Assembly: GCA_963845665.1 (NCBI GenBank)
Contig: CAWJTA010000002.1
Span: 2,211,388 to 2,275,387, forward strand
Origin: an uncultured Verrucomicrobiae bacterium
GTDB lineage: Bacteria > Verrucomicrobiota > Verrucomicrobiia > Limisphaerales > UBA11358
DNA length: 64,000 nt
Direction of reading: 5' to 3'
Shown here: positions 1 through 64,000 of the stretch, piece after piece
How the letters are laid out: each line of letters opens with the position of its first letter
Numbering within the stretch: position 1 is the first letter of the stretch
Notes under the pieces: generated by a model
What the model saw: only the letters and a program-made list of their open reading frames with translations
Told to the model about the DNA's origin: nothing
Database searches by the model: none
Program-made: the position numbers and the translations under genes

Positions 1-623
1 ACGGGCCATCGGATTATATTGTTCTTACTGGCAACGGCGGCAAACTACCAAACGCAGGATTTGAGCTTCCGCCCCTCGCCGCTGACGGCCCGCTTCCGAA
101 TAACTTCAAATCTTCGGTCTTCACCAGTTCGGGCGAACCGGGTCTGGCGGCAAATGGATCGCCAGACAATGGGGACAACGATAGCTCGTGGTCTGACGTC
201 GAAATGAAGCAATACAACAATATTGTGACCGTTTCAATTGATAAAATAGTCATCGGTTCCTTTACCAACACGACGAGCTTTACCAATGGCTATGTCATGT
301 TGGGTTACGAAGATCCTTATAGTTCAATCGGCGGTGGCGATGCCGCCGTGTATTATTCCAATCTCCGCGTCGTGCGGTTGAGTCCGCCGTTGATCAGCGA
401 GACCACGTTAAACGCCCACACCGCGACGTATGTGTTCGACTTCACCAGCACGGATGGCGAGGTGACTCCGTCGTCGTTCCAGGTCGTGGCCTCTCATTCG
501 GTCCAGGGCCCGTACACGCCAGTAGCGGGAGCGACGATCATCCAGTTGGGCAGCGGGGCTTTCCAGGCCACTGTACCCACCAGCGGAGCCATCGAGTTCT
601 ATCAGATTCAGCAAACGTTATAG
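1..623 (+). CDS. 3' end of a large secreted protein (5' partial, reading frame 3). It has a ConA/LamG-like region and a C-terminal FYxIQQ beta-sandwich module, and is a paralog of the C-terminus of 844..4218.
   Basis: The frame of ORF 204..623 stays open back to base 3. SDVEMKQYNNIVTVSIDK..MLGYEDPY..VYYSNLRVV..FYQIQQTL aligns with SDVEVKQLNGIVTMCIDK..MLGYEDPY..VYFSNLRVV..FYRIQQM of the next gene. Confidence 0.8.
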   Translation, partial: GPSDYIVLTGNGGKLPNAGFELPPLAADGPLPNNFKSSVFTSSGEPGLAANGSPDNGDNDSSWSDVEMKQYNNIVTVSIDKIVIGSFTNTTSFTNGYVMLGYEDPYSSIGGGDAAVYYSNLRVVRLSPPLISETTLNAHTATYVFDFTSTDGEVTPSSFQVVASHSVQGPYTPVAGATIIQLGSGAFQATVPTSGAIEFYQIQQTL

Positions 624-630
624 CAAACAA

Positions 631-672
631 GGCCCGCCGCGCCAACGCGCGGCAGCGGCGGGCCTCTCTTTT
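631..672 (+). terminator. Rho-independent terminator
   Basis: A GC-rich inverted repeat, ggcccgccgc (631-640) and gcggcgggcc (655-664), is followed by tctctttt, 8 nt after the stop codon at 621-623. Confidence 0.7.
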
Positions 673-843
673 AGAAAGTTCAAACGAGCTATAAGAATAT
701 CTAAAACATTTTTGAGACTTTATTTTTTAATTGCCAAAAGTGAGTTTTTACAATTAAATATCTTTTTCCGCGGTGCCATACCGCGGGAAGGCAGTTCTTA
801 CAACAACTTAACAGAAGTAGATTAGGAAGGATTCATTCTCCCG

Positions 844-3800
844 ATGAAAAATCATTGCCGTTGGCTATTGTCTTGTGGGGCCATTGTATTATTCGTTTTA
901 ACCGCCCAAATGGTTAAGGCGGCGCCTTACGCGTCGTGTGTCACAAATAATAACGGAACGATTACGTTTTATCTCAACGAAAATGGCGCTAGCGCGACTG
1001 TTACGTTTGAAGATGGAACGACAAACAACGTTTTCCTGGATGTCAATGCCGGCACCAATGTGATAGGCACAAATTTGCTTTCGAAACCGTATAGTTTCAG
1101 TCTGACTGGCCACTCGAGCTACGCGATTGCAGTCACCAAGCTTGGAACCGGTACCCCGAGTCTCATACCAAATTACATTCAAGCCACCAACACAAGCGTG
1201 TATTCCGGAAACTATGTCCTTCAGGGTTTTGGCGATCCGCGCGGTCTTGCCGTGAACGCAAACCCAATCTCTCCCTATTTCGGCCGGATTTATGTCTCCA
1301 GAGGCGGTGTCAACGCCGGGCAGCCACAATTTTACGATATGAACGCTGACGGTTCGTTTAGCACGGCCGGTGCCGGGGGTTCCACAGCCGGTGTGGCGTG
1401 GGTTATAGGCTCGCCTTATTCGAGCCCCGATAAAATCTCCCTGGCAGCGAACGATGATTTGGTGGTCGGAGATTATTCCGAAAACAACGCCGGCGTTTGG
1501 CTCGTGGATCCGAACCTGACGACAAACCAACTGCTTCTCGGGCCGATCGGCGACGTGAATGGAATAGCTCAAGGCGTGCACGGCGCTGAGGTGGGGCCGC
1601 CGGTGCTGCTGGGCAATATCACCAATGGCGCGACCCTGCTGACGGTTGACGGGGATCTGTACACGAACAAAGTCGAGATCTATTCCAATATCACGCTGTC
1701 AGCGCTGGCGGCTTCGTCCCCAAACGGCTGGCAAAACGTTCCCGATCTGACAGGCCCCCAGGTCGCTATCAATTTGCCGGAAAACCCCAGTGGGCCCGGT
1801 TACTACTTCTTTCCGAGTTTGCAGATCGGTGCCAATGGCTACCTTTATTCCGGAGAGTATCGATACGGAATTGGTTCGGGCGATTATGCGTTTGTACAAG
1901 TATATGACAGGACCTTTATCAATCAGCTTTGGAATTCGCGATATAACTCAGGAAGTTCAGATTATTTCTACACTGAAGCCAGCGGCGGCAACGCCAAATA
2001 CAGTCCCACCAGCGTCTCTGTATCGCCGGATGGCAAATATCTGGCCACCGTTGCGACGGACAATCATATTACACTTTGCCTGCTGACCAACGGCATCCCA
2101 AATGTCTCGACAATTTCCACCATTGCTCCCGTCAGATTTTATAATAACACCGGCACGTTAACCAGCGATGGCGGCGACGAGATAGCATGGGATGGGGCGG
2201 ATAATATGTATGTCCTCAGCGCTTCGGATTATGGCCTGACGACCTGGACACTGGGGCAGAGCGCCACTTATACGACCTACGGCAATGCCAATGGCGTCAC
2301 CAATTTTGTCGGAGTAACGCTGACCCCGTCGGTCAGTGTTTACGCAACGAACGCCACGGTCATTTCGGAGCCCAATACCCATGGAAATCCGACAAACACC
2401 GTGTTTACGCTTGTCCGATCCGGAGGCAACCCCGGTGCGCCTTTGACAGCGAATTTCACCTATGGTGGAACCGCTCCCAGCACCATTTACAAGGTTGGTT
2501 CGTCCGCGAGCGTCGTCTTCGCGGCGGGTCAAACCGTGACCAATATCACAGTTTATACGGTGAGCGATACGACTCCGCGGTTGACGACTTACCTGACCCT
2601 GAACGTTTCATCCTCGATGAATTATAACGTGGGCAACAATTCGGCCACGATCAGCATCATGAATACGGCCACGCCTGAATTGGAGGCCGCTGCGGGCCTG
2701 ACCAACATGTATAATGCATTTTCAAACGACTACTGCAGCATGGTGATTACGCGATTGGGCGACACTAATACGAGTCAAACGGTCACATTCTCGGTTTCGG
2801 GCACAGCAGTGGAAGGCACGGATTACACGCCTCCGACCACGGTCACATTCAATTCCGGCGACCTGACGCACACCACCTACATTTATCCGCTCGTGGGCGG
2901 ACAAATCCCGACTCACAATCCCAATCTGCCTTATACCGGCAACAAAACGGCGGTCATCGGTCTCAGCGCCGGTTCGGGATACACGGTGACCACGACCACG
3001 GCGACGATGACGATTGTCGACAGCGCGTCGCCCGCGGCTCACGTGTTATTCTTCGATCCGCTGACCAATGCACTGGACGCGACGAACTGGGGAATTAACG
3101 CAGCCAACGGAAATTTGGATAACCTCTCTCCGAATACGACTGTGCAATTCGGCATGAATCTATACAATACGCCGTCTTATCCCATTCCCGCTCCGCCCAA
3201 CGGTGCTACAAACGCGCTGATGATAACCGTGAACAAAGCCGGAACGCCGGGAGACATAAGCGACAATCCGATGACGGCGGTAAATGCTTACTTTACAAAC
3301 CAGCTATTTAGCGGCAACTACGCCGTTCGATTCAATATGAACATCCTTCAAGGTGATTCCACTACCCTGGAATATTATCCCACGGTGTATCCATATAGCG
3401 ACACTATACCGTATGATGCTGAGGAAGGCCCCGTGTATGGCATCGACACCAGCGGCGCCGCCACAAATTGGTTTGCCGGTAATCTCTTTGCTCTTGGCGA
3501 CACTCAAACGAACTTCGTGGCCGACGGTGTTTGGTACTTTGTCTCCGACAACGGTGGAGACCTATATAATACGGCACAATACCTGGAGTTTACCGGCTTT
3601 GGCCCTCTGCCAAACACCGGTTGGACGAACGTTGCCGTGGCGTCGTCGTCAGCATTCGCAACCGAGTTCAAGACAAATGTGTTTACGGCTTATTCCAGCG
3701 CGGAGGTTCCTCCAAATCAGGGAGGATGGGCTGAGGGCGGTCCTGGTTTGGTGGCGAACGGTCCACCGTCACTCGTCGGCTCCAACCCAAACGCCTGGTC

Positions 3801-4218
3801 CGACGTCGAGGTCAAGCAACTGAACGGCATCGTAACGATGTGCATTGATAAGACCCCCATCTTCGTCTATACAAACGTTTCGTCCTTCACGAACGGCATG
3901 TTGATGCTCGGGTACGAAGACCCATACTTCGGAAATGAAAGCGCTGACACAGCAGTCTATTTTTCCAATCTCCGGGTTGTGGCGCTGACGCCGCCTGCCA
4001 TCACGAGCGTTAGCAGCGCGATGAGCCAATTCACGTTCAAGTTCACGACGCCCGACGACACCGTGACGACGTCATCATTTAAGGTGTTGGGTGCGACTGC
4101 GGTCAACGGGCCGTATAGCGCCGTTTCTGGCGCGACGGTCACGCAGTCGAACGGAGTCTTCCAGGCTTCCGTGCCCACCAGTACCGGGAACCACTTCTAC
4201 CGAATTCAACAGATGTAA
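844..4218 (+). CDS. Large secreted multi-domain protein: signal peptide, propeller-like region, two Calx-beta-like repeats, a ConA/LamG-like domain and a C-terminal FYRIQQ module
   Basis: 1124-aa intact ORF. The N-terminal hydrophobic signal is LLSCGAIVLFVLTAQMVKA. The Calx-beta-like signature is TVTFSVSGTAVEGTDYTPPTTVTFNSGD. SVSPDGKYLATVATDNHI is a propeller-type strand. The C-terminal 140 aa are paralogous to 1..623. Confidence 0.85.
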   Translation: MKNHCRWLLSCGAIVLFVLTAQMVKAAPYASCVTNNNGTITFYLNENGASATVTFEDGTTNNVFLDVNAGTNVIGTNLLSKPYSFSLTGHSSYAIAVTKLGTGTPSLIPNYIQATNTSVYSGNYVLQGFGDPRGLAVNANPISPYFGRIYVSRGGVNAGQPQFYDMNADGSFSTAGAGGSTAGVAWVIGSPYSSPDKISLAANDDLVVGDYSENNAGVWLVDPNLTTNQLLLGPIGDVNGIAQGVHGAEVGPPVLLGNITNGATLLTVDGDLYTNKVEIYSNITLSALAASSPNGWQNVPDLTGPQVAINLPENPSGPGYYFFPSLQIGANGYLYSGEYRYGIGSGDYAFVQVYDRTFINQLWNSRYNSGSSDYFYTEASGGNAKYSPTSVSVSPDGKYLATVATDNHITLCLLTNGIPNVSTISTIAPVRFYNNTGTLTSDGGDEIAWDGADNMYVLSASDYGLTTWTLGQSATYTTYGNANGVTNFVGVTLTPSVSVYATNATVISEPNTHGNPTNTVFTLVRSGGNPGAPLTANFTYGGTAPSTIYKVGSSASVVFAAGQTVTNITVYTVSDTTPRLTTYLTLNVSSSMNYNVGNNSATISIMNTATPELEAAAGLTNMYNAFSNDYCSMVITRLGDTNTSQTVTFSVSGTAVEGTDYTPPTTVTFNSGDLTHTTYIYPLVGGQIPTHNPNLPYTGNKTAVIGLSAGSGYTVTTTTATMTIVDSASPAAHVLFFDPLTNALDATNWGINAANGNLDNLSPNTTVQFGMNLYNTPSYPIPAPPNGATNALMITVNKAGTPGDISDNPMTAVNAYFTNQLFSGNYAVRFNMNILQGDSTTLEYYPTVYPYSDTIPYDAEEGPVYGIDTSGAATNWFAGNLFALGDTQTNFVADGVWYFVSDNGGDLYNTAQYLEFTGFGPLPNTGWTNVAVASSSAFATEFKTNVFTAYSSAEVPPNQGGWAEGGPGLVANGPPSLVGSNPNAWSDVEVKQLNGIVTMCIDKTPIFVYTNVSSFTNGMLMLGYEDPYFGNESADTAVYFSNLRVVALTPPAITSVSSAMSQFTFKFTTPDDTVTTSSFKVLGATAVNGPYSAVSGATVTQSNGVFQASVPTSTGNHFYRIQQM

Positions 4219-4316
4219 TGGGACTATTGTAGAAGCGATGAAAATGTGATATTGTTTGCCGGGTGCCTGTGACGAGCAGGTGTCCGGCGCAGTTTGAGAA
4301 AGATTAATGACAAGGT

Positions 4317-5294
4317 ATGAAAACTAGCGCAGCAATGTTTGGGGACTATTTGTTGGGACAAGTGAAAACCAAAAGGAAACGTCGGTTTTTTTCCGAATTA
4401 TCGCCGCGCGCCTTCACCCTGATTGAATTGCTGGTGGTGATTGCCATCATAGCAATTTTGGCGGCTATTCTGATGCCGGTCCTGGCCGCGGCCAAGGCCC
4501 GTTCGCTTCAGGCCCAATGCATCAACAATACAAAGGAACTGGCGGTCGGTTCGGTCCTATATTCCACGGACAATCAGGATTACATGCTGCCGAACTCGCC
4601 CTATGGCTATTTGCCCTATCAATCCTGGTGCCCCAACGCCCTGACAGCTGGGGCGGAAATGAATTGGACTACTGACAAAGGAAACACGAATATCGCCGTT
4701 TATGCCAACACGATTCTGACGCCTTATATGAGCGGGCAACTGGCAGTGTATCGTTGCCCGGCGGACGAGTGGCCTTCGCAGAATGGAGTCAGGATACGTG
4801 ACTATTCAATGCAAGGGCAGGTTGGCAATGCTTATTGCAAAGGCTCCCTCGCTTCCGGGCATGGCACACTTGCCGAAAACCCAACCGCCTTGGCCTACGT
4901 CAAAGTCACTGACATTAGGAGTTCGCCGGGTCCATCCGATGTTATTGTTTTTTTGGAAGAACATCCCAATTCGTTGTTGGGAAATGGTGTATATGACGGT
5001 TATATGCAGATAGATAGCAAGAGCGGGACGTTTCCAGACGTTCCCGGGTCCATACACAGATGGGGTTGTGGAATGGATTTCGCCGATGGCCATGCGGAAG
5101 TGCACAGATGGCTTAAGGGCACCGGGAATAGCAACCCAAATTCGGGAACAATTACTACGCTGCAAATTCCGGTGATTCCGCAAGGAGCCACAATATCAGC
5201 GTCGCCGGCGAAGGTTCAATTGGGGACTTTGGCCCAGGATTGGTATTGGTTTACGACTCATTGCGCGGGTCCAAATCCAACCCCGGGGCAGTGA
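4317..5294 (+). CDS. Prepilin-type N-terminal cleavage/methylation protein with H-X9-DG motif (DUF1559-like pseudopilin)
   Basis: [24 protein letters not shown] is a class III signal. Near the C-terminus, HRWGCGMDFADGH is H, nine residues, then DG. The gene starts 98 nt downstream of 844..4218. Confidence 0.9.
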   Translation: MKTSAAMFGDYLLGQVKTKRKRRFFSELSPRAFTLIELLVVIAIIAILAAILMPVLAAAKARSLQAQCINNTKELAVGSVLYSTDNQDYMLPNSPYGYLPYQSWCPNALTAGAEMNWTTDKGNTNIAVYANTILTPYMSGQLAVYRCPADEWPSQNGVRIRDYSMQGQVGNAYCKGSLASGHGTLAENPTALAYVKVTDIRSSPGPSDVIVFLEEHPNSLLGNGVYDGYMQIDSKSGTFPDVPGSIHRWGCGMDFADGHAEVHRWLKGTGNSNPNSGTITTLQIPVIPQGATISASPAKVQLGTLAQDWYWFTTHCAGPNPTPGQ

Positions 5295-5376
5295 GCCCCT
5301 TTGGCCTCGGAATTCGATCAGTATCATTCATCTCGATTAAAATTAATTCTCCAACTCTTGGGTTTCTCATTATCTT

Positions 5377-6753
5377 ATGCTGACTTTGGAAACACCGGCC
5401 CGCGCTTCGGGAAAAAAATCGCGTGGCGATGCGGCGCCTTCGCTTCTCCCCTCAGGCGTCGTAGAATCGCTTCAGCATCATATCCTGGTGGATGGATTCA
5501 AACTCGTTTTCGACATTCAACAGAGCCGGGGATCACGTTTCATGGATGCCGCGACGGGGCGCGAGTACATCGACCTATACGGCTTTTACGCTTCCCAGCC
5601 CATCGGTTTCAATCATCCGTATTTCAATCGCCCGGAAGTGCGAGGCCGATCTGCTCGCGGCGGCCAAAATCAAAGTGGCCAATGCGGACGTTTATACGGT
5701 CCAATACGCCACATTCATCGAAACCTTCGCCCGCGTCGTGGGCCTGACACCGCTGGAGCGTTATTTCTTCATCGAAGGCGGCGCGCTGGCGGTTGAAAAC
5801 GCGCTCAAGGCGGCCATGGATTGGAAAGTCCGCAAAAACCTCGCCGCCGGCCGGGGCGAACGCGGCACGGAAATCATCCATTTCCAGGGCGCGTTTCACG
5901 GACGTTCCGGCTACACGCTGAGCCTGACCAATACCGACCCGAAAAAGACCGCTTATTTCGCCAAATTTCCCTGGCCGCGCATCAGCACGCCCATGCTCAA
6001 CTTTTCCCTGCCGGAAAACGAACGGATTGCCGACGTGGTGGAAAAGGAGAAGCTCGCCGAAAAACAAATCCGCGACGTGCTGGCGCAAAAGGCGGCGGAC
6101 ATCGCCGCCATCATCATCGAACCCATCCAGGGCGAGGGCGGCGACAACCATTTTCGGCCGAATTGTTCCAGTTGCTGCGCCGGATGTGCGATGAAAACGA
6201 CGTGCTGTTGATTTTTGACGAAGTGCAATGCGGCATGGGCATTACCGGCAAAAACTGGTGCTGCAAGCACTCGGGTGTGTTGCCGGATTTGCTGGTGTTC
6301 GGAAAAAAGGCGCAGGTCTGCGGCGTCATGGCCGGGCCGCGCCTGGATGAAGTCAAGGACAACTGCTTCCGCCTGCCCGGCCGCATCAGTTCGACCTGGG
6401 GCGGCAATTTTACCGATTACGTCCGCTCGACGCATTACCTCCGCATCATCGAAGAGGAGAAACTGGTGGCCAACGCGCGTGACAAAGGGCAGGACTTTTT
6501 GGACGGCTTGCTCGCGTTATCGCGCAAACATCCCGCGCTCACAGCCGCGCGCGGGCGCGGCCTGATGCTGGCCTTTAATCTGCCGGATACCGCGCGACGC
6601 GATGCGTTCTGGAAGGGCTGCTATGAACTGGGCCTGCTGGTCATCCGTTGCGGCGACCGTTCCATTCGCCTCCGCCCCGTTCTCGATGTCAAAGACGATA
6701 TCATCGAATCATCCCTGCGCATCATCGACGAGCAATGTGCGAAGCTAACGTAG
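5377..6753 (+). pseudogene. lat: L-lysine 6-aminotransferase (class III aminotransferase), interrupted by two 1-bp frameshifts
   Basis: The homologous sequence runs through three frames: 5377 (..FYASQPIGFNHPYFNRPEV), 5492 (EADLLAAAKIKVAN..IIEPIQGEGGDNHFR) and 5821 (ELFQLLRRMCDENDVLLIFDEVQCGMG..). There is an extra c at about 5641 and a missing base at about 6155-6158. Confidence 0.85.
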
Positions 6754-6982
6754 GGACGGCGCTTTTCGCAAGTGGCGCTACCACCGCCGTCACCGCGCGT
6801 ATAGCGCGCGGAATATTTGTGGTCGCGGAGCGACAATGGAAAGTAGCCAGACACGGAGTGTCTGGTTAAGTAAGTAAGTAAGAATTTTTGTCCTGAAGGG
6901 ACAACGGAAAATTCCAACCGTCCCTACAGGACGGGACCAGATTTTTGGTCATTTCCAGACACGCCGTGTCTGGCTACTTTCC
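6750..6982. repeat. Composite cluster of REP/MITE-like elements
   Basis: It contains a GTAGGGACGGCGC.. core (6750-6834). Inverted arms ggaaagtagccagacacggagtgtctgg (6838-6865) and ccagacacgccgtgtctggctactttcc (6955-6982) flank TCCTGAAGGGA hairpins. The same words recur at 11838-11908. Confidence 0.8.
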
Positions 6983-7063
6983 GGTTGTGCCTTCGGCACG
7001 ATTTAAGAACGGCGGATGGGCCGGCTGTTTTACTAAATGCATTAATTTAAAATTTCGACGAAG

Positions 7064-8682
7064 ATGAAAACATTACCCAAAACACCCCGCCTTCCCTTAA
7101 ACGGCCGCAACAAACCACGCCGGCCGGCGTCCGGTGCGACGGCGTCCACGAAAAACAACGCTGCCGTGTCGCTCCTGAGATCGCTCGGCATCGGACCGGT
7201 CGTTGAGGGTGTCTTCGATGGCGAATGGCGCGGGTCAGGCCGGGTGCTGGAAAGCTTTTCACCCAACGACGGTGCCTTGCTGGCACAAATCCGCACAGCC
7301 ACGACTGAAGAGTACGAAAGCGCCGCCGCGCGTGCCGCTGCCGCGTTCGAAAAATGGCAGACGGTCCCAGCGCCCAAACGCGGCGAAATCATTCGCCAGC
7401 TTGGCAACGCCTTGCGTGACGCCAAAAAGGATTTGGGCATGCTCGTTACGCTTGAAGCCGGCAAAATCATCGCCGAAGGGCAGGGCGAAGTGCAGGAGAT
7501 GATCGACATCTGCGATTTTGCCGTCGGCCTCTCTCGCCAGCTTTACGGGCTGACCATCGCTTCCGAGCGCCCGAACCATCGCATGATGGAGCAATGGCAT
7601 CCGCTTGGCGTTGTCGGGGTCATCACCGCGTTCAATTTTCCCGTCGCAGTCTGGGCGTGGAACAGCGCGCTGGCTGCCGTTTGCGGTGATTCGACTCTCT
7701 GGAAACCGTCCAGCCAAACGCCGCTTTGCGCCATCGCCGCTATCAAAATCGCCGAAAAAGTTTGCCGCGCCAACGGCGTCGACCCGGCCATTTTCTCGCT
7801 CGTGATTGGCGATGGCCAGACCGTCGGCGAACGTTTGGTGAACGACAAACGGGTCCCGCTCATTTCCGCCACCGGCTCGTGCAAAATGGGGCGCGCGTGG
7901 CCGAAGCCGTCGGAAGACGTTTTGGCCGCACGATTCTCGAACTCGGCGGCAACAACGCCATCATCGTCGGGCCCTCGGCGGACCTGGATCTGGCGATGCG
8001 CGCAATTCTCTTTGGCGCGGTCGGCACGGCCGGCCAGCGCTGCACCACCACGCGCCGTCTCATCGTCCATGAATCCATCCACGACGAAATCGTCCAGCGC
8101 CTGGCGCGCGCCTATGGCCAGGTGCCAGTGGGGAACCCGGCGCTGGGCACGACCCTCATGGGCCCGCTCATCAATACCCAGGCTGTCACGGATATGCAGG
8201 ACGCCCTCGAAAAAGTCCGCGCTCAAGGCGGAAAAATTTTGTTCGGCGGCGAAACCTTGTCCGGCCCGGAATATCCGGGCGGATGTTATGTGCGTCCCTG
8301 CCTGGTTTCCGCAAAGGCCGGCATGAGCATCGTCAGCGAAGAAACGTTCGCGCCTATCCTTTATATCATCCGCTACAAAGAATTTGACGATGCAATTGCC
8401 ATTCAAAATGGCGTGCCGCAGGGTTTGAGCTCGGCCATTTTCACGAATGACATGCGCGAAGCGGAGCAATTTTTATCCGCGCGCGGCAGCGATTGCGGCA
8501 TCGCCAACGTCAACATCGGCACCAGCGGCGCGGAAATCGGCGGCGCGTTCGGCGGCGAGAAAGAAACCGGCGGCGGACGCGAAAGCGGCAGCGATTCATG
8601 GAAGATCTATATGCGCCGCCAGACGGCCACGGTGAATTTTGGCAAGGAACTGCCCCTCGCCCAGGGCATTCAATTTGGCTGA
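7064..8682 (+). pseudogene. pcd: ALDH7-type piperideine-6-carboxylate / alpha-aminoadipic semialdehyde dehydrogenase, interrupted by one 1-bp frameshift
   Basis: There is end-to-end similarity to the ALDH7 family ([68 protein letters not shown]). The frame switches from 7064 to 7726 at about 7891-7897, where ..[18 protein letters not shown] indicates one missing g. Confidence 0.88.
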
Positions 8683-8692
8683 GCCGGCCGAT

Positions 8693-8768
8693 GGTAGGGA
8701 CGGCGCGCTGCGCCGTCACCGCCCGTATACCGGGCGGAACGTTGTGCGAAAGGACGTCCGACTACGCT
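8693..8768. repeat. REP-like element, GTAGGGACGGCGCGCTGCGCCGTCACCGCCCG family
   Basis: The core is near-identical to those at 12827-12900, 56566-56710 (inverted pair), 51855-51900 and 6750-6834. Confidence 0.85.
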
Positions 8769-8890
8769 TGTTGTGAATTCCTTTGCCCCATTTAAAAGTG
8801 GCGCTGCCATCGCCGAGACAAAATAAGAAGGGCGATGTTCCATTTGTCAGTCCTGGCCGGTGGTGCTGCGCTTGACAGGTAGATCAAATA

Positions 8891-8918
8891 CCGTAAATCG
8901 TATATCGTAAATCGTAAA
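8891..8918. repeat. Tandem heptamer/octamer array (CGTAAAT)n abutting a start codon
   Basis: ccgtaaatcgtatatcgtaaatcgtaaat ends 1 nt before the ATG at 8920. The same word is arrayed at 11659-11696 and 10563-10589. Confidence 0.85.
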
Positions 8919-8919
8919 T

Positions 8920-10297
8920 ATGAGCATGCCCAAAAACTTCGATTGGCCCCTCGCCTACGAGGGCGAAAAATTCATCCGCACCCGCCTGGACGAATTTCTC
9001 GCGAATAATTCTGTTGCCCGCCGGCTGGCCGCGCGCATGCGCGATGAAACCGGCACCGACTTTTTCGAATGGGTGGACCATCTCGTTCTGTCCCCCGACG
9101 ACGAGACAGCGCTGGTCAAAGCCGGTTTCGTCCACGATAAAAAGGTCGAGACGCCTCGTGGCGAAGTGGTTTTGGAACATCCGCATGCCACATTGCCGCG
9201 CGTGTTGTTGCGCCGGGGCAAGGCAAATCCCGGCGTCGTCGCCATCAAGCCGGAATTTGTGGCCGATTTTATCGCAGCAAATAATTTGAGCGCCGAACCG
9301 GAAGGCGAACCCCGCTCGCGCTATCGTCGCGTTGTGATCTCGGTGGAAAACGGAGCGCAACTCGAGGCCGTCGAGCGCCGGGCGTATCGCGGCTTTGTGC
9401 CCGCAAAATTAAAGAAAGGCGAAATTGAGGCGATTCTCAAAGCCGCCGAACTTTTCAGCACTCGGCCGCGGCATGCTGAAAACGGATGCGGAAGGTTTTG
9501 GCGTGGCAAAGAAAAGCCTGGGCAAGGCAATTAAACTCGTGGGCCGCGACGTCGCCTGCCAGTTGTTTTTCGAGGCTGAGCGCGCCTGGTGGGAACGCCG
9601 CAATCGCGCCGCCCGATTCCAAAAATTCCGCCAGGACACCCTCGGCCTTGGCTGGGGCAACCATGATCATCACACGTTCCGTTGTTCGCGCGCCCATTTT
9701 GCCGATTTAATCCGGTTTTTGACGACGCTGGGATTTCAAAAGCGCGAGCGCTATTACGCCGGCGCTGAGGCCGGCTGGGGTGCGCAAATCTCCGAACAGC
9801 CTGTTACCGGCGTCGTGGTTTTTGCCGACGTGGACCTGATGCCCGAGGAAACCAGCATTGATTTTTCAGTGAAAAAGCTCCCGCCCGCGCCTCGGCTGGG
9901 CACCGTGGGACTTTGGACTGGTTTGCACGGCGAAAGTTTTCTCCAGGCCGGAATGCACCATCTCGAAGCGCGTTTCGATTTCGCATCCCTGCGCGATCAG
10001 TTGCAATCAAACGGGCTGAATCTGATGAAACCGTTTTCGGATTTCGAATTTCTGCGCCAGGCCTTCACCGAGGGCGACCGCTGGCCGGTGAATCCCGAAC
10101 GCGTCGAACACCTGGCGTCTGCCGGTCTCATCACGCCCGAGCAGCGCGATAAATTCATTCGCGAAGGCGCCATCGGCAGTCACCTGGAAAACCTCCAGCG
10201 CCACGGCGGCTTCAAAGGCTTCAACCAAAAATCCGTCAGCGCCGTCATCTCCGCCACAGACCCAAGAAAACAATCATCGCACGCAACGCCCGCGTGA
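8920..10297 (+). pseudogene. DUF1338/HglS-like (VOC-fold) protein, a candidate 2-oxoadipate dioxygenase/decarboxylase, interrupted by one frameshift
   Basis: Coherent protein sequence continues from frame 8920 (..GEIEAILKAAELFST) into frame 9425 (..MLKTDAEGFGVAKKSLGKAIKLVG..) with a +1 shift somewhere in 9440-9480. The combined length is about 459 aa. The motifs DHHTFR, HHLEAR and GFKGFN..SAVISAT resemble my recollection of DUF1338 signatures. The family assignment is tentative. Confidence 0.45.
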
Positions 10298-10304
10298 ACT
10301 AATT

Positions 10305-10331
10305 TTTGATTTGCGATTTGCGATTGAATTG
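10305..10331. repeat. Tandem word array (TTGCGAT)n
   Basis: The sequence is tttgatttgcgatttgcgattgaattg. Related arrays lie at 15251-15285 and 10563-10589. Confidence 0.7.
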
Positions 10332-10366
10332 CCGTCAGCCAAATTGTCGGCGAAGCCGCAAACTGA

Positions 10367-10432
10367 AAGCCCTGAGAAGGGCGACAGCTAATAGCCCAGG
10401 GCGAGCGAGTCTTTGAGCGCTGCCCTGGGTAT
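10367..10432. repeat. REP-like hairpin element (CCCAGGGC..GCCCTGGG)
   Basis: aaagccctgagaagggcgac is followed by agcccagggcgagcgagtctttgagcgctgccctgggt, which contains an 8-nt inverted repeat. Confidence 0.6.
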
Positions 10433-10573
10433 ATCGGCCCGAAGACCCAGCCGCACTTTGCGAAGCCGCGCGATAGCGCGAATCTGAGTTGCGGCCATCT
10501 CCATACCGTTTCTCGAGCTATGAACGGTCAACCAAAACCGTCTCAACACATCAATTCTTTCCGAATCGTAAAT

Positions 10574-11650
10574 CTAAAATCGCAAATCCAACTGCCTGGC
10601 CTCGGGCTCCCTCAACGTACTCACACCCAACCCCAGCAGCCGCAACGGTCGTGAAACCAGTTTCTCGCGCCCAAGTAGAAAACAACCCAGGCGGTAAATG
10701 TCCTGCGGTTCGGTCAACGGTTCTTCCACCGTGATTTGGCGGGTCAGGGTTGTGAAATCGCCGTAGCGGATTTTTACTTGGACGGTGTGGGCGCCCAATT
10801 TGCGGCGCTTCAGGCGATTTGAAATATCGGCCGCCTGTTCCTTCAAGCAGGCCCGCAGGATTTTTCGGTCGTCTGTATCCGACAGAAACGTTTCCTCACC
10901 GCTGATGCTTTTAATTTCGTCGCCCTGTTCCAGCGAACGGTCATCTTCGCCCAGGGCGAATTGTTTTAATTGACCCGCAAACGAACCGACCAGAGCCCGC
11001 AAATCGCCCCGATAATCCTGGAGATTTCCGATGGTTTGCACGCCGGCCTGATGCAGGACCTGTTCGGTGACTTTGCCAACGCCATAGAGCGCGCGGACAG
11101 GCAGGGGCCGCAGAAATTCTACTTTTTCTTTTTCGGAAATCAGAGTCAGTCCATCAGGCTTCTTGTGATCGCTCGCGATTTTGGCGAGCAGCTTATTGGA
11201 GGCGACCCCAATGGTGGCGCTCAATTGGCGCTCGTCGCGGATGCGCTGTTTCAATTCCCGGGCCAATGGCAGGGACGCGGCAAGGGAAGTATCCGCATCG
11301 GCATCCTGGCATAAGCCGGACACGTCCAAATAGGCTTCATCGATGGACATTTGTTCCACCGTAACGCCCGGCCGGGTCATGATGCGCATAATATGGCGGG
11401 ATTCCTCGCGATAATGGTCCATGCGCGGGCGGACGAAAACGCCATTGGGACAGAGCCGTCCGGCGGTCGCGCTGGGCATGGCCGAGCGCACGCCGAATTT
11501 GCGCGCCTCATAGCTGGCGGCGCATACGACGCCGCGTTGCGTCGGGGGCGCGCCCACGATGACCGGCCTGCCGCGCAAGGCCGGATTGTCCCGCTGCTCC
11601 ACCGAAGCGTAAAAAGCGTCCATGTCCAAATGAAAAATGACGCGAAACAT
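10574..11650 (-). CDS. dinB: DNA polymerase IV (Y-family translesion polymerase)
   Basis: 358 aa. The N-terminus FHLDMDAFYASVEQRDNPALRGRPVIVG and SYEARKFGVRSAMP are canonical DinB/IMS motifs. Confidence 0.93.
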   Translation of the reverse strand: MFRVIFHLDMDAFYASVEQRDNPALRGRPVIVGAPPTQRGVVCAASYEARKFGVRSAMPSATAGRLCPNGVFVRPRMDHYREESRHIMRIMTRPGVTVEQMSIDEAYLDVSGLCQDADADTSLAASLPLARELKQRIRDERQLSATIGVASNKLLAKIASDHKKPDGLTLISEKEKVEFLRPLPVRALYGVGKVTEQVLHQAGVQTIGNLQDYRGDLRALVGSFAGQLKQFALGEDDRSLEQGDEIKSISGEETFLSDTDDRKILRACLKEQAADISNRLKRRKLGAHTVQVKIRYGDFTTLTRQITVEEPLTEPQDIYRLGCFLLGREKLVSRPLRLLGLGVSTLREPEARQLDLRF

Positions 11651-11658
11651 CCGGAAGA

Positions 11659-11696
11659 ATTTACGATTTACGATTCACGATTTACGAGACGAATCG
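11659..11696. repeat. Tandem array (ATTTACG)n directly upstream of the dinB start
   Basis: atttacgatttacgattcacgatttacgagacgaatcg begins 9 nt beyond the dinB start codon at 11650, on the minus strand. Confidence 0.85.
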
Positions 11697-11837
11697 TTTC
11701 AGGCAGGGACGGGCGGGCTGCGCTGTCCGCGCCGCGTCTAGCGGCGCAAACGAGCGAGGTCAGATGTTCCAACGCGTATATTCCACCCGATATGGTGGCC
11801 GCGGTGCAATCCGCTCGTGCCGGAGGCACAACCGGAT

Positions 11838-11908
11838 AGTAGCCAGACACGCGAGTGTCTGGAAACCGCCCATAATTCAAACCGTCCTGAAGGGACGGCG
11901 GGAAACCC
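11838..11908. repeat. REP-like element (AGTAGCCAGACAC..GTGTCTGG hairpin plus CCGTCCTGAAGGGACGG hairpin)
   Basis: It is built from the same words as 6838-6982. Confidence 0.8.
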
Positions 11909-11953
11909 ATTCAATAACCCATCAATCCGTCATCCACCCTCGGGACCGAAAAA

Positions 11954-11978
11954 CGATTCAACGATTCAACGTTTCAAC
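11954..11978. repeat. Tandem (TTCAACG)n array
   Basis: cgattcaacgattcaacgtttcaac belongs to the GTTGAAACG family seen at nine or more loci. Confidence 0.8.
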
Positions 11979-12043
11979 AAATCACGCGCCAAATGGCACT
12001 TGACCAGAGAGGAAGAATTTTTTATGTTGAGTTTCCCCTTCGC

Positions 12044-12120
12044 GGGGGTGTAGCTCAATTGGTTAGAGCGCTGCCCTGTCACGGCAGAGGTTACGGGTTC
12101 GAGCCCCGCCACTCCCGCCA
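12044..12120 (+). tRNA. tRNA-Asp (anticodon GUC)
   Basis: Hand-folded cloverleaf. The acceptor stem is GGGGGTG/CACTCCC (one G-U pair), the D stem GCTC/GAGC, and the anticodon stem CTGCC/GGCAG with loop CTGTCAC. The T arm contains GGTTCGAGCC. The discriminator is G, CCA is encoded, and the length is 77 nt. Confidence 0.93.
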
Positions 12121-12218
12121 TTTATTTTTCAAATTGGCACGTAATCGGCTTCGAACCCGCTTGATCCGTTGACAAGTTTGGCAAATACGCTAAGTTAGGT
12201 CACACAGCCCTGTAAGAA

Positions 12219-12548
12219 ATGCGTGGACAAAACGTCCGCTTTTTCTGCATCTGTGCCAAAAAAATGAACGCCGGCACTTTATTTTTATACATCGTTCTGC
12301 CCGCGATATTCCTGATCGTCGCGACCGGGAACCCTGAGAATTTGCGCATCAAAGGCGTCTGTATTGCTTTGGCATATCTCAGCCTGATCATTCTGGATGG
12401 ATGGTTGTGCGTCACAAATCCGGCTGCTTCAATCGCTGAAAAAAACAGCTCTCCGTTCGGTCTTGTGTTCATTCTAATTTCCGTCTGGGCCTTCGTGCTC
12501 GTCGGTTTTGGCGATCCCAAAAGCCGGGAACGGGACAGCGACCGCTAA
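12219..12548 (+). CDS. Small hypothetical membrane protein (about 3 TM helices). The start is probably the ATG at 12264.
   Basis: Hydrophobic segments are LFLYIVLPAIFLIVA, VCIALAYLSLIILDGWL and FGLVFILISVWAFVLVGF. No homology was recognised, and an antisense ORF of similar size exists. Confidence 0.4.
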   Translation: MRGQNVRFFCICAKKMNAGTLFLYIVLPAIFLIVATGNPENLRIKGVCIALAYLSLIILDGWLCVTNPAASIAEKNSSPFGLVFILISVWAFVLVGFGDPKSRERDSDR

Positions 12549-12622
12549 TGGTTTCTCGCAAATTGGGGTAGGGCCGACCTTCAGGTTGGCTAGGACGCAC
12601 ACTTCATCCCTGCAGCCGCAAC

Positions 12623-12744
12623 GGTAACGTTAATGTAACGCCTTAACTTATTGGTGCTCAACAATGTAACGGGTCCGCAACAATTTGTAACGGGGTGTGT
12701 AACACCTTAACCAATTGTAAATCAACAATGTAACGTCTGTAACG
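12623..12744. repeat. Cluster of eight (T)GTAAC(G) heptamers, containing two copies of a ~40-nt unit
   Basis: The word occurs at 12623, 12634, 12665, 12686, 12698, 12729 and 12738, with a degenerate copy at 12716. tgtaacGccttaacTTattgGTGCtcaacaatgtaacg (12634-) is repeated as tgtaacAccttaacCAattgTAAAtcaacaatgtaacg (12698-). Confidence 0.8.
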
Positions 12745-12774
12745 GGCTAAAACTTCATCTCATATCAAATCATG

Positions 12775-12915
12775 GAGAGAGCCTCAACGATTCCCAAATC
12801 GCGCATCCAGTCCATGAACCGAAGGTGGTAGGGACGGCGCGCTGCGCCGTCACCGCCCGTAAAGCGGGCGGAACGATTCGCATGCGCCCAGCCGAACGCG
12901 ATTCATGGAGAGTCG
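12775..12915. repeat. ~140-nt dispersed element with GTAGGGACGGCGCG core
   Basis: It is colinear with 51800-51945 (caacgatt.c..aaatcg.gcatcc..gaaccgaaggtgg.agggac..gtcaccgcccgt.aagcggg..catgga.ag). It is bounded by tcatggagag at both ends. Confidence 0.8.
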
Positions 12916-12977
12916 TATCCACAATCCATTAATCCGGTAAAGCACATCGTTTCAATCGTGGATTCTCATACAGATTT

Positions 12978-15221
12978 TCATCGGTATGAAGGTGGCGCAG
13001 CCTCTCGCGCAGTTCCCCAATTCTTGTTTGGTCTCGGGCCAAGCTTGTAAATCAAATGTCCACCATGGGAAATATCCGAGAATCGAATCCACGGCTTGGT
13101 CCATGGCCGGCCATTCACGCTCAGGCTTTGAACGTAAGGAGAATCACCTGCAGCGCCGACACCCTCAATCGTCACATCCCCCTCTTTCAGGTGCAGGACG
13201 GCTTTTGGAAACAATGGGCTCCCAAGCACAAGAACATCCGAACCCGGAAGTTCCGGATACATGCCCAAGGCTCCCCATAAATACCAGGACGACATCTCGC
13301 CGAGGTCATCGTTGCCCGGATAGCCGTCCGGTTTGAACGAGTATAGTTGCGTTAACACCCGCCGGACTACGTCCTCCGTCTTCCATGGTTGGCCGAGGAA
13401 ACAATAGATCCACGGCGTTTCCACGCACGGCTCATTACCCATATAAGCATAGGCGGAATTGTCGCCGGCATTGAGCTCAGTGAAGAAGGTATCGAGTTGC
13501 GCAGACGCGGCATCGGGGCCGCCGAGCGCGTCTGCAAGCCCATTCAGATTGAACGGAACCATCCAGATATATTGTGACGCCGTGCCTTCCTGATAAGCTC
13601 GGTTGCCGTCGTATTCGAGAACGTTGTTCGTGAATCCGGGCGCCCAGGAACCGTCGCGCCGGCGCATCTGAAAGTAGCCCGTTTTGAGATTGAACAGGTG
13701 CCGCCAATTTTGGGCATGTTGCAATAAGGCCGTGCTGTCGGCGTTATCGCCCAGGGACGCGGCCAGTCGCGAAATGGCAAAATCGGCGGAGTCATATTCA
13801 AGCGTCATAGACACATTGCCGTATCCATGCCAGATACCGTGCTGATCTTCGGGCACGTAACCGAGGCGCAGGTAATCGGCGAGCGCATCGCGCTCGAATA
13901 TATGCGTTCGCGGAGCTATGACCGCCGGGTTGGTCGCTGCGTTGACAAGACCGGCAAGGGCTGCGTGAACGTCAAAGTTTGTCGCGCCAAAGGCGTAGAA
14001 GCCCCCGATAATTGGCGCGGCTGGGTCTCCATCCATTACGCCGCTGTCCTGCACAACCAGGCCCCAGCGCGGAAATGCGCCGCCCTGTTGATAATCGCGC
14101 AAAAGCGATTGTGCCATGTCGCTCGTTTCATCCGGCGCGATCATCGCCAAAAACTGGCAATCGCTGCGGTAAATGTCCCAGCCGGAAAAGTAACCGTATT
14201 GGGCATGGCCCCGTGGCAGCGTGTGAACCCGGCCATCGTAACCGCGATACTCGCCATTCGCATCCGAGCAAATCGTTGGCGCGAGCAGCAGGTGATAGAA
14301 CATTGAATAAAATGTTTTTTGGTCCGCTGTCGTGCCGCCACTGATTTGAATTCGATTCAGCCAGGAATTCCAAACATCGCCCGCCGCCCGGACCGCACGA
14401 TCAAAATCATTTGAAGAAAGTGCTGCGTCCGGGCTTTCGCTTTCGACATTCGCCCGGGCATTGGCAACGCTCACATAAGAAATTCCAACCCTGGCAAGGA
14501 CGGTCCGGCCTTGAGACCGGTCAAAGACAACATACGCGCCGGATGTTTTTCCACTCGCCTTTGCTTTTCCGTTCGACAATTTGCTTCCGCTCCATGCGCC
14601 ATAACGGGCGAAAGGGCGATCAAACACCGCATAGAAATAAAGCGTGCACGAATTGGGATGGCCGAGAAAACGCCCGCCAGTAGCTGAGCCACTGATGGAA
14701 TGCGACCCTGGGTCGATTTTCACTGACGAGTCCGAAGTCCCATTGATGTTACTGCCCGCGTTGATAACCAGAGTTTCGGGCGAATTCGATGGATAGGTGA
14801 AGCGCCCAAAGCCGCTGCGGACAGCGGCCGTCAATTCCACGCCGATGCCATTATCGAGCGTGACGCTGTAGAAACCCGGTCGGGCATTTTCATGCTCATG
14901 CGAAAACGGAGTATTGAAAGCGAAGTGATTCGCTGGCGCGACAGTCAGGCCGTCGGCCGGAACCGGCATAAAACCGAAATTGCCGCCGTACCCCGAACCG
15001 CCGCCACTCAAATGATCAACGCTGAAGCTATCTATGGATGTGTCGCGATAATTATAGCCGGCGAGCGTCGGGTGTTTTCCCGAATCCGGACTCCATTGGA
15101 TCATTCCAAATGGCGCAGTCGCTCCGGGATACAATCCGCCGTCATGAGTGGTGCCACAAAATGGATTGGCGAGAGGAAGCAGGGCGGTGAGCAAAATCAA
15201 GGCGTTTGACATCAAACGCAC
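12978..15221 (-). CDS. GH92 family alpha-mannosidase, secreted
   Basis: 747 aa with a signal peptide. Motifs PFGMIQWSPD, GGGSGYGGNFGFMP, YQEGTASQYIWMVP and GNDDLGEMSSWY are typical of GH92. Confidence 0.88.
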   Translation of the reverse strand: MRLMSNALILLTALLPLANPFCGTTHDGGLYPGATAPFGMIQWSPDSGKHPTLAGYNYRDTSIDSFSVDHLSGGGSGYGGNFGFMPVPADGLTVAPANHFAFNTPFSHEHENARPGFYSVTLDNGIGVELTAAVRSGFGRFTYPSNSPETLVINAGSNINGTSDSSVKIDPGSHSISGSATGGRFLGHPNSCTLYFYAVFDRPFARYGAWSGSKLSNGKAKASGKTSGAYVVFDRSQGRTVLARVGISYVSVANARANVESESPDAALSSNDFDRAVRAAGDVWNSWLNRIQISGGTTADQKTFYSMFYHLLLAPTICSDANGEYRGYDGRVHTLPRGHAQYGYFSGWDIYRSDCQFLAMIAPDETSDMAQSLLRDYQQGGAFPRWGLVVQDSGVMDGDPAAPIIGGFYAFGATNFDVHAALAGLVNAATNPAVIAPRTHIFERDALADYLRLGYVPEDQHGIWHGYGNVSMTLEYDSADFAISRLAASLGDNADSTALLQHAQNWRHLFNLKTGYFQMRRRDGSWAPGFTNNVLEYDGNRAYQEGTASQYIWMVPFNLNGLADALGGPDAASAQLDTFFTELNAGDNSAYAYMGNEPCVETPWIYCFLGQPWKTEDVVRRVLTQLYSFKPDGYPGNDDLGEMSSWYLWGALGMYPELPGSDVLVLGSPLFPKAVLHLKEGDVTIEGVGAAGDSPYVQSLSVNGRPWTKPWIRFSDISHGGHLIYKLGPRPNKNWGTAREAAPPSYR

Positions 15222-15342
15222 AAATTAAAAGAAATAAGAAAAAAGGAAATCCATTTGCGATTTCGTTTTTTGCTTTGCGATTTGGATATGGAAGGACATC
15301 TTTTTGGCTTTCCATGTGTGCAATAGGTATGGGTTCTGAAAT

Positions 15343-16428
15343 ATGAAACGACGAATTCTTTTCTGCCTGGCGGTTCTCTTTCCAACGATGGCCTTGCGCG
15401 CCGACTATTTCCCGCTCTCACAATCGGACCCGTCAAAACCCACGGACCTGATACTCGTATACCAGGGCGGCGTCCAGCGCCCGCGCTGGACCGTCAGCCG
15501 CTTCGGTCCCTACGTCACTTATCAGGACCGGCAAACGGGCAAAGAGCAATGGCTCTTCGATGGTTTTCTCTTCATCGAATTTCAGGACGGCCGCGGCCAC
15601 ACCTACGAGCAGTATTCCAGCCTCAAGCACGCGAACAAAGACCAATGGGCGTGGCTGTTGCAGCGCAATTTTGCGGATAACGATGGCGTTCCAAATCTTG
15701 AAAAGACAGTCGAAGCAGCGGCTGCGCGTATCGGCGAACCTCTCCGCCGTCGCCAGGTTATTCTTACACTGCCGGTGCCTGAGCCGGACCAGACCGATTG
15801 GGGAACGTTGGATGGTCGTGCTCTCGATTTTCACAATAAAGCCGACCGTCTCGCCGCATGCACCTGGTATCTGGACATGGCTTTGCAACGGTGGAAAGAC
15901 CTCGGGCCAAAAGAATTGGACTTGGCCGGCTTCTATTGGGTCGCCGAGGAATCATCCAGCACCAGGGACATCTTTCCCGAATTGGCCCAGGACATCCATG
16001 CGCGCGGAAAGGAATTCTTTTGGATTCCCAGTTACCACGTCAACACGCCGTTGGGCGAATGGAAATCGTTCGGATTCGATGAGGCATGGCTGCAGCCGAA
16101 TTTTTTCTTTCATCCCGGCCTGTCGCCCGCGCGCCTTCAAAATGCCTGCGATTTCGCCCGCGCCCACGGAATGGGGTTGGAAATGGAATTTGACCCGCGC
16201 ATGATCACCGATCCGTCCGTCTATGAGCCGCGATTTCACGCCTATTTGGACGCCTTTACCCGTAATGGCGTCCGTGATGGCGCGGCCATGGGATGGTATG
16301 AGGGCGGGGGAGCGCTATACCGCCTGGCGTTCTCTGACAATCCCAAATTCCGTAGCGATTACGATGAACTGGCGCGGTTTGTGTTGAAAAGGCAACAGAT
16401 GGCCGACCTGGGCAAAAACAAGAAATAA
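15343..16428 (+). CDS. Secreted hypothetical protein, divergent from GH92 (possibly a DUF4855-like TIM-barrel-like protein)
   Basis: 361-aa intact ORF with signal peptide MKRRILFCLAVLFPTMALRA. The family name is only a weak recollection. Confidence 0.6.
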   Translation: MKRRILFCLAVLFPTMALRADYFPLSQSDPSKPTDLILVYQGGVQRPRWTVSRFGPYVTYQDRQTGKEQWLFDGFLFIEFQDGRGHTYEQYSSLKHANKDQWAWLLQRNFADNDGVPNLEKTVEAAAARIGEPLRRRQVILTLPVPEPDQTDWGTLDGRALDFHNKADRLAACTWYLDMALQRWKDLGPKELDLAGFYWVAEESSSTRDIFPELAQDIHARGKEFFWIPSYHVNTPLGEWKSFGFDEAWLQPNFFFHPGLSPARLQNACDFARAHGMGLEMEFDPRMITDPSVYEPRFHAYLDAFTRNGVRDGAAMGWYEGGGALYRLAFSDNPKFRSDYDELARFVLKRQQMADLGKNKK

Positions 16429-16506
16429 GAAGTCCCGGTCCTGTCAGGAGGCTGCCAGTGCCACTTTTTCCTTTTTCCTCGTTCTCTTTTCGTTTTTCCT
16501 TAACTC

Positions 16507-17646
16507 GTGGCTGAACAAGTCCAAATGCCGGTCGAGCGATTAAAGCCGGAGGATTTCCTGCGGCTCATCGAAAAGAGCCGTCTGGGCAAACTCAAAATCT
16601 ATCTCGGCCATGCTGCCGGTGTGGGCAAGACCTTCGCCATGCTCGAAGAAGCGCATCGCCTGAAAAAAGCCGGAGTCGATGTCGTCATCGGTTGGGTTGA
16701 AACGCACGGACGCAAGGAAACCGAGGAGTTGCTCGATGGGCTCGAGATCCTTCCGCGAAAAAAAACTCCCCACGCTAATACCATTGTCGAAACCTTGGAC
16801 GTCGAGGCGATCTTCAAACGTTATCCTACCGTTTGCATCATTGACGAACTGCCGTATACAAATGTCGCCGGGTCGCAGTACCCCAAGCGTTTCCTGGAAG
16901 TCCACGATTTGCTCCTGGCTGGGATCAACGTCATCACCGCCATGAACATCCAGCACATGGAAAGTCTGCACGACACCGTCCTGCGGGCGACGGGCGTGGA
17001 TGTGCGCGAGCGTGTGCCGGACCGATTCGTCCTGGAAGCGGACCAGATCGTGAATATTGATTTGACCGCCGAGGAACTGCGGGAGCGAATGAAGAGCGGG
17101 AAAATCTATCCGGCCGATCGTGCCACGGCGGCGCTGGAAAATTTCTTTACTGAGAACAATTTGAATACACTGCGAGAGCTGGCTTTGCGCGAAACAGCCG
17201 CCGCGCTCGACCGCCGTCCCCGCATCGGCAGCAAGTCGCCAACCGATGTCAGCGAAAAAATTGCCGTTTTTTTCAGCACCAATCCCGAGTCAACGGCCCG
17301 GCTGCTCCGCGCCGCGTCGCGGCTGGCTGGCAAACTCAATCGTGAGTGGATGGCCGTTTACGTCCGCCGCAAGAACGAAGATCCCAACCGCATCCCGTCG
17401 GATGTGCAGCGCAAATTCATGCAGAACGTCCAGCTTGCGACGGAATTGGGCGGCAGCGTGACCGTTTTGGAAAGTGAGAATGTCTGCCAGGCGTTGCTGG
17501 ACTACTGCCGCAAAAACGACGTCAACCTTGTCGTGATTGGCACCAGCGAGCGCAAATGGTGGCAGTTCAACCGGCCCAATGTCCTCGATTTCTTCATGCA
17601 TCACGCCCCGGGAATCGATATTCATATCGTGGACCCAAACAACTAG
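16507..17646 (+). CDS. KdpD N-terminal sensor domain plus Usp domain protein, with no histidine kinase portion
   Basis: GKLKIYLGHAAGVGKTFAMLEEAHRLKKAGVDVVIGWVETHGRKETEELLDGLEILPRKK closely matches the KdpD N-terminus. The ORF ends after the USP-like segment at 379 aa. The start codon is GTG. Confidence 0.85.
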   Translation: MAEQVQMPVERLKPEDFLRLIEKSRLGKLKIYLGHAAGVGKTFAMLEEAHRLKKAGVDVVIGWVETHGRKETEELLDGLEILPRKKTPHANTIVETLDVEAIFKRYPTVCIIDELPYTNVAGSQYPKRFLEVHDLLLAGINVITAMNIQHMESLHDTVLRATGVDVRERVPDRFVLEADQIVNIDLTAEELRERMKSGKIYPADRATAALENFFTENNLNTLRELALRETAAALDRRPRIGSKSPTDVSEKIAVFFSTNPESTARLLRAASRLAGKLNREWMAVYVRRKNEDPNRIPSDVQRKFMQNVQLATELGGSVTVLESENVCQALLDYCRKNDVNLVVIGTSERKWWQFNRPNVLDFFMHHAPGIDIHIVDPNN

Positions 17647-17689
17647 ACGGTTTCAAACCTTTGATAGTCAAAGGTTTATCAGTTTTTGA

Positions 17690-19288
17690 TTGAATTTTTC
17701 CGGATTTGCGCTCTCTTGTTACGGAATGTGCCGAGGCTGTTTAATCTCAATTTTCGCCATCGCCCTCGCGTTCGCCGCGGCGGCCGCGCCGGAGGCGGTC
17801 GTCGTCAACCTGGATTATGTGGCCAAACTCGCACTGGCGCGCGCGCAACAGGCTTACCACGCGCCTGACCTTACCCTGCCGGGCGTCTTGAACGCGACCA
17901 ACCTGGATTACGACAAATACCGCGAAATCCGGTTTATTCCCGGCAAGGCCCTCTGGACAGAAGATGATTTGCCATTTCGCATTGAATTTTTTCATCCCGG
18001 CTACATTTACAACGAACCGGTCCACGTCAATGAATTTACTCCAGGATACGAACAGCCGATTCCGTTCATGCAGGACTACTTCGACTACGGGAATTTGAAA
18101 ATAAAGAATCAGGTCCCGCGCAATGTTGGTTATGGTGGATTTAAGATAGTGTATCAGTTGAATAAAACGAACGTGTTCGATGATTTGGCTGTTTTCGCGG
18201 GCGCCAGCTATTTTCGCGTGCTCGGCAAGGGCCAGAGCTATGGCATCTCGGCGCGGGGACTGGCCCTGAACTCCGGAGAAACGGACCGGGGCGAGGAATT
18301 TCCCGTTTTCACCGATTGGTGGCTGGGCAAACCGCAAAAAAACGCCACGAACCTGATACTCTACGGCATCCTGGATTCCAAAAGTTGCGCCGGCGCCTAC
18401 GAATTTAACATCCGTCCGGGCGAAACAACGATCGTCGACATGGACGTAGTTCTTTATTTTCGTCAACCAAACCTGATCCTCCAGAACGGCATTAATACCC
18501 CGCCGATCAAAACCGTGGGTATGGCGGCGCTCACGAGCAGCTATTGGTTTGGTAAAACCACCGAATATAAACCGAACGATTACCGGTCTGAGGTTCACGA
18601 TTCCGATGGCTTCATGATGGAGCTGGCAAGCGGAGAGCGTTTGTGGGAGCCGTTGGATAATCCCAGGGACCTGCGACATCAGGTTTTCGCCGCGTCGAAT
18701 TTTCGCGGTTTTGGCCTGATGCAGCGCGAACGCGACTTCACCGCTTATCAGGACCTGTTTACGGACCATCAGGACGAGCCGAGTGTCTGGGTCGAACCTC
18801 GCGGCACAAATTGGACAGACGGCAATCTGCACCTGTTGGAACTAAATGGTCCGACGGAAGATTGGGACAATATCGGCGCTTTTTGGAGCCCCAAAACCGT
18901 GCCTGCGCCGCTTCAGCCCTGGCGCTTCAGCTATACGCTCTATTGGACCCGCGAAACCGACAGGAGATTTTCACCGCCGGACAAAGTGGTGGCGACGCGC
19001 GTCGGATTGTCCAAAGGATCTGATGATCGTGAGATCATGATTGATTTTGCTGGGCCGGATCTGCTCAAAATCGCGCCGACAAATCCACCGGTCGCTATCG
19101 TCAATTGCACCACCAATGCGGCAATCGTGGCTAATCAGGTAGTTTGGAATCCGTTTGAGAAACGGTGGCGCGCTGTCCTAAAAATGCAGCCCCCGACCAA
19201 TAGTACTCCGGTGAACCTTCGCTGCACGCTGCAACAAAACAAAAAGCCGGTCAGCGAAACCTGGATTTATCAATGGACCCGGCCTTAG
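17690..19288 (+). CDS. opgG: Periplasmic glucan biosynthesis protein, OpgG/OpgD (MdoG) family
   Basis: 532 aa. It is colinear with E. coli MdoG (FRIEFFHPGY, GASYFRVLGKGQSYGISARGLALNSG, EEFPVFTDWWL, GAYEF, HDSDGF, FGLMQRERDF). Confidence 0.9.
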   Translation: MNFSGFALSCYGMCRGCLISIFAIALAFAAAAAPEAVVVNLDYVAKLALARAQQAYHAPDLTLPGVLNATNLDYDKYREIRFIPGKALWTEDDLPFRIEFFHPGYIYNEPVHVNEFTPGYEQPIPFMQDYFDYGNLKIKNQVPRNVGYGGFKIVYQLNKTNVFDDLAVFAGASYFRVLGKGQSYGISARGLALNSGETDRGEEFPVFTDWWLGKPQKNATNLILYGILDSKSCAGAYEFNIRPGETTIVDMDVVLYFRQPNLILQNGINTPPIKTVGMAALTSSYWFGKTTEYKPNDYRSEVHDSDGFMMELASGERLWEPLDNPRDLRHQVFAASNFRGFGLMQRERDFTAYQDLFTDHQDEPSVWVEPRGTNWTDGNLHLLELNGPTEDWDNIGAFWSPKTVPAPLQPWRFSYTLYWTRETDRRFSPPDKVVATRVGLSKGSDDREIMIDFAGPDLLKIAPTNPPVAIVNCTTNAAIVANQVVWNPFEKRWRAVLKMQPPTNSTPVNLRCTLQQNKKPVSETWIYQWTRP

Positions 19289-19902
19289 TGCCATGGCAAA
19301 TAGATTTCATGCCACTAAACCCAATCTCGGATCCACTGCCTCCGGACGCCACTATTCTGGCCGGCCGTTCGCTTGACGAATGGAATGCTGCCTACGCGAA
19401 GGTGGAAAATTATTTTTACGCTCTCAGGGTTCGCAACAAGACGTTGCTCGGCCAATCTGTCCTGCGAGTGCTCGATCGTGCCATGAATCGCGCCGTTTTG
19501 GAGCCGGATCGGTCCGCCACGGAGTTGGCGGTCGAAGAAATGGAACGACTGGTCAATGAATGGTTTGCGGATGTGCTTCAAATTCCGCCCGAACAACGCG
19601 ACCGGACACTCTCGACGCGTGGACGGCTTGCTCTCCTGTTGGCCGACATGCCAGGCAAATGGCAGGACCAATTTCTCCGCCCCGGGCCCTGGCCGGACGA
19701 ATTTGTCAGCGCCATGCGCGAAGGCTACCTTCGTGCCGGCCCGGATTTTCAGCTCTCAAAAATGACGCCACGTCCATTCGATCTCGGCCCGCTCACCACG
19801 CTCACCCAACTCGGCCGATTACCGTACGTTCGCATGGTCCTGATCTGGGCCACTTTTATTCTTCTATTTTTGCTGATCTTTAAGCTGACGCATGAACGAT
19901 AG
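19273..19902 (+). CDS. Hypothetical protein with a C-terminal TM anchor. It overlaps the opgG 3' end by 16 nt.
   Basis: 209-aa ORF with the C-terminal hydrophobic segment VRMVLIWATFILLFLLIF. No homology was recognised. The alternative start at 19309 would abolish the overlap with opgG. Confidence 0.5.
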   Translation: MDPALVPWQIDFMPLNPISDPLPPDATILAGRSLDEWNAAYAKVENYFYALRVRNKTLLGQSVLRVLDRAMNRAVLEPDRSATELAVEEMERLVNEWFADVLQIPPEQRDRTLSTRGRLALLLADMPGKWQDQFLRPGPWPDEFVSAMREGYLRAGPDFQLSKMTPRPFDLGPLTTLTQLGRLPYVRMVLIWATFILLFLLIFKLTHER

Positions 19903-19935
19903 GCGCGACTGAATCCGTCTTCTATCTCCGATCTG

Positions 19936-20577
19936 TTAAGCCAGCGCCCGTTCTGGCGCTATGGCCGCGGCCTTTGCCAGAAGCGCCTCGAGATTTTCCA
20001 CGCAGAAACGGGACCACGATTCATAGGCGTCCGGATTCTTTGCTGCCTCGCTCAGGGAAACGAATTCCGCGCCTACGATACCGTCGCGCCCATTGGCGAT
20101 CGCGTCATCGGCCACATAAACGACGTGGACGACGCCTAAATGGACGTAACCCACATCGGTGCTGTCATCGTTGATGACGGCGACGGCCATTTCTTTGGTA
20201 ACGTCAATGGCCACTTCCTCCATTAATTCCCGGCGCATGGCTTCATGGTAGCCTGGCCCGGTTGTGAATAGACCTTTGTCTTCCTCGGAGATATGGCCGC
20301 CTACGCCGACCGAATACAACCCGTGCAGCCGGGTTTCCTGCCCGCCCTTGCCGCGCCGGTAGCGCAATATCCTGTCGCCGTGGATAATGAGAGCGTAAGG
20401 AATCAGCTGCTTGTAACGCCGGTCCTGCTCGGCCTCGCTGCGGCTCCGGTAGAGCACGTTGGATTGCGCGGTAACAATGGGCAGGTATTTCTCAACCTCC
20501 AGGCTCAGGCCTTGAAACACCCCGATCTTTTCAAATAGAGTTCGCTCGAAACAGAGCACTCGTTCTTCAGTAGCCAT
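19936..20577 (-). CDS. NUDIX-family hydrolase
   Basis: The Nudix-box-like segment is GVGGHISEEDK..GYHEAMRRELMEEVAI. 213 aa. Confidence 0.7.
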   Translation of the reverse strand: MATEERVLCFERTLFEKIGVFQGLSLEVEKYLPIVTAQSNVLYRSRSEAEQDRRYKQLIPYALIIHGDRILRYRRGKGGQETRLHGLYSVGVGGHISEEDKGLFTTGPGYHEAMRRELMEEVAIDVTKEMAVAVINDDSTDVGYVHLGVVHVVYVADDAIANGRDGIVGAEFVSLSEAAKNPDAYESWSRFCVENLEALLAKAAAIAPERALA

Positions 20578-20684
20578 ATTTGTCTGTCATTTTGAACACC
20601 CGGTCTGTCGCAACGAAGGAAAACTTATTTTTATTGTTGGCCGGTTATTCACATCCCCGGCGAAACAGCAATATCCATTGTTTT

Positions 20685-22613
20685 TCAACAGGCTGCCAAT
20701 GACATTCCCGGTTTGAAATTTTCCGGCAAATCGTCCGGCAACAGCAGGGTGAGCGCGTCGCGGTCTGACTTGCCGCTGTTGACCAGGCGCGTGCTTTGGT
20801 TGCGCACAGCCGCTTCAAACAGGTTTCGCATTTCTCGCGCGTTGCCGAACTGTTCAGTACGCGCCTGGCGCAGGCTTCGGCAAATGGCCAGGACCTGCTT
20901 TTCGGTTTCCGGCGCGCAAACCAGCCCGCTTTGCGCCGCCATCCGATGAAAAATTTCGAGCAACTCGTCCGGGGCGTAGTCCGGAAAGTTCAAATAATTC
21001 GTGAAGCGCGATTCCAGGCCCGGATTGGAGCCGATAAATTTTCTCATGGGCTCGTTATAGCCCGCGACGATGACGATCAGCCGGTCACGATCATCCTCCA
21101 TCCGCTTCAGCAGCGTATCGATGGCTTCGTTTCCAAAGTCCTGTTCACCGCCTCCCGCCAGGGAATACGCTTCATCGATGAACAAGATTCCGTCCAATGC
21201 CGAATCAACCATTGCATGCGTGCGGACCGCCGTTTGTCCGACGTATTCGGCCACCAGCCTCCCGCGGTCGCATTCCACCACGTGCCCTCGCCGGAGGAGG
21301 CCCAGCGATTTGTAAATCCGGCCCATGAGGCGCGCCACTGTCGTTTTCCCGGTGCCGGGATTGCCAAAATAGACGCTATGTAAACCCGCCGCCACCGCGG
21401 GCAATCCCTGTTGCCGTCGCAGGATTTGCATCCGCGCGAAATTCGTCGAACGATGCACCTCATCTTTCACCGGCTGAAGCCCGACCAGCGTGTCCAGTTC
21501 CTTGAGGATGGCGTTCAGGTCTTCCTCACTCACGCCGGGATCGGCCGAGCGCGCAGCAAAATCCACGGCGTACTGGCGGGAGATGTCCGTGAGTTGCGCC
21601 GATACAACCGCCATGCGCCTGCGGCAGGCATCGGACACTTCTCCACCGATCGCCGCGAGCGCCGCCGCGAGTGTTTGGAGCGTTTGCCGGACAAATTCCA
21701 CCGTCACCGGTTGCAATTGCAGGTCCAGGGCATGCGCGCAGAAAAGTTTGAAAATTTCGTCCACACCGCGTTTTTCTGCCGGCAGCAGCAGAGTTTCGAC
21801 CTTTTCCATGGCGGCACGGCCGCTTTTCTCAAACCACTTTTCAAAAGCAATAGGTTCGCCTCTGGAAGCGGCATAGCCGGAGTCAATCAATCCCACCGCG
21901 TCATCTTCCTTGTCAGCCAGAGCCGACAGGCATGCCGCGAGAACGCCATAGGCTTGTTCATCCACGCCGGGCGCAGCCAGGCGCTCCCACAGCACTAAAG
22001 CCGTTAATCGCACAAATCCGCGAACATCATCAATCAAGTCAAATTCCTCGCCGCTGATCTGTTTAACGGTCAGCAGCGGCGGCGTTAGAATTTCCAGGCA
22101 TTTAACCAGAAGGTGCAGCTGCAACAAACTGCGCAGGACCGTTTGTTCCTGAACGCCCTTCCACGCGAACGCTCCCGCCCGCCATTCGCTCCGCCGGGAC
22201 AACAAATAGAGCCGGCGCGAAAAGGCCTCAATGCAGTTGCGCAGCCGCGCGGCATCTTCAGAAGTCAGAACCGATTGCGACTCATAATATTTGAGAAGAT
22301 AATCCGCCGTCATGTCGTCCAGTTGCGCCAGTTCTTCGCGCTTAAATGAGACGGTGCGCCCGGTTTTAGGATTGCGAAATAGGCTGATGAGAACCGATCC
22401 GGGCAAAATGGATTCGTGCAAGGGCACGGCGACCGGCACGGGTTCCTGAACCCGCGGGAGCGTCGCCGGCGCGCGTGTCAATGGCTCGAGATTGCGTGCC
22501 TGCCCCAGCAATTCCTCCAATTCCCGGCACAATTTATCGCTCGCAGATTCGGGCGTGCGGCTCGTTTCCATGCTGAACTCTATCTTCAATCTGCCAGCGC
22601 GGCAATCCCCCAT
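20685..22613 (-). CDS. AAA+ ATPase of the CbbX/SpoVK/EccA type with a ~400-aa N-terminal helical domain
   Basis: Walker A is FGNPGTGKTTVARLMG and Walker B is GILFIDEAYSL. DRLIVIVAGY and FPDYAPDELLEIF are typical of CbbX-like AAA. The start may be the internal MET.. at about 22571. Confidence 0.85.
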   Translation of the reverse strand: MGDCRAGRLKIEFSMETSRTPESASDKLCRELEELLGQARNLEPLTRAPATLPRVQEPVPVAVPLHESILPGSVLISLFRNPKTGRTVSFKREELAQLDDMTADYLLKYYESQSVLTSEDAARLRNCIEAFSRRLYLLSRRSEWRAGAFAWKGVQEQTVLRSLLQLHLLVKCLEILTPPLLTVKQISGEEFDLIDDVRGFVRLTALVLWERLAAPGVDEQAYGVLAACLSALADKEDDAVGLIDSGYAASRGEPIAFEKWFEKSGRAAMEKVETLLLPAEKRGVDEIFKLFCAHALDLQLQPVTVEFVRQTLQTLAAALAAIGGEVSDACRRRMAVVSAQLTDISRQYAVDFAARSADPGVSEEDLNAILKELDTLVGLQPVKDEVHRSTNFARMQILRRQQGLPAVAAGLHSVYFGNPGTGKTTVARLMGRIYKSLGLLRRGHVVECDRGRLVAEYVGQTAVRTHAMVDSALDGILFIDEAYSLAGGGEQDFGNEAIDTLLKRMEDDRDRLIVIVAGYNEPMRKFIGSNPGLESRFTNYLNFPDYAPDELLEIFHRMAAQSGLVCAPETEKQVLAICRSLRQARTEQFGNAREMRNLFEAAVRNQSTRLVNSGKSDRDALTLLLPDDLPENFKPGMSLAAC

Positions 22614-22763
22614 CGTAAGCGAAGATGGCTGATTGATGATGAAGAATGGACATCGGATACAGGGCCGTCCTGCCTTTTCGTTCTCCTTCCCGTCCTCGTC
22701 CGCGAAATGCCATTTCCGCGCAGCCGCGCGTTTCTAAAAATTTAGCTTGGAGAACCGAACATC

Positions 22764-23501
22764 TTGGTAGTTAATTCCCCCGTGGCCACTCTTATTTTTG
22801 ATATCGAAACTTCCGCGCTGCCCCTGGACAATTTCGATGAGACGCAGAAGGAATATCTCTTTCGCGACTGCGAAAAAATCGCCGATGAAACCGGCCGCGA
22901 AGCCCGCCGGGCCGAGTTGCGCCAGATGTGCAACCTGTGGCCCTTCACGGCACAGATCGTTTGCATCGCCATGCTCAACGCTGAGACAGGACGCGGCCAA
23001 TCTCTCTTTCTCGCCGACGATTTCCAGGAGGAATCGGACGACGTAGCGCCGGTGAAATTTATTCCCTGCGCCGATGAATCCGAGTTGCTGACGCATTTCT
23101 GGGAGGCCGCCAGGAAATTTGACCTGGTGGTCACGTTCAATGGCCGCGGCTTTGACGTCCCTTTCGTTTACTTGCGGTCGGCCATTTTAAACGTGCCCAT
23201 ATCCAAAAAAAACTGGCTCGGCTATCGCTACGCGACGGAGCCGCACTGCGACCTGGCTGAACAATTGACCTTTTACAGCGTCAGCGGTCGCGACGGCGCG
23301 GCGCGGCGTTTCAACCTTGATTTTTACTGCAAAGCCTTCGGTATCGAATCTCCCAAGAGCCACGGCGTCACCGGCATGGACGTGAGCAATCTCATGGCCG
23401 AAGGCAAATTCCGTGACATTGCTGAATATTGCCTGCGTGACGTACGTGCCACCGTGGAACTTTACAAAATCTGGAAGGAACGGCTCGCCGGAATAAAATG
23501 A
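22764..23501 (+). CDS. RNase H-fold 3'-5' exonuclease related to the PolB exonuclease domain
   Basis: The exo motifs are LIFDIETSAL, VTFNGRGFDVPFVYLRS and YCLRDVRATVELY. Confidence 0.75.
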   Translation: MVVNSPVATLIFDIETSALPLDNFDETQKEYLFRDCEKIADETGREARRAELRQMCNLWPFTAQIVCIAMLNAETGRGQSLFLADDFQEESDDVAPVKFIPCADESELLTHFWEAARKFDLVVTFNGRGFDVPFVYLRSAILNVPISKKNWLGYRYATEPHCDLAEQLTFYSVSGRDGAARRFNLDFYCKAFGIESPKSHGVTGMDVSNLMAEGKFRDIAEYCLRDVRATVELYKIWKERLAGIK

Positions 23502-23552
23502 AAAAGGGCGGGCCGGCGTTTTTCTTGACTGCCCATTCTAAAAAGTTCCTGG

Positions 23553-25157
23553 TCATCCATCGCCTTTTTTGATTTGCAGCAGTTTGTCCCGATTCATCCG
23601 GAATGCTTCCGCGTTCGGATTTAAACGGATCGCCCGTTCGTAGTCAGTCAGTGCGCCGTCTAAATCTCCTTTGACTTGCTTGATCATTCCGCGATTGTTG
23701 TATGGAATGGCCAAGTCGGGCTTAAGCTCAATCGCTCGGTTGGAATCAGCCATTGCGCCCTCTAAATCACGCTTCCTGAGTTTGGCCAGGCTGCGATTGC
23801 TATAATAGGCGGCCGTGTTCGGCTTAAGCTCGAGCGCCCGGTTATAATCAGCCAACGCGCCGTCAACATCGTCCATCTTTCGCTTCAACTCGCCTCGATT
23901 ATTATGGGCCGTGGCCGAATCCGGTTCTAACTCAATGGCCCTGTTGTAGTCGGCCAGCGCTTCATCCACGTTGCCACCGTCTCGCTTCACGTCGCCGCGA
24001 TTCACATACGCCGCGCTCAATTTTGGGTTTAGCTCAATCGATTTATTAAAATCAGCCAGGGCGCCGTCCGCATCGCCTTTTTTCCACTTTAACTTGCCGC
24101 GCTTATTATACGCTCTTGCTGAATCTGGTTTTAACTCAATGGCCTTGTCGTAGTCGGCCAGAGCGTCGTGGAAGTTGCCATTGTCTCGATTAACGCCGGC
24201 GCGATTGAGGTAGGCTGCACTCAATCCGCGATCCAGCTCAATTGCTTTATTGAGGTCAGCCAGAGCGCCGTCTCGATTGCCCTTTTCTTTCCTGGTCAGA
24301 CCGCGATTGCTGTATGCCGAAGCATTATTCGGGTTGACCAAAAGCGCTTTGTCGAAATATAACAAAGCTTCGTCCAACTCTCCAACGTCCCGACGCTCAA
24401 GGCCGGCGCGATTGTACGCGTCTGACATCCAGGTATTCTGCTCATTCCGGGCCAGCTCCACTCGGCTGCAATTCTCCCGGGCGGCCGCAAAATTCGGATC
24501 GAGTTCAAGCGCTTTTTCGAAATCAGCCAGCGCGTTTTCCAGGTCTTTCTTCGTCAATCTGGCTTCTCCGCGCTTGTTGTAGTCCTCTGCGGACCGCGGC
24601 TGATATTCGAGATGGACGAATTTCTCCCAGCCTTCAATTTGATCGTCGTCTCCCGACCGGGCGTAATCATAAGACGTCGCGGCGTTGGAAAGGCCGAACA
24701 GTTCGGAGAATTCCGACATCCGCTGGGCTTCGAAAGTAAATCTATCCGCCGCTAGCAATTCTTTAAGCTTTTTCAGAGATGCCGGATCAGGCAGAAGGTC
24801 TTGAAAAAGTTCCGGGCAGCCCTGGCTTTTCTCAATTTCCGCATCGGTAGCCCCGTCAAAGTAGTCGGGACAGGAATTATATTGATCGACCAGTTTTCCA
24901 CCTCGGAAAAAAAAATACATGAAAACATCATCATCATGAACCGCCAGATGAAATACGTCGCAAGCCAAAGTTTTAGCAATTTCCTGGGAAAGAGATTCGT
25001 CCGGACCAGAACCACCCGGCAAAATACTGATCCATCCGTTTAGCGCCGGGCCCAGCAGAAATTTCGCATCGCATCGCATCGTCACCTGCTCCAGGGTCTT
25101 TTGAACGGCAGCGATATCCTCGGTTCTGGCATGGATTGAGTCAAAAAATGCACCCAT
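23553..25157 (-). CDS. TPR-repeat protein with an uncharacterised ~190-aa N-terminal domain
   Basis: About nine consecutive 34-aa units of the form AYNNRG..K..KGD.DGALADYN.AIEL.P. 534 aa. Confidence 0.85.
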   Translation of the reverse strand: MGAFFDSIHARTEDIAAVQKTLEQVTMRCDAKFLLGPALNGWISILPGGSGPDESLSQEIAKTLACDVFHLAVHDDDVFMYFFFRGGKLVDQYNSCPDYFDGATDAEIEKSQGCPELFQDLLPDPASLKKLKELLAADRFTFEAQRMSEFSELFGLSNAATSYDYARSGDDDQIEGWEKFVHLEYQPRSAEDYNKRGEARLTKKDLENALADFEKALELDPNFAAARENCSRVELARNEQNTWMSDAYNRAGLERRDVGELDEALLYFDKALLVNPNNASAYSNRGLTRKEKGNRDGALADLNKAIELDRGLSAAYLNRAGVNRDNGNFHDALADYDKAIELKPDSARAYNKRGKLKWKKGDADGALADFNKSIELNPKLSAAYVNRGDVKRDGGNVDEALADYNRAIELEPDSATAHNNRGELKRKMDDVDGALADYNRALELKPNTAAYYSNRSLAKLRKRDLEGAMADSNRAIELKPDLAIPYNNRGMIKQVKGDLDGALTDYERAIRLNPNAEAFRMNRDKLLQIKKGDG

Positions 25158-25236
25158 ACCGATTGTTTTAGCCGAAGGGTGGATTCCGTACCAGCGGATT
25201 CAGAAACACTTAAGAATTCGTTGAATTCGCGCTTCC

Positions 25237-25282
25237 GTCCTGGAGTACGACGGCAAGCGAAGCGCGCCGCCGCTTTCGAAGG
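25237..25282. repeat. REP-like element (GTCCTGGAGT.CG.CGGCAAGCGAAGCGCG.C.CCGCTTTCGAA)
   Basis: Same family as 59547-59595. Confidence 0.75.
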
Positions 25283-25478
25283 GGCAGAGGATGCGAGCTG
25301 CGTTCCATGGCGTCCCGGTCTAAGAACATCTTCCCACTCATCGGTGCCGGAATTCGCCGAAATCCAGACCGTTTTTGCAGACAAAGGTGGCTGTCTGCGC
25401 TCCTTTTGCTTCTCTATAACATTGACTTGGCCGCCGGCTTCAAATACAATGACTATCACAGTCAGCGTCGAGGTCCGT

Positions 25479-26348
25479 ATGTACAAGCGCCGCGCAGTTT
25501 CTCAAGGCGAAAAAGTCATTTCCGCGCGGGCTGGTTTTACCCTGATCGAACTGCTCGTGGTCATTGCCATCATTGCCATTATCGCGGCAATCCTCCTTCC
25601 AGTTCTAAACAAAGCCAAAGAATCGGGGCGAAATGTCGCCTGCCTGAATAATTTGCGGCAGCTTCAAATTTGCTGGCATCTCTATTATCAGGACAATAAT
25701 GACGTTTTGGCGCCGAACAACTCGGTGGCGTTCATTGACCCGGGAACCAACGTTTCGGTAGGGAATATCCAGGGCGTCTCCTGGCTCCCTGATACGGACG
25801 CACGCACGGAAATCAATCCGTCCGCCATAATCAACGGGCTTTTATATCAATACAACAATCAGATCGGCATTTACCATTGTCCGTCGGACTTTTCCACACT
25901 GGAAACACCGGATGGCCAGCCTTTGAGCCAACTGCGCTGGCGGAGCTACAATATGAGCCAATCGGTCAACGGCGATCCGTGGTTTGATACAAACCTATGG
26001 TTTACTATTCCGAATTGGGACAAGATGACGGAAATCCGGCAGCCTGATCCCACTTCAATCTTTGTATTCATTGACGAAGATTCCGGAGCCATTCTGGATG
26101 CCGAATTTGGCAACCCTCCCGCCGGCTCGGCTGATTATCAACAGAACGTCTGGTGGGATTTGCCCTCCAGCCGTCATAACCAGGGCGGCAATCTTTCGTT
26201 CGTTGACGGTCATGTCGAACATTGGCGTTGGGCAGTCCCGAAGGTTTTTTCGGGCGATTATAGCCAGCAAGTCGGCCCAAACGAAATGCCGGATTATCGG
26301 CGCCTTCAAAACGCCATGAAACAGCAATGGGACCCGTGGGACCCATAG
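25479..26348 (+). CDS. Prepilin-type H-X9-DG (DUF1559-like) pseudopilin, solitary copy
   Basis: [43 protein letters not shown], and near the C-terminus HNQGGNLSFVDGH. The upstream part of track ORF 25179.. translates a REP element, so the ATG at 25479 was chosen. Confidence 0.88.
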   Translation: MYKRRAVSQGEKVISARAGFTLIELLVVIAIIAIIAAILLPVLNKAKESGRNVACLNNLRQLQICWHLYYQDNNDVLAPNNSVAFIDPGTNVSVGNIQGVSWLPDTDARTEINPSAIINGLLYQYNNQIGIYHCPSDFSTLETPDGQPLSQLRWRSYNMSQSVNGDPWFDTNLWFTIPNWDKMTEIRQPDPTSIFVFIDEDSGAILDAEFGNPPAGSADYQQNVWWDLPSSRHNQGGNLSFVDGHVEHWRWAVPKVFSGDYSQQVGPNEMPDYRRLQNAMKQQWDPWDP

Positions 26349-26392
26349 ATGCCATCCGGGCCATAATATCCCAAATTTTTTCGTATTTCCCC

Positions 26393-26420
26393 TTGATTGC
26401 AATCACTCCGGGCGTATAAT
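26393..26420 (+). promoter_or_regulatory. Putative sigma70-type promoter of rpmI-rplT
   Basis: TTGATT (26393-26398), a 16-nt spacer, then a perfect TATAAT (26415-26420), 21 nt upstream of the rpmI ATG. Confidence 0.5.
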
Positions 26421-26441
26421 AAACGCTCTTTTGAATAATTT

Positions 26442-26651
26442 ATGAGACGTCCCAAAGGCATTAAAACAAAAAAAGCCGTGGCCAAGCGGTTCAAAATCAC
26501 CGCCACCGGCAAGGCGTTACGCTTTCGCGCCGGTCGGCGCCACCTGGCTCAAAGCAAAAACGCCCATCGCCGCCGCCGCCTGGGCAAGGTTGCCAACGTC
26601 CATCCCACGGACCTCTATCGGATCACCCAGAATCTTCCGTTCACAAGCTGA
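26442..26651 (+). CDS. rpmI: 50S ribosomal protein L35
   Basis: 69 aa, highly basic. KTKKAVAKRFKITATGK..R.AG..H is the L35 signature, and the gene is followed by rplT. Confidence 0.92.
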   Translation: MRRPKGIKTKKAVAKRFKITATGKALRFRAGRRHLAQSKNAHRRRRLGKVANVHPTDLYRITQNLPFTS

Positions 26652-26695
26652 TTCCACCGCTTCAACACTTTAACGTTTAACCTTCTCACTGCACC

Positions 26696-27079
26696 ATGCG
26701 CGTCACTAATTCTCCCGCTTCACGCAAACGCCGAACACGAATGATTCGGGCCGCCAAAGGCTTTCGCCTTAAACGCGGCAAGCTCTATCGTTATGCCTCC
26801 GACGCCGTGGACCACGGCCGCCAATACGCCTATCGGGACCGCCGCCGTCGCAAACGCGAATTTCGTTACCTTTGGCAAATCCGCATCAACGCCGCTGTCC
26901 GTGCCGCCGGCCTGACCTATAGTCGTTTCATGGAGGGCCTCAAGGCCGCCAAGTGTGAACTCGACAGGAAGGTTCTGGCCGACATCGCTGCGCGGGATAC
27001 CGCCGGTTTCTCGCAATTAATCACCGTCGCCAAAAACGCCCTTCAGGCCAAGCCGGGCGCTACTCTGGCGAAGGCGTGA
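26696..27079 (+). CDS. rplT: 50S ribosomal protein L20
   Basis: [51 protein letters not shown] is canonical L20. Confidence 0.95.
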
Positions 27080-27272
27080 TCTGTTGAAACGTCGAAACGT
27101 GTAGTCGATGGGTCGCGCCTGAATCCGATTCACGGTGAACCTCCAGCCGTTTTTATTCGCTCCGTCCAACCATTGAGCGAATCAGGAGCTGTTTCAACGG
27201 TTCAACCTTTTGACGAATCAACGATCCATTTTCCTTGTCGCCGGTCGCCCTCTCCGCCGAAAATGGCCGGAT

Positions 27273-28148
27273 ATGAAATCATTCCTGGCGTCGATATTCC
27301 TGTTGTGGTCTCTTGCCCTCTCTCATGCTCAAGTGCAGAGCGAGATACCGCTTTGGCCAGGCGGTGCGCCGGGGGCCCTGGGAACATCCTCAAACGATGT
27401 CCCAACCATCACGCCGTTCCTGCCCGCAACGAACGCCACAGGCGCGGCCATGGTCATTTGTCCGGGCGGCGGTTACGTTTCGCTTTCGCCTCGCGAAGGC
27501 AGGGATTATGCCCTGTGGCTTAATCAACACGGCCTGACGTGCTTCGTGCTGAAATCCCGGCTCGGTTCACATGGTTACCATTATCCCGTGGAATTCCTGG
27601 ACGTCGAACGCGCGATACGCTGGGTGCGCGCGCATGCCACAGACTACGGCATCGATACGCATCGCGTGGGCATCATGGGCTCGTCCGCAGGGGGGCATTT
27701 AACTTCGATGGCGTTGACTTATTTCGATTCCGGCGATGCCAATTCCGCTGATCCGGTTGAACGGGAAAATTCGCGGCCTGACCTTGGCATATTGTGTTAC
27801 CCCGTCATCACCATGGGACCTCTGACGCACGCCGGTTCCAAGGCAAATTTGCTGGGGCCGAATCCCTCGCCGAAGCTTGTCGATGAGGTATCCAGCGAAT
27901 TGCATGTCCAAAAAGACACGCCACCCTGTTTCATCTGGTGTACCTACGAGGACAAAACCGTGCCTATGGAAAACTCAATGATGTTCGCTGAAGCATTGCG
28001 AAAACAGGGCGTTCCCTTTGATTTGCACATCTACCAACATGGCCGCCACGGCATGGCGCTTGCTGATAAGGCGCCGTTCGCCCATCCACACCCATGGGCA
28101 AACGATTGTTTATATTGGCTTAAACAGCAGAATTACGTCAGCCAATAG
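27273..28148 (+). CDS. Secreted alpha/beta-hydrolase (esterase/lipase-like)
   Basis: Signal peptide MKSFLASIFLLWSLALSHA, oxyanion region VICPGGGY and nucleophile elbow GIMGSSAGGHL. Confidence 0.8.
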   Translation: MKSFLASIFLLWSLALSHAQVQSEIPLWPGGAPGALGTSSNDVPTITPFLPATNATGAAMVICPGGGYVSLSPREGRDYALWLNQHGLTCFVLKSRLGSHGYHYPVEFLDVERAIRWVRAHATDYGIDTHRVGIMGSSAGGHLTSMALTYFDSGDANSADPVERENSRPDLGILCYPVITMGPLTHAGSKANLLGPNPSPKLVDEVSSELHVQKDTPPCFIWCTYEDKTVPMENSMMFAEALRKQGVPFDLHIYQHGRHGMALADKAPFAHPHPWANDCLYWLKQQNYVSQ

Positions 28149-28284
28149 TACGCCCGGCTCAAAAAATGACCCGCGACTTTTATTATTAAATGTTAAATGA
28201 ATGTAAAAAATTTGAAAATTTTCGTGGCACGCTCCTGGTCTTTGGCGTAGCATGCAGATGTTTTAATACCCAACGGAGTTTCTT

Positions 28285-28878
28285 ATGGCTACACTGGCAA
28301 AAAGGTTTTTGACGTCGCTGACTGACACGGCCTTGTTCCTGCAGGAATGGCTCGCCAATCCGCAAGGCATGGGGGCCGTCGCCCCCAGCTCCAGAAACCT
28401 GGCCGATGCGATGGCGAAATGGCTGCCTTCGGACCCGGAAAGCTACGTGCTGGAACTGGGACCGGGCACGGGTGTCGTGACTGAGGCATTGCTCCGCAAC
28501 GGTTTGCGCCAGGAACGTCTCGTCGCCATCGAACAGAATTCCAACATGACCCGCGTGCTGAGGGAAAAATTCCCCCGCGCTCAAATCATCACCGGCGACG
28601 CCTGGAAACTGGACGACCTTCTCCGTCGCCGGCGCGAACCAATTGACAAAGTAGGCGCTGTCATTTCCAGCCTGCCGCTGCTGAATTTTCCGTCTGCAGA
28701 CGCCGAACGGCTCGCCGATAAAATTCGCGCCGCACTCGAACCGCACGGCAAATGGGTCCAGTTTACCTACCGTATTCACCGACTTCGCCCGCGCGGCGCC
28801 TCCAGCTTCCGTCTCCGCGCCACCAAAATTGTCTGGTTCAATCTCCCTCCCGCCCGCGTCAGTGTCTTTCAGAAGTAG
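28285..28878 (+). CDS. Class I SAM-dependent methyltransferase (phospholipid N-methyltransferase-like)
   Basis: GAVAPSSRNLADAM..YVLELGPGTGVVTEALL is SAM-binding motif I. 197 aa. Confidence 0.7.
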   Translation: MATLAKRFLTSLTDTALFLQEWLANPQGMGAVAPSSRNLADAMAKWLPSDPESYVLELGPGTGVVTEALLRNGLRQERLVAIEQNSNMTRVLREKFPRAQIITGDAWKLDDLLRRRREPIDKVGAVISSLPLLNFPSADAERLADKIRAALEPHGKWVQFTYRIHRLRPRGASSFRLRATKIVWFNLPPARVSVFQK

Positions 28879-28910
28879 CAAGCGTTAACCGGCCTGCTCC
28901 CGTTCCAGCG

Positions 28911-28950
28911 ATTCCACGTTTTAACGTTTTAGTGCTTCAACGTTTCAACC
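28911..28950. repeat. GTTGAAACG-family word array
   Basis: attccacgttttaacgttttagtgcttcaacgtttcaacc lies 13 nt upstream of the start at 28963. Confidence 0.8.
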
Positions 28951-28962
28951 TATATTCGAACA

Positions 28963-29805
28963 ATGGACCGCGCACAACGATTGCCGGGGTTTGCAGCGCA
29001 CGGACGGTTCGGGCTCCTGCTGGTCGCCATCTGTTGGCCGCTCAATTGGACATTGCCCGGTCAACGCACAGCCTACCTCTTTTTTCCGCTTTGGCTGGGA
29101 TATATCCTCGTTGTGGATGCATTGGTTTATCGGCAATCAGGATCGTCGCTATGGTCGAGATCGCGGCGCGGGTTCGCACTGCTGTTCTTGCTGTCGGCGC
29201 CAGCCTGGTGGCTGTTTGAGATTATCAATAGCCGGACCGCGAACTGGGAATACCTCGGCTCCGGCGGCTTCACACCCTTGCAATATAATGCCCTTTGCAC
29301 CCTGTGCTTTTCGACGGTAATGCCGGCGGTTTTTGAAACGGCGGAATGGGTACGTACCACGCGCTGGGTAAAATCGTTGCGCCCGTGTGCGCGCGTTCCC
29401 GACACCCTGCGCGTGAATGTGTTCATGTGCCTGGCCGGGGCGGTCATGCTGGCTTTGACCCTGTTCTGGCCGCGATTTTTTTATCCATTCGTCTGGATTT
29501 CACTGGTCTTAATCCTGGAACCCATGAACTCATGGATCCGCCGCCCGCATCTTTTGCAATGGCTCAAGGACGGAGACTGGCGTCCGGTCCTCTCACTATC
29601 ACTGGGCGCGTTGATTTGCGGGTTGTTTTGGGAAATGTGGAATGAATGGTCGTGGCCCCAATGGGTTTATCACACACCCGGCGCCGATGTTCTGCACGTC
29701 TTTAAAATGCCTTTGCCCGGATATGGCGGGTATGTTCCCTTCGGGTTGGAGTTGTTTGCGCTGAAGAACTTTATCTGGCCGGGCAGTCCGAAATTACAAT
29801 TGTAA
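28963..29805 (+). CDS. Hypothetical polytopic membrane protein
   Basis: 280 aa with at least six hydrophobic helices, rich in Trp. No family was recognised. Confidence 0.6.
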   Translation: MDRAQRLPGFAAHGRFGLLLVAICWPLNWTLPGQRTAYLFFPLWLGYILVVDALVYRQSGSSLWSRSRRGFALLFLLSAPAWWLFEIINSRTANWEYLGSGGFTPLQYNALCTLCFSTVMPAVFETAEWVRTTRWVKSLRPCARVPDTLRVNVFMCLAGAVMLALTLFWPRFFYPFVWISLVLILEPMNSWIRRPHLLQWLKDGDWRPVLSLSLGALICGLFWEMWNEWSWPQWVYHTPGADVLHVFKMPLPGYGGYVPFGLELFALKNFIWPGSPKLQL

Positions 29806-29909
29806 AAGCGTTGCGCCAGTAGACTTGCCGCGAACGTTGGGACGATCGAAAAATCAACCGCGTTTCAATGGGCTTTTTTCTCTTTTTTCTCTTTTCCATT
29901 TTAAATTTG

Positions 29910-30521
29910 TCAACGTGGCTCCCCACCGCTGCGGGATCCCCCTCCGTGATTCGGGCTGCGGTTTCCGCCGTAACCTTCGGGATAATACCAGCCTACGCCG
30001 CCGTCCCACCACAGCGGATTAGAACCCCAATACCATCCTGGATAAACAGTGTAATAATAGTCGTCTCCTTGTCGGCTTGTCCAACGGTGAGACTGTCTAA
30101 TGAGCACCACGGGGTACGCGTAAAGGATATTATCCAAATATTGGTCTCGCACGCCGTCCAGCTGTCCGGCCACAGTGATCAGACGTCCGGGCGGGTACGC
30201 CGCTGGGTCGAGAAATTCGGGGCTGGTGGCAATAAAACGCCCGCCGGCGGCGGTATCATCATTTATCGGCCGTTCATTGCGGTTTAGCGGCAATTGGAGC
30301 ACATAAATCTGGCCGCCATTGGTGCCGTTGATTGTTCTAATGATTCTGCCTCCCCAGATGACCGTTGCGCCGCGCGTCGTTTTGGGATTGGCTTGCACCT
30401 GGGTCATAGAAAACGGCCTGGCCTGGTCGCGCAGGCTCTTGTCGAATGGATAACTCACGCACCCCGCCAGCATGGCAATCAGCAGGATCGATCCGATATA
30501 TTTTCCGATGTGCATTTTCAC
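29910..30521 (-). CDS. Slp-family outer-membrane lipoprotein with a Gly/Tyr/Trp-rich C-terminal tail
   Basis: The lipobox is LIAMLAGC. The Slp core is RGATVIWGGRII..GQIYVLQLPL. The tail is YYYTVYPGWYWGSNPLWWDGGVGWYYPEGYGG. Confidence 0.8.
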   Translation of the reverse strand: MKMHIGKYIGSILLIAMLAGCVSYPFDKSLRDQARPFSMTQVQANPKTTRGATVIWGGRIIRTINGTNGGQIYVLQLPLNRNERPINDDTAAGGRFIATSPEFLDPAAYPPGRLITVAGQLDGVRDQYLDNILYAYPVVLIRQSHRWTSRQGDDYYYTVYPGWYWGSNPLWWDGGVGWYYPEGYGGNRSPNHGGGSRSGGEPR

Positions 30522-30660
30522 GCTCCTTGGCTGTAAAAATCGAATCGGTTAGGGAATTTGTCAAAGCAAAGTTTTTAACTGTGAATTCTTTGAACCTGAC
30601 TGGAACCGTGAGACACACGCGTGACAGGACCGCAATTCCCCATTCCGGATTCCGTATTAA

Positions 30661-32784
30661 TTAAAGCCCCACTGCCGCATTCTGGCTAAAGCAATTGGTC
30701 GTTTTCCACAGTTGCCAGTCGTTGGTGATGGTCGCAGCGGAATCGGTGGAAACGTTTGGGGTGGCCGGCCAATTGGTTGGGTCGTACCAGCCCCAGCCAT
30801 CCGGAACCAGTCCATGGGTGGCCTTGTACGCCCACATGGTCCAACTGATTCCCGAAGTATTGTAGTCGTTGATTGAATACTGATAACAGTCTGCGCCCAG
30901 GCCCATGTCATTCCACTCGCCGACGTAATCCGGCACATTCCAGGAAACATGATTTGCAAAATCATCCACCTGGCCATCTGAACCGCCTTCGACCTGGGCG
31001 ACGTCGCCGCCATATTGGTATTCGTGCATTGAATAGACGACGTTGGTCCAGCCGTACGTGGATGGGTCCGGCAGCATACTCCAGTCCCAATTGATGAATG
31101 TTCCCTCCATGATGATGATGTGGTTCGTATCCACGGTGCGAATCGTATTGTAGAGGCTATTGTAAGCGGTCCAAACTTCGGCGGTATTGGTCGCGCCGAC
31201 TGGTTCGTTAATCAAATCGTATCCTGCCACCGTGTTGTTGGTCCGATAATGCGAAGCAATTTGCGACCACATGAAGGCCGTTTCACTTTGATCTGTGCTG
31301 CTGCTCCAGTAGGCGTTCAGGTTTTGCTGGCCTGTATCATCCGAAGTGCTTTGGCTGCCGACGACGCCGTGCATGTCAATCACCACGTAAATGCCGTGGG
31401 CAGTACAATTGGTCACCACCCAGTCCAGCATCGTGAACGCGTCCGGACGCCATCCGGAACTGGTCGTATTGTTGATGGAAAAAAAGTTGCCCCACCAAAC
31501 GGGTACGCGCACGCAATTGAAACCTGCCTGGGCGATATTGTTCAGGTCGGCTGTGGTGATCCAATACGATTGATAATCCCGAATGAGCGTCTGCTCGATA
31601 GCCACGCCGAAACGGCTGTCCAACTCCTTGATAATACTGTACGTGTCAGGCAAACCGCCGCTGTCTGCCGGACACATCCAGGGCTCCATTACGAAATACC
31701 CGCCCAGGTTAAGTCCCGTCAACGTCACAGGCTGGCCATAAGCATTGACAATGGTCGTGCCGCTGGCGCTCAAACGAGTCAGCGGCGGAGCGTTCGTTGA
31801 CATTTGGACGCGATAAAATCGGCTGGCGCCGGCCGGCAGGCCGTTCACCATCTGGACTGAGCCATTGCCCGAAACCGGATTGCCGAGGGAAATCCAGGCC
31901 GGTTCGCTCAGGTTCGTTTTGTATTGCACCTGAAAGTTAAATCCCTTTTGTGTGGGAAATGAGATGATCTGGTTGGTAATCGCGCTCAAACTTGTAATCA
32001 CGAGTGGCTGCGCGAGTTGGATTTGAAATCCATTAATGTCGCCCTCCGCGCTGCCGTTTCCCGTGTAGGTTATGGACAGCGTTCCCGTTCCATCCGACCA
32101 TGCTGCCGGGAAATAGACGTAGTCTATTCCAGGAATAAGCGTGCTGCAGGTCCCGGTCCACGTACTGCTCAACGTGTTGCTATTGACAGTGAAATACGTC
32201 GTGCGTCCATTCGCGCTGGTATTGGCGCCGTTATATAGTGCGAGGTTATAGGCCGTATTTGGCGCCAGGCCGGAAAGCGTGATGGTTTGCGAAACGCCGT
32301 TATTGTAGAGGTAATCTTCCATCAGAGCTGTGTTGGCGCCGCCGGCAAAAGGAGTCGTGCCTCCATAATCAAAAACGTTGTATCCGCCGCCGGAGCTAAA
32401 CACCATTTTGACCGGCGAGACTGTGCCGTCCGAATAAATGAGAGAAATCCCGGTACCGCTGCTGCTGCTGATTCCGTTCCATTGATCGCCCGCCGAGCCC
32501 AGGACCGCCGCCCCGTTCATCGTTGGGCCGGGACTAGGGCCGCCTCCGCCGGCGCTACTGTTCTGGGTGAAATTCACGTCGATTAATTTGGCGTGAAGCG
32601 CGAAGGGGAGGGCCATTACCGTTGCCGCGAACAGAACGCAGAGTGCGGACGCATTGGAGCGTTGAAGCGTTGAAACGTGTTGCGTGTTGCGTGTTGCGTC
32701 AAGAATGACTGAATGTCGTTGTGCGATACTTGACGCGCCACGCGCCACGTACCACGCAATCCGCATTCCGAAAAGTCTTCGCAT
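30661..32784 (-). CDS. Multi-domain GH5 glycoside hydrolase: N1 module, FYRVQ module and GH5 catalytic domain
   Basis: GH5 motifs are GLNLGGYFVMEPWM, NCVRVPVWW, VVIDMHG, DLINEP (acid/base) and YVGEWN (nucleophile). The N-terminal 190 aa are homologous to the N-terminus of 41019..43975. RFYRVQMS is internal. Confidence 0.88.
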   Translation of the reverse strand: MRRLFGMRIAWYVARGASSIAQRHSVILDATRNTQHVSTLQRSNASALCVLFAATVMALPFALHAKLIDVNFTQNSSAGGGGPSPGPTMNGAAVLGSAGDQWNGISSSSGTGISLIYSDGTVSPVKMVFSSGGGYNVFDYGGTTPFAGGANTALMEDYLYNNGVSQTITLSGLAPNTAYNLALYNGANTSANGRTTYFTVNSNTLSSTWTGTCSTLIPGIDYVYFPAAWSDGTGTLSITYTGNGSAEGDINGFQIQLAQPLVITSLSAITNQIISFPTQKGFNFQVQYKTNLSEPAWISLGNPVSGNGSVQMVNGLPAGASRFYRVQMSTNAPPLTRLSASGTTIVNAYGQPVTLTGLNLGGYFVMEPWMCPADSGGLPDTYSIIKELDSRFGVAIEQTLIRDYQSYWITTADLNNIAQAGFNCVRVPVWWGNFFSINNTTSSGWRPDAFTMLDWVVTNCTAHGIYVVIDMHGVVGSQSTSDDTGQQNLNAYWSSSTDQSETAFMWSQIASHYRTNNTVAGYDLINEPVGATNTAEVWTAYNSLYNTIRTVDTNHIIIMEGTFINWDWSMLPDPSTYGWTNVVYSMHEYQYGGDVAQVEGGSDGQVDDFANHVSWNVPDYVGEWNDMGLGADCYQYSINDYNTSGISWTMWAYKATHGLVPDGWGWYDPTNWPATPNVSTDSAATITNDWQLWKTTNCFSQNAAVGL
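32659..32700. repeat. GTTGAAGCG/GTTGCGT word array inside the predicted N-terminal leader of the GH5 gene
   Basis: gcgttgaagcgttgaaacgtgttgcgtgttgcgtgttgcgtc is translated as ..TRNTQHVSTLQRSNA upstream of the hydrophobic signal core. Confidence 0.8.
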
Positions 32785-32822
32785 GTCGCCTGAAATCTGA
32801 ATTTTAAAGGATCAGCATCCAA

Positions 32823-33995
32823 TCACGCGGGAAATCGTTCCGGCAGCCAGCCCCGCTCGACGCAATATCGAAAATTCCAGGCGCCCTCCGCTTTCATCTT
32901 GTAGCTCCAGAAAAACCAGCCGCGGCTATTTTCAAAACTCAACAGTTGCGCGTCCGCATACGCGCCCGTCACCAGTTCCTCCTGAAAGGACGATAAATCG
33001 CGGGTAGACGGATAAGGCAGGGCCAGCGACCATTCGCCCACAAGCGTTGGAAGTTCCTCCCGTTGCATTTGCTCCAGCGTGCTCTTGCGGTTGAGCGCAA
33101 AAATCAACTGTTCCTGCGCGCTGCGTTGCGCATCTTCCTCGCCAAACGACTGATAAAGATGCGTGTCAATGATGACGTTCGAATACTGCGGTTGTTTCAT
33201 GAAATTCTGCCAGGCCATGGCGCGAAAAGAATCATGAAATATAACTGCCACTTCCATGCCTGCATGTTTACGGATTTCCGAGTATGCATTCTCATAGAAT
33301 TCCTTGAGAGTGGCAATCGGAATCTTCCAAATCGGTTCATTCAACAGTTCGATGCCGTAGAGCGCCGGATGTTTCCCATATCGTTGGGCAAAGGCGCCAA
33401 GGATACGAACCGTTTCGTTGATATTGTTTGGGTCCGTGTGCCAGCCAACGTCACCGGCGCGTCCGCTGTGGTCCCAGCCATTCTGGCTCCCGGGCGCGCC
33501 GTGCAAATCCAGGACCAGTTTCAAATCGTTGCGCAGAGCCTGTTCCAGCGCAAAATCTACGAAATCCGCCGCCGGTACGAAAGGTTTGGGCGCTTCCAGC
33601 GTCCAATAACCCACCGGCAACCGCACCGCATTGAGACCGCAATTCCGTATCCACCGGAAATCGTCTTCTGTGATAAATGTCTCCCGATGTCCCTGAAGAC
33701 GCGAACGCGCCCGATCGCCCAGGGCCAGACACAGGCTGTATTCATCGCCCGCGTCGGTGTCTCGATAGACGTCGGGCACCATCCATTTTTCAAGGACAAG
33801 CCATCCACCGAGATTGACTCCGCGCAAAACAGAAGAATTGTCCGGTTGCTCCGAATTGGTTGCGGAGGCGGGCTTTTGCGCGGCGCTTTGATTTGTTTGG
33901 GCCAACGCTGTGCCCGGTACCCGGACGGTTGCCAGCGCCAGCGCGCTGCCAACGGCATTTTGAATAAATTTTCTGCGGTCAATCATATCTATCAC
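32823..33995 (-). CDS. GH5 family beta-glucanase (exo-1,3-beta-glucanase-like) with a twin-arginine signal
   Basis: [17 protein letters not shown] is a Tat motif. GH5 motifs are [42 protein letters not shown] and VGEWS. The GTG start overlaps the pseudopilin stop (GTGA). An alternative ATG lies at 33986. Confidence 0.88.
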
Positions 33996-34933
33996 TGGAT
34001 CGGAGCTGTGGACACCGAATTAAGCCATGCCAAATCTCCACACCCGGGCTGGGCCAGCACATTGTCCGTATTGCCAGTGGGCGAAGTCGGTCTTTCGTTG
34101 ATCATTGAACCATCCGTCCAACGCCGGGGCTCCGAATGACCGTCAGCGTAGGAAAATTGACTGGAGCGCCCGTGCAACACCGCCGGACTATTAACCCAGC
34201 TTGTCGTTTCCGAGGGATTAACAGCAAAAAAGCCGTCGTCAATGCTGTAGGGGCATTCTTCAACAAAGACAAAAATCTTGCTCGGGCCCGGGTGGGTCAT
34301 GTTCGGCAGCCTGGTATAAATATAGTAACCAGTGGTAGGACCCCCGTTCCACGGCGTGGAAAGATAACCCGGCGCATCCATCGGCTGAACCCAATCATTC
34401 ATCGAATAGGTGCGCATCGCTGGAGCGGTGAAAGCCGTGGCGCCACGGGGAACTGTGGTGAGGTCAGCCGGACACTTGTATATACTGACGTTATTGACAT
34501 ACGGATAGAGCAAACCGGCCATGATCCACCAGCTTTGGACGCTGCCCCCCAGATATTTGGTGCCCGGGGTGGTGTCTGCGGCGGTCTGCATATTGCCCGG
34601 ACACCAATCGGCGTTTGCTCCTCCGGGCTGCAGTGACGGTTCAATCCGGGGATCTCCGCTGTAATTGACCCCGCTGGCGCCGTTCAGACCACGGTTGGGC
34701 ACAAGATTATCCTGATTGTCATTGGCATACATCAGCCACGCCAATGACAACTGATGCTCATTGTTCAGGCACCGGATTGCCTGGGCCCTCTTCTGCGCCT
34801 GGGCCAGCACCGGCAGCAATATCCCCGCCAGAATGGCGATGATGGCAATCACCACTAATAGTTCGATTAGCGTGAAAGCGCGACGGTTTCCGCCCAATTT
34901 TGAACCCAAATTCGATCCAGTTTTCATCCGCAT
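33992..34933 (-). CDS. Prepilin-type H-X9-DG (DUF1559-like) pseudopilin
   Basis: [27 protein letters not shown], and [13 protein letters not shown]. It is about 75% identical by eye to 44118..45029. Confidence 0.9.
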
Positions 34934-34953
34934 TAACTTTAACCCTTCATTGC

Positions 34954-37782
34954 TTACTGAGCTTGTACCCGGTAAAACCGTTTCACTCCGTTGCTCGTGC
35001 TGTCGGTGACCGTCTCAACGGCGCCATTACCGGTTACGCTGGTCAAAGTCTGCCAATTGGCTGCGTTCAAACTGGTGCTGTAATACACTGTATAACTATG
35101 GCCGCTTTGGGTCGGGAATTGAATCGAAACGGTTGTGCCACTGACCGAAGCGCTGGCACGGAACAGCGATGCCGCCGCATAGGGCGTAAACATGTAGAAG
35201 TGGCCATTGATGCTCCCTGCGGCCAGGCCTGACGGAGCGGTCACCTGGAGCGTTTCAACCCCACCCATGGAAAGCGTCACCGGTTGGCCATTGGCGCCGG
35301 TCAACGGTACCCAGTGCCAGGATTGGAACCCGTTGGCGTTGGGATCGGCAAAATTGCCCAGCAGTTGGGTAGTTTGACTGGTCGTTCCCTGTCCCGCCGT
35401 CACCAGACTCACGGTCGTATTGGTATATGGCGTTGAGCTCGCCAGACGGCCCCAGATACGATAGGTATTTGTCGGGAAGGTGCGCGTGTAATTGAGCCAT
35501 GTCCCAGGCGTCCACCAGGCGACGTCATAGTCCACATTGGTCGCGGGAACGGACTCATCGGGAACATACTCGAAGGGCGGTTGAGCGCCGGGCCCCTCGT
35601 TATAGAACTTGTCACGCAGGAAGTCGGAGGTCACTTCCGTGCCGGCGGCGTCGGAAACCACCGAAACGTTCCCAGGGGTGTTGCCATCCACCCGGTAGAG
35701 GTACGTCTCCCCGGTAACATTGGTCGTGGTATAATCTATCCCGTACTCGGCTGAGTTGTCTGGGTCGCCTCCGGGGTAGTAGTAATAGCTGTTTGTAGCC
35801 GGAACGGCCGTTGCCGTTTGAATGGAATTATCAATCCATTGACCCCCATTGAAATCAAATTCGTCAGCTTCGACCATCAGGTTATTTTGGCTGAAGTTGT
35901 CAAACGTTTCGGTGTAAGTGTTGGAATGTCCCGCGGCATCGGTCGCCGTAATGGTCGCCGTATAAACGCCCTGTTGCGAAAGGGGAAGGCCCAACCACCA
36001 ATTGGTCGAGTTGCCGCTGATGCTCAATTGGGATGAGACATTAACCCCGTTGAGCGTGACGTGGATATTGTTTTGGTTGACGGTACTGATAGCGGTCGTC
36101 ACGCCAAAGGTCAATTCGTTGGTCGTTTCAAAAGGCTGCAAACCATCGGGATAAACGTTGACGATGGCCGGCGGAGTATTGCTGCCGGGCACCAGCATAA
36201 AGAAATTCGCGTTGATGCCTCCGCCTAAAGGCCCGGAGGTGACGCGCAGCGTCGTCTGCCCGTTTAACTTAACCGCCAGCAAATTTCCCCATGGGTCCGT
36301 CAAGGGCACGAAATTAAAACTATTCCAGCCGCGCGCGGTAAACTGGAACATTCCCAATTGCGTTAGCGTCTGGTTTGTCGTGCCCTGGCCGCTGGTCACC
36401 ACCGAGAGAGCGGAATTGGCCAGCCCGCCGTTTCCGTTGGCTAGCCGTCCATAAATATTGTACGTGCCCGCCGGGTACGTGTGCGTATAATTCACCCAGT
36501 TGCCCGGATTAAAATATCCAATCAGATAGTCTGGAATGCCTGCAGCTACGAATTGGGCGCGCGGCGTATCTCCCGCCCCGGTGATGGATACTTCATCGTT
36601 CGTCCGCCAAAGGTGCGGCTGATTTGTGGGGTTAAAATTGGGCACGTATTCATCGACATTCGTCAGCCCCACAGTGTTGTAATAGCTTTGCGCGCTGTTG
36701 AGAGAAAGCACCGGATTATCAATGAATTGGCCGCCGTTAAAGTCAAAGTCCTCCGCCTCCCAGGTGAAATTGTTTGTGCTGAATGTGTCAAACAGCAGCG
36801 GAGCGCTCGTTCCCTCGCCGGCTTCGTTGGTAACGGTGATTTCGCCGGTATAGTTTAGGTTTGGCTGAAGATTCGTGTACGAAACGCTCACGTTCTCCGT
36901 GCCCGCGCCCGAGACGACGAGATTGCTGGAAACGTTTACGCCATTCAAAATCAGTTGAACCCCCTTTGCAACGACGGGAGACGACGGAGAATTAACAGTG
37001 AAACTCAGCTTATTGGTTGCATTGAATAGGGCCGTATTATCGTTGAGCGAAATATTGTTGATGGCCAATTCGGGCGCGACGGTCAGATTATTGAAAGCCA
37101 TGTCGCTGCCGTTGCCCGCGCCGAAGTTAAAAACGTCTATGCCAACCAATTGGCCACTGAACGTCCCGCTCCAACTGTCCGAACCGCACACGGCGGAATA
37201 GGTGTTGGTGCCGGTGATGGTGAACGAGATGTTGAACTCACTTTGATATTGATATCCCATGCTCCCGGCGCTCACATCCGTAGAGCCGGCGTCGCTGTAA
37301 AAATAGCCATTGCCCGTGTAGGGATAGCTGGAATTAGGCTCGCCACCGAAGATTCCAAAAGTAACGGCGTAGCCGGAGCTATTGAGCAGGCTGACGCCGA
37401 CATCTCGGCCAGGATCTACGGCGCGCATTTCGAAATTAACCGAAACCGTTTGACCGACGCTTAATGAGCCGCCGGCAAAAATATTGCTGGCTTCAATAAA
37501 GCCGCCGTCACCTGTAGAGAGGGTGTTCGGAGAACTCCAGATTTGCCATCCGGATAGGGTTTCGCCGCTAAAGGCCGTGCCATAATATGCCCCGGAAATG
37601 CCGCCACCCGTGACACCCGGATTCTGGGCAATCGTCCAGACGTTCACCGGATTGTTGTTTTGGTCCGAGCCATCCGGTTGGCTGCCCGGAGTGGCGGTTG
37701 CAGTATATGAAAAGGTATTGGACGCGGAGGCCACTCTTACGGCACACGTCACGGCAATCAGAATTGAGAGGATTCGTTTCAT
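34954..37782 (-). CDS. Large secreted scaffold-like protein A: unique N-terminal domain, two (Ig-like plus CBM6/35-like) units, and a C-terminal FYRVQ module
   Basis: Signal peptide [20 protein letters not shown]. The unit ..[37 protein letters not shown]...N.FML and its variant [31 protein letters not shown] resemble sugar-binding beta-sandwiches. It ends KRFYRVQAQ. Confidence 0.85.
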
Positions 37783-38075
37783 TCGGTTTTGTTTCGGTTC
37801 AATCAAACACAATATTGCTGTATAAGGACGGCGGCTAATGCTGCCATCATCTCATACTGTCGCCGTAGCCGCACCACTCTTTTGGGTAGGTGCCTGAGCA
37901 GCAGGCTTTTTACAGGCTTATTCCGGGTCAAAATTGCCGCTAAAACATTGAGATTTCCCGAAAACATGCAACCAACGGATTTTTCAATAATAGATAAGCC
38001 CACTCGAAAGGGTGGGGCGCCATTATCAGGGCTTTCGGTACGGAAAATTTCCCGCCATTGACTTAAATCCAAAAA

Positions 38076-40298
38076 TTGACAATTTTTGGGGGAACCCATC
38101 CAGCCAGAACAGCCGCAGCCATGACCGAAGGCGAACTGTCAGGAACAGAAACGAAAGACTTTCACCGCTTGCCATTTATTGGCCCGCGCATGCGCGCCCT
38201 TGCGCGCGTTAGGACGGCCTGGTATCGGATAGCGCTGACGGGAGTATTTGCGTTGATGGCTTTCACAGATCACGCGCAAACGAATTGGGAATTAAATTCA
38301 ATCGCCGAGGTTCGCGCGCTGACTCCGGAGCAGGCACAGCAAAAAATTCCAGTTCACCTCAACGCCGTGGTGACTTTTGTTTCGAAAGATATTTATTCCT
38401 GTTTTGTCGAGGACGCGACGACTGGAATTTTCGTGGCTATTCCGACCCTTCCACAGGATCTTTGGCCGGCGAAGCTGGAGCCCGGGCAGACGGTCGAGAT
38501 CGTGGGCACGACCAGCCCCGGCGAATACGCACCGACCGTAACTGCGGAGCGCATGATGGTGACGGGTCGGCGGGAATTACCTTCTCCGAAAAGCGTCCCA
38601 TACGATCAGCTCGCCACCGGCGCAGAGGACAGCCAGTTTGTGGAAATCGGCGGTGTTGTGCGTTCGCTGCGGAAGTTTGCCATGACCGATCTTTATGAGA
38701 TGCAAATTGTCACCGGCGGCGGACGAATGCTCGTTTATGCCAAAAATTTGCCGGTGACACAACCGGACGAATTGGTCGATAGCAGCGTGCGCGTGCGAGG
38801 CGTGTGTACGACCATGTTTAACCATCAGCGACAATTGTTTGCCGTTGAGTTGATGGTTCCGCGCGAGGAGGATTTGCAGGTCGAAATCCCGGCGGCGCAA
38901 CATCCATTTGAAATGCCGTCCCGGTCAATAGGAAGCCTGTTCCAATTCACGCCGCAGGAAAATTATGGCCACCGCGTAAAGCTCACCGGCACAGTCACGC
39001 TGTTTGTCCCGGGCAAATTATATTTGCAGGATGAACACCGCGGCGTGCTGGCTGAGACAAAAGGCGCCGAGCCGCTTGCGCCCGGCGACATTTTGGAAGT
39101 GCTCGGCTTTCCGAGTCAGGGCGATTACACACCGATGTTGCAGGACGCTGTCTATCGTAAAATTAGATCTTCCTCCCCGCCGGCGGCGGTGCGCGTGACC
39201 ACTGATGATGCGCTCTCCGGGAATTTCGACAGCGAACTCGTCCAAATTTCCGCGCGCGTGATCGATCGGACCTGGCGTGGCAACGAGCAATTTCTGCTGT
39301 TGCAGGATAGCAATGTGATATTTCAAGCCAACCTGGAGGGCGCGGGCGGTGCGGACAATTTTGCCGGCGTGGAAAACGGCTGCATAGTCTCAGTGACTGG
39401 CGTTTGCCGTATCGAACCCGGTGGGGGGTGGGTTCCCGGCCCGGTTTGGCGCGCAAAGTCATTCAACATTTTAATGAGGTCGGCGTCGGACGTGGTGATT
39501 CTGCAATCACCTCCGTGGTGGACATTGCAAAAGGTTTTGTGGATGTCCGGAGGGCTGGCGTTTATCGCGGTTGCGGCATTCGGCTGGGTCGGCGTGCTGC
39601 GGCGGCAGGTCGCTGAGCGCACGCGGCAGCTTGAGACGGAAATCCAGCAGCGCCAGGCCGCCGAGCGCCGCCGGGAAATCGAGCAGGAGCGTGCCCGGGT
39701 GGCGCATGACTTGCACGATGACCTCGGCACGGGCCTTACCGAGGTCAACATGCTGACATCGCTCGTAAAAAGCCCGGCCACGTCCGTCGCCGAAAAAGAA
39801 CATTACCTTGATGATTTGAGGGAGACCGCGCTACGCATGGTGACTTCGCTGGACGAAATTGTCTGGGCGGTCAACCCGCGCAACGACACCATCGCGTCGC
39901 TGGCCAGCTATTTCGGTTCTTATTCCCGGAGGCTGCTGGACCTGGCATCGGTTTCGTGCGGACTGGACATTTCTGAAGACCTGCCGGAACAACCGCTTGC
40001 CCCTAAATTTCGGCAGGAAATCTTCTTTTCATTCAAAGAAGCGTTGAACAATGTTGTCCGCCACGCGCATGCGACACAGGTACGGTTGCGGATTTTTGTG
40101 CGCGAAGAAAGTTTGATCGTTGAAGTCGCTGATGACGGTCGGGGCCTTGATGGCCGGCCGGGCGCCGCCGGCAGCGATGGCATTGCGAATATGAATGAGC
40201 GGATGCAATCCATTGGTGGCACATGCGAAATCATGAGTGATGCACAGCAAGGCACGACGGTCAGATTTCGCGCGCCGCTGTCACGAAATGAATTATGA
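38076..40298 (+). CDS. Sensor histidine kinase (HisKA_3/NarX-type) with a ~430-aa periplasmic domain
   Basis: H-box RVAHDLHDDLG, N-box EALNNVVRHA, G1 DDGRG and G2 GIANMNERM, with one TM segment (WMSGGLAFIAVAAFGWVGVL). The start is more likely at 38121 or 38190. Confidence 0.88.
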   Translation: MTIFGGTHPARTAAAMTEGELSGTETKDFHRLPFIGPRMRALARVRTAWYRIALTGVFALMAFTDHAQTNWELNSIAEVRALTPEQAQQKIPVHLNAVVTFVSKDIYSCFVEDATTGIFVAIPTLPQDLWPAKLEPGQTVEIVGTTSPGEYAPTVTAERMMVTGRRELPSPKSVPYDQLATGAEDSQFVEIGGVVRSLRKFAMTDLYEMQIVTGGGRMLVYAKNLPVTQPDELVDSSVRVRGVCTTMFNHQRQLFAVELMVPREEDLQVEIPAAQHPFEMPSRSIGSLFQFTPQENYGHRVKLTGTVTLFVPGKLYLQDEHRGVLAETKGAEPLAPGDILEVLGFPSQGDYTPMLQDAVYRKIRSSSPPAAVRVTTDDALSGNFDSELVQISARVIDRTWRGNEQFLLLQDSNVIFQANLEGAGGADNFAGVENGCIVSVTGVCRIEPGGGWVPGPVWRAKSFNILMRSASDVVILQSPPWWTLQKVLWMSGGLAFIAVAAFGWVGVLRRQVAERTRQLETEIQQRQAAERRREIEQERARVAHDLHDDLGTGLTEVNMLTSLVKSPATSVAEKEHYLDDLRETALRMVTSLDEIVWAVNPRNDTIASLASYFGSYSRRLLDLASVSCGLDISEDLPEQPLAPKFRQEIFFSFKEALNNVVRHAHATQVRLRIFVREESLIVEVADDGRGLDGRPGAAGSDGIANMNERMQSIGGTCEIMSDAQQGTTVRFRAPLSRNEL

Positions 40299-40927
40299 TC
40301 GAAGTAGGCATCGTCGAGGATAATAAGACCCTGCGTGAGGGTTTTGAAACCCTGCTCAACCGCACGCCGGGCTTCAAATGCGTCTGCACTTGCGCGACGG
40401 TGGCGGAGGCGCTGAAAAAAATTCCAAAGGCCGCCCCGAATGTGGTGCTCATGGATATTCAATTGCCGGACGCGACCGGCGTGGAGTGCACCGCAAAAAT
40501 CAAGGAGATGATGCCAAAACTCCAAATCGTCATCGTAACGGTGTATGAGGATTCGGATAGAATTTTCCAGGCCCTCCGGGCAGGTGCCTGCGGCTATCTG
40601 CTAAAGCGGGCGCGACCGGAAAAAATCATTGCCGCGATCCAGGAGGCGCACGAAGGCGGCGTGCCGATGACACCGGAAATAGCACGTAAGGTTATCGGCC
40701 AATTCCGTCAGCAGGCGGCGACGGCGTCGCAAGTGGAGGACTTGACTGATCGCGAACGGGAAGTTTTGGCCCTCGTCATGCGCGGCCACGGCAATAAGGA
40801 GATTGCCGAGCAACTGGGCGTGACGGTGGCGGCAGTGAAATGGCATCTGCAGCACATCTACGAGAAGCTGCACGTTCATTCGCGGACGGAGGCGGCGTTG
40901 AAATTTAAGGGCGGATATTCCAGGTAA
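40295..40927 (+). CDS. NarL/LuxR-family response regulator
   Basis: The REC domain has VVLMDIQLPD and the C-terminal LuxR HTH is LTDREREVLALVMRGHGNKEIAEQLGVTVAAVKWHL. An ATGA overlap joins it to the kinase stop. Confidence 0.92.
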   Translation: MIEVGIVEDNKTLREGFETLLNRTPGFKCVCTCATVAEALKKIPKAAPNVVLMDIQLPDATGVECTAKIKEMMPKLQIVIVTVYEDSDRIFQALRAGACGYLLKRARPEKIIAAIQEAHEGGVPMTPEIARKVIGQFRQQAATASQVEDLTDREREVLALVMRGHGNKEIAEQLGVTVAAVKWHLQHIYEKLHVHSRTEAALKFKGGYSR

Positions 40928-41018
40928 AACTAACCGTTTGGCTAGCTGGACTTTCCGGGCAGGCACGGGGTAAATTGACCACGATCCCTGGATAACTGCA
41001 ATTATCAACCAACGAATT

Positions 41019-43975
41019 ATGAAAACTGTCTCGGAACGAATCTGCCTGAAAATCATGAAAGGGCTTCTGCCAATGGGGCTGTGCCTTATGGCTGCCGCTG
41101 CTTTGACCAGTGCTCATGCGCAATCGACCAATTTGATTAACGTTCAAATTCTGGACGATTCCCTTAACCTAGCTTATGGCGGCGGCGGCCCAAATCCGTT
41201 GCCGGCCATGACAGGAGCCGCAGAGGTTGGCTTGCCGGCCGACGCATGGAATGGGGTCACCGCGAGCGAGATAAACTATTCGGGCTATCCGAGTGGCATG
41301 ACCACCCCCACTCCAATTCCATTGGAGTACGGAGATGGCACCGCGTCAGGTGTGAACATGACCATATCATCGCCAGACGGCGGGACATATTGCGCCAACG
41401 CATATACTTGGGGCAATGATAGTCCCTTTACTCCGGCCGGCAGTCCATATTCGGATCTGATGGAGTGTTTGATGTATGTCGGTGGCGGTGGTTCCGCAAA
41501 TATCACGCTCACGGGTCTCAAAGTGGGACAAGGTTATAATCTGTATGTTTATACGGCGGGTGACCAGAGTGTTTCCGGTGGGAGGCAGGGTCAATACACG
41601 GTGGCGGGCAATGCCCAGTATTATGTCTGGGACGGAAAAACCACGAACCTGGTTGAGGGAGTTACCTATCTCGAATTTGTAGGCGTCGCGCCGGATTCCA
41701 CCGGGACATTGGTCATAAACCTTGGCAATGCCACTGCAGAGACCGATCTCGACGGTTTCCAACTGCAGGCCGCCCCAGCCGGACCATCGCCATCAATGAT
41801 AAATAATCTGTCCCCGAATGGTTCCCGATTTTTCAATCCTTCGGGCAATTTCACGTTCAATATTCAATCCGCTTCAACAGGCGGAGCGCAATTGCCTTCC
41901 AATCCCACCAGTAGCGTGGGGGTGGTGGTCAATGGCCAAAATAAAACCTCGCAACTCCAGTTTAGCGGCAGCGACACCCTCTGGAACGTGACTTTGCCCG
42001 GGATTTTGACCTCCAACGCAACTTACACGATCGGAATTCTGGTCACCAATAGCGCCGGTCTGATTTCCTCGAACTCAGTTACTTTTGATACCTATGCCCC
42101 GGCCATAGTCGTTCCTGCTGAAACGTACGACTTTAACGGTGGCCAGTTTATCCAGCATTTTACTCCCACTAACGTGGCAGGACCAACCACCTATTTTGGC
42201 GTGACCGGCGTCAGCAACGTTGATTATAGCACGGTTGCGGGAGGCGTGGCCGGCGGAGGCACAACGCTTGCCCCTAATTATCCGGATCGCGGGGACAGTA
42301 ACGTCGCTTTCCAGGTGGCGTCCGATCTGAATTTGCCGCTTTATCAGGCCCAAAGCAATTCGGCAGTCTATAACGTAAACATCGCTTACAACAATGCGGG
42401 CAATTGGTTCAATTATACGCGCAATCCCTGGCCCTCGGGTAATTTCATTGTGTACGGGCGCGTATCCAGCGGCAACGGCACACCTGGAGGAATCGGAAAC
42501 TACGAAGCTTTGAACCTGGTGACGGGCGGATATGGTACGGTAAGCCAAACCACCAACACCCTCGGCTACTTTATCATCAAGGACGGCTTAAACTGGAACA
42601 ACTATTCCTGGGTCCCGCTAACCGATGCTAACGGAAATGTGGTGCCGGTAAGCATACCGGGCGGCCAGCAGACGCTTCAATTGCTGAGCGGCGGCGGTTT
42701 GAACGTGATTGATTTCATGTTCATTGCAGTTCCCCCTCTCGGATTGCCGCCAACGATCAATAATTTCAGTCCCGCCCTTACGACTGGAGGGAATGTATTT
42801 GTGGGTAACAGCGTAAGCTTCTCGGTTAGCTCTTTGTTCAACACCGTTGCGACCAGCAATATCCATGTTTTGTTGAACGGAAGCCCTGTAACGCCGGCGT
42901 TCTCCGGCAACAATACGGATTGGACTGTTACCTTCCCGGTTTCGGGCGTCAATCAATTTGATACCTTCGCCATAAGTGCCGTGGATAGCAATGGATTGAC
43001 CAACAGTGTCTCGGGGACTTTCGACACCTTTAGCCAGACCAACCTCATGATTGAATCCGGGGACTATGATTTCAACGGCGGCTCGTGGATTGATAATCCA
43101 CTGGAGACGGCCACTACGGCTGCGCCGACAAACAGCTATTACTACTATCCCGGCGGCGATCCGGATAACACTGCCGAGTACGGCATAGATTATGACACGA
43201 CCAACGTAACCGCCTCTGAAACATACGTCTACCGCGTGGATGGCGACACTCCGCCGTCAGTTTCGACAGTTGCGCAAGCCGCCGGTTCGGAAGTGACATC
43301 AGACTTCCTGCGAGACAAGTTCATCAACGAAGGGTCGGGAGCACAACCGCCCTTCGAGTACGTAATTCCGAGAATCTGTTCCGACAACCAACGTCGACTA
43401 CGATTTGGCCTGGTGGGGACCCGGAACCTGGCTCAATTACACCCGCACATTCCCGACCAACACCTATCACGTCTGGGGCCGGCTGGCGAGCGGGGCAAGC
43501 TATACCAATTGTTCCATGAGCCTGGTGACCGCGGGCCGGGGTACCACAACCGCAAACGACCCAACTCGTGGGCAACTTCTCGGATACCAGCGCCGCCGGA
43601 TTCCAGGCGTGGCATTGGGTGCCGTTGGAAAACAATAACGGGCAGCCGGTCGTGGTTTCCCTGGGTGGTGTGGAAACACTCAAGCTAACCGCTCCGCCGG
43701 GCTCCGCCACAGGCAGCCTGAACAGCCACTTCTACATGTTAGTGCCCTTTGTCGTGGCGCCATCGTTTTCCATCAGTGTTACGGAAAGTGCGGGAGCCGT
43801 TTCGATCCACTTCCCGACACAAAATGGGCACAGCTACACGGTACAATACAGCACCAGTTTGAGCCCACCCAACTGGCAAACATTGGGCAGCAACGTTACG
43901 GGTGACGGGACCATTCACACGATGAACGACAGCACGACCGCTGGACCACGGTTCTATCGGGTCGAGGCTCAGTAA
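41019..43975 (+). pseudogene. Large secreted scaffold-like protein B (paralog of A), interrupted by two 1-bp insertions
   Basis: Colinearity with A continues through frames 41019, 43405 and 43568. ..PPFEYVIP[a][32 protein letters not shown].. has an extra a at about 43371. ..GRGTTT[g]QTTQLVGNFSD.. has an extra g at 43552. It ends PRFYRVEAQ. Confidence 0.85.
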
Positions 43976-44117
43976 GCATATCGAACGATGGGCGGTTTGG
44001 CGCCAGTCTTAGGCGCCACCGCCCACTGATGGAAAGCCAAGGAGAAAATAGAAATGCATCCGATGCACAACGACGCGCTTCCGAGAGCGCGGCTGGGTCG
44101 AAGACCAGCCGCGGCAC

Positions 44118-45029
44118 GTGGAAACTTTCGGAAACACTGCGGTGGGTGGCTTTACATTGATAGAGCTGCTTGTGGTCATTGCGATTATTGCGATCCTGGC
44201 GGCGATACTGTTGCCGGTGCTTACCGCGGCACAAAAGAAAGCCCTTGCCACGCAATGTTTGGCCAATGAAAAGCAGCTGGTGGGGGCGTGGATTATGTAT
44301 GCCGGTGACAACAATGACTATCTAGTGCCCAACCGCGGTCTTAATGGCGCCACCGGCGTCAATTACTCAGGCAATCCTCTGCTTGAGACCTATCTCCAGC
44401 CTGGCGGCGCAAATGCCACCTGGTGTCCCGGCACTTTGTTGAATGCGGCGGATCTTACGCCGGGCAGCAAGTATCTGGGCGGCTCCATATACAGTTTGTG
44501 GATAGAGGCGGGCCTCCTCTATCCATACATCAATAACATCAGCGTTTACAAATGCCCGGGTGATCACACCTTCGTTCCCCGCACCGGTGGAGCGTTCACA
44601 GCTCCAGCCCTGCGTACCTATTCAATGAATTGCTGGGTGCAGCCGATGGATGCGCCAGGCTATAACACGGCGACATGGAATGGGATAACAGGCTGGGCAT
44701 ACTACACGAAGCAATCGAATATGAGGAACCCCGGACCCGCCCAGACGTGGGTTTTTGTTGAAGAGAATCCCTACAGCATAGACGACGGTTTCTTTGCGGT
44801 AAATCCCAACACACCCACCGAGTGGTACAATAGCCCGGCCGTTTTGCATGGCCACAGCAGCGTATTATCGTATGGTGATGGGCATTCGGCGCTCAGGAGG
44901 TGGACAGATGGTGCAATGATCAGCGAAATGCCGACATCTCCCGGCGGTAACACGGACAATGTGCTGGCCCAACCCGGGACGGGAGATTTGGCGTGGTTCA
45001 TTTCCGTGACTACGGCGCCGACCAAATAA
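44118..45029 (+). CDS. Prepilin-type H-X9-DG (DUF1559-like) pseudopilin
   Basis: [26 protein letters not shown], and HGHSSVLSYGDGH. The GTG start has no obvious SD sequence. See the finding on the out-of-frame ATG at 44054. Confidence 0.85.
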   Translation: METFGNTAVGGFTLIELLVVIAIIAILAAILLPVLTAAQKKALATQCLANEKQLVGAWIMYAGDNNDYLVPNRGLNGATGVNYSGNPLLETYLQPGGANATWCPGTLLNAADLTPGSKYLGGSIYSLWIEAGLLYPYINNISVYKCPGDHTFVPRTGGAFTAPALRTYSMNCWVQPMDAPGYNTATWNGITGWAYYTKQSNMRNPGPAQTWVFVEENPYSIDDGFFAVNPNTPTEWYNSPAVLHGHSSVLSYGDGHSALRRWTDGAMISEMPTSPGGNTDNVLAQPGTGDLAWFISVTTAPTK

Positions 45030-45077
45030 AAACGTCTATAAAGAATTTGCCCCGGTTTCCTGTTCCCATTTTCCGTT

Positions 45078-48000
45078 ATGAAAAACTGTCAGTCAAAACC
45101 GGGATGGGTTGATTTCAAGCGTCGTCTTCGGCCTTCAACTGTGATGTCCGTCCTTGGTGCGGCTTGTCTCATAGTTGTCTGCTGCGCGATGCCAGCTCGT
45201 CTCCTCGCACAAGCCTGGACAAATACAACGCTCTCCGCCGGTCAACGCGCCAGTTTTTTGGTTCCCTCAATGAATTTCAGCCAGGAGGCAACCATGGTTT
45301 ATGGAGGGGGCGGGTCGTATGTAGGCAACATCCCTGCCAACTCTTCGCCAGCAATTCCTGCGTTGAATTTGCAGGATGGACCGGCCGGTATTGGCGATGG
45401 AGTGACCGGGGTTACGGCCTTTCCCGCGCCCATTGCCCTCGCAGCGAGTTGGGACGTTCCCTTGGCGCGCCAGTATGGCGTGATGCTGGGCAACGAAGCG
45501 TGGGGCAAAGGCGTCAACGTGTCGTTGGCGCCGATGATGAATATGGCGCGCGCTTATGAAGACGGAAGAAATTTTGAGGGCTATGGCGAATCCCCTGAGT
45601 TGTCGGGGGCGATGGCCGCCGCCGAGATCAACGGGATACAAAGCCAGGGTGTCATCGCCACCGCCAAACACTTCGTATGCTATGAAGAGGAGACAGAACG
45701 AATGTACATGACGGCGGACGCGGACGAACGCACCCGGCAGGAGATTTATTATGTGCCGTTTTTGGATTCCGTGCGGGCTGGCGTTGGCGCCGTGATGTCT
45801 TCGTACAATCGGGTCAATGGCCGCTATGCCGGTGAATACGAAGCGCTCAATGCGACCTTGAAGAAGGAATGGGGATTCAACGGCTTCGTCATGAGCGATT
45901 GGGGAGCGTCGTTTAGCACGGTGGCGGGCATGAACAATGGGCAGGACATGGATATGTACAATAGCTTTGCCTACACTTCAGGCGACATCTCTGCCGCCAA
46001 TCAATCGGGCCTCGTCCCTACCGTGGAACTCAACGGCATGGCGCAGCGGATTCTCACCTCCATGTTTCAATGTGGCATTTTCGATAATCCATCCGCCGGA
46101 AATCTCAGCTCGACGGTGACCAATTCCACTCACCAGCAATTTGCGCTAAATGAAGCCGAAGAAGGAATGGTTTTGTTGCAAAACAACGGTGGCCTGCTGC
46201 CGCTGGGCGCGTCGGTGCATTCCATCGCCGTAATTGGTTCGGTCGCAAGCGTGGCTCCGATTTCGACGGGCGCCGGTTCTGCAAGTGTGAACCTGCCTTA
46301 CAACGTCACGCCGTTGACGGGAATTACGACCCGTGCCGGAAGCGGCGTCACCGTCAGCTATGCCCAGGGTGATGGCGCCAGCGTCTCAGCGGCTGCGGAA
46401 CTGGCTTCCACCTCCGATGTGGCAATCGTCTGTGTGGGGCAGCAAACCAGCGAAGGTTCAGATCGATCCAACCTTTCGTTGCCCAACGGCCAGGATGCTT
46501 TGGTGGAAGCCGTGGCTGCCGCCAACCCCAATACGATTGTCGTGATGTATGAGTCGTCGGCCACACTGATGCCATGGGCCAATCAGGTCGCGGCCATCCT
46601 GATGGCGTGGTATCCGGGACAGGAAAACGGCAACGCGCTCGCGCATGTTCTATTTGGAGACGTGAACCCTTCGGGGAAACTGCCCGTGACCATTCCTCCC
46701 TCTGCCGGCCAGGTGCCTGTCGGCACAGCGGCTCAATGGCCTGGCGTCAACGGCCACACGGTTTACTCCGAAGGGTTGCAAATTGGCTATCGCTGGTATG
46801 ACGCCAATAGCGTGACACCGTTGTTCGCGTTCGGATTCGGGCTGTCGTACACGACTTTCGGTTACAGCAACCTGACTGTCAGCACCGTCAGCCCTTCGGG
46901 GCAGGTGCAGATTGGTTTCGACCTTACGAACACAGGCACGCTCGCGGGCGCTGAAGTGCCACAACTTTATCTGGGTTTTCCCGCTGCCGCAGGCGAACCC
47001 CCCAGACTGCTGAAGGGATTTCAAAAGATCACCCTTCTGCCGGGACAAAGGCAGCACGTCACCTTCAACCTCAACTGGGAAGACCTCGCCAACTGGGACG
47101 CAACGGCCCGCGGCTGGATTGTCACGCCCGGAGTATTCCAGGTTAATGTGGGCGCCTCCTCCCGCGACATTCGTTTGACCGGAAGTTTCACGGTTAATTC
47201 CATCCCATCAAGCGACCGGGCCAACGCGGCACTGCATCAGGCCGTGACCGTTTCGACCGCGATGTCCGGCACGCCCGGTTCGGCGGCATTGGACGGCGAT
47301 CCAACGACGGCGTGGGTGTCTGCCGCGGCCGATCCGCAGTGGATTACTGCGGACCTGGGCCTAATAAAAGATTTGTCACGCGTGCGGCTTCTGTGGGGCA
47401 GCAATTATGCCACCAGCTATCAGATTCAAATTTCCACCGATGATACGAATTGGACGACGGCGTACACAACGAACAACGATGTCGGGGGCACCGAGGATAT
47501 TCTTGTTTCGGGCCGGGGCCGGTATGTCCGGCTATACGGAACGCAACGCGCCGGGCCTGGCGGTTATTCGGTTTCCGAGTTTGATGTTTTCTCCCTGCCA
47601 CAACGCCCATACGGCGGCGTTGTGCCCGCCTTGCCCGGGCGTATTGAAGCTGTTAACTACGACACCGGCGGCGAGGACGTGGCCTACAATAGCACGTCAG
47701 TCGGAAATGCGGGCGGCGCGTACCGAATGGATGACATTGGAATCCAGGCGACGACCGATACCGGAGGCGGCTACAACGTCGGCTGGCTCAACAATGGCGA
47801 ATGGCTGGAATACACCGTCAATCCGCAGGACCCTTCAGCCATTTACAGCATCAGCGTTCGTGTCGCGGCGCCCGCGGCGGGAGGCCTGCTTCGGCTGAGG
47901 CTCAACGGCACGGTGTTGGGTATGGTTACCGTTCCGGCCACCGGCGGTTGGCAGAATTGGCAGACGGTGACCTTGCCCAATGTTCCCATCCAGGGCGGCA

Positions 48001-48689
48001 TCGGCAGTCAGCCGCTGCGATTGGAAGTGCTCAACGAGGGATTCAACATTAACTGGGTCGAATTGGACCGGGTTCAGATTTGCGGGACTAACGACCTTGC
48101 ACTAAACCAGACTGCCTCAGCCTCATCGCTCGAATCGAGCAGCTATCCCGCTGCGGATGCCTTCGATGAGAATCCCACTACGCGCTGGTCCTCTGCATTC
48201 AGCGACCCTCAATGGGTCCAGGTGGATCTGGGCTCGGTGCAAAACATTGGCCGTGTCTGGCTCAGCTGGGAGAACGCCTTCGCCCCGGATTACAGTATTC
48301 AAGTGTCTTCGGACGGGAACACCTGGAGCACAATTTACAGCACGACCAATGGCCCAGGCAGTATTAATGATTTGGCGGCGCCGGGCAGCGGGCGCTACGT
48401 ACGGATGTACGGCACTCAGCGCGCCACCCAGTATGGATATTCGCTCTGGGATTTTGAGGTTTTTTCGGCGCTCACGCCACAGCTGACAATTGCCCCGAGT
48501 GGGACCAATGTCGTGGTTTCCTGGCCGAACACGCTGAACGGTTGGTCACTACAAGCCAGTCCAGTATTGGGCGTGCCCGGCAGTTGGACTAATTTCGGAA
48601 TATCGCCTTTGTTCCTGAACTCTGAATACATCGTCACCAACAGCGTCAGTGGGCCCGCGCAGTTTTACCGCTTGAAACAGAATCCGTGA
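45078..48689 (+). CDS. GH3 beta-glucosidase with a PA14-less GH3 core, two F5/8-type-C (discoidin)-like domains, one CBM6-like domain and a C-terminal FYRLK module
   Basis: GH3 motifs are KHFVCYEEE and GFVMSDWGA (nucleophile region). Two discoidin-like segments are DGDPTTAWVS..QWITADLG..YATSYQIQIS.D..NW and DENPTTRWSS..QWVQVDLG..APDYSIQVSSDGNTW. It ends AQFYRLKQNP. Confidence 0.88.
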   Translation: MKNCQSKPGWVDFKRRLRPSTVMSVLGAACLIVVCCAMPARLLAQAWTNTTLSAGQRASFLVPSMNFSQEATMVYGGGGSYVGNIPANSSPAIPALNLQDGPAGIGDGVTGVTAFPAPIALAASWDVPLARQYGVMLGNEAWGKGVNVSLAPMMNMARAYEDGRNFEGYGESPELSGAMAAAEINGIQSQGVIATAKHFVCYEEETERMYMTADADERTRQEIYYVPFLDSVRAGVGAVMSSYNRVNGRYAGEYEALNATLKKEWGFNGFVMSDWGASFSTVAGMNNGQDMDMYNSFAYTSGDISAANQSGLVPTVELNGMAQRILTSMFQCGIFDNPSAGNLSSTVTNSTHQQFALNEAEEGMVLLQNNGGLLPLGASVHSIAVIGSVASVAPISTGAGSASVNLPYNVTPLTGITTRAGSGVTVSYAQGDGASVSAAAELASTSDVAIVCVGQQTSEGSDRSNLSLPNGQDALVEAVAAANPNTIVVMYESSATLMPWANQVAAILMAWYPGQENGNALAHVLFGDVNPSGKLPVTIPPSAGQVPVGTAAQWPGVNGHTVYSEGLQIGYRWYDANSVTPLFAFGFGLSYTTFGYSNLTVSTVSPSGQVQIGFDLTNTGTLAGAEVPQLYLGFPAAAGEPPRLLKGFQKITLLPGQRQHVTFNLNWEDLANWDATARGWIVTPGVFQVNVGASSRDIRLTGSFTVNSIPSSDRANAALHQAVTVSTAMSGTPGSAALDGDPTTAWVSAAADPQWITADLGLIKDLSRVRLLWGSNYATSYQIQISTDDTNWTTAYTTNNDVGGTEDILVSGRGRYVRLYGTQRAGPGGYSVSEFDVFSLPQRPYGGVVPALPGRIEAVNYDTGGEDVAYNSTSVGNAGGAYRMDDIGIQATTDTGGGYNVGWLNNGEWLEYTVNPQDPSAIYSISVRVAAPAAGGLLRLRLNGTVLGMVTVPATGGWQNWQTVTLPNVPIQGGIGSQPLRLEVLNEGFNINWVELDRVQICGTNDLALNQTASASSLESSSYPAADAFDENPTTRWSSAFSDPQWVQVDLGSVQNIGRVWLSWENAFAPDYSIQVSSDGNTWSTIYSTTNGPGSINDLAAPGSGRYVRMYGTQRATQYGYSLWDFEVFSALTPQLTIAPSGTNVVVSWPNTLNGWSLQASPVLGVPGSWTNFGISPLFLNSEYIVTNSVSGPAQFYRLKQNP

Positions 48690-48800
48690 CCCGGACTGCG
48701 CTTGCAAATTGCAGCGTCACATTGCCCTTATGCCGCGGCGGCGTTTGTTTTTTCTTGAATTGATGAATTTGTATTCGTAAATCTGGGGTATTAGATTCCC

Positions 48801-51053
48801 GTGAAACGACGTTTACTGCTGGCGCTTCTTATTGTATTTGCATTGTCAAATGCGATGGCAGGGACTGTTGGGGAACAAACCAGTCAAATTCTAACAAATG
48901 CCTCCGCCATCCTGGCGCTGTCGGGCGAACAGGCGGCTCAGGCGATAAACGTTTCCATTCGCGGTGTTGTCACAGCCGCGGAACGCGATTGGGGCGGCCG
49001 CTTTTTCATCCAGGATTCCAGCGGCGGCATTTTTGTCGAAAACATCAGCAGCAATCAACCCTGGCCCGGGGACGTTTTAACTTTAACTGGCGTGACTTCC
49101 CCCGGCGGATATGCACCCACAATCAGCAAACCCCAATGGCAGAAAATTGGACGGTCGCCGTTACCGCCGCCCAGAGCGGTCGCAGTGGAGGAATTGATGT
49201 CCGGGGTTGAAGACGGGCAACGGATTGAGATTTCCGGAATCGTTCGGAGCGCTCAGCCAGTGGGCAAACTGCTTGAAGTCGAGCTCTTTTGTGGCGGATA
49301 CCGCGTGCCGGTATTTCTATCCATGCAATCCGGTCTTGACCCGCAAAAGCTCGTTGGCGCGCGTGTGCGCGTGGCCGGCACTCCCGCCACCGCCTATGAT
49401 AACGCCCAGATGCGGCACTTGATTTCCGTGGATGTGTATGTGCCGATTGTGACGGATTTCGTCGTTGAAAAGGACGCCAGGCCTGACCCGTTCCGGGAGC
49501 CGATAACGCCCGCCAATAACATGGCCCAATATCGCGCAAGCCGTACCTTCGCTGACCGCGTTCACGTTCAAGGAGTTGTGATTTACCAAAGAAAGGGCCG
49601 GGATTTGTTCATCAAGGACGCCACCGGCGGCCTGCAGATTAAAAGCCGGCAAGTGACTTCATTCTCGAAAGGCGACGTCGTGGAGGCCGTCGGTTTCCCG
49701 GACTTTGAAGGCTATTTGCCTGTTCTGGACGATGCTGTTTTCAAAAAAACAACTAAACCCCGAGTCGATCTCACGCCAACCACGCCTGCCATCGGCGACC
49801 TGTTGAGTGGCTTGCACCATTCAGATTTTATTACACTCAGGGGCAAATTGTTGGACCGCCTGGAAGAACAGGTCGCGTTGCCGACGGGCGATTCTGAAAT
49901 CAAGACCATCCTGGTGTTGCAATCGAGCAATCGCGTCTTTACTGCCCAGGCTGAAACCGCTGAGCCGAGCCAGACGCTCAAGTCCATTCCATTGGGCAGC
50001 GTGCTTGAAGTCAGCGGCGTTTGTTTTCTCCAAAGCGCGGAGGATGGAAGAATCCAGTCCTTTCAAGTCCTGTTACCCGCGGCTTACAATACGCGCGTGG
50101 TCTCGCGCCCGGGCTGGTTCACTACAAAACATTTGCTATACACCCTGGGCGTTGCCTTGATTGTCATTATCGTGGGCACCAGTTGGACCATTATGGTGAC
50201 CAAGCGAAATTCGGCGCTAAAGCTCCTGATCCATCAACGGGAATTGGACCAAAAAGAGCTGCAACAGGCCCACGACACATTGGAAGAGCGCGTCAAGGAC
50301 CGGACCGAACAATTGAAGTTTCAGATTACCGCAAGAAAGGAAGCCGAGGTGCAGTTCAAGGCCACTCTGGCCGAACGCACCCGATTGGCCAAGGAACTCC
50401 ATGATACCATCGAGCAAACGATGACCGGCATCACGCTCCAGCTCAACACCGTCGGCAAGTTGTTCCAGGAGGACCCTGAAACGGCCAGCCGCCATTTGGG
50501 ATTGATCCGAAACATGGTGCGCTTGAGCCGAGTGGATTTGCGCCGGTCCATTTGGGACCTGCGCAGCCGGGAGCTCGAACAATTTAACCTGTACAAGGCG
50601 CTCTCGCTCAGTGCCAGCCGCATTGCCAGTAATGCGGGCATTCGAGTTGAAGTGGAAACCAGGGGCAATGTTTGCCCTCTGCCTGAAATCATAGAAGAGG
50701 CCCTGTTGCGGATTGGTCAGGAGGCGGTCACAAACACAGTCAAGCACGCCGATGCTCACTGCATCAAAATTGAACTGGATTTCAGCCCGACCCATATCGT
50801 CCTGCTGGTCAAGGATGATGGAAAAGGTTTTATGCCTGGTAACTGCCCCGGCCCAAACGACGGGCATTTTGGACTATTGGGCATGGCCGAACGAGCCAAG
50901 CGATTGGGCGGCCAAATTACAGTCACCAGCGCGCCCGGCGCGGGAACCGCTATCCGTGTAGAGATCCCTGTCCCGCGTCTGGAAACACCGCAACCCATCA
51001 ATGAACAAACCGACTACGAAGAAAACGTCGCCGATTCGAATACTTATCGCTGA
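48801..51053 (+). CDS. Sensor histidine kinase (HisKA_3 type), paralog of 38076..40298
   Basis: The periplasmic domain aligns with kinase 1 (GVTSPGGYAPTI.. vs GTTSPGEYAPTV..; GVEDGQRIEISGIVRSA vs GAEDSQFVEIGGVVRSL). H-box LAKELHDTIEQ, N-box EAVTNTVKHA, G1 DDGKG. Confidence 0.88.
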   Translation: MKRRLLLALLIVFALSNAMAGTVGEQTSQILTNASAILALSGEQAAQAINVSIRGVVTAAERDWGGRFFIQDSSGGIFVENISSNQPWPGDVLTLTGVTSPGGYAPTISKPQWQKIGRSPLPPPRAVAVEELMSGVEDGQRIEISGIVRSAQPVGKLLEVELFCGGYRVPVFLSMQSGLDPQKLVGARVRVAGTPATAYDNAQMRHLISVDVYVPIVTDFVVEKDARPDPFREPITPANNMAQYRASRTFADRVHVQGVVIYQRKGRDLFIKDATGGLQIKSRQVTSFSKGDVVEAVGFPDFEGYLPVLDDAVFKKTTKPRVDLTPTTPAIGDLLSGLHHSDFITLRGKLLDRLEEQVALPTGDSEIKTILVLQSSNRVFTAQAETAEPSQTLKSIPLGSVLEVSGVCFLQSAEDGRIQSFQVLLPAAYNTRVVSRPGWFTTKHLLYTLGVALIVIIVGTSWTIMVTKRNSALKLLIHQRELDQKELQQAHDTLEERVKDRTEQLKFQITARKEAEVQFKATLAERTRLAKELHDTIEQTMTGITLQLNTVGKLFQEDPETASRHLGLIRNMVRLSRVDLRRSIWDLRSRELEQFNLYKALSLSASRIASNAGIRVEVETRGNVCPLPEIIEEALLRIGQEAVTNTVKHADAHCIKIELDFSPTHIVLLVKDDGKGFMPGNCPGPNDGHFGLLGMAERAKRLGGQITVTSAPGAGTAIRVEIPVPRLETPQPINEQTDYEENVADSNTYR

Positions 51054-51648
51054 TGACCATTACGTTGTCCGGATGGGCCTGATCGCCATGGTCAACCTTG
51101 AACCGGACATGGAAGTGGTTGCCGAGGCTACCGATGGAAATCAGGCCTGCGCTTTGTTCAAGCGATGGAACCCGGACCTGACATTGCTGGACGTGCGAAT
51201 GCCCGAGAAAAACGGAATCGAAACCATCATCGAAATTCGGCGCCAAAACAATAACGCGCGCATTTTGATGTTATCGGCTTTGGACGGAGACGAGGACATC
51301 CATAAGGCGATCGAGGCTGGTGCGGCGGGCTATGTCTTCAAAGATTCCACCGACGAAAAGCTGCTGCCGGCGATACGAGCGGTGGCATCCGGCCAGCGTT
51401 GGATTCCCGAGGAAGTGGCCAAACGGCTCGAATCCCGGCGGTTATTTGAAGAACTCACGCCGCGCGAATTATTGATCCTCAACGAAGTGGTGAAAGGATT
51501 GGCGAACAAACAAATCGCGGACGTTCTAAATATCAGTGAGAACACCGTGAAATGGCACCTCAAAAATATTTTGGGAAAACTGTGCGTCGCCGATCGTGCG
51601 GAAGCGGTTGCAGTGGCGATTCAACGGGGGATAATTCATTTGAATTAG
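51001..51648 (+). CDS. NarL/LuxR-family response regulator
   Basis: REC domain (ILIADDHYVVRMGL, DLTLLDVRMPE) plus LuxR HTH (LTPRELLILNEVVKGLANKQIADVLNISENTVKWHL). It overlaps the kinase 3' end by 53 nt. Confidence 0.9.
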   Translation: MNKPTTKKTSPIRILIADDHYVVRMGLIAMVNLEPDMEVVAEATDGNQACALFKRWNPDLTLLDVRMPEKNGIETIIEIRRQNNNARILMLSALDGDEDIHKAIEAGAAGYVFKDSTDEKLLPAIRAVASGQRWIPEEVAKRLESRRLFEELTPRELLILNEVVKGLANKQIADVLNISENTVKWHLKNILGKLCVADRAEAVAVAIQRGIIHLN

Positions 51649-51799
51649 GATTTCGCCCAAAGACGCGAAGGGTGCCCGGTGCGAACCGGTCCCAATCGTG
51701 GATGTCGAAGTCAGAAAACCGTCAGTGAAACTTCTTGTTTCCTCGTCATTGGGGGTTGAAGGTAACTTGTCACAGCAGGCTTAGGTCCGAATTTTCGAG

Positions 51800-51945
51800 G
51801 GGGTTCAACGATTTCGATTTTGAAATCGTGCATCCCCAGCCTTGAACCGAAGGTGGCAGGGACTGCGCCCAGCGCTGTCACCGCCCGTTAAGCGGGACAG
51901 TTCGCACGTACTCGTCCGATGATCGACGGTCCATGGAAAGAGCCG
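51800..51945. repeat. ~140-nt dispersed element, second copy
   Basis: Colinear with 12775-12915. Confidence 0.75.
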
Positions 51946-51979
51946 AGCCTGTCAGTCAATCAGACAAATAAGAGAGACC

Positions 51980-52869
51980 ATGAGCATCAACATGACAGGA
52001 GCCGGCGTTTCATCTGGTTCTGGCCTGGCGCTGCATCCGATTACTCTCATCAACCCGAAGAGTGGCGGCTTTAAGATTTCTTATTCGGGCCATATGCCGC
52101 ATGGGTGCGGATTATCGATTGGGCTGCCCGATGCGACGAATGCCATGGATGTTTCAGCGCGCTGCCACCACCACAATCTGCTCGATGCGACCAATCTGCA
52201 TCAGTTCCTGGAGCGGATCGGGAACAGGAACTGGTGGGGTACACACGGCCGGGCCAGTTGTTGGTGACACAGAACCGGGCCGTGATTGCGGGGTCAAATA
52301 CCGTGGATTTTGATTGTCCGATTAAACCGCTGGTCTGTCGTCCCCGATTGACTCAGCCGAACCTCGGGTTGAGCCAAAATGAATTGGTTGGCTTGTATTA
52401 CGCCGCGGATGACAACCATGGTAACGGTGGACGTTTTCTCCATATCCCCGCGATTGACGGCTGTTACTATTTCCTGAACGGGGACAACGGAAAGTTCGAG
52501 ACGGACAATTCTAAACGCGGGCTGGTCTGCACTTCATACATTGGCGCAGTCTGGGGGCTGGCGGCGACCCGTGATGGTCCGATGACCTGGTCGGGCGAGG
52601 ATATTGCCTCAGCGTCAGGTGAACCGTTCTATTGCAAAGATGTGGGAATGAACGGGAAAAATGTGAAAGAAGTCAAAGCGTTCCTTCACGCGCATCGGTT
52701 TGAGACTTACCTGGTGGGTTCATCTGGTCACATCGTACTGGTAGTCAAAGGGGTCGTGCATGATTTTACCACGACGCCCCGCCGGGGATATAATATGCGG
52801 GCTGTGCACGCGTGGCACCCGAGTACCCGCCACACTTGGACAATTGGCAAACCGAAAATACAGTTTTAG
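51980..52869 (+). CDS. Orphan hypothetical protein, possibly one gene split by a -1 frameshift near 52228-52236. It has a Cys/His motif reminiscent of papain-fold (NlpC/P60 or CHAP-like) hydrolases.
   Basis: ORF 51980 (MSINMTGAGV..LHQFLERIGNRN) reads on naturally into frame 52105 (LVGYTRPGQLLVTQNRAVIAG..). The motifs are GLVCTSYIGAVWG and SSGHIVLVVKGVVHDF. There is no signal peptide and no recognised homolog. Confidence 0.35.
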
Positions 52870-52974
52870 TGCTTATGCACGACCAGGGAAACTGAACGAG
52901 GATGTACAAAGCCAGGATACCGGACTCATTGGCTAATATCCATCGTCGCTCCGCAACAAAGAAGGACGACACTA

Positions 52975-55317
52975 TCAATTATTAAATTCAAACGCATCCA
53001 ACGCCGGCAACGCGTGGCCCTCAAAATCAAATAGCGTTGTATTATCCACAACATTCGCCTGGCCCAATTCCCATCCTTCGCCAGGCACACAAATAAATAT
53101 CGGGTCCCAATACAAGTCACCGAGGCACTCGCCGGAATTAACCAGTTTGATGGCGTTAAAACAGTTGAGCATGAACTCTTTCTGTCCGAGCTGTGTGCTC
53201 GGAAATGGCTCGGGGCCGTCATTGCTCAATTGGCCGGGGTAACCGTCGCACAGGTTCGTGCTCCAGTTATAGCCGGTTTCCATGACCAGGACCGGTTTAT
53301 TGTAGGTGGAATAGATGGTGTCGATTTGGTCCCGCGCCTGTTCTGCGGTCAAACTAGTCCAAAACGGATAGTATGAGCAACCGGTAATGTCCCACGGAAC
53401 GCCATCGGTGCGCGCCTGGTTCAGAAAATAAGTCACGGTGCCGGCGCTCACGGTGTTCATGTGCAGAATAACTTGCGTGGACGGAGAAATGGCTTTGACT
53501 CCGGCATACCCAATCTTGAGAAGTTGGGACAGTTGCGGCCAATTGGTTGTGCTGCCGAAGGGGAGCAAAACGCCACTGGTATTGATTTCGTTGCCTAGCG
53601 AAACGTATTGGGGCGTTGTGCCCTGGGCCTGCATCTCTGACATGAAATTGGTTGTGAAGTTATAGACGTCGTTCGTGAGTTGGGCAAAGGAATCGTTCGT
53701 CCATGCCCGGGGGACGTTGTTGGCCCAGCCGTCGGCGTAATAAAACGTCAGTTCGATTTCCAGGCCCAGCGCCTGTGCCTGGCGCGCCAGGTCCAGAATA
53801 TTTGTCGGACTCTGAATACCCACCGGCAAATCGCTGTTGGCGGGACTGGGATTGTTGTACAAACGCAAGCGGACAATGTTGCATCCGTGATTCTTCAAAA
53901 TTTGCAGGCACGGCGTGGCTAGACCATTGGTTTCGTAATACACGCCGCCGCCCTGTTCCACGTAGGTCAATTCGGAAACATCACCGCCTTTCAAAAGGTG
54001 ATAGGGCACATCGTCCTTGATCAGTTGGACCTGGTCTGCCTGGCACCAATCGCCGCCGTTCCCGTCGCTCGAGTTGACCGACACCAGGCATTGGCCGTTG
54101 GTCACATTGATTCCTCGTACAATGATATTGGTCCATTCGGCGGAGATCGGAAGGCTCGTCATGCTGCCGTTTCCGCTGAGGTAACACGCATTCTGTCCGC
54201 CGCTGTTTTTGACCATGGCGGTGAGCTTGTAATAGCCGTTGGGCAAATCGGTGACAAGTTGGGACGTCTGAGCCTGATAGGGCGACGAATTGCTTTGGAG
54301 CAGGGAGTACGAACCGGAAAAGGCGCCGCCGGCGACGAGCGATACCGCTGAGACGGTGCCCGAAGTAATCCAGTACGCTGCCAAATTGTTCGACTCAAAA
54401 TCTCCGTCCTGCAATGCGCTCATGGGAAAGGCCGCAAGTCGGTAGAATGTGCTCGCGGAATTTACGGGCACGGTCAGTGATGTCTGCCCGGAAGTGACGA
54501 AACTATTCTGCCACGTTCCATCCACGGAATTGCTTGCGCTTTGAAGGCAGACATTCAGGGCGCCGGGCCATGAAAGCGTCACTTCGCCGTTAGACACGGA
54601 ACGGACCGATAGACTGCAGGTGCTTGAGCCGGTAATTGTGAAATTATCGAAATTGAACGTTCCGCCACTTCCCGTGTGAACGAAAACCAATCCGGCACCG
54701 GTGATATTGCCGGCCAGATTGCTCGAAATCAGCGTGCCGATGACCGCGTGGGTTCCGGTGCCATTGCCGCTGACGGTCAACGAATCCCACTGCGATGCGT
54801 TCGGGTTAAAGGCCAGGGAATAAGTTGCGAATGGGCCCGTGGACGATGGAACGGGCAGGGGACTCGCCGAAACAAACCAATTGCCGCCATTGATTTGCAC
54901 GGCGAACCTCGCGGTGATATTGGCAGGGTTCTGAGACGGTTGAATATCGACCGATAGAGTGATTCCGGAATAAAGAGCAGGGTTAATGGCGGGGAATGCC
55001 GCTCCGCCCGTTTGTGTCAGGGCGATGGAAGTATAAAAAGCCGTCGTAGCGGCCGCCGCTTCGTAAGCGTACACCGCGCCATCACCGCCGGTCGCCTGAT
55101 AGAGGCGATCTGGGCCATCCGGAATATCATTGGCCCAGCTGACGGAGTTGACCGGCAGATCCCCGCTTATAGCGCCATACGGAAATGTCTCACGATACAG
55201 CACAACGTTTTGGGCGGAGCAGAGGCTGAAGATGCAGGATAGGAGGTAAAAAGTGGAAGATAGCAGGTAGAAGATGGAAGATGGAATGAACCGTCGCGTC
55301 GCCGTGGAGTGCGGCAT
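52975..55317 (-). CDS. Multi-domain GH53 endo-beta-1,4-galactanase: N2 module, FYRL module, CBM4/9-like module and GH53 catalytic domain
   Basis: The signal peptide follows the ATG at 55317. GH53 motifs are CNIVRLRLYNNP, FYYADGWAN, YVSLGNEIN, GCSYYPFW and VLVMETGYNW. Residues upstream of 55317 in the track ORF translate a REP element. Confidence 0.87.
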   Translation of the reverse strand: MPHSTATRRFIPSSIFYLLSSTFYLLSCIFSLCSAQNVVLYRETFPYGAISGDLPVNSVSWANDIPDGPDRLYQATGGDGAVYAYEAAAATTAFYTSIALTQTGGAAFPAINPALYSGITLSVDIQPSQNPANITARFAVQINGGNWFVSASPLPVPSSTGPFATYSLAFNPNASQWDSLTVSGNGTGTHAVIGTLISSNLAGNITGAGLVFVHTGSGGTFNFDNFTITGSSTCSLSVRSVSNGEVTLSWPGALNVCLQSASNSVDGTWQNSFVTSGQTSLTVPVNSASTFYRLAAFPMSALQDGDFESNNLAAYWITSGTVSAVSLVAGGAFSGSYSLLQSNSSPYQAQTSQLVTDLPNGYYKLTAMVKNSGGQNACYLSGNGSMTSLPISAEWTNIIVRGINVTNGQCLVSVNSSDGNGGDWCQADQVQLIKDDVPYHLLKGGDVSELTYVEQGGGVYYETNGLATPCLQILKNHGCNIVRLRLYNNPSPANSDLPVGIQSPTNILDLARQAQALGLEIELTFYYADGWANNVPRAWTNDSFAQLTNDVYNFTTNFMSEMQAQGTTPQYVSLGNEINTSGVLLPFGSTTNWPQLSQLLKIGYAGVKAISPSTQVILHMNTVSAGTVTYFLNQARTDGVPWDITGCSYYPFWTSLTAEQARDQIDTIYSTYNKPVLVMETGYNWSTNLCDGYPGQLSNDGPEPFPSTQLGQKEFMLNCFNAIKLVNSGECLGDLYWDPIFICVPGEGWELGQANVVDNTTLFDFEGHALPALDAFEFNN

Positions 55318-55325
55318 TGTAGCGC

Positions 55326-55430
55326 GGGTTTCCAAACCTGCTGTATCGCCGATTTCCAAATTGGCAGATCGCGCGACTTTGTGCGACCGGCAGGTTTGGA
55401 AACCTGCGATACAGCAGACTTGGAAGTCTG
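55326..55430. repeat. REP-like element with nested inverted repeats
   Basis: ggtttccaaacctgc (55327-55341) pairs with gcaggtttggaaacc (55390-55404). A terminal palindrome cagacttggaagtctg lies at 55414-55430. Confidence 0.8.
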
Positions 55431-55432
55431 CG

Positions 55433-56746
55433 CTACCGTTCATGCGATTTGGACGATTGAGTTGAATTGGCGGTCAAATTAAGCGGGCCGGCAAGTTGTC
55501 CCAATTTGTCCGCAACCGGCAACAGATTGCCATTTTCATCAAAGAATGATCGTGTTCCCACGCCTGCTTCATTGGCGTTTGGCCATTCGTATTCCGCGCC
55601 CCACCAGAATATCCCGGCGCCCAAATTATTCGGAGCGCTTTTCATGATGCGACCGAGCAGGCTGACAAATTGGACCTGTCCGTCGGTCGAGGCCGGGAGA
55701 TTAAAAATATTCGTGGAATAAATTCGTGGCAAATCGGTTTCGGCAATGATCATCGGCCGCCCATATCGTTGCACGGCATTGGTGACGCAGGCGATCAGAT
55801 TGGCGGGCGGGCCGTGGTAGAAAGGATAATAACTTTCTCCGATGATATCGTAAGGAACCCCCTGGCGATTTAAATGGTCAAAGAACCATTTGGTGGCATT
55901 CCAATCGCCGCCGCGGTCGATATGAACAACGATTTTTGGCATGTTCGGGCCGGCCGCATCCTTGATTCCCTGGATTGCCGACTTCATCAACTGGCCGAAC
56001 CGTGACCACTCTTTGTCGGGATTCCAGCCTGACAGCCGGCCATAAGGCCACATCATGCCTGCGGTGATTTCGTTGCCCACCTGTACGTAGTCGGGCATCG
56101 CGCCAGCCGCCATAAACGCGGCAATGCAATTACTGTTATAATCGCGCATTTGGCTGACTAACTGCGGAAAGGTGAGATTGGTCCATGTGCAAGGGGCGGC
56201 CTGGTGGCCCGGGTCGGCCCAGGTATCGGAATAGTGGAAATCGATCATCAATTGCATCCCGGCGTTTTTTACGCGCACAGCTAGAGGCACCGTATATGTG
56301 AGATTGTTGATGTAGTCATACGGATCGGCCTGGGCTTCTTCCGGGCTGCTGGTGAACAGCCGCAGACGAACGCAATTGATGCCGTGTTTTTTCAGGATGC
56401 CTATCGCGTCGCCCGGCTGGCCATGGTCTTTATAGACGATACCGTTGGTTTCGAAATAGGCCAGAAGGGACAGGTCCGCGCCGGCGATAAAATGAGTTTG
56501 CGCGAGCGCCGTTCCGCTAAAAAGCGCCATGCCCGCGGCGAGCAATAGAGAAGTAAGGAGTGATGGGCAGGGACGGCGCGCTGCGCCGTCAGCGCCGCGT
56601 CCAGCGGCGCAATGCTCGGAGTCGGACGTAATACTGCGGATCGTTCCGCCCGCTTTACGGGTGGGGACGGCGGTGGCGGCGCCACTGGACATGCGCGCCG
56701 TCCCTACCTGCTCCAAAAACGATCGAATGCGGATTGCTATCTTCAC
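55433..56746 (-). CDS. GH53 arabinogalactan endo-beta-1,4-galactanase. The true start is probably near 56530-56560.
   Basis: Motifs are GADLSLLAYFETNGIVYKD, GINCVRLRLF, IDFHYSDTWADPGHQ, VQVGNEI, GESYYPFYHG and IIAETD. The first ~65 codons of the track ORF translate the REP pair at 56566-56710. Confidence 0.87.
   Translation of the reverse strand: MKIAIRIRSFLEQVGTARMSSGAATAVPTRKAGGTIRSITSDSEHCAAGRGADGAARRPCPSLLTSLLLAAGMALFSGTALAQTHFIAGADLSLLAYFETNGIVYKDHGQPGDAIGILKKHGINCVRLRLFTSSPEEAQADPYDYINNLTYTVPLAVRVKNAGMQLMIDFHYSDTWADPGHQAAPCTWTNLTFPQLVSQMRDYNSNCIAAFMAAGAMPDYVQVGNEITAGMMWPYGRLSGWNPDKEWSRFGQLMKSAIQGIKDAAGPNMPKIVVHIDRGGDWNATKWFFDHLNRQGVPYDIIGESYYPFYHGPPANLIACVTNAVQRYGRPMIIAETDLPRIYSTNIFNLPASTDGQVQFVSLLGRIMKSAPNNLGAGIFWWGAEYEWPNANEAGVGTRSFFDENGNLLPVADKLGQLAGPLNLTANSTQSSKSHER
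56566..56710. repeat. Inverted pair of GTAGGGACGGCGCG-family elements
   Basis: The pair runs from gggcagggacggcgcgctgcgccgtc.. to ..gacatgcgcgccgtccctacc. Confidence 0.8.
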
Positions 56747-56763
56747 CGGTCACTTCATCCCTA

Positions 56764-59463
56764 TCAAGGCGTCTTCAGACGGAAGAACCGTTGCGGGCCG
56801 GTCGTCGGTACCGGCTGCGAATAGAGGCCGTAAGTGCTGGGCCAATTTTGCCAGCCCGTGCCCTTGTTGAGGTTAGTCGAAAATTGCAGGTCGACAGCCG
56901 GATTGCCAACCCATGTCAAATTCACGGAACCGCCCGACAATGGGCCTTCATTGACGTAGCCCGGTCCGGTCCCGGTAACTGTGAAGTTGGCGAAGTCAAA
57001 CGTGCCACCACTGCCTACTGTGACAAAGGCGATGCCGGCCGCAGTTATGACGCCGCCCAGCTTGCTGGTGGCAGGCGAACCGATGAGGCCGCCGCTGCTG
57101 GTGACTACGAGGTTTTTCCAGTTCGCGGCCGCCGTGCTAAATGGAATCGTATAGGTTGAAAATGTGGAGCTGTCCACGCTCGTCGGCACCGGAATCGGGG
57201 TGGCCATGACGTATCCGTTACTGTTGTCGATTTGAATGGCCAGATAAGCCGTCACGTTGCTGGATTGGTAGTCTGGCGCGATATCCACTGAAAAAGTCAA
57301 ATTGGGATAATTCACGTTGATGTTGGGGAACGGCAAGCCAGCCTGGTTGGTGTCAGTGCTCGAGCTGGCATAATAGACGGCTGTGCTTGGGCTGCCCGAA
57401 TAAGCGAAGACAGCTCCCTGGCTTGAATTTGCATTTACTTGATACAGCGCATTCGGCGCGTTGGGAACCGCCTCCGTCCACCCAACGCTGCTGATGGGGT
57501 AATTGCCCGCAACCGGGCCAACGAACGGAAATTCCTCCGAATAGATGAAACCGACTTGCTCATTCGTCACGGTCAACTGTGCCGCAGGATAGGTGCTGTC
57601 GCTTTCATCGAAGCCGGCGGCATTGGTCACATAAGCAACGACGCTTATGCCGTTGTCACCCGCGTTGAGATTGGCCAGGGTCAAGGTGGCAGTGTTGGCG
57701 CCAAATACGCCGGGGCCGTTTTGGACCTGGATACCGTTGGTCTTCCAATAATAACCAAAGGGCGGTGTTCCCGACGCTGTGGCTACACCGAAACTGGCGC
57801 CGCCGCCAGAAGGCACTGCGACGCTGAGCGGAATATTGACCCCAATCACAGGCGCCTGGCCGACCGCCGAGTTGGTGATAATTTCGAAATCCTGGAAGTT
57901 CATATCTGAACCGCTGCCATCATTGTGCGCAACGATGAGGCCCGCGCCGGTGATGTCGCCGGTCAGCGGACCTGAGGCTGGAGCTCCGATAATGGCGCTG
58001 GTGCCGGTAAAGGTGAGGGTATTCCAGTTTGCCGCTGCGGGGTTAAATCCGTAATTGTAGGTTTGATATGGGCTCAGGGCCGCAAGGTCTATCGATTGGG
58101 GCTTTGCGGAGCAATACCACGTTCCGCTCATGTCCACGGCCCAATAGACCGAGACAGCGCCGGAAACCTGGCCAGCGGCGTTGCCCGGCACAAAGCCTGC
58201 CTGGAATGTGATGGCTGGATAATTTGCCGGGTTAATATCCAGGAATGGCAATCCCGAATAACCAATATCATTGGTGTCGGTTGTATAATAGGCATTGGTT
58301 ACGGCTGAGCCTGAATAGTCAAAGCAGTCGCCGAGACCGGGGCCCGCCTGGTAAATTCCGAAGGACCCGGAGGCTGAAGTGAGCCATCCCACGCCGGTGA
58401 TGGAAATATTCCCATTGGGGCCTACGTACGGAAAATCTTCAGCATACAAAACGCCGGCCGGAACCGCGCTGACATTCAAACTTAAGTTTGCATTGGTGGC
58501 GCTACCGCCCGCGTTCGTGACGATTACCGAATAAGTCGCCGAGGCATCGGACATGGTGAGATTGGAGATGGTCAGTTCATTGGCGCCGGCCCCGATAAAG
58601 CGTGGATCGCTTCCGATGGGCACGCCGTTGGTTTCCCAAATATAGGTGAGAGGCGGAGTCCCGGCAGCTTCAACGAGAAACGAAGCTCCGCCGGTGACAA
58701 ACGAATATTGCGGAGTGATTGCGGGCGCGGTAATGGACGCGGGTATGATCGTTGAATTTCCGGGAGTAACTGCGGTAATAGTCAGTTTATTATAATCGGC
58801 GCCGTTGGCCGTGGGCAGTTCAACGATACCGATGCCGGTGATGGGCGAGGTTAAATTGGGTGTCGCGACCGCGCCGATAGATACGCTGGTGGAACTGAGA
58901 GCTAATTGCTGCCACACATTGGCTGAATTCGTATAAATCAGCGTCACATTGGTGAATTGATAATACGAGAGTAACGTGTTATACGGCAGCGGGAAGGACG
59001 TGGCCGCATACCATGAGCCGCCCACCTGGACGGCAAAATAGTTTGTATCACCGGCGTTGGCGTCGGTGATCTCCACATTGAGGGCTAAATTGGTGTAATG
59101 CGACGGGTTGATATCGGTGAAGGACGAATCGCCGCCGGAGCCGCCGCCTGAAGCGTCGGTCGTGTAGAACATTCCTGGCGCCGTCTGGTTGGGACGCAAT
59201 ACGGTGAAATAAACCGTGTTGATAGGCAACGCGATCCCGTTTGTCGGGTCATTCGCGCCAGTGTTCTGGTAAATGCCCAGGTAAGGCCCTGCCGTTTGTG
59301 ATACGGCGATACCGGTCCAGCCCACAGTACCGATGTTGCCGTTACCCGTGACGGAACTGGTTCCATTGGTTGAGCCCCAATCTTCAATATAAACGTATTG
59401 CGTGCCCGCCAGCATGGTAAATGTGGCGCCGAAAAAAACGGCCAGCGATAATAGTTTTTTCAT
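56764..59463 (-). CDS. Large secreted scaffold-like protein C: three copies of the ~195-aa N2 module separated by two Ig-like domains, and a C-terminal FFRLK module
   Basis: Signal peptide MKKLLSLAVFFGATFTMLAG. N2 copies are at aa 23-229, 338-528 and 638-829 (LYAEDFPYVGPNGNISITGVGW.. / IYSEEFPFVGPVAGNYPISSVGW.. ..GSGGTFDFANFTV). An I-set-like Ig segment is TPPLTYIWETNG..ELTISNLTMSDASATYSVIVTNAGGS. It ends QRFFRLKTP. Confidence 0.87.
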   Translation of the reverse strand: MKKLLSLAVFFGATFTMLAGTQYVYIEDWGSTNGTSSVTGNGNIGTVGWTGIAVSQTAGPYLGIYQNTGANDPTNGIALPINTVYFTVLRPNQTAPGMFYTTDASGGGSGGDSSFTDINPSHYTNLALNVEITDANAGDTNYFAVQVGGSWYAATSFPLPYNTLLSYYQFTNVTLIYTNSANVWQQLALSSTSVSIGAVATPNLTSPITGIGIVELPTANGADYNKLTITAVTPGNSTIIPASITAPAITPQYSFVTGGASFLVEAAGTPPLTYIWETNGVPIGSDPRFIGAGANELTISNLTMSDASATYSVIVTNAGGSATNANLSLNVSAVPAGVLYAEDFPYVGPNGNISITGVGWLTSASGSFGIYQAGPGLGDCFDYSGSAVTNAYYTTDTNDIGYSGLPFLDINPANYPAITFQAGFVPGNAAGQVSGAVSVYWAVDMSGTWYCSAKPQSIDLAALSPYQTYNYGFNPAAANWNTLTFTGTSAIIGAPASGPLTGDITGAGLIVAHNDGSGSDMNFQDFEIITNSAVGQAPVIGVNIPLSVAVPSGGGASFGVATASGTPPFGYYWKTNGIQVQNGPGVFGANTATLTLANLNAGDNGISVVAYVTNAAGFDESDSTYPAAQLTVTNEQVGFIYSEEFPFVGPVAGNYPISSVGWTEAVPNAPNALYQVNANSSQGAVFAYSGSPSTAVYYASSSTDTNQAGLPFPNINVNYPNLTFSVDIAPDYQSSNVTAYLAIQIDNSNGYVMATPIPVPTSVDSSTFSTYTIPFSTAAANWKNLVVTSSGGLIGSPATSKLGGVITAAGIAFVTVGSGGTFDFANFTVTGTGPGYVNEGPLSGGSVNLTWVGNPAVDLQFSTNLNKGTGWQNWPSTYGLYSQPVPTTGPQRFFRLKTP

Positions 59464-59546
59464 ATGTGAGCCTGTGTTTGGTCGGATCTGATTGTTTATC
59501 TAATTGTCAAAGAGGATGAACCTGAAAAAGTCTCGTTTGGTCGCTT

Positions 59547-59677
59547 GCGTCCTGGAGTGCGGTGGCAAGCGAAGCGCGGCACCGCTTTCGAACGGCGACT
59601 ATTTTGGGGAGTGGGCTGGTCTTTCGAACGTCATTTGATTTTCCAAAAGCGGTGTCACGGCCACCGCACTCCAGGAC
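59547..59677. repeat. MITE/REP-like element with perfect 18-nt terminal inverted repeats
   Basis: gtcctggagtgcggtggc (59549-59566) pairs with gccaccgcactccaggac (59660-59677). The left arm belongs to the family seen at 25237-25282. Confidence 0.85.
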
Positions 59678-59829
59678 CTTGCGGCGGTTCAAACGGTTTA
59701 TGGAGAATCTCAAGGATCCCGAAATTGCGCATTCGATCTGCGAACGTTGCGCCGTTGAACGGCGCTGACGGCGTAGCGCGCCGTCCCTACCACTGGTCAT
59801 CGAGAGCGACAACAAATTCATCGGGTTTT

Positions 59830-60810
59830 TTAGTTATACGAGAGCAGCCAGCTTGGCCAGAGGACGGATTTGGGCGGTACCCAATTTTTGCTCCAGGGCA
59901 ATTGCCACAGTTGCCTCAAGCCAACCGAACTGGCCGAGCCATCAACGAACACCATGTCTTCCGGTGTTCGGCTTTGATGGCGCGGTATACAAAAACACGG
60001 CATCGTGGCATTCACCTGGCAAGTGCCGGAGGCCGTCGGGGGCGCGTCCGCCGGGGTTGGATTGGTACCCTGCCATACGCAATCGCCGAATAACGGCGCG
60101 TTTGCGAACCGTCCCGCGATGGTCAATTTCCTCCAGTAATTGGTTGCGACCGGGTCGCCCGCATCCTCCGCGGGCGTCGGGTTGGCCATCCACCCGTTGA
60201 AGCCATAGCTGCCCGCCATCCCGGCCCGGCCCCATACGGATGTTCCGCCTGAGGGCGTCATGCTCGAGCCTATGGTGTAACCATTGGTGGCCATAATTCC
60301 CCAGGGCACGTAGGTGATCCCGGTAGTGATCCAAAAGTTGGGAAGCGAGCTGCGCACCGGGTTCACCGCCGTGGGACAGAAACACATTGTTCCGCCGATG
60401 TTGCAATTGGGAATGTACGGCTGCAACGAGACCATCCACATGCCATTGGGGTCATACCATCCGGTCGGCATGCTGTCATTGTTGTCATTGCCATACACTT
60501 GAAAGCCCAAGCCCCATTGACGGAGATTCGAGATGCACGCGATTTTGAGTGCATGCTTCTGGGCGCTCCCCAGAACCGGCAACAGAAGCGCCGCAAGAAT
60601 GGCGATGATGGCGATGACGACTAAAAGTTCGATCAGTGTGAAACCCCGCTTTGCGGGCGTCGTTGAAACGTTAAAAGGTTGAAACGTTGAAACGGGTTCC
60701 CTTTCCGGTCCCAATGGTGGAGCTTTGGCCTGTGGCGCTGCCACTGCAAACCGCTTTTCGTTATGGACATACCGCCGGCTCATGCCCATGGGAAGTCCGT
60801 TAAAGTTCAT
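59830..60810 (-). CDS. Prepilin-type pseudopilin related to the H-X9-DG family but with a variant C-terminal motif and a long leader
   Basis: [27 protein letters not shown]. The C-terminal region HQSRTPEDMVFVDGS is H, eleven residues, DG, with no following His. The 50-60-aa leader contains STFQPFNVSTT, encoded by a GTTGAAACG repeat. Confidence 0.82.
   Translation of the reverse strand: MNFNGLPMGMSRRYVHNEKRFAVAAPQAKAPPLGPEREPVSTFQPFNVSTTPAKRGFTLIELLVVIAIIAILAALLLPVLGSAQKHALKIACISNLRQWGLGFQVYGNDNNDSMPTGWYDPNGMWMVSLQPYIPNCNIGGTMCFCPTAVNPVRSSLPNFWITTGITYVPWGIMATNGYTIGSSMTPSGGTSVWGRAGMAGSYGFNGWMANPTPAEDAGDPVATNYWRKLTIAGRFANAPLFGDCVWQGTNPTPADAPPTASGTCQVNATMPCFCIPRHQSRTPEDMVFVDGSASSVGLRQLWQLPWSKNWVPPKSVLWPSWLLSYN
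60659..60696. repeat. 38-nt GTTGAAACG element, copy 1 (inside the pseudopilin leader)
   Basis: The sequence is gtcgttgaaacgttaaaaggttgaaacgttgaaacggg. Confidence 0.85.
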
Positions 60811-61099
60811 ACGTCTCGATGACAGGTCGTGTGATTAGTTAAAGAGTCGCCTAGATTGACTCATTTGGCCAGCCTCACAAATGTGTGGATGTGGCCTTTG
60901 GCCGATGTTGAAACGGGGTGGAGATCCGTACCACAGAGCGGAATGAGGCGATTCTGTTTTGCCCCATTTGAGGTCAGGCACCGTCCCCGGTGCCAGTTTC
61001 GGAACTGGCGGCGAGGACTCCGCCATAACCCGCAGCCGGGGACGGCCGCGCTACGGGATCGGAGGGCAGGCGAAGATGATGCCCCTAGGTTGATTCGAG

Positions 61100-61172
61100 G
61101 ACGAGGACGAGACCTTGCCGTAGATATTCCGCCCGCTTTACGGGCGGGGACATCGCAGCGCAATGTCCCTAG
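61100..61172. repeat. REP-like element (CCGCCCGCTTTACGGGCGGGG plus GGGACAT..ATGTCCC hairpin)
   Basis: attccgcccgctttacgggcggggacatcgcagcgcaatgtccctagc shares words with 56650-56672 and 8720-8745. Confidence 0.7.
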
Positions 61173-61842
61173 CAGGCTTCGTTTAATCGAAAAGGGTGTG
61201 TCAGGGTTTTGCGATTTAATGGGGGTATATGAAAAACTAAACGAATTTGGTTGTGGGCTAAAAAAGCGTTGGTTTGTTGAAGATTGAGAGGATTTCATGT
61301 AAACGAACGGGCTGGAATGTTTTGGGTCAAAATTGGCTTCGGATTACGGTTTGTTTAGGTTCCGCTAATCGGGCTTCGCCTCCATTGAAACGGTGGCAGC
61401 GCCACTGGCGATCACTCTCGCGGCTCTGGTCGGAGACGCTCATGTTGAATTTTATTATGTGAGTTTGGCAAGGTTTAGGTTTGGCTAACTGTCCCGCCAT
61501 CAATCGGGAATATTTTTGGCCCTCGTTCGCTAAAGCTGTGGTGGGCTGGCAGTGGCAAGTCATTGTTGTTCAAATTGTTGTGGCGTATTGAGCGTCTCGA
61601 CGTTTATTCAGTGTGCAAAATGCGTGGGACAGTTAGAACAGTTTATGATGTCGAATTTGTTCTAAAGTTTTGAATCTGATAGTTGGCAAGCGATTGAGGG
61701 GCCTGAAGTTCTTGATCCGCAGGCGGAATGTCCCGCCACGCCAGGCCGATTTCCGCAGATGTTCTGTCCGCATGGTGACAATTTCTCACATTCTTTGAGG
61801 GTGATTCAACAACAACGTTTATGACCTTTTATGACCTCGAGC

Positions 61843-61879
61843 GCGTTGAAATGTTAAAAAGTTGAAACGTTGAAACGGG
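61843..61879. repeat. 38-nt GTTGAAACG element, copy 2
   Basis: gcgttgaaatgttaaaaagttgaaacgttgaaacggg is about 90% identical to copy 1. Confidence 0.85.
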
Positions 61880-61999
61880 TATTTGCGCCGTAGCGAAGGC
61901 CACAGTCAGATTTGCCGGAGATACGATGGGTTTTGGTTTGCGGCTTCGCCGATTCCTCAGTTCCGATATTTCTTATTGTTGGAACTACCTTGCTCAACT

Positions 62000-62037
62000 C
62001 CCGTTTCAACGTTTCAACATTTTAACGTTTCAACGAC
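62000..62037. repeat. 38-nt GTTGAAACG element, copy 3 (inverted)
   Basis: cccgtttcaacgtttcaacattttaacgtttcaacgac has a 19-nt perfect inverted repeat with 61861-79. It lies 5 nt downstream of the stop of 62043.. Confidence 0.85.
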
Positions 62038-62042
62038 TGATG

Positions 62043-64000
62043 TCATTTGATGGTTTGGGTGCGGCCGGAGTCGGGGAGGGTGACGTTATAAATGGATTCG
62101 AATTGGCTGTTTGTCATCGTGTTTCCCTGCTCGTCGCGCAGGTCCCATTCGACATCGATGATTCCATTGGTCGTTGTGCCGGTGAACGTTTTAATGTGTT
62201 TTCCGTCCTCGGTTTTAATCTCAATGTTATAGATGGCGTGGGGTTCGGCGGTTTTGGCGTAAAGGGTGGCGCCTTTGTCGGTAAAGAAGGAGGAGCCTTC
62301 GAAGAACTGCACGACGTTCGTGGAATAATAGCCAATGACTGGACCGTCGAGTTCGGTCTCAGGCCATCCACCGTGGTAAAATAATTGCGCACGAATGGCG
62401 TGTTGTCCAGGGGCATCATAGGATGTGTCCCACTCCAAGAAAGAATCGCCGTTTGTGGCGCGCTGCCAATCCTGAGCTTCTCCACCACCCTCACCGTCTA
62501 CAAGCAGACGCAGTTCGCCTTTGTCTTTTACAGCATCGTATCGGATGGGAAGTTCGTAGGTGGCGATGTCGGATTCGTTGGTGGTGTCGATTTTTCGCAA
62601 TGAAAGCAAGTCGTCCAAAGAGAGCGGGGTGGTTCCGGCGGTGTTCGTGTTTTGGAGAATCCGGCCAATGGGTGTGCCCTGGATAACGGGTTCATTCGTG
62701 ATGAAGGGCGGTTTCAAGGCGAGCCAATCTTTGATCGTTTGCTGCCGGAGTCTTTCTCCCTCTCTTTCTGCTTCACGTCCACGCTCTTCGACGGCTGCCA
62801 TTTGTTGCGCGAACTTGTTCGACTGTTGCGTCCGCAGGGCCACGGTTTGGAAGGACGAGGCCGGCAGGGGCCAGACGATGTCGGATTGCGGAATTGGCTG
62901 ATCTGGATTCATCACCATGGCTTCGCGGTCTTCATCGGTTGGCGGTGTATAAACTTTGCCGCCGTTGTCCACACAATCCAGTCCGACGGAATAAAGCAGA
63001 AAGCGTCCGTCTTGCGATACATGGTAATGCAGGGGTTGACCGTTCATAAAATCGAGCGGAACGGATTTAAGGAATTCCGGCGCCAGAGCCTGCAATGTGT
63101 CCGGATAGGCGCCGTATTTATCGCGATAGCGTTCGAGGGCGAGGGCGGTGATGATGATTCGGCGCTCGGTTTCGGCTTCGGCGGCGTGTGCCAAAACGCT
63201 GGTTGGTTGTCTTTCGAACCGTTCCTGAAGTCGCTTGCGCATTTCCTGCTGGTTCAGAACCATTCCGAACGTTCCACCATAACGGTATTTGGGTTGAAAG
63301 AACAGTTCGTTGGTAACGGCAGGCATTTGGCGCATTTGCATCCAGCTTGCGGCCTGAACGGCATTGTCGTACTCGATTTCGCGATCGCGATAGAAGAGGA
63401 GCATGCGTTTTTCGTCTTCGTACTGGCCGCCCGGGGGCGCGAGCGGGAGCATTCCGGGCATTTCGCGTATTCTATTCGGCGCTAATGTGGCCTGTTCCAG
63501 GCTGGCAAGGCTGCAGGCGCGTTTGAAGGCCATGATGTCGGGCAGAGTGCTGAGGAAATCGGCTGATTCCCATTGGTGTTGCAGGCGGGCGAGTTGGTCG
63601 TCGGACCAGCCGCCGGCCTGCAGGAGTTGCCAGGTGGCGTCGAAGACGAAGTCGGCATCGACGAACCGAATCCGGTGCGAGATTTCCACGGGCTCGACTT
63701 TCCAGGCGGTGACCAGGCGGGTTGCGGCCATGAGCCAGGACCAGGCTTCGTTTCGGTCGCCGTCGTGCATGGCCAGCATGGCAGCATCATTCAATGTCAG
63801 GGTGAGGTCTTTTAACATGGCCAAATGAGGCAGCAACATGACGTTGCCATCGGCGGCATTCAAATTGAATTGGACGGGACCGGAGTCGGACTGGATGACA
63901 GCGCGGGCGGCGCCAAGCTCCGGCTGGCGCGCGTTTACGGCCTGGCGGAGATCGTCCCAGGTCAGGTCCCAACTTCTGTCCGGGTATGTGGCGTTTTGGC
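62043..64000 (-). CDS. Large hypothetical protein (5' partial, runs off the right edge) containing a GspG-like pseudopilin-globular-domain signature
   Basis: The frame is open from the stop at 62043 to base 64000, checked codon by codon above 63863. ALALERYRDKYGAYPDTLQALAPEFLKSVPLDFMNGQPLHY..LLYSVGLDCVDNGG (62958-63158) resembles the T2SS GspG C-terminal pattern. Confidence 0.7.
   Translation of the reverse strand, partial: QNATYPDRSWDLTWDDLRQAVNARQPELGAARAVIQSDSGPVQFNLNAADGNVMLLPHLAMLKDLTLTLNDAAMLAMHDGDRNEAWSWLMAATRLVTAWKVEPVEISHRIRFVDADFVFDATWQLLQAGGWSDDQLARLQHQWESADFLSTLPDIMAFKRACSLASLEQATLAPNRIREMPGMLPLAPPGGQYEDEKRMLLFYRDREIEYDNAVQAASWMQMRQMPAVTNELFFQPKYRYGGTFGMVLNQQEMRKRLQERFERQPTSVLAHAAEAETERRIIITALALERYRDKYGAYPDTLQALAPEFLKSVPLDFMNGQPLHYHVSQDGRFLLYSVGLDCVDNGGKVYTPPTDEDREAMVMNPDQPIPQSDIVWPLPASSFQTVALRTQQSNKFAQQMAAVEERGREAEREGERLRQQTIKDWLALKPPFITNEPVIQGTPIGRILQNTNTAGTTPLSLDDLLSLRKIDTTNESDIATYELPIRYDAVKDKGELRLLVDGEGGGEAQDWQRATNGDSFLEWDTSYDAPGQHAIRAQLFYHGGWPETELDGPVIGYYSTNVVQFFEGSSFFTDKGATLYAKTAEPHAIYNIEIKTEDGKHIKTFTGTTTNGIIDVEWDLRDEQGNTMTNSQFESIYNVTLPDSGRTQTIK

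Follow-up and report, generated by a model that had tools for sequence, protein, structure and literature searches.

Genes for prepilin-type proteins of the DUF1559/H-X9-DG superfamily are linked to genes for large secreted proteins, and this linkage is real, non-random and old. The pairing is conserved across many species and gives the huge pilin family its first concrete, testable partner. As an explanation we favour, while placing it somewhat short of probable, that the pilins serve as subunits of a type II secretion or type IV filament, each dedicated to its own partner, and that this filament secretes or tethers the adjacent large protein.

The window (the whole stretch of DNA that was analysed, 64,000 nucleotides) comes from a Limisphaerales (Verrucomicrobiota, 'subdivision 3') bacterium. 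Its 30-kb island is best explained as three predicted substrate-specific polysaccharide-degradation operons. Operon A would consist of big2-pil2-GH5b-GH5a with HK1/RR1 transcribed divergently, operon B of big3-pil3-GH3 followed by HK2/RR2, and operon C of pil4-big4-GH53b-GH53a. Units 1–4 are the pairs big1/pil1 to big4/pil4. The features are as follows.

844–4218, + strand: big1, 1124-aa Sec-signal protein, partner of pil1, in a non-glycan context
4317–5294, + strand: pil1, prepilin-type protein with H-X9-DG motif; cleavage motif at 4410
25500–26348 (approximately), + strand: pil5, fifth H-X9-DG/DUF1559 prepilin gene, unpaired
30661–32784, − strand: GH5a, GH5 catalytic domain and internal FN3-like '...RFYRV' domain
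32823–33995, − strand: GH5b, GH5 enzyme with twin-arginine-like signal (RRKFIQ)
33992–34933, − strand: pil2, prepilin-type H-X9-DG protein, 20 nt downstream of big2
34954–37812, − strand: big2, Sec-signal protein with ATG at 37782; two CBM6-like modules, Ig-like spacers and C-terminal FN3-like '...RFYRVQAQ' domain
38076–40298, + strand: HK1, histidine kinase (HisKA_3, HATPase_c)
40295–40927, + strand: RR1, NarL/LuxR-type response regulator (REC + GerE)
41019–43975, + strand: big3, paralogue of big2 (41% identity)
44118–45029, + strand: pil3, prepilin-type H-X9-DG protein, 71% identical to pil2
45078–48689, + strand: GH3, with Fn3-like, CBM6/35 and two F5/8 type C domains and C-terminal '...QFYRLKQNP' domain
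48801–51053, + strand: HK2, paralogue of HK1 (27% identity across the full length)
51001–51648, + strand: RR2, NarL/LuxR-type response regulator
52975–55443, − strand: GH53a, uncharacterised N-terminal module of about 195 aa, FN3-like domain and GH53 catalytic domain
55433–56746, − strand: GH53b, GH53 endo-beta-1,4-galactanase family enzyme
56764–59463, − strand: big4, 899-aa Sec-signal protein with Ig (I-set) domains and C-terminal '...RFFRLKTP' domain
59464–59829, no strand: pil4/big4 spacer, 366 nt, with dispersed palindromic (REP-like) repeats
59830–60810, − strand: pil4, divergent prepilin-type protein with RH-X11-DGS motif; cleavage motif at 60645

All four adjacent pairs named in the preliminary description are present at these positions, each on a single strand, with gaps of 98, 20, 142 and 366 nt in units 1–4. 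They had been taken as one two-gene unit occurring four times, but only units 2 and 3 were paralogous in BLASTP (41% identity for big2 and big3, 71% for pil2 and pil3). The big1 and big4 proteins had no BLASTP similarity to big2/big3 or to one another and, judged by sequence, are members of unrelated families. The term beta-sandwich is backed by sequence in big2 and big3 (CBM6-like) and in a single Ig domain of big4, but not in big1, which had no Pfam, NCBIfam or PDB match and no assignable domain. The enzymes had been called correctly as GH5+GH5 (30661–33995), GH3 (45078–48689) and GH53+GH53 (52975–56746), and so had the two NarL-type pairs, with two HisKA_3/HATPase kinases each accompanied by a REC-GerE regulator. 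The N-terminal extracytoplasmic domain of HK1, about 480 aa, had no Pfam match. The Pfam search also agreed with the claimed absence of SusC/SusD, TonB receptor and ABC binding protein from the island, as there were zero matches to SusC/SusD, TonB-dependent receptor and ABC solute-binding families among ORFs of at least 150 aa at 30.6–60.8 kb. No transporter genes were identified in the 30-kb island, and no genes of type II secretion or type IV pilus machinery within the window.

Units 2–4 form part of glycoside-hydrolase operons and have a NarL-type two-component system in the neighbourhood, as had been described, and this layout recurs in other species. The operons are compact, with 48 nt between pil3 and GH3, 17 nt between big4 and GH53b, and a 4-nt overlap of the pil2 stop with the GH5b start; no terminator-like sites were found within the pair gaps. 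All four large proteins of the window adjoin one of the five pilins (permutation p about 0.001, strand ignored). Within each operon the pilin's partner is the biggest of the multi-domain proteins, and the enzymes of pilin-bearing operons, unlike the large proteins, have no pilin of their own. Large proteins and adjacent enzymes share non-catalytic modules, which are CBM6-like in big2 and big3: the N-terminal module of GH5a, about 220 aa, is also the N-terminal module of big3, and big4 has three copies of the N-terminal module of GH53a. Because of these common modules, the large proteins of the glycan operons look like binders of the cognate glycans.

Across different Limisphaerales species, with one genome counted per species, a pilin gene lies directly downstream of the big2-family gene and on the same strand in 40 of 65 cases. 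Two more downstream pilins were recognized by inspection, and five loci have a pilin immediately upstream. Pilin density in the downstream slot of big2-family loci is about 27 times the background of 0.023 per kb, which comes from 25 further pilin ORFs counted over 1.09 Mb. The state with a downstream pilin spans the entire big2-family tree, at 35–88% identity, and absences cluster in a few clades. For unit 4, a pil4-type gene is directly upstream in 13 of 13 relatives of big4, and these loci also have GH53 genes and a kinase resembling HK2 in the vicinity. Paired distances of large proteins and pilins correlate (r = 0.62), and none of 2000 permutations in a Mantel test reached this value. Co-divergence can come from inheritance of a linked locus without physical interaction.

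The pilin was lost in about four to five clades of the big2-family tree. Close orthologous big2-GH5 operons (60–65% identity) are without it, and big2 runs there straight into GH5 (L008, L009, L011, L013, L014, L016, and L020); GH5a orthologues follow big2 in about 20 loci, with or without pilin. The large protein can therefore be produced, and presumably also reach the outside, when no pilin is encoded in cis. Given these absences and losses, the pilin is not an obligatory core of the kind that SusC/D forms in polysaccharide utilization loci (PULs). Since the island is also without a transporter, 'functional analogue of a PUL core' can be read as an analogy only.

The pair is also not specific to glycans. 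Unit 1 adjoins aminotransferase and aldehyde dehydrogenase genes, and it is syntenic in three relatives (L097–L099); in L098 and L099, big1 orthologues of 1118–1147 aa are directly upstream of pil1 orthologues, and in L069 a big1 homologue adjoins a pilin in reversed gene order. In L083, next to genes of threonine biosynthesis, a PD40-repeat protein is followed by a pil2-like paralogue (72% identical). Altogether, a separate pilin subfamily accompanies each of three to four unrelated families of large proteins. These non-glycan partners, the PD40 protein and big1, point to a pilin role that follows the large secreted protein rather than the sugar. Among 26 pilin genes not adjoining a big2-family gene, about five lie beside a same-strand ORF of at least 800 aa in this biased sample of loci, and pil5 is followed by an rplT-like ORF and adjoins no large protein; many members of the family must consequently act in trans or in some other way.

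All five pilins match N_methyl/TIGR02532, have E5 and share a near-identical helix, and the four paired ones carry the prepilin N_methyl motif; position −1 is Ala, not Gly, in pil1 and pil2. Only pil5 exceeds the cut-offs of TIGR04294 and PF07596. Conservation of E5 and of the entire pilin-type helix is strict, both among all the paralogues and across 150 aligned homologues, and the pilin profile matches solved pilins and GspG via the N-terminal helix alone. The AlphaFold2 model of pil2 (pLDDT 90.1, pTM 0.86) has a helix at residues 22–72 and then a head that is largely coil but includes four short strands; the H-X9-DG motif spans the last two of these. No PDB match to this head was found by Foldseek (best E-value 6.5). 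The superfamily has 212,763 representatives at E ≤ 1e-10. There are 68 paralogues in P. limnophila (PMC10632474) and 67 of a pulG-like pseudopilin in Verruconatronum alginivorum (Opitutales; PMC13274419). In the latter, the alginate-up-regulated operon pgaptmp_000046-60 contains a pulG-like pseudopilin, and three non-cluster proteins, one of them a second pseudopilin, are over-expressed with alginate as well (PMC13274419, a 2026 paper).

In the favoured explanation, a large, Sec-exported, non-catalytic protein of binding-type modules is encoded beside its own DUF1559/H-X9-DG prepilin-type protein. The latter would be cut by prepilin peptidase and inserted by its near-invariant N-terminal helix (F1, E5, hydrophobic stretch) into a filament, either the type II secretion pseudopilus of the cell or a related type IV filament. 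The variable head of about 270 aa would then recognise the protein encoded by the neighbouring gene and either pass it to the secretin, through which it would cross the outer membrane, or keep it attached to a short fibre at the cell surface. On this view the large family of paralogous pilins would supply cargo- or partner-specific filament subunits, and glycan capture may be one use of a general module of large secreted protein and dedicated pilin. In its favour are the compact operons, the conserved and co-diverging adjacency, the pilin-type N-terminus, the binding-type modules of the large proteins, the non-glycan partners and the alginate-induced pseudopilins of V. alginivorum. Several observations weigh against it: the window has no machinery genes for type II secretion or type IV pili, some big2 operons have no pilin, the enzymes have no pilins of their own, most pilin genes outside the big2 pairs in the biased sample adjoin no large ORF, co-divergence can reflect linkage, and pil1 and pil2 have Ala at position −1.

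Fibres of planctomycetes have been proposed to reel in glycans. The pilin head could accordingly bind polysaccharide or oligosaccharide itself, with the paralogues as substrate-specific lectin subunits of a retractile glycan-reeling fibre or as carriers of ligand to the neighbouring sensor kinase, and the large protein no more than a co-regulated neighbour. The pilins do lie within substrate-specific hydrolase operons with a sensor kinase near, pseudopilins are alginate-induced in the Opitutales isolate (PMC13274419), and the head is large, cassette-variable and unlike solved folds, with conserved polar residues (D72, N73, D75, N80, E226, D233, H254, D264, and H266) that could form a ligand or metal site. 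We consider this unlikely, as the same subfamilies of pilins also accompany large proteins in the non-glycan settings of unit 1 and L083, pil2 and pil3 are 71% identical despite their GH5 and GH3 neighbours, no likeness to a CBM, lectin or solute-binding fold was found, and the island has no transporter. A role outside any filament is similarly doubtful. The helix would then be an inner-membrane anchor and the periplasmic head a chaperone, maturation factor or holdase for the large protein after Sec export. This would suit the tight, co-diverging pairing with the largest multi-domain protein and not with the enzymes, its independence of glycan context, and a head fold that resembles no known pilin head in Foldseek; on the other hand, strict conservation of E5 and the helix is what one would expect of a subunit that assembles into filaments and not of a simple membrane anchor, and in its profile the N-terminus matches pilins known to assemble, as well as GspG.

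It is distinctly improbable that the two genes are not functionally coupled and that numerous, mobile DUF1559/H-X9-DG genes hitch-hiked into highly expressed operons and were then co-inherited. The enormous size of the superfamily, its dozens of paralogues per genome in P. limnophila and V. alginivorum, the repeated loss of the pilin from orthologous operons and the unpaired pil5 would fit such a history. The roughly 27-fold enrichment at the adjacent same-strand slot, the pair kept in all 13 big4 relatives, its retention with co-diverging pilins across large proteins just 35% identical, the several unrelated large-protein families with own pilin subfamilies, and the short or overlapping gaps all argue against it. 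Least credible of all, and very improbable, is that the pilins are bacterial counterparts of the archaeal 'bindosome', that is, class III signal peptide solute-binding proteins feeding an uptake system. This reading was prompted by the Pfam name SBP_bac_10 for DUF1559. Half of the pil2-family members, and pil5 too, match PF07596 (SBP_bac_10) weakly, and the sugar-degradation operons have no annotated binding protein; but there are no ABC or other transporter genes nearby, and the pil2 model (pLDDT 90), a long helix with a mostly coil head of four short strands and not a two-lobed alpha/beta fold, had no Foldseek match to a solute-binding protein or any PDB chain. The Foldseek result largely refutes the pilin as a solute-binding protein.

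Some gene boundaries were revised. The location of the unit 3 pair stands, but big3 carries two frameshifts, at about 43370 and 43560, and its called ORF ends at 43688; the preliminary description had read through the frameshifts to 43975. The true start of GH5a is probably near 32640. ATG 60810 is probably not the start of pil4, because the N-terminal extension is unconserved, and the real start would lie well downstream. The H-X9-DG motif attributed to pil4 is replaced in it and its orthologues by RH-X11-DGS. The gap between pil4 and big4 is 366 nt here, in contrast to 0–90 nt in 13 related loci, and it does hold the reported REP element, a dispersed palindromic element at 59761–59793, together with a second repeat. 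Further copies of the palindromic element are at 8693, 12827, 51855, 56566, and 61127.

Five genes for prepilin-type proteins (pil1 to pil5) lie in the window. Four of them (pil1 to pil4) adjoin a gene for a very large secreted protein (big1 to big4) and form with it units 1 to 4, the last three of which stand with glycoside hydrolase (GH) genes in an island at about 30.6-60.8 kb. The gene map, based on the ORF listing and on Pfam and NCBIfam scans of the window, is as follows.

Gene pairs and associated genes in the window
844-4218, + strand: big1 (unit 1), 1124 aa, without a Pfam or NCBIfam domain match
4317-5294: pil1 (unit 1), after a 98-nt gap from big1
about 25500-26348: pil5, fifth prepilin/H-X9-DG gene, located by motif scan
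32784-30661, - strand: GH5a, last in unit 2, which has the order big2, pil2, GH5b, GH5a
33995-32823, - strand: GH5b (unit 2), its start overlapping the pil2 stop by 4 nt
34933-33992, - strand: pil2 (unit 2), after a 20-nt gap from big2
37812/37782-34954, - strand: big2 (unit 2)
38076-40927, + strand: HK1/RR1, HisKA_3/HATPase kinase and REC-GerE regulator
41019-43975, + strand: big3 (unit 3)
44118-45029, + strand: pil3 (unit 3), with a 48-nt gap before GH3
45078-48689, + strand: GH3 (unit 3) with CBM6/35 and two F5/8C domains
48801-51648: HK2/RR2, second kinase/regulator pair, after the GH3 gene of unit 3
56746-52975, - strand: GH53b, then GH53a (unit 4), downstream of big4
59463-56764, - strand: big4 (unit 4)
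60810-59830, - strand: pil4 (unit 4), with a 366-nt gap before big4

The pair coordinates, gaps, GH families and kinase/regulator calls of the preliminary description, made from the sequence only, were all borne out by this listing and these scans. Its statement that the same unit occurs four times holds for units 2 and 3 but not for units 1 and 4. In an all-against-all BLASTP comparison, big2 and big3 are 41% identical and pil2 and pil3 71% identical, while big1 and big4 have similarity neither to big2/3 nor to each other. Identity to pil2/3 amounts to about 33% in pil1 and pil5, and pil4 is similar in the N-terminal helix only. Pil5 is unpaired, as its neighbours are an opposite-strand TPR gene and an rplT-like ORF. 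By permutation within the window, the adjoining of all four large proteins to one of five pilins has p ~0.001. The 4-nt overlap of the GH5b start with the pil2 stop suggests translational coupling. Promoter and terminator scans were uninformative, with counts not exceeding the shuffled expectation; no terminator-like sites were found in the window scan inside the gaps of the big/pil pairs. GH5b begins with a twin-arginine-like signal (33900-33995), and the large proteins and GH3 carry Sec-type signals. Outside the island, a GH92 alpha-mannosidase-family gene (12978-15221, - strand) and a DUF4855 gene (15343-16428) have neither a pilin nor a large partner adjoining, and an MdoG-type periplasmic glucan biosynthesis gene is located at 17690-19288.

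All five pilins carry the N-terminal prepilin cleavage/methylation motif, with 27-36 bits in PF07963 (cut-off 21.2) and 28-36 bits in TIGR02532 (cut-off 16.3), as well as E5 and a near-identical hydrophobic helix; Ala occupies position -1 in pil1 and pil2. The pilin profile matches solved pilins and GspG via this helix only. Scores against the GspG equivalog TIGR01710 are 27.7-40.1 bits, under the cut-off of 88.85, with alignments confined to the helix, at model positions 1 to about 67 of 134. Motif and helix place the proteins in the type IV pilin/pseudopilin superfamily, and they are not GspG orthologues.

H-X9-DG protein is the name given to the homologues by JGI and NCBI. Pil5 passes both TIGR04294 (H-X9-DG; 23.2 bits against a cut-off of 19) and PF07596 (DUF1559, SBP_bac_10; 24.9 bits against a gathering threshold of 23.3, at profile positions 2-38 only). 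Pil1-4 are under the curated cut-offs: pil2 and pil4 have no match to TIGR04294 even at E <= 10, and none of the four matches PF07596 at E <= 0.01. Weak PF07596 matches are present in 15 of 30 pil2-family members (best E = 6.9e-6), and pil2 is 33% identical to pil5 (E = 1e-25), so that homology of pil2 to DUF1559 members follows by transitivity. In common with this family of Planctomycetota, Verrucomicrobiota, and Lentisphaerota are the prepilin N-terminus, the motif 'QC.NN..Q' after the helix, and the C-terminal H-X9-DG hairpin. A literal H-X9-DGH motif was found by motif scan in pil1, pil2, pil3, and pil5. The H-X9-DG motif had been ascribed to every paired pilin; this is right for pil1-3, but pil4 and all its orthologues have RH-X11-DGS instead. 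The orthologues have no conserved counterpart to the long N-terminal extension that the ATG at 60810 would give pil4. Judged by these sequence comparisons, the pilins are relatives, and only partly formal members, of the DUF1559/H-X9-DG family. Their family profile retrieves 212,763 representative clusters at E <= 1e-10.

An AlphaFold2 model of pil2 from 30 close homologues had a pLDDT of 45.6 and was unusable, while an alignment of 150 sequences with pil1- and pil5-type homologues gave a pLDDT of 90.1 and a pTM of 0.86. In this model, a helix at residues 22-72 is followed by a long stretch poor in regular secondary structure and by strands at 176-179, 221-226, 257-262, and 267-271, with H-X9-DG lying across the last two. 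Foldseek search of the model against 350,542 PDB chains returned a best E of 6.5, with no solute-binding protein and no solved pilin. The pil2 head is therefore unlike any solved pilin head and not a solute-binding fold, and a solute-binding or bindosome-like head, prompted by the Pfam name SBP_bac_10, was rejected.

Big2 has its homologues among hypothetical proteins of Verrucomicrobiia/Limisphaerales MAGs and Pedosphaera, with one in Pedosphaera parvula Ellin514. The sample of this family comprised 78 loci, one genome per species, in which six-frame ORFs were scored with a pilin HMM and a big2-family HMM. Among the 65 big2-family genes with at least 1.2 kb of DNA downstream, 40 are directly followed by a same-strand pilin ORF; two further downstream pilins escaped the scoring due to a frameshift or overlap, and five big2-family genes have the pilin immediately upstream instead. 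The same 1.09 Mb contain 25 other pilin ORFs (0.023 per kb), and the adjoining slot is thus about 27-fold enriched. A median of 160 nt separates the stop codon of the large gene from the codon of the pilin cleavage-site residue, a distance that would allow one transcript. In the neighbour-joining tree of the big2 family (35-88% identity), the state with a downstream pilin extends across the whole tree; pilin absences are grouped in about four to five clades, and in a single clade the pilin is upstream. Distances between the large proteins and distances between their adjoining pilins are correlated (r = 0.62, a value reached in 0 of 2000 Mantel permutations). Close orthologous operons (60-65% identity) lead from big2 straight into GH5 without a pilin, which is dispensable in part of the orthologous big2 operons.

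In the big4 family, a pil4-type gene stands immediately upstream in 13 of 13 metagenomic loci (54-75% identity) at gaps of 0-90 nt; in most of these loci, an HK2-like kinase and GH53 genes are also present. For unit 1, three homologues of pil1 (64-77% identity) each stand after a large protein, of 1118-1147 aa where complete, and before the same aminotransferase and aldehyde dehydrogenase genes as in the window; in a further locus (L069), the big1 homologue comes after the pilin. At the window start (3-623) lies the end of another big1 paralogue, its C-terminal 206 aa, and the order of two tandem big1-type genes, pilin, aminotransferase, and aldehyde dehydrogenase is syntenic in two related genomes (L098, 1-5931; L099, 1-5919). 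In locus L083 (4387-8467), a pilin 72% identical to pil2 begins 26 nt after a 1032-aa PD40/TolB-like repeat protein with the C-terminal end '...RFYRVVAE', in a neighbourhood of threonine synthase and homoserine dehydrogenase genes without a glycoside hydrolase. The linkage of large protein and pilin is real and old, and involves at least three unrelated large-protein families, each with its own pilin subfamily. The generalisation that any pilin adjoins some protein of at least 800 aa is weak: among pilins away from big2-family genes, about 5 of 26 adjoin a same-strand ORF of this size in the available, biased loci. In a neighbourhood count based on the FYR module, the big2 family dominates by construction.

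The large partners all start with a Sec-type signal peptide according to sequence reading. With the profile of the big2/big3 family, a match to the CBM6 of 2y8k/5la2 was obtained (E = 3.8e-4, positions 751-880), and PF03422 (CBM_6) matches are precomputed for many big2 homologues; big2 and big3 themselves have no Pfam match at E <= 0.01. Two uncharacterised modules are common to large proteins and neighbouring enzymes. The N-terminal module of GH5a (about 220 aa, residues 66-287; 31920-32590) is 37% identical to the N-terminus of big3, where it occupies residues 38-283 (41130-41870). The N-terminal module of the galactanase GH53a (about 195 aa, residues ~74-275; 54600-55230) has three copies in big4, at residues ~20-235, 330-535, and 628-835 (within 56764-59463), with 35-39% identity. 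The latter module has no Pfam or PDB match and is a candidate for a new family of galactan-binding modules. PDB and Pfam searches with big1, big3, big4, and this module gave one Ig domain only. Since modules are common to the large proteins and the neighbouring enzymes, the large proteins appear to be non-catalytic arrays of accessory modules, which is what cognate glycan-binding proteins would be expected to look like.

An FN3-like '...FYR(V/L)' domain is situated at the C-terminal end of the large partners. Its role as a sorting or pilin-docking signal was considered and is unsupported, as the domain is internal in GH5a and GH53a and is kept in big2 orthologues with or without an adjoining pilin. 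It reads like an ordinary FN3-type spacer.

HK1 and HK2 (HisKA_3 and HATPase_c) and RR1 and RR2 (REC and GerE/LuxR) are all above the Pfam cut-offs and represent NarL-type two-component systems. Kinases of this type were found near 39 of 49 big2-family loci and 10 of 13 big4-family loci, and plausibly they are candidate sensors of glycans or oligosaccharides for these operons. HK1 and HK2 have in common an extracytoplasmic domain of about 480 aa (38076-39600 and 48801-50300), which has no Pfam family and only sub-threshold, OB-fold-like matches.

In the substrate-specific operons, a sensor kinase and its regulator stand together with a multi-module binder, secreted glycoside hydrolases, and a dedicated pilin-like protein. 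Substrate-specific operons, secreted GHs, a non-catalytic multi-module putative glycan binder (an analogue of SGBP), and a dedicated envelope-spanning sensor system are also features of Bacteroidota PULs. The loci differ from them in the absence of a SusC-like TonB-dependent transporter, SusD, or any transporter, in the signals of the binders, which by sequence reading are Sec type I and not lipoprotein signals, and in the pilin, which has no counterpart in PULs and is dispensable in orthologous loci. For ORFs of at least 150 aa at 30.6-60.8 kb, no Pfam match to SusC/SusD, TonB-dependent receptor/plug, or ABC binding protein was found, which agrees with the preliminary description. In their logic of one binder, enzyme set, and sensor per substrate the loci resemble PULs, but they contain neither SusC/D nor a transporter; the functional analogue of a PUL core put forward in the preliminary description is accordingly an analogy only.

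Residue for residue, the pilin-type N-terminus of the pilins is conserved; their head is variable and has no structural match. The paired pilins adjoin and co-diverge with their large partners. A tentative proposal, with a realistic chance of being right, is that the pilin is cleaved and joins a type II secretion pseudopilus or a type IV filament, where its head recognises the adjoining large protein for passage through the secretin or for display on a fibre. Prepilin peptidase would cleave the pilin-like protein, and the common helix would take it into the pseudopilus or related filament. The head would then recognise the large protein encoded beside it, either letting it pass through the secretin or holding it on a short surface fibre. 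The tip of the pseudopilus is known to contact cargo. The Pfam and NCBIfam scans revealed no machinery genes of the GspE/F or PilB/C type among the ORFs of the window. With T2SS pseudopilins (GspG as major, GspH-K as minor) and type IV pilins, the pilins have in common the class III signal peptide, the G/A|FTLIE motif with E5, and, at the N-terminus, a helix some 50 residues long before a small beta-sheet head. They differ in a head of about 270 aa, against about 100 aa in GspG; in genes that are single and scattered beside cargo-like genes and not part of a gsp operon; and in dozens of paralogues per genome, according to published counts for other PVC bacteria. Functional modules are part of modular minor type IV pilins such as PilB and PilC of Streptococcus sanguinis, and in the type IV pilus locus of Caldicellulosiruptor tapirins are encoded beside cellulase genes. 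A type IV filament presenting adhesive or glycan-binding modules, and the linkage of pilus genes to glycan degradation, are the concepts in common with these systems. The likeness is one of concept only, as the putative module here is a separate protein of about 900-1100 aa and not a pilin fusion, and pilus assembly genes do not adjoin.

Several other roles of the pilin were weighed. Direct binding of glycans or oligosaccharides by the pilin head would suit its place among GH genes and is considered unlikely; big1 and the PD40 protein have no accessory-module link to glycans, and such non-glycan partners argue for a role tied to the large secreted protein and not to sugar. An inner-membrane-anchored chaperone that is never part of a filament is improbable to a similar degree. 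That the pilin is a hitch-hiking paralogue without coupling to its neighbour would fit the operons that do without it, and it is quite improbable in view of the enriched adjacency and the co-divergence. A bindosome-like binding protein is the least credible reading and is largely refuted by the lack of a solute-binding match to the pil2 model. The archaeal bindosome consists of sugar-binding proteins with class III signal peptides, and the likeness lies in prepilin-type signal peptides on proteins from sugar-utilisation loci; the pil2 head is not a solute-binding fold, and no ABC transporter is nearby. Extending the proposal of partner-specific recognition, the DUF1559/H-X9-DG pilins of PVC bacteria may be a library of filament subunits, each gene-paired with one giant secreted protein, by which one T2SS/type IV machine would export or display changeable glycan-binding scaffolds and other giants; this generalisation is doubtful at present. 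If true, the glycan loci would encode a fibre-based capture apparatus without SusC/D, a previously undescribed organisation of extracellular polysaccharide use.

Soils, peat, and waters harbour abundant Verrucomicrobiota that break down plant and algal polysaccharides, and the export and positioning of binders and enzymes without SusC/D are relevant to carbon-cycle microbiology and to genome-based substrate prediction. In Planctomycetota, Verrucomicrobiota, and Lentisphaerota, the DUF1559/H-X9-DG pilin-like proteins rank with the largest families of paralogues; Planctopirus limnophila has 68 DUF1559 paralogues, two of them essential (PMC10632474). No assigned function or partner of these proteins was found in the literature searched, and no paper tying H-X9-DG proteins to GH clusters. 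The presence of pseudopilin genes in verrucomicrobial polysaccharide operons was already noted once, in passing, for Verruconatronum alginivorum (Opitutales). Its operon pgaptmp_000046-60, up-regulated on alginate, includes a pulG-like pseudopilin gene with 67 paralogues, and another pseudopilin is one of three non-cluster proteins over-expressed on alginate (PMC13274419). Both cases concern a multi-copy pseudopilin gene inside a polysaccharide-degradation operon of Verrucomicrobiota, substrate-induced in V. alginivorum; gene order, substrate (alginate), and enzymes (PL families) are different, and the likeness to pil1-5 is drawn from the published description. The authors invoke only a possible general export of lyases by type II secretion, and a conserved pairing with a large non-catalytic protein is not described there (PMC13274419). 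Three points are new against the literature searched: the pilins are paired with large non-catalytic secreted proteins in a conserved and family-specific way, several partner families take part, and the head fold is unmatched. Different pilin subfamilies show a stable, specific linkage to different families of large secreted proteins, several of them inside GH operons with sensor kinases. This association is solid; it opens the function of a very large orphan family to testing, with the mechanism put forward conditionally, and turns the open question on these pilins into defined experiments.

Some genes of the window are interrupted. Big3 is broken by two frameshifts near 43370 and 43560 (43300-43975), and the class-III aminotransferase (5492-6753) and aldehyde dehydrogenase (7064-8682) genes are likewise split by frameshifts, with the suspect sites at 5.8 kb and 7.7 kb. 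In the relatives L097-L099, the latter are single intact genes coding for 457 aa and 508-533 aa, respectively, and the window thus has either assembly indel errors or very recent pseudogenes. Two kinds of dispersed repeat were located.

Dispersed repeats in the window
8693-8723, 12827-12857, 51855-51885, 56566-56596, 59761-59793, 61127-61174: copies of the REP-like element GGTAGGGACGGCGCGCTGCGCCGTCACCGCC
11955-11978, 27083-27206, 28910-28949, 32661-32676, 60662-60693, 61845-61876, 62003-62034: tandem octamers GTTGAAAC

The REP-like element is GC-rich, palindromic, and intergenic. As claimed in the preliminary description, the 366-nt gap between pil4 and big4 contains such an element, together with a second repeat; the gap is 0-90 nt in the relatives, so its length in the window is the result of a local REP insertion. 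A further palindrome with 54-nt arms is present at the GH53b/GH53a junction (55319-55436). The octamers have 16 matches at up to 3 mismatches against 0.64 expected in the window, and stand directly before pil4, the likely start of GH5a, an esterase gene, and other genes. Their interpretation as a conserved operator was rejected, as they are absent from 95 of 96 related loci, with an exact copy in L007 only. They translate as '..VSTFQPFNVST..', lengthening several ORF calls artificially, and look like lineage-specific dispersed repeats.
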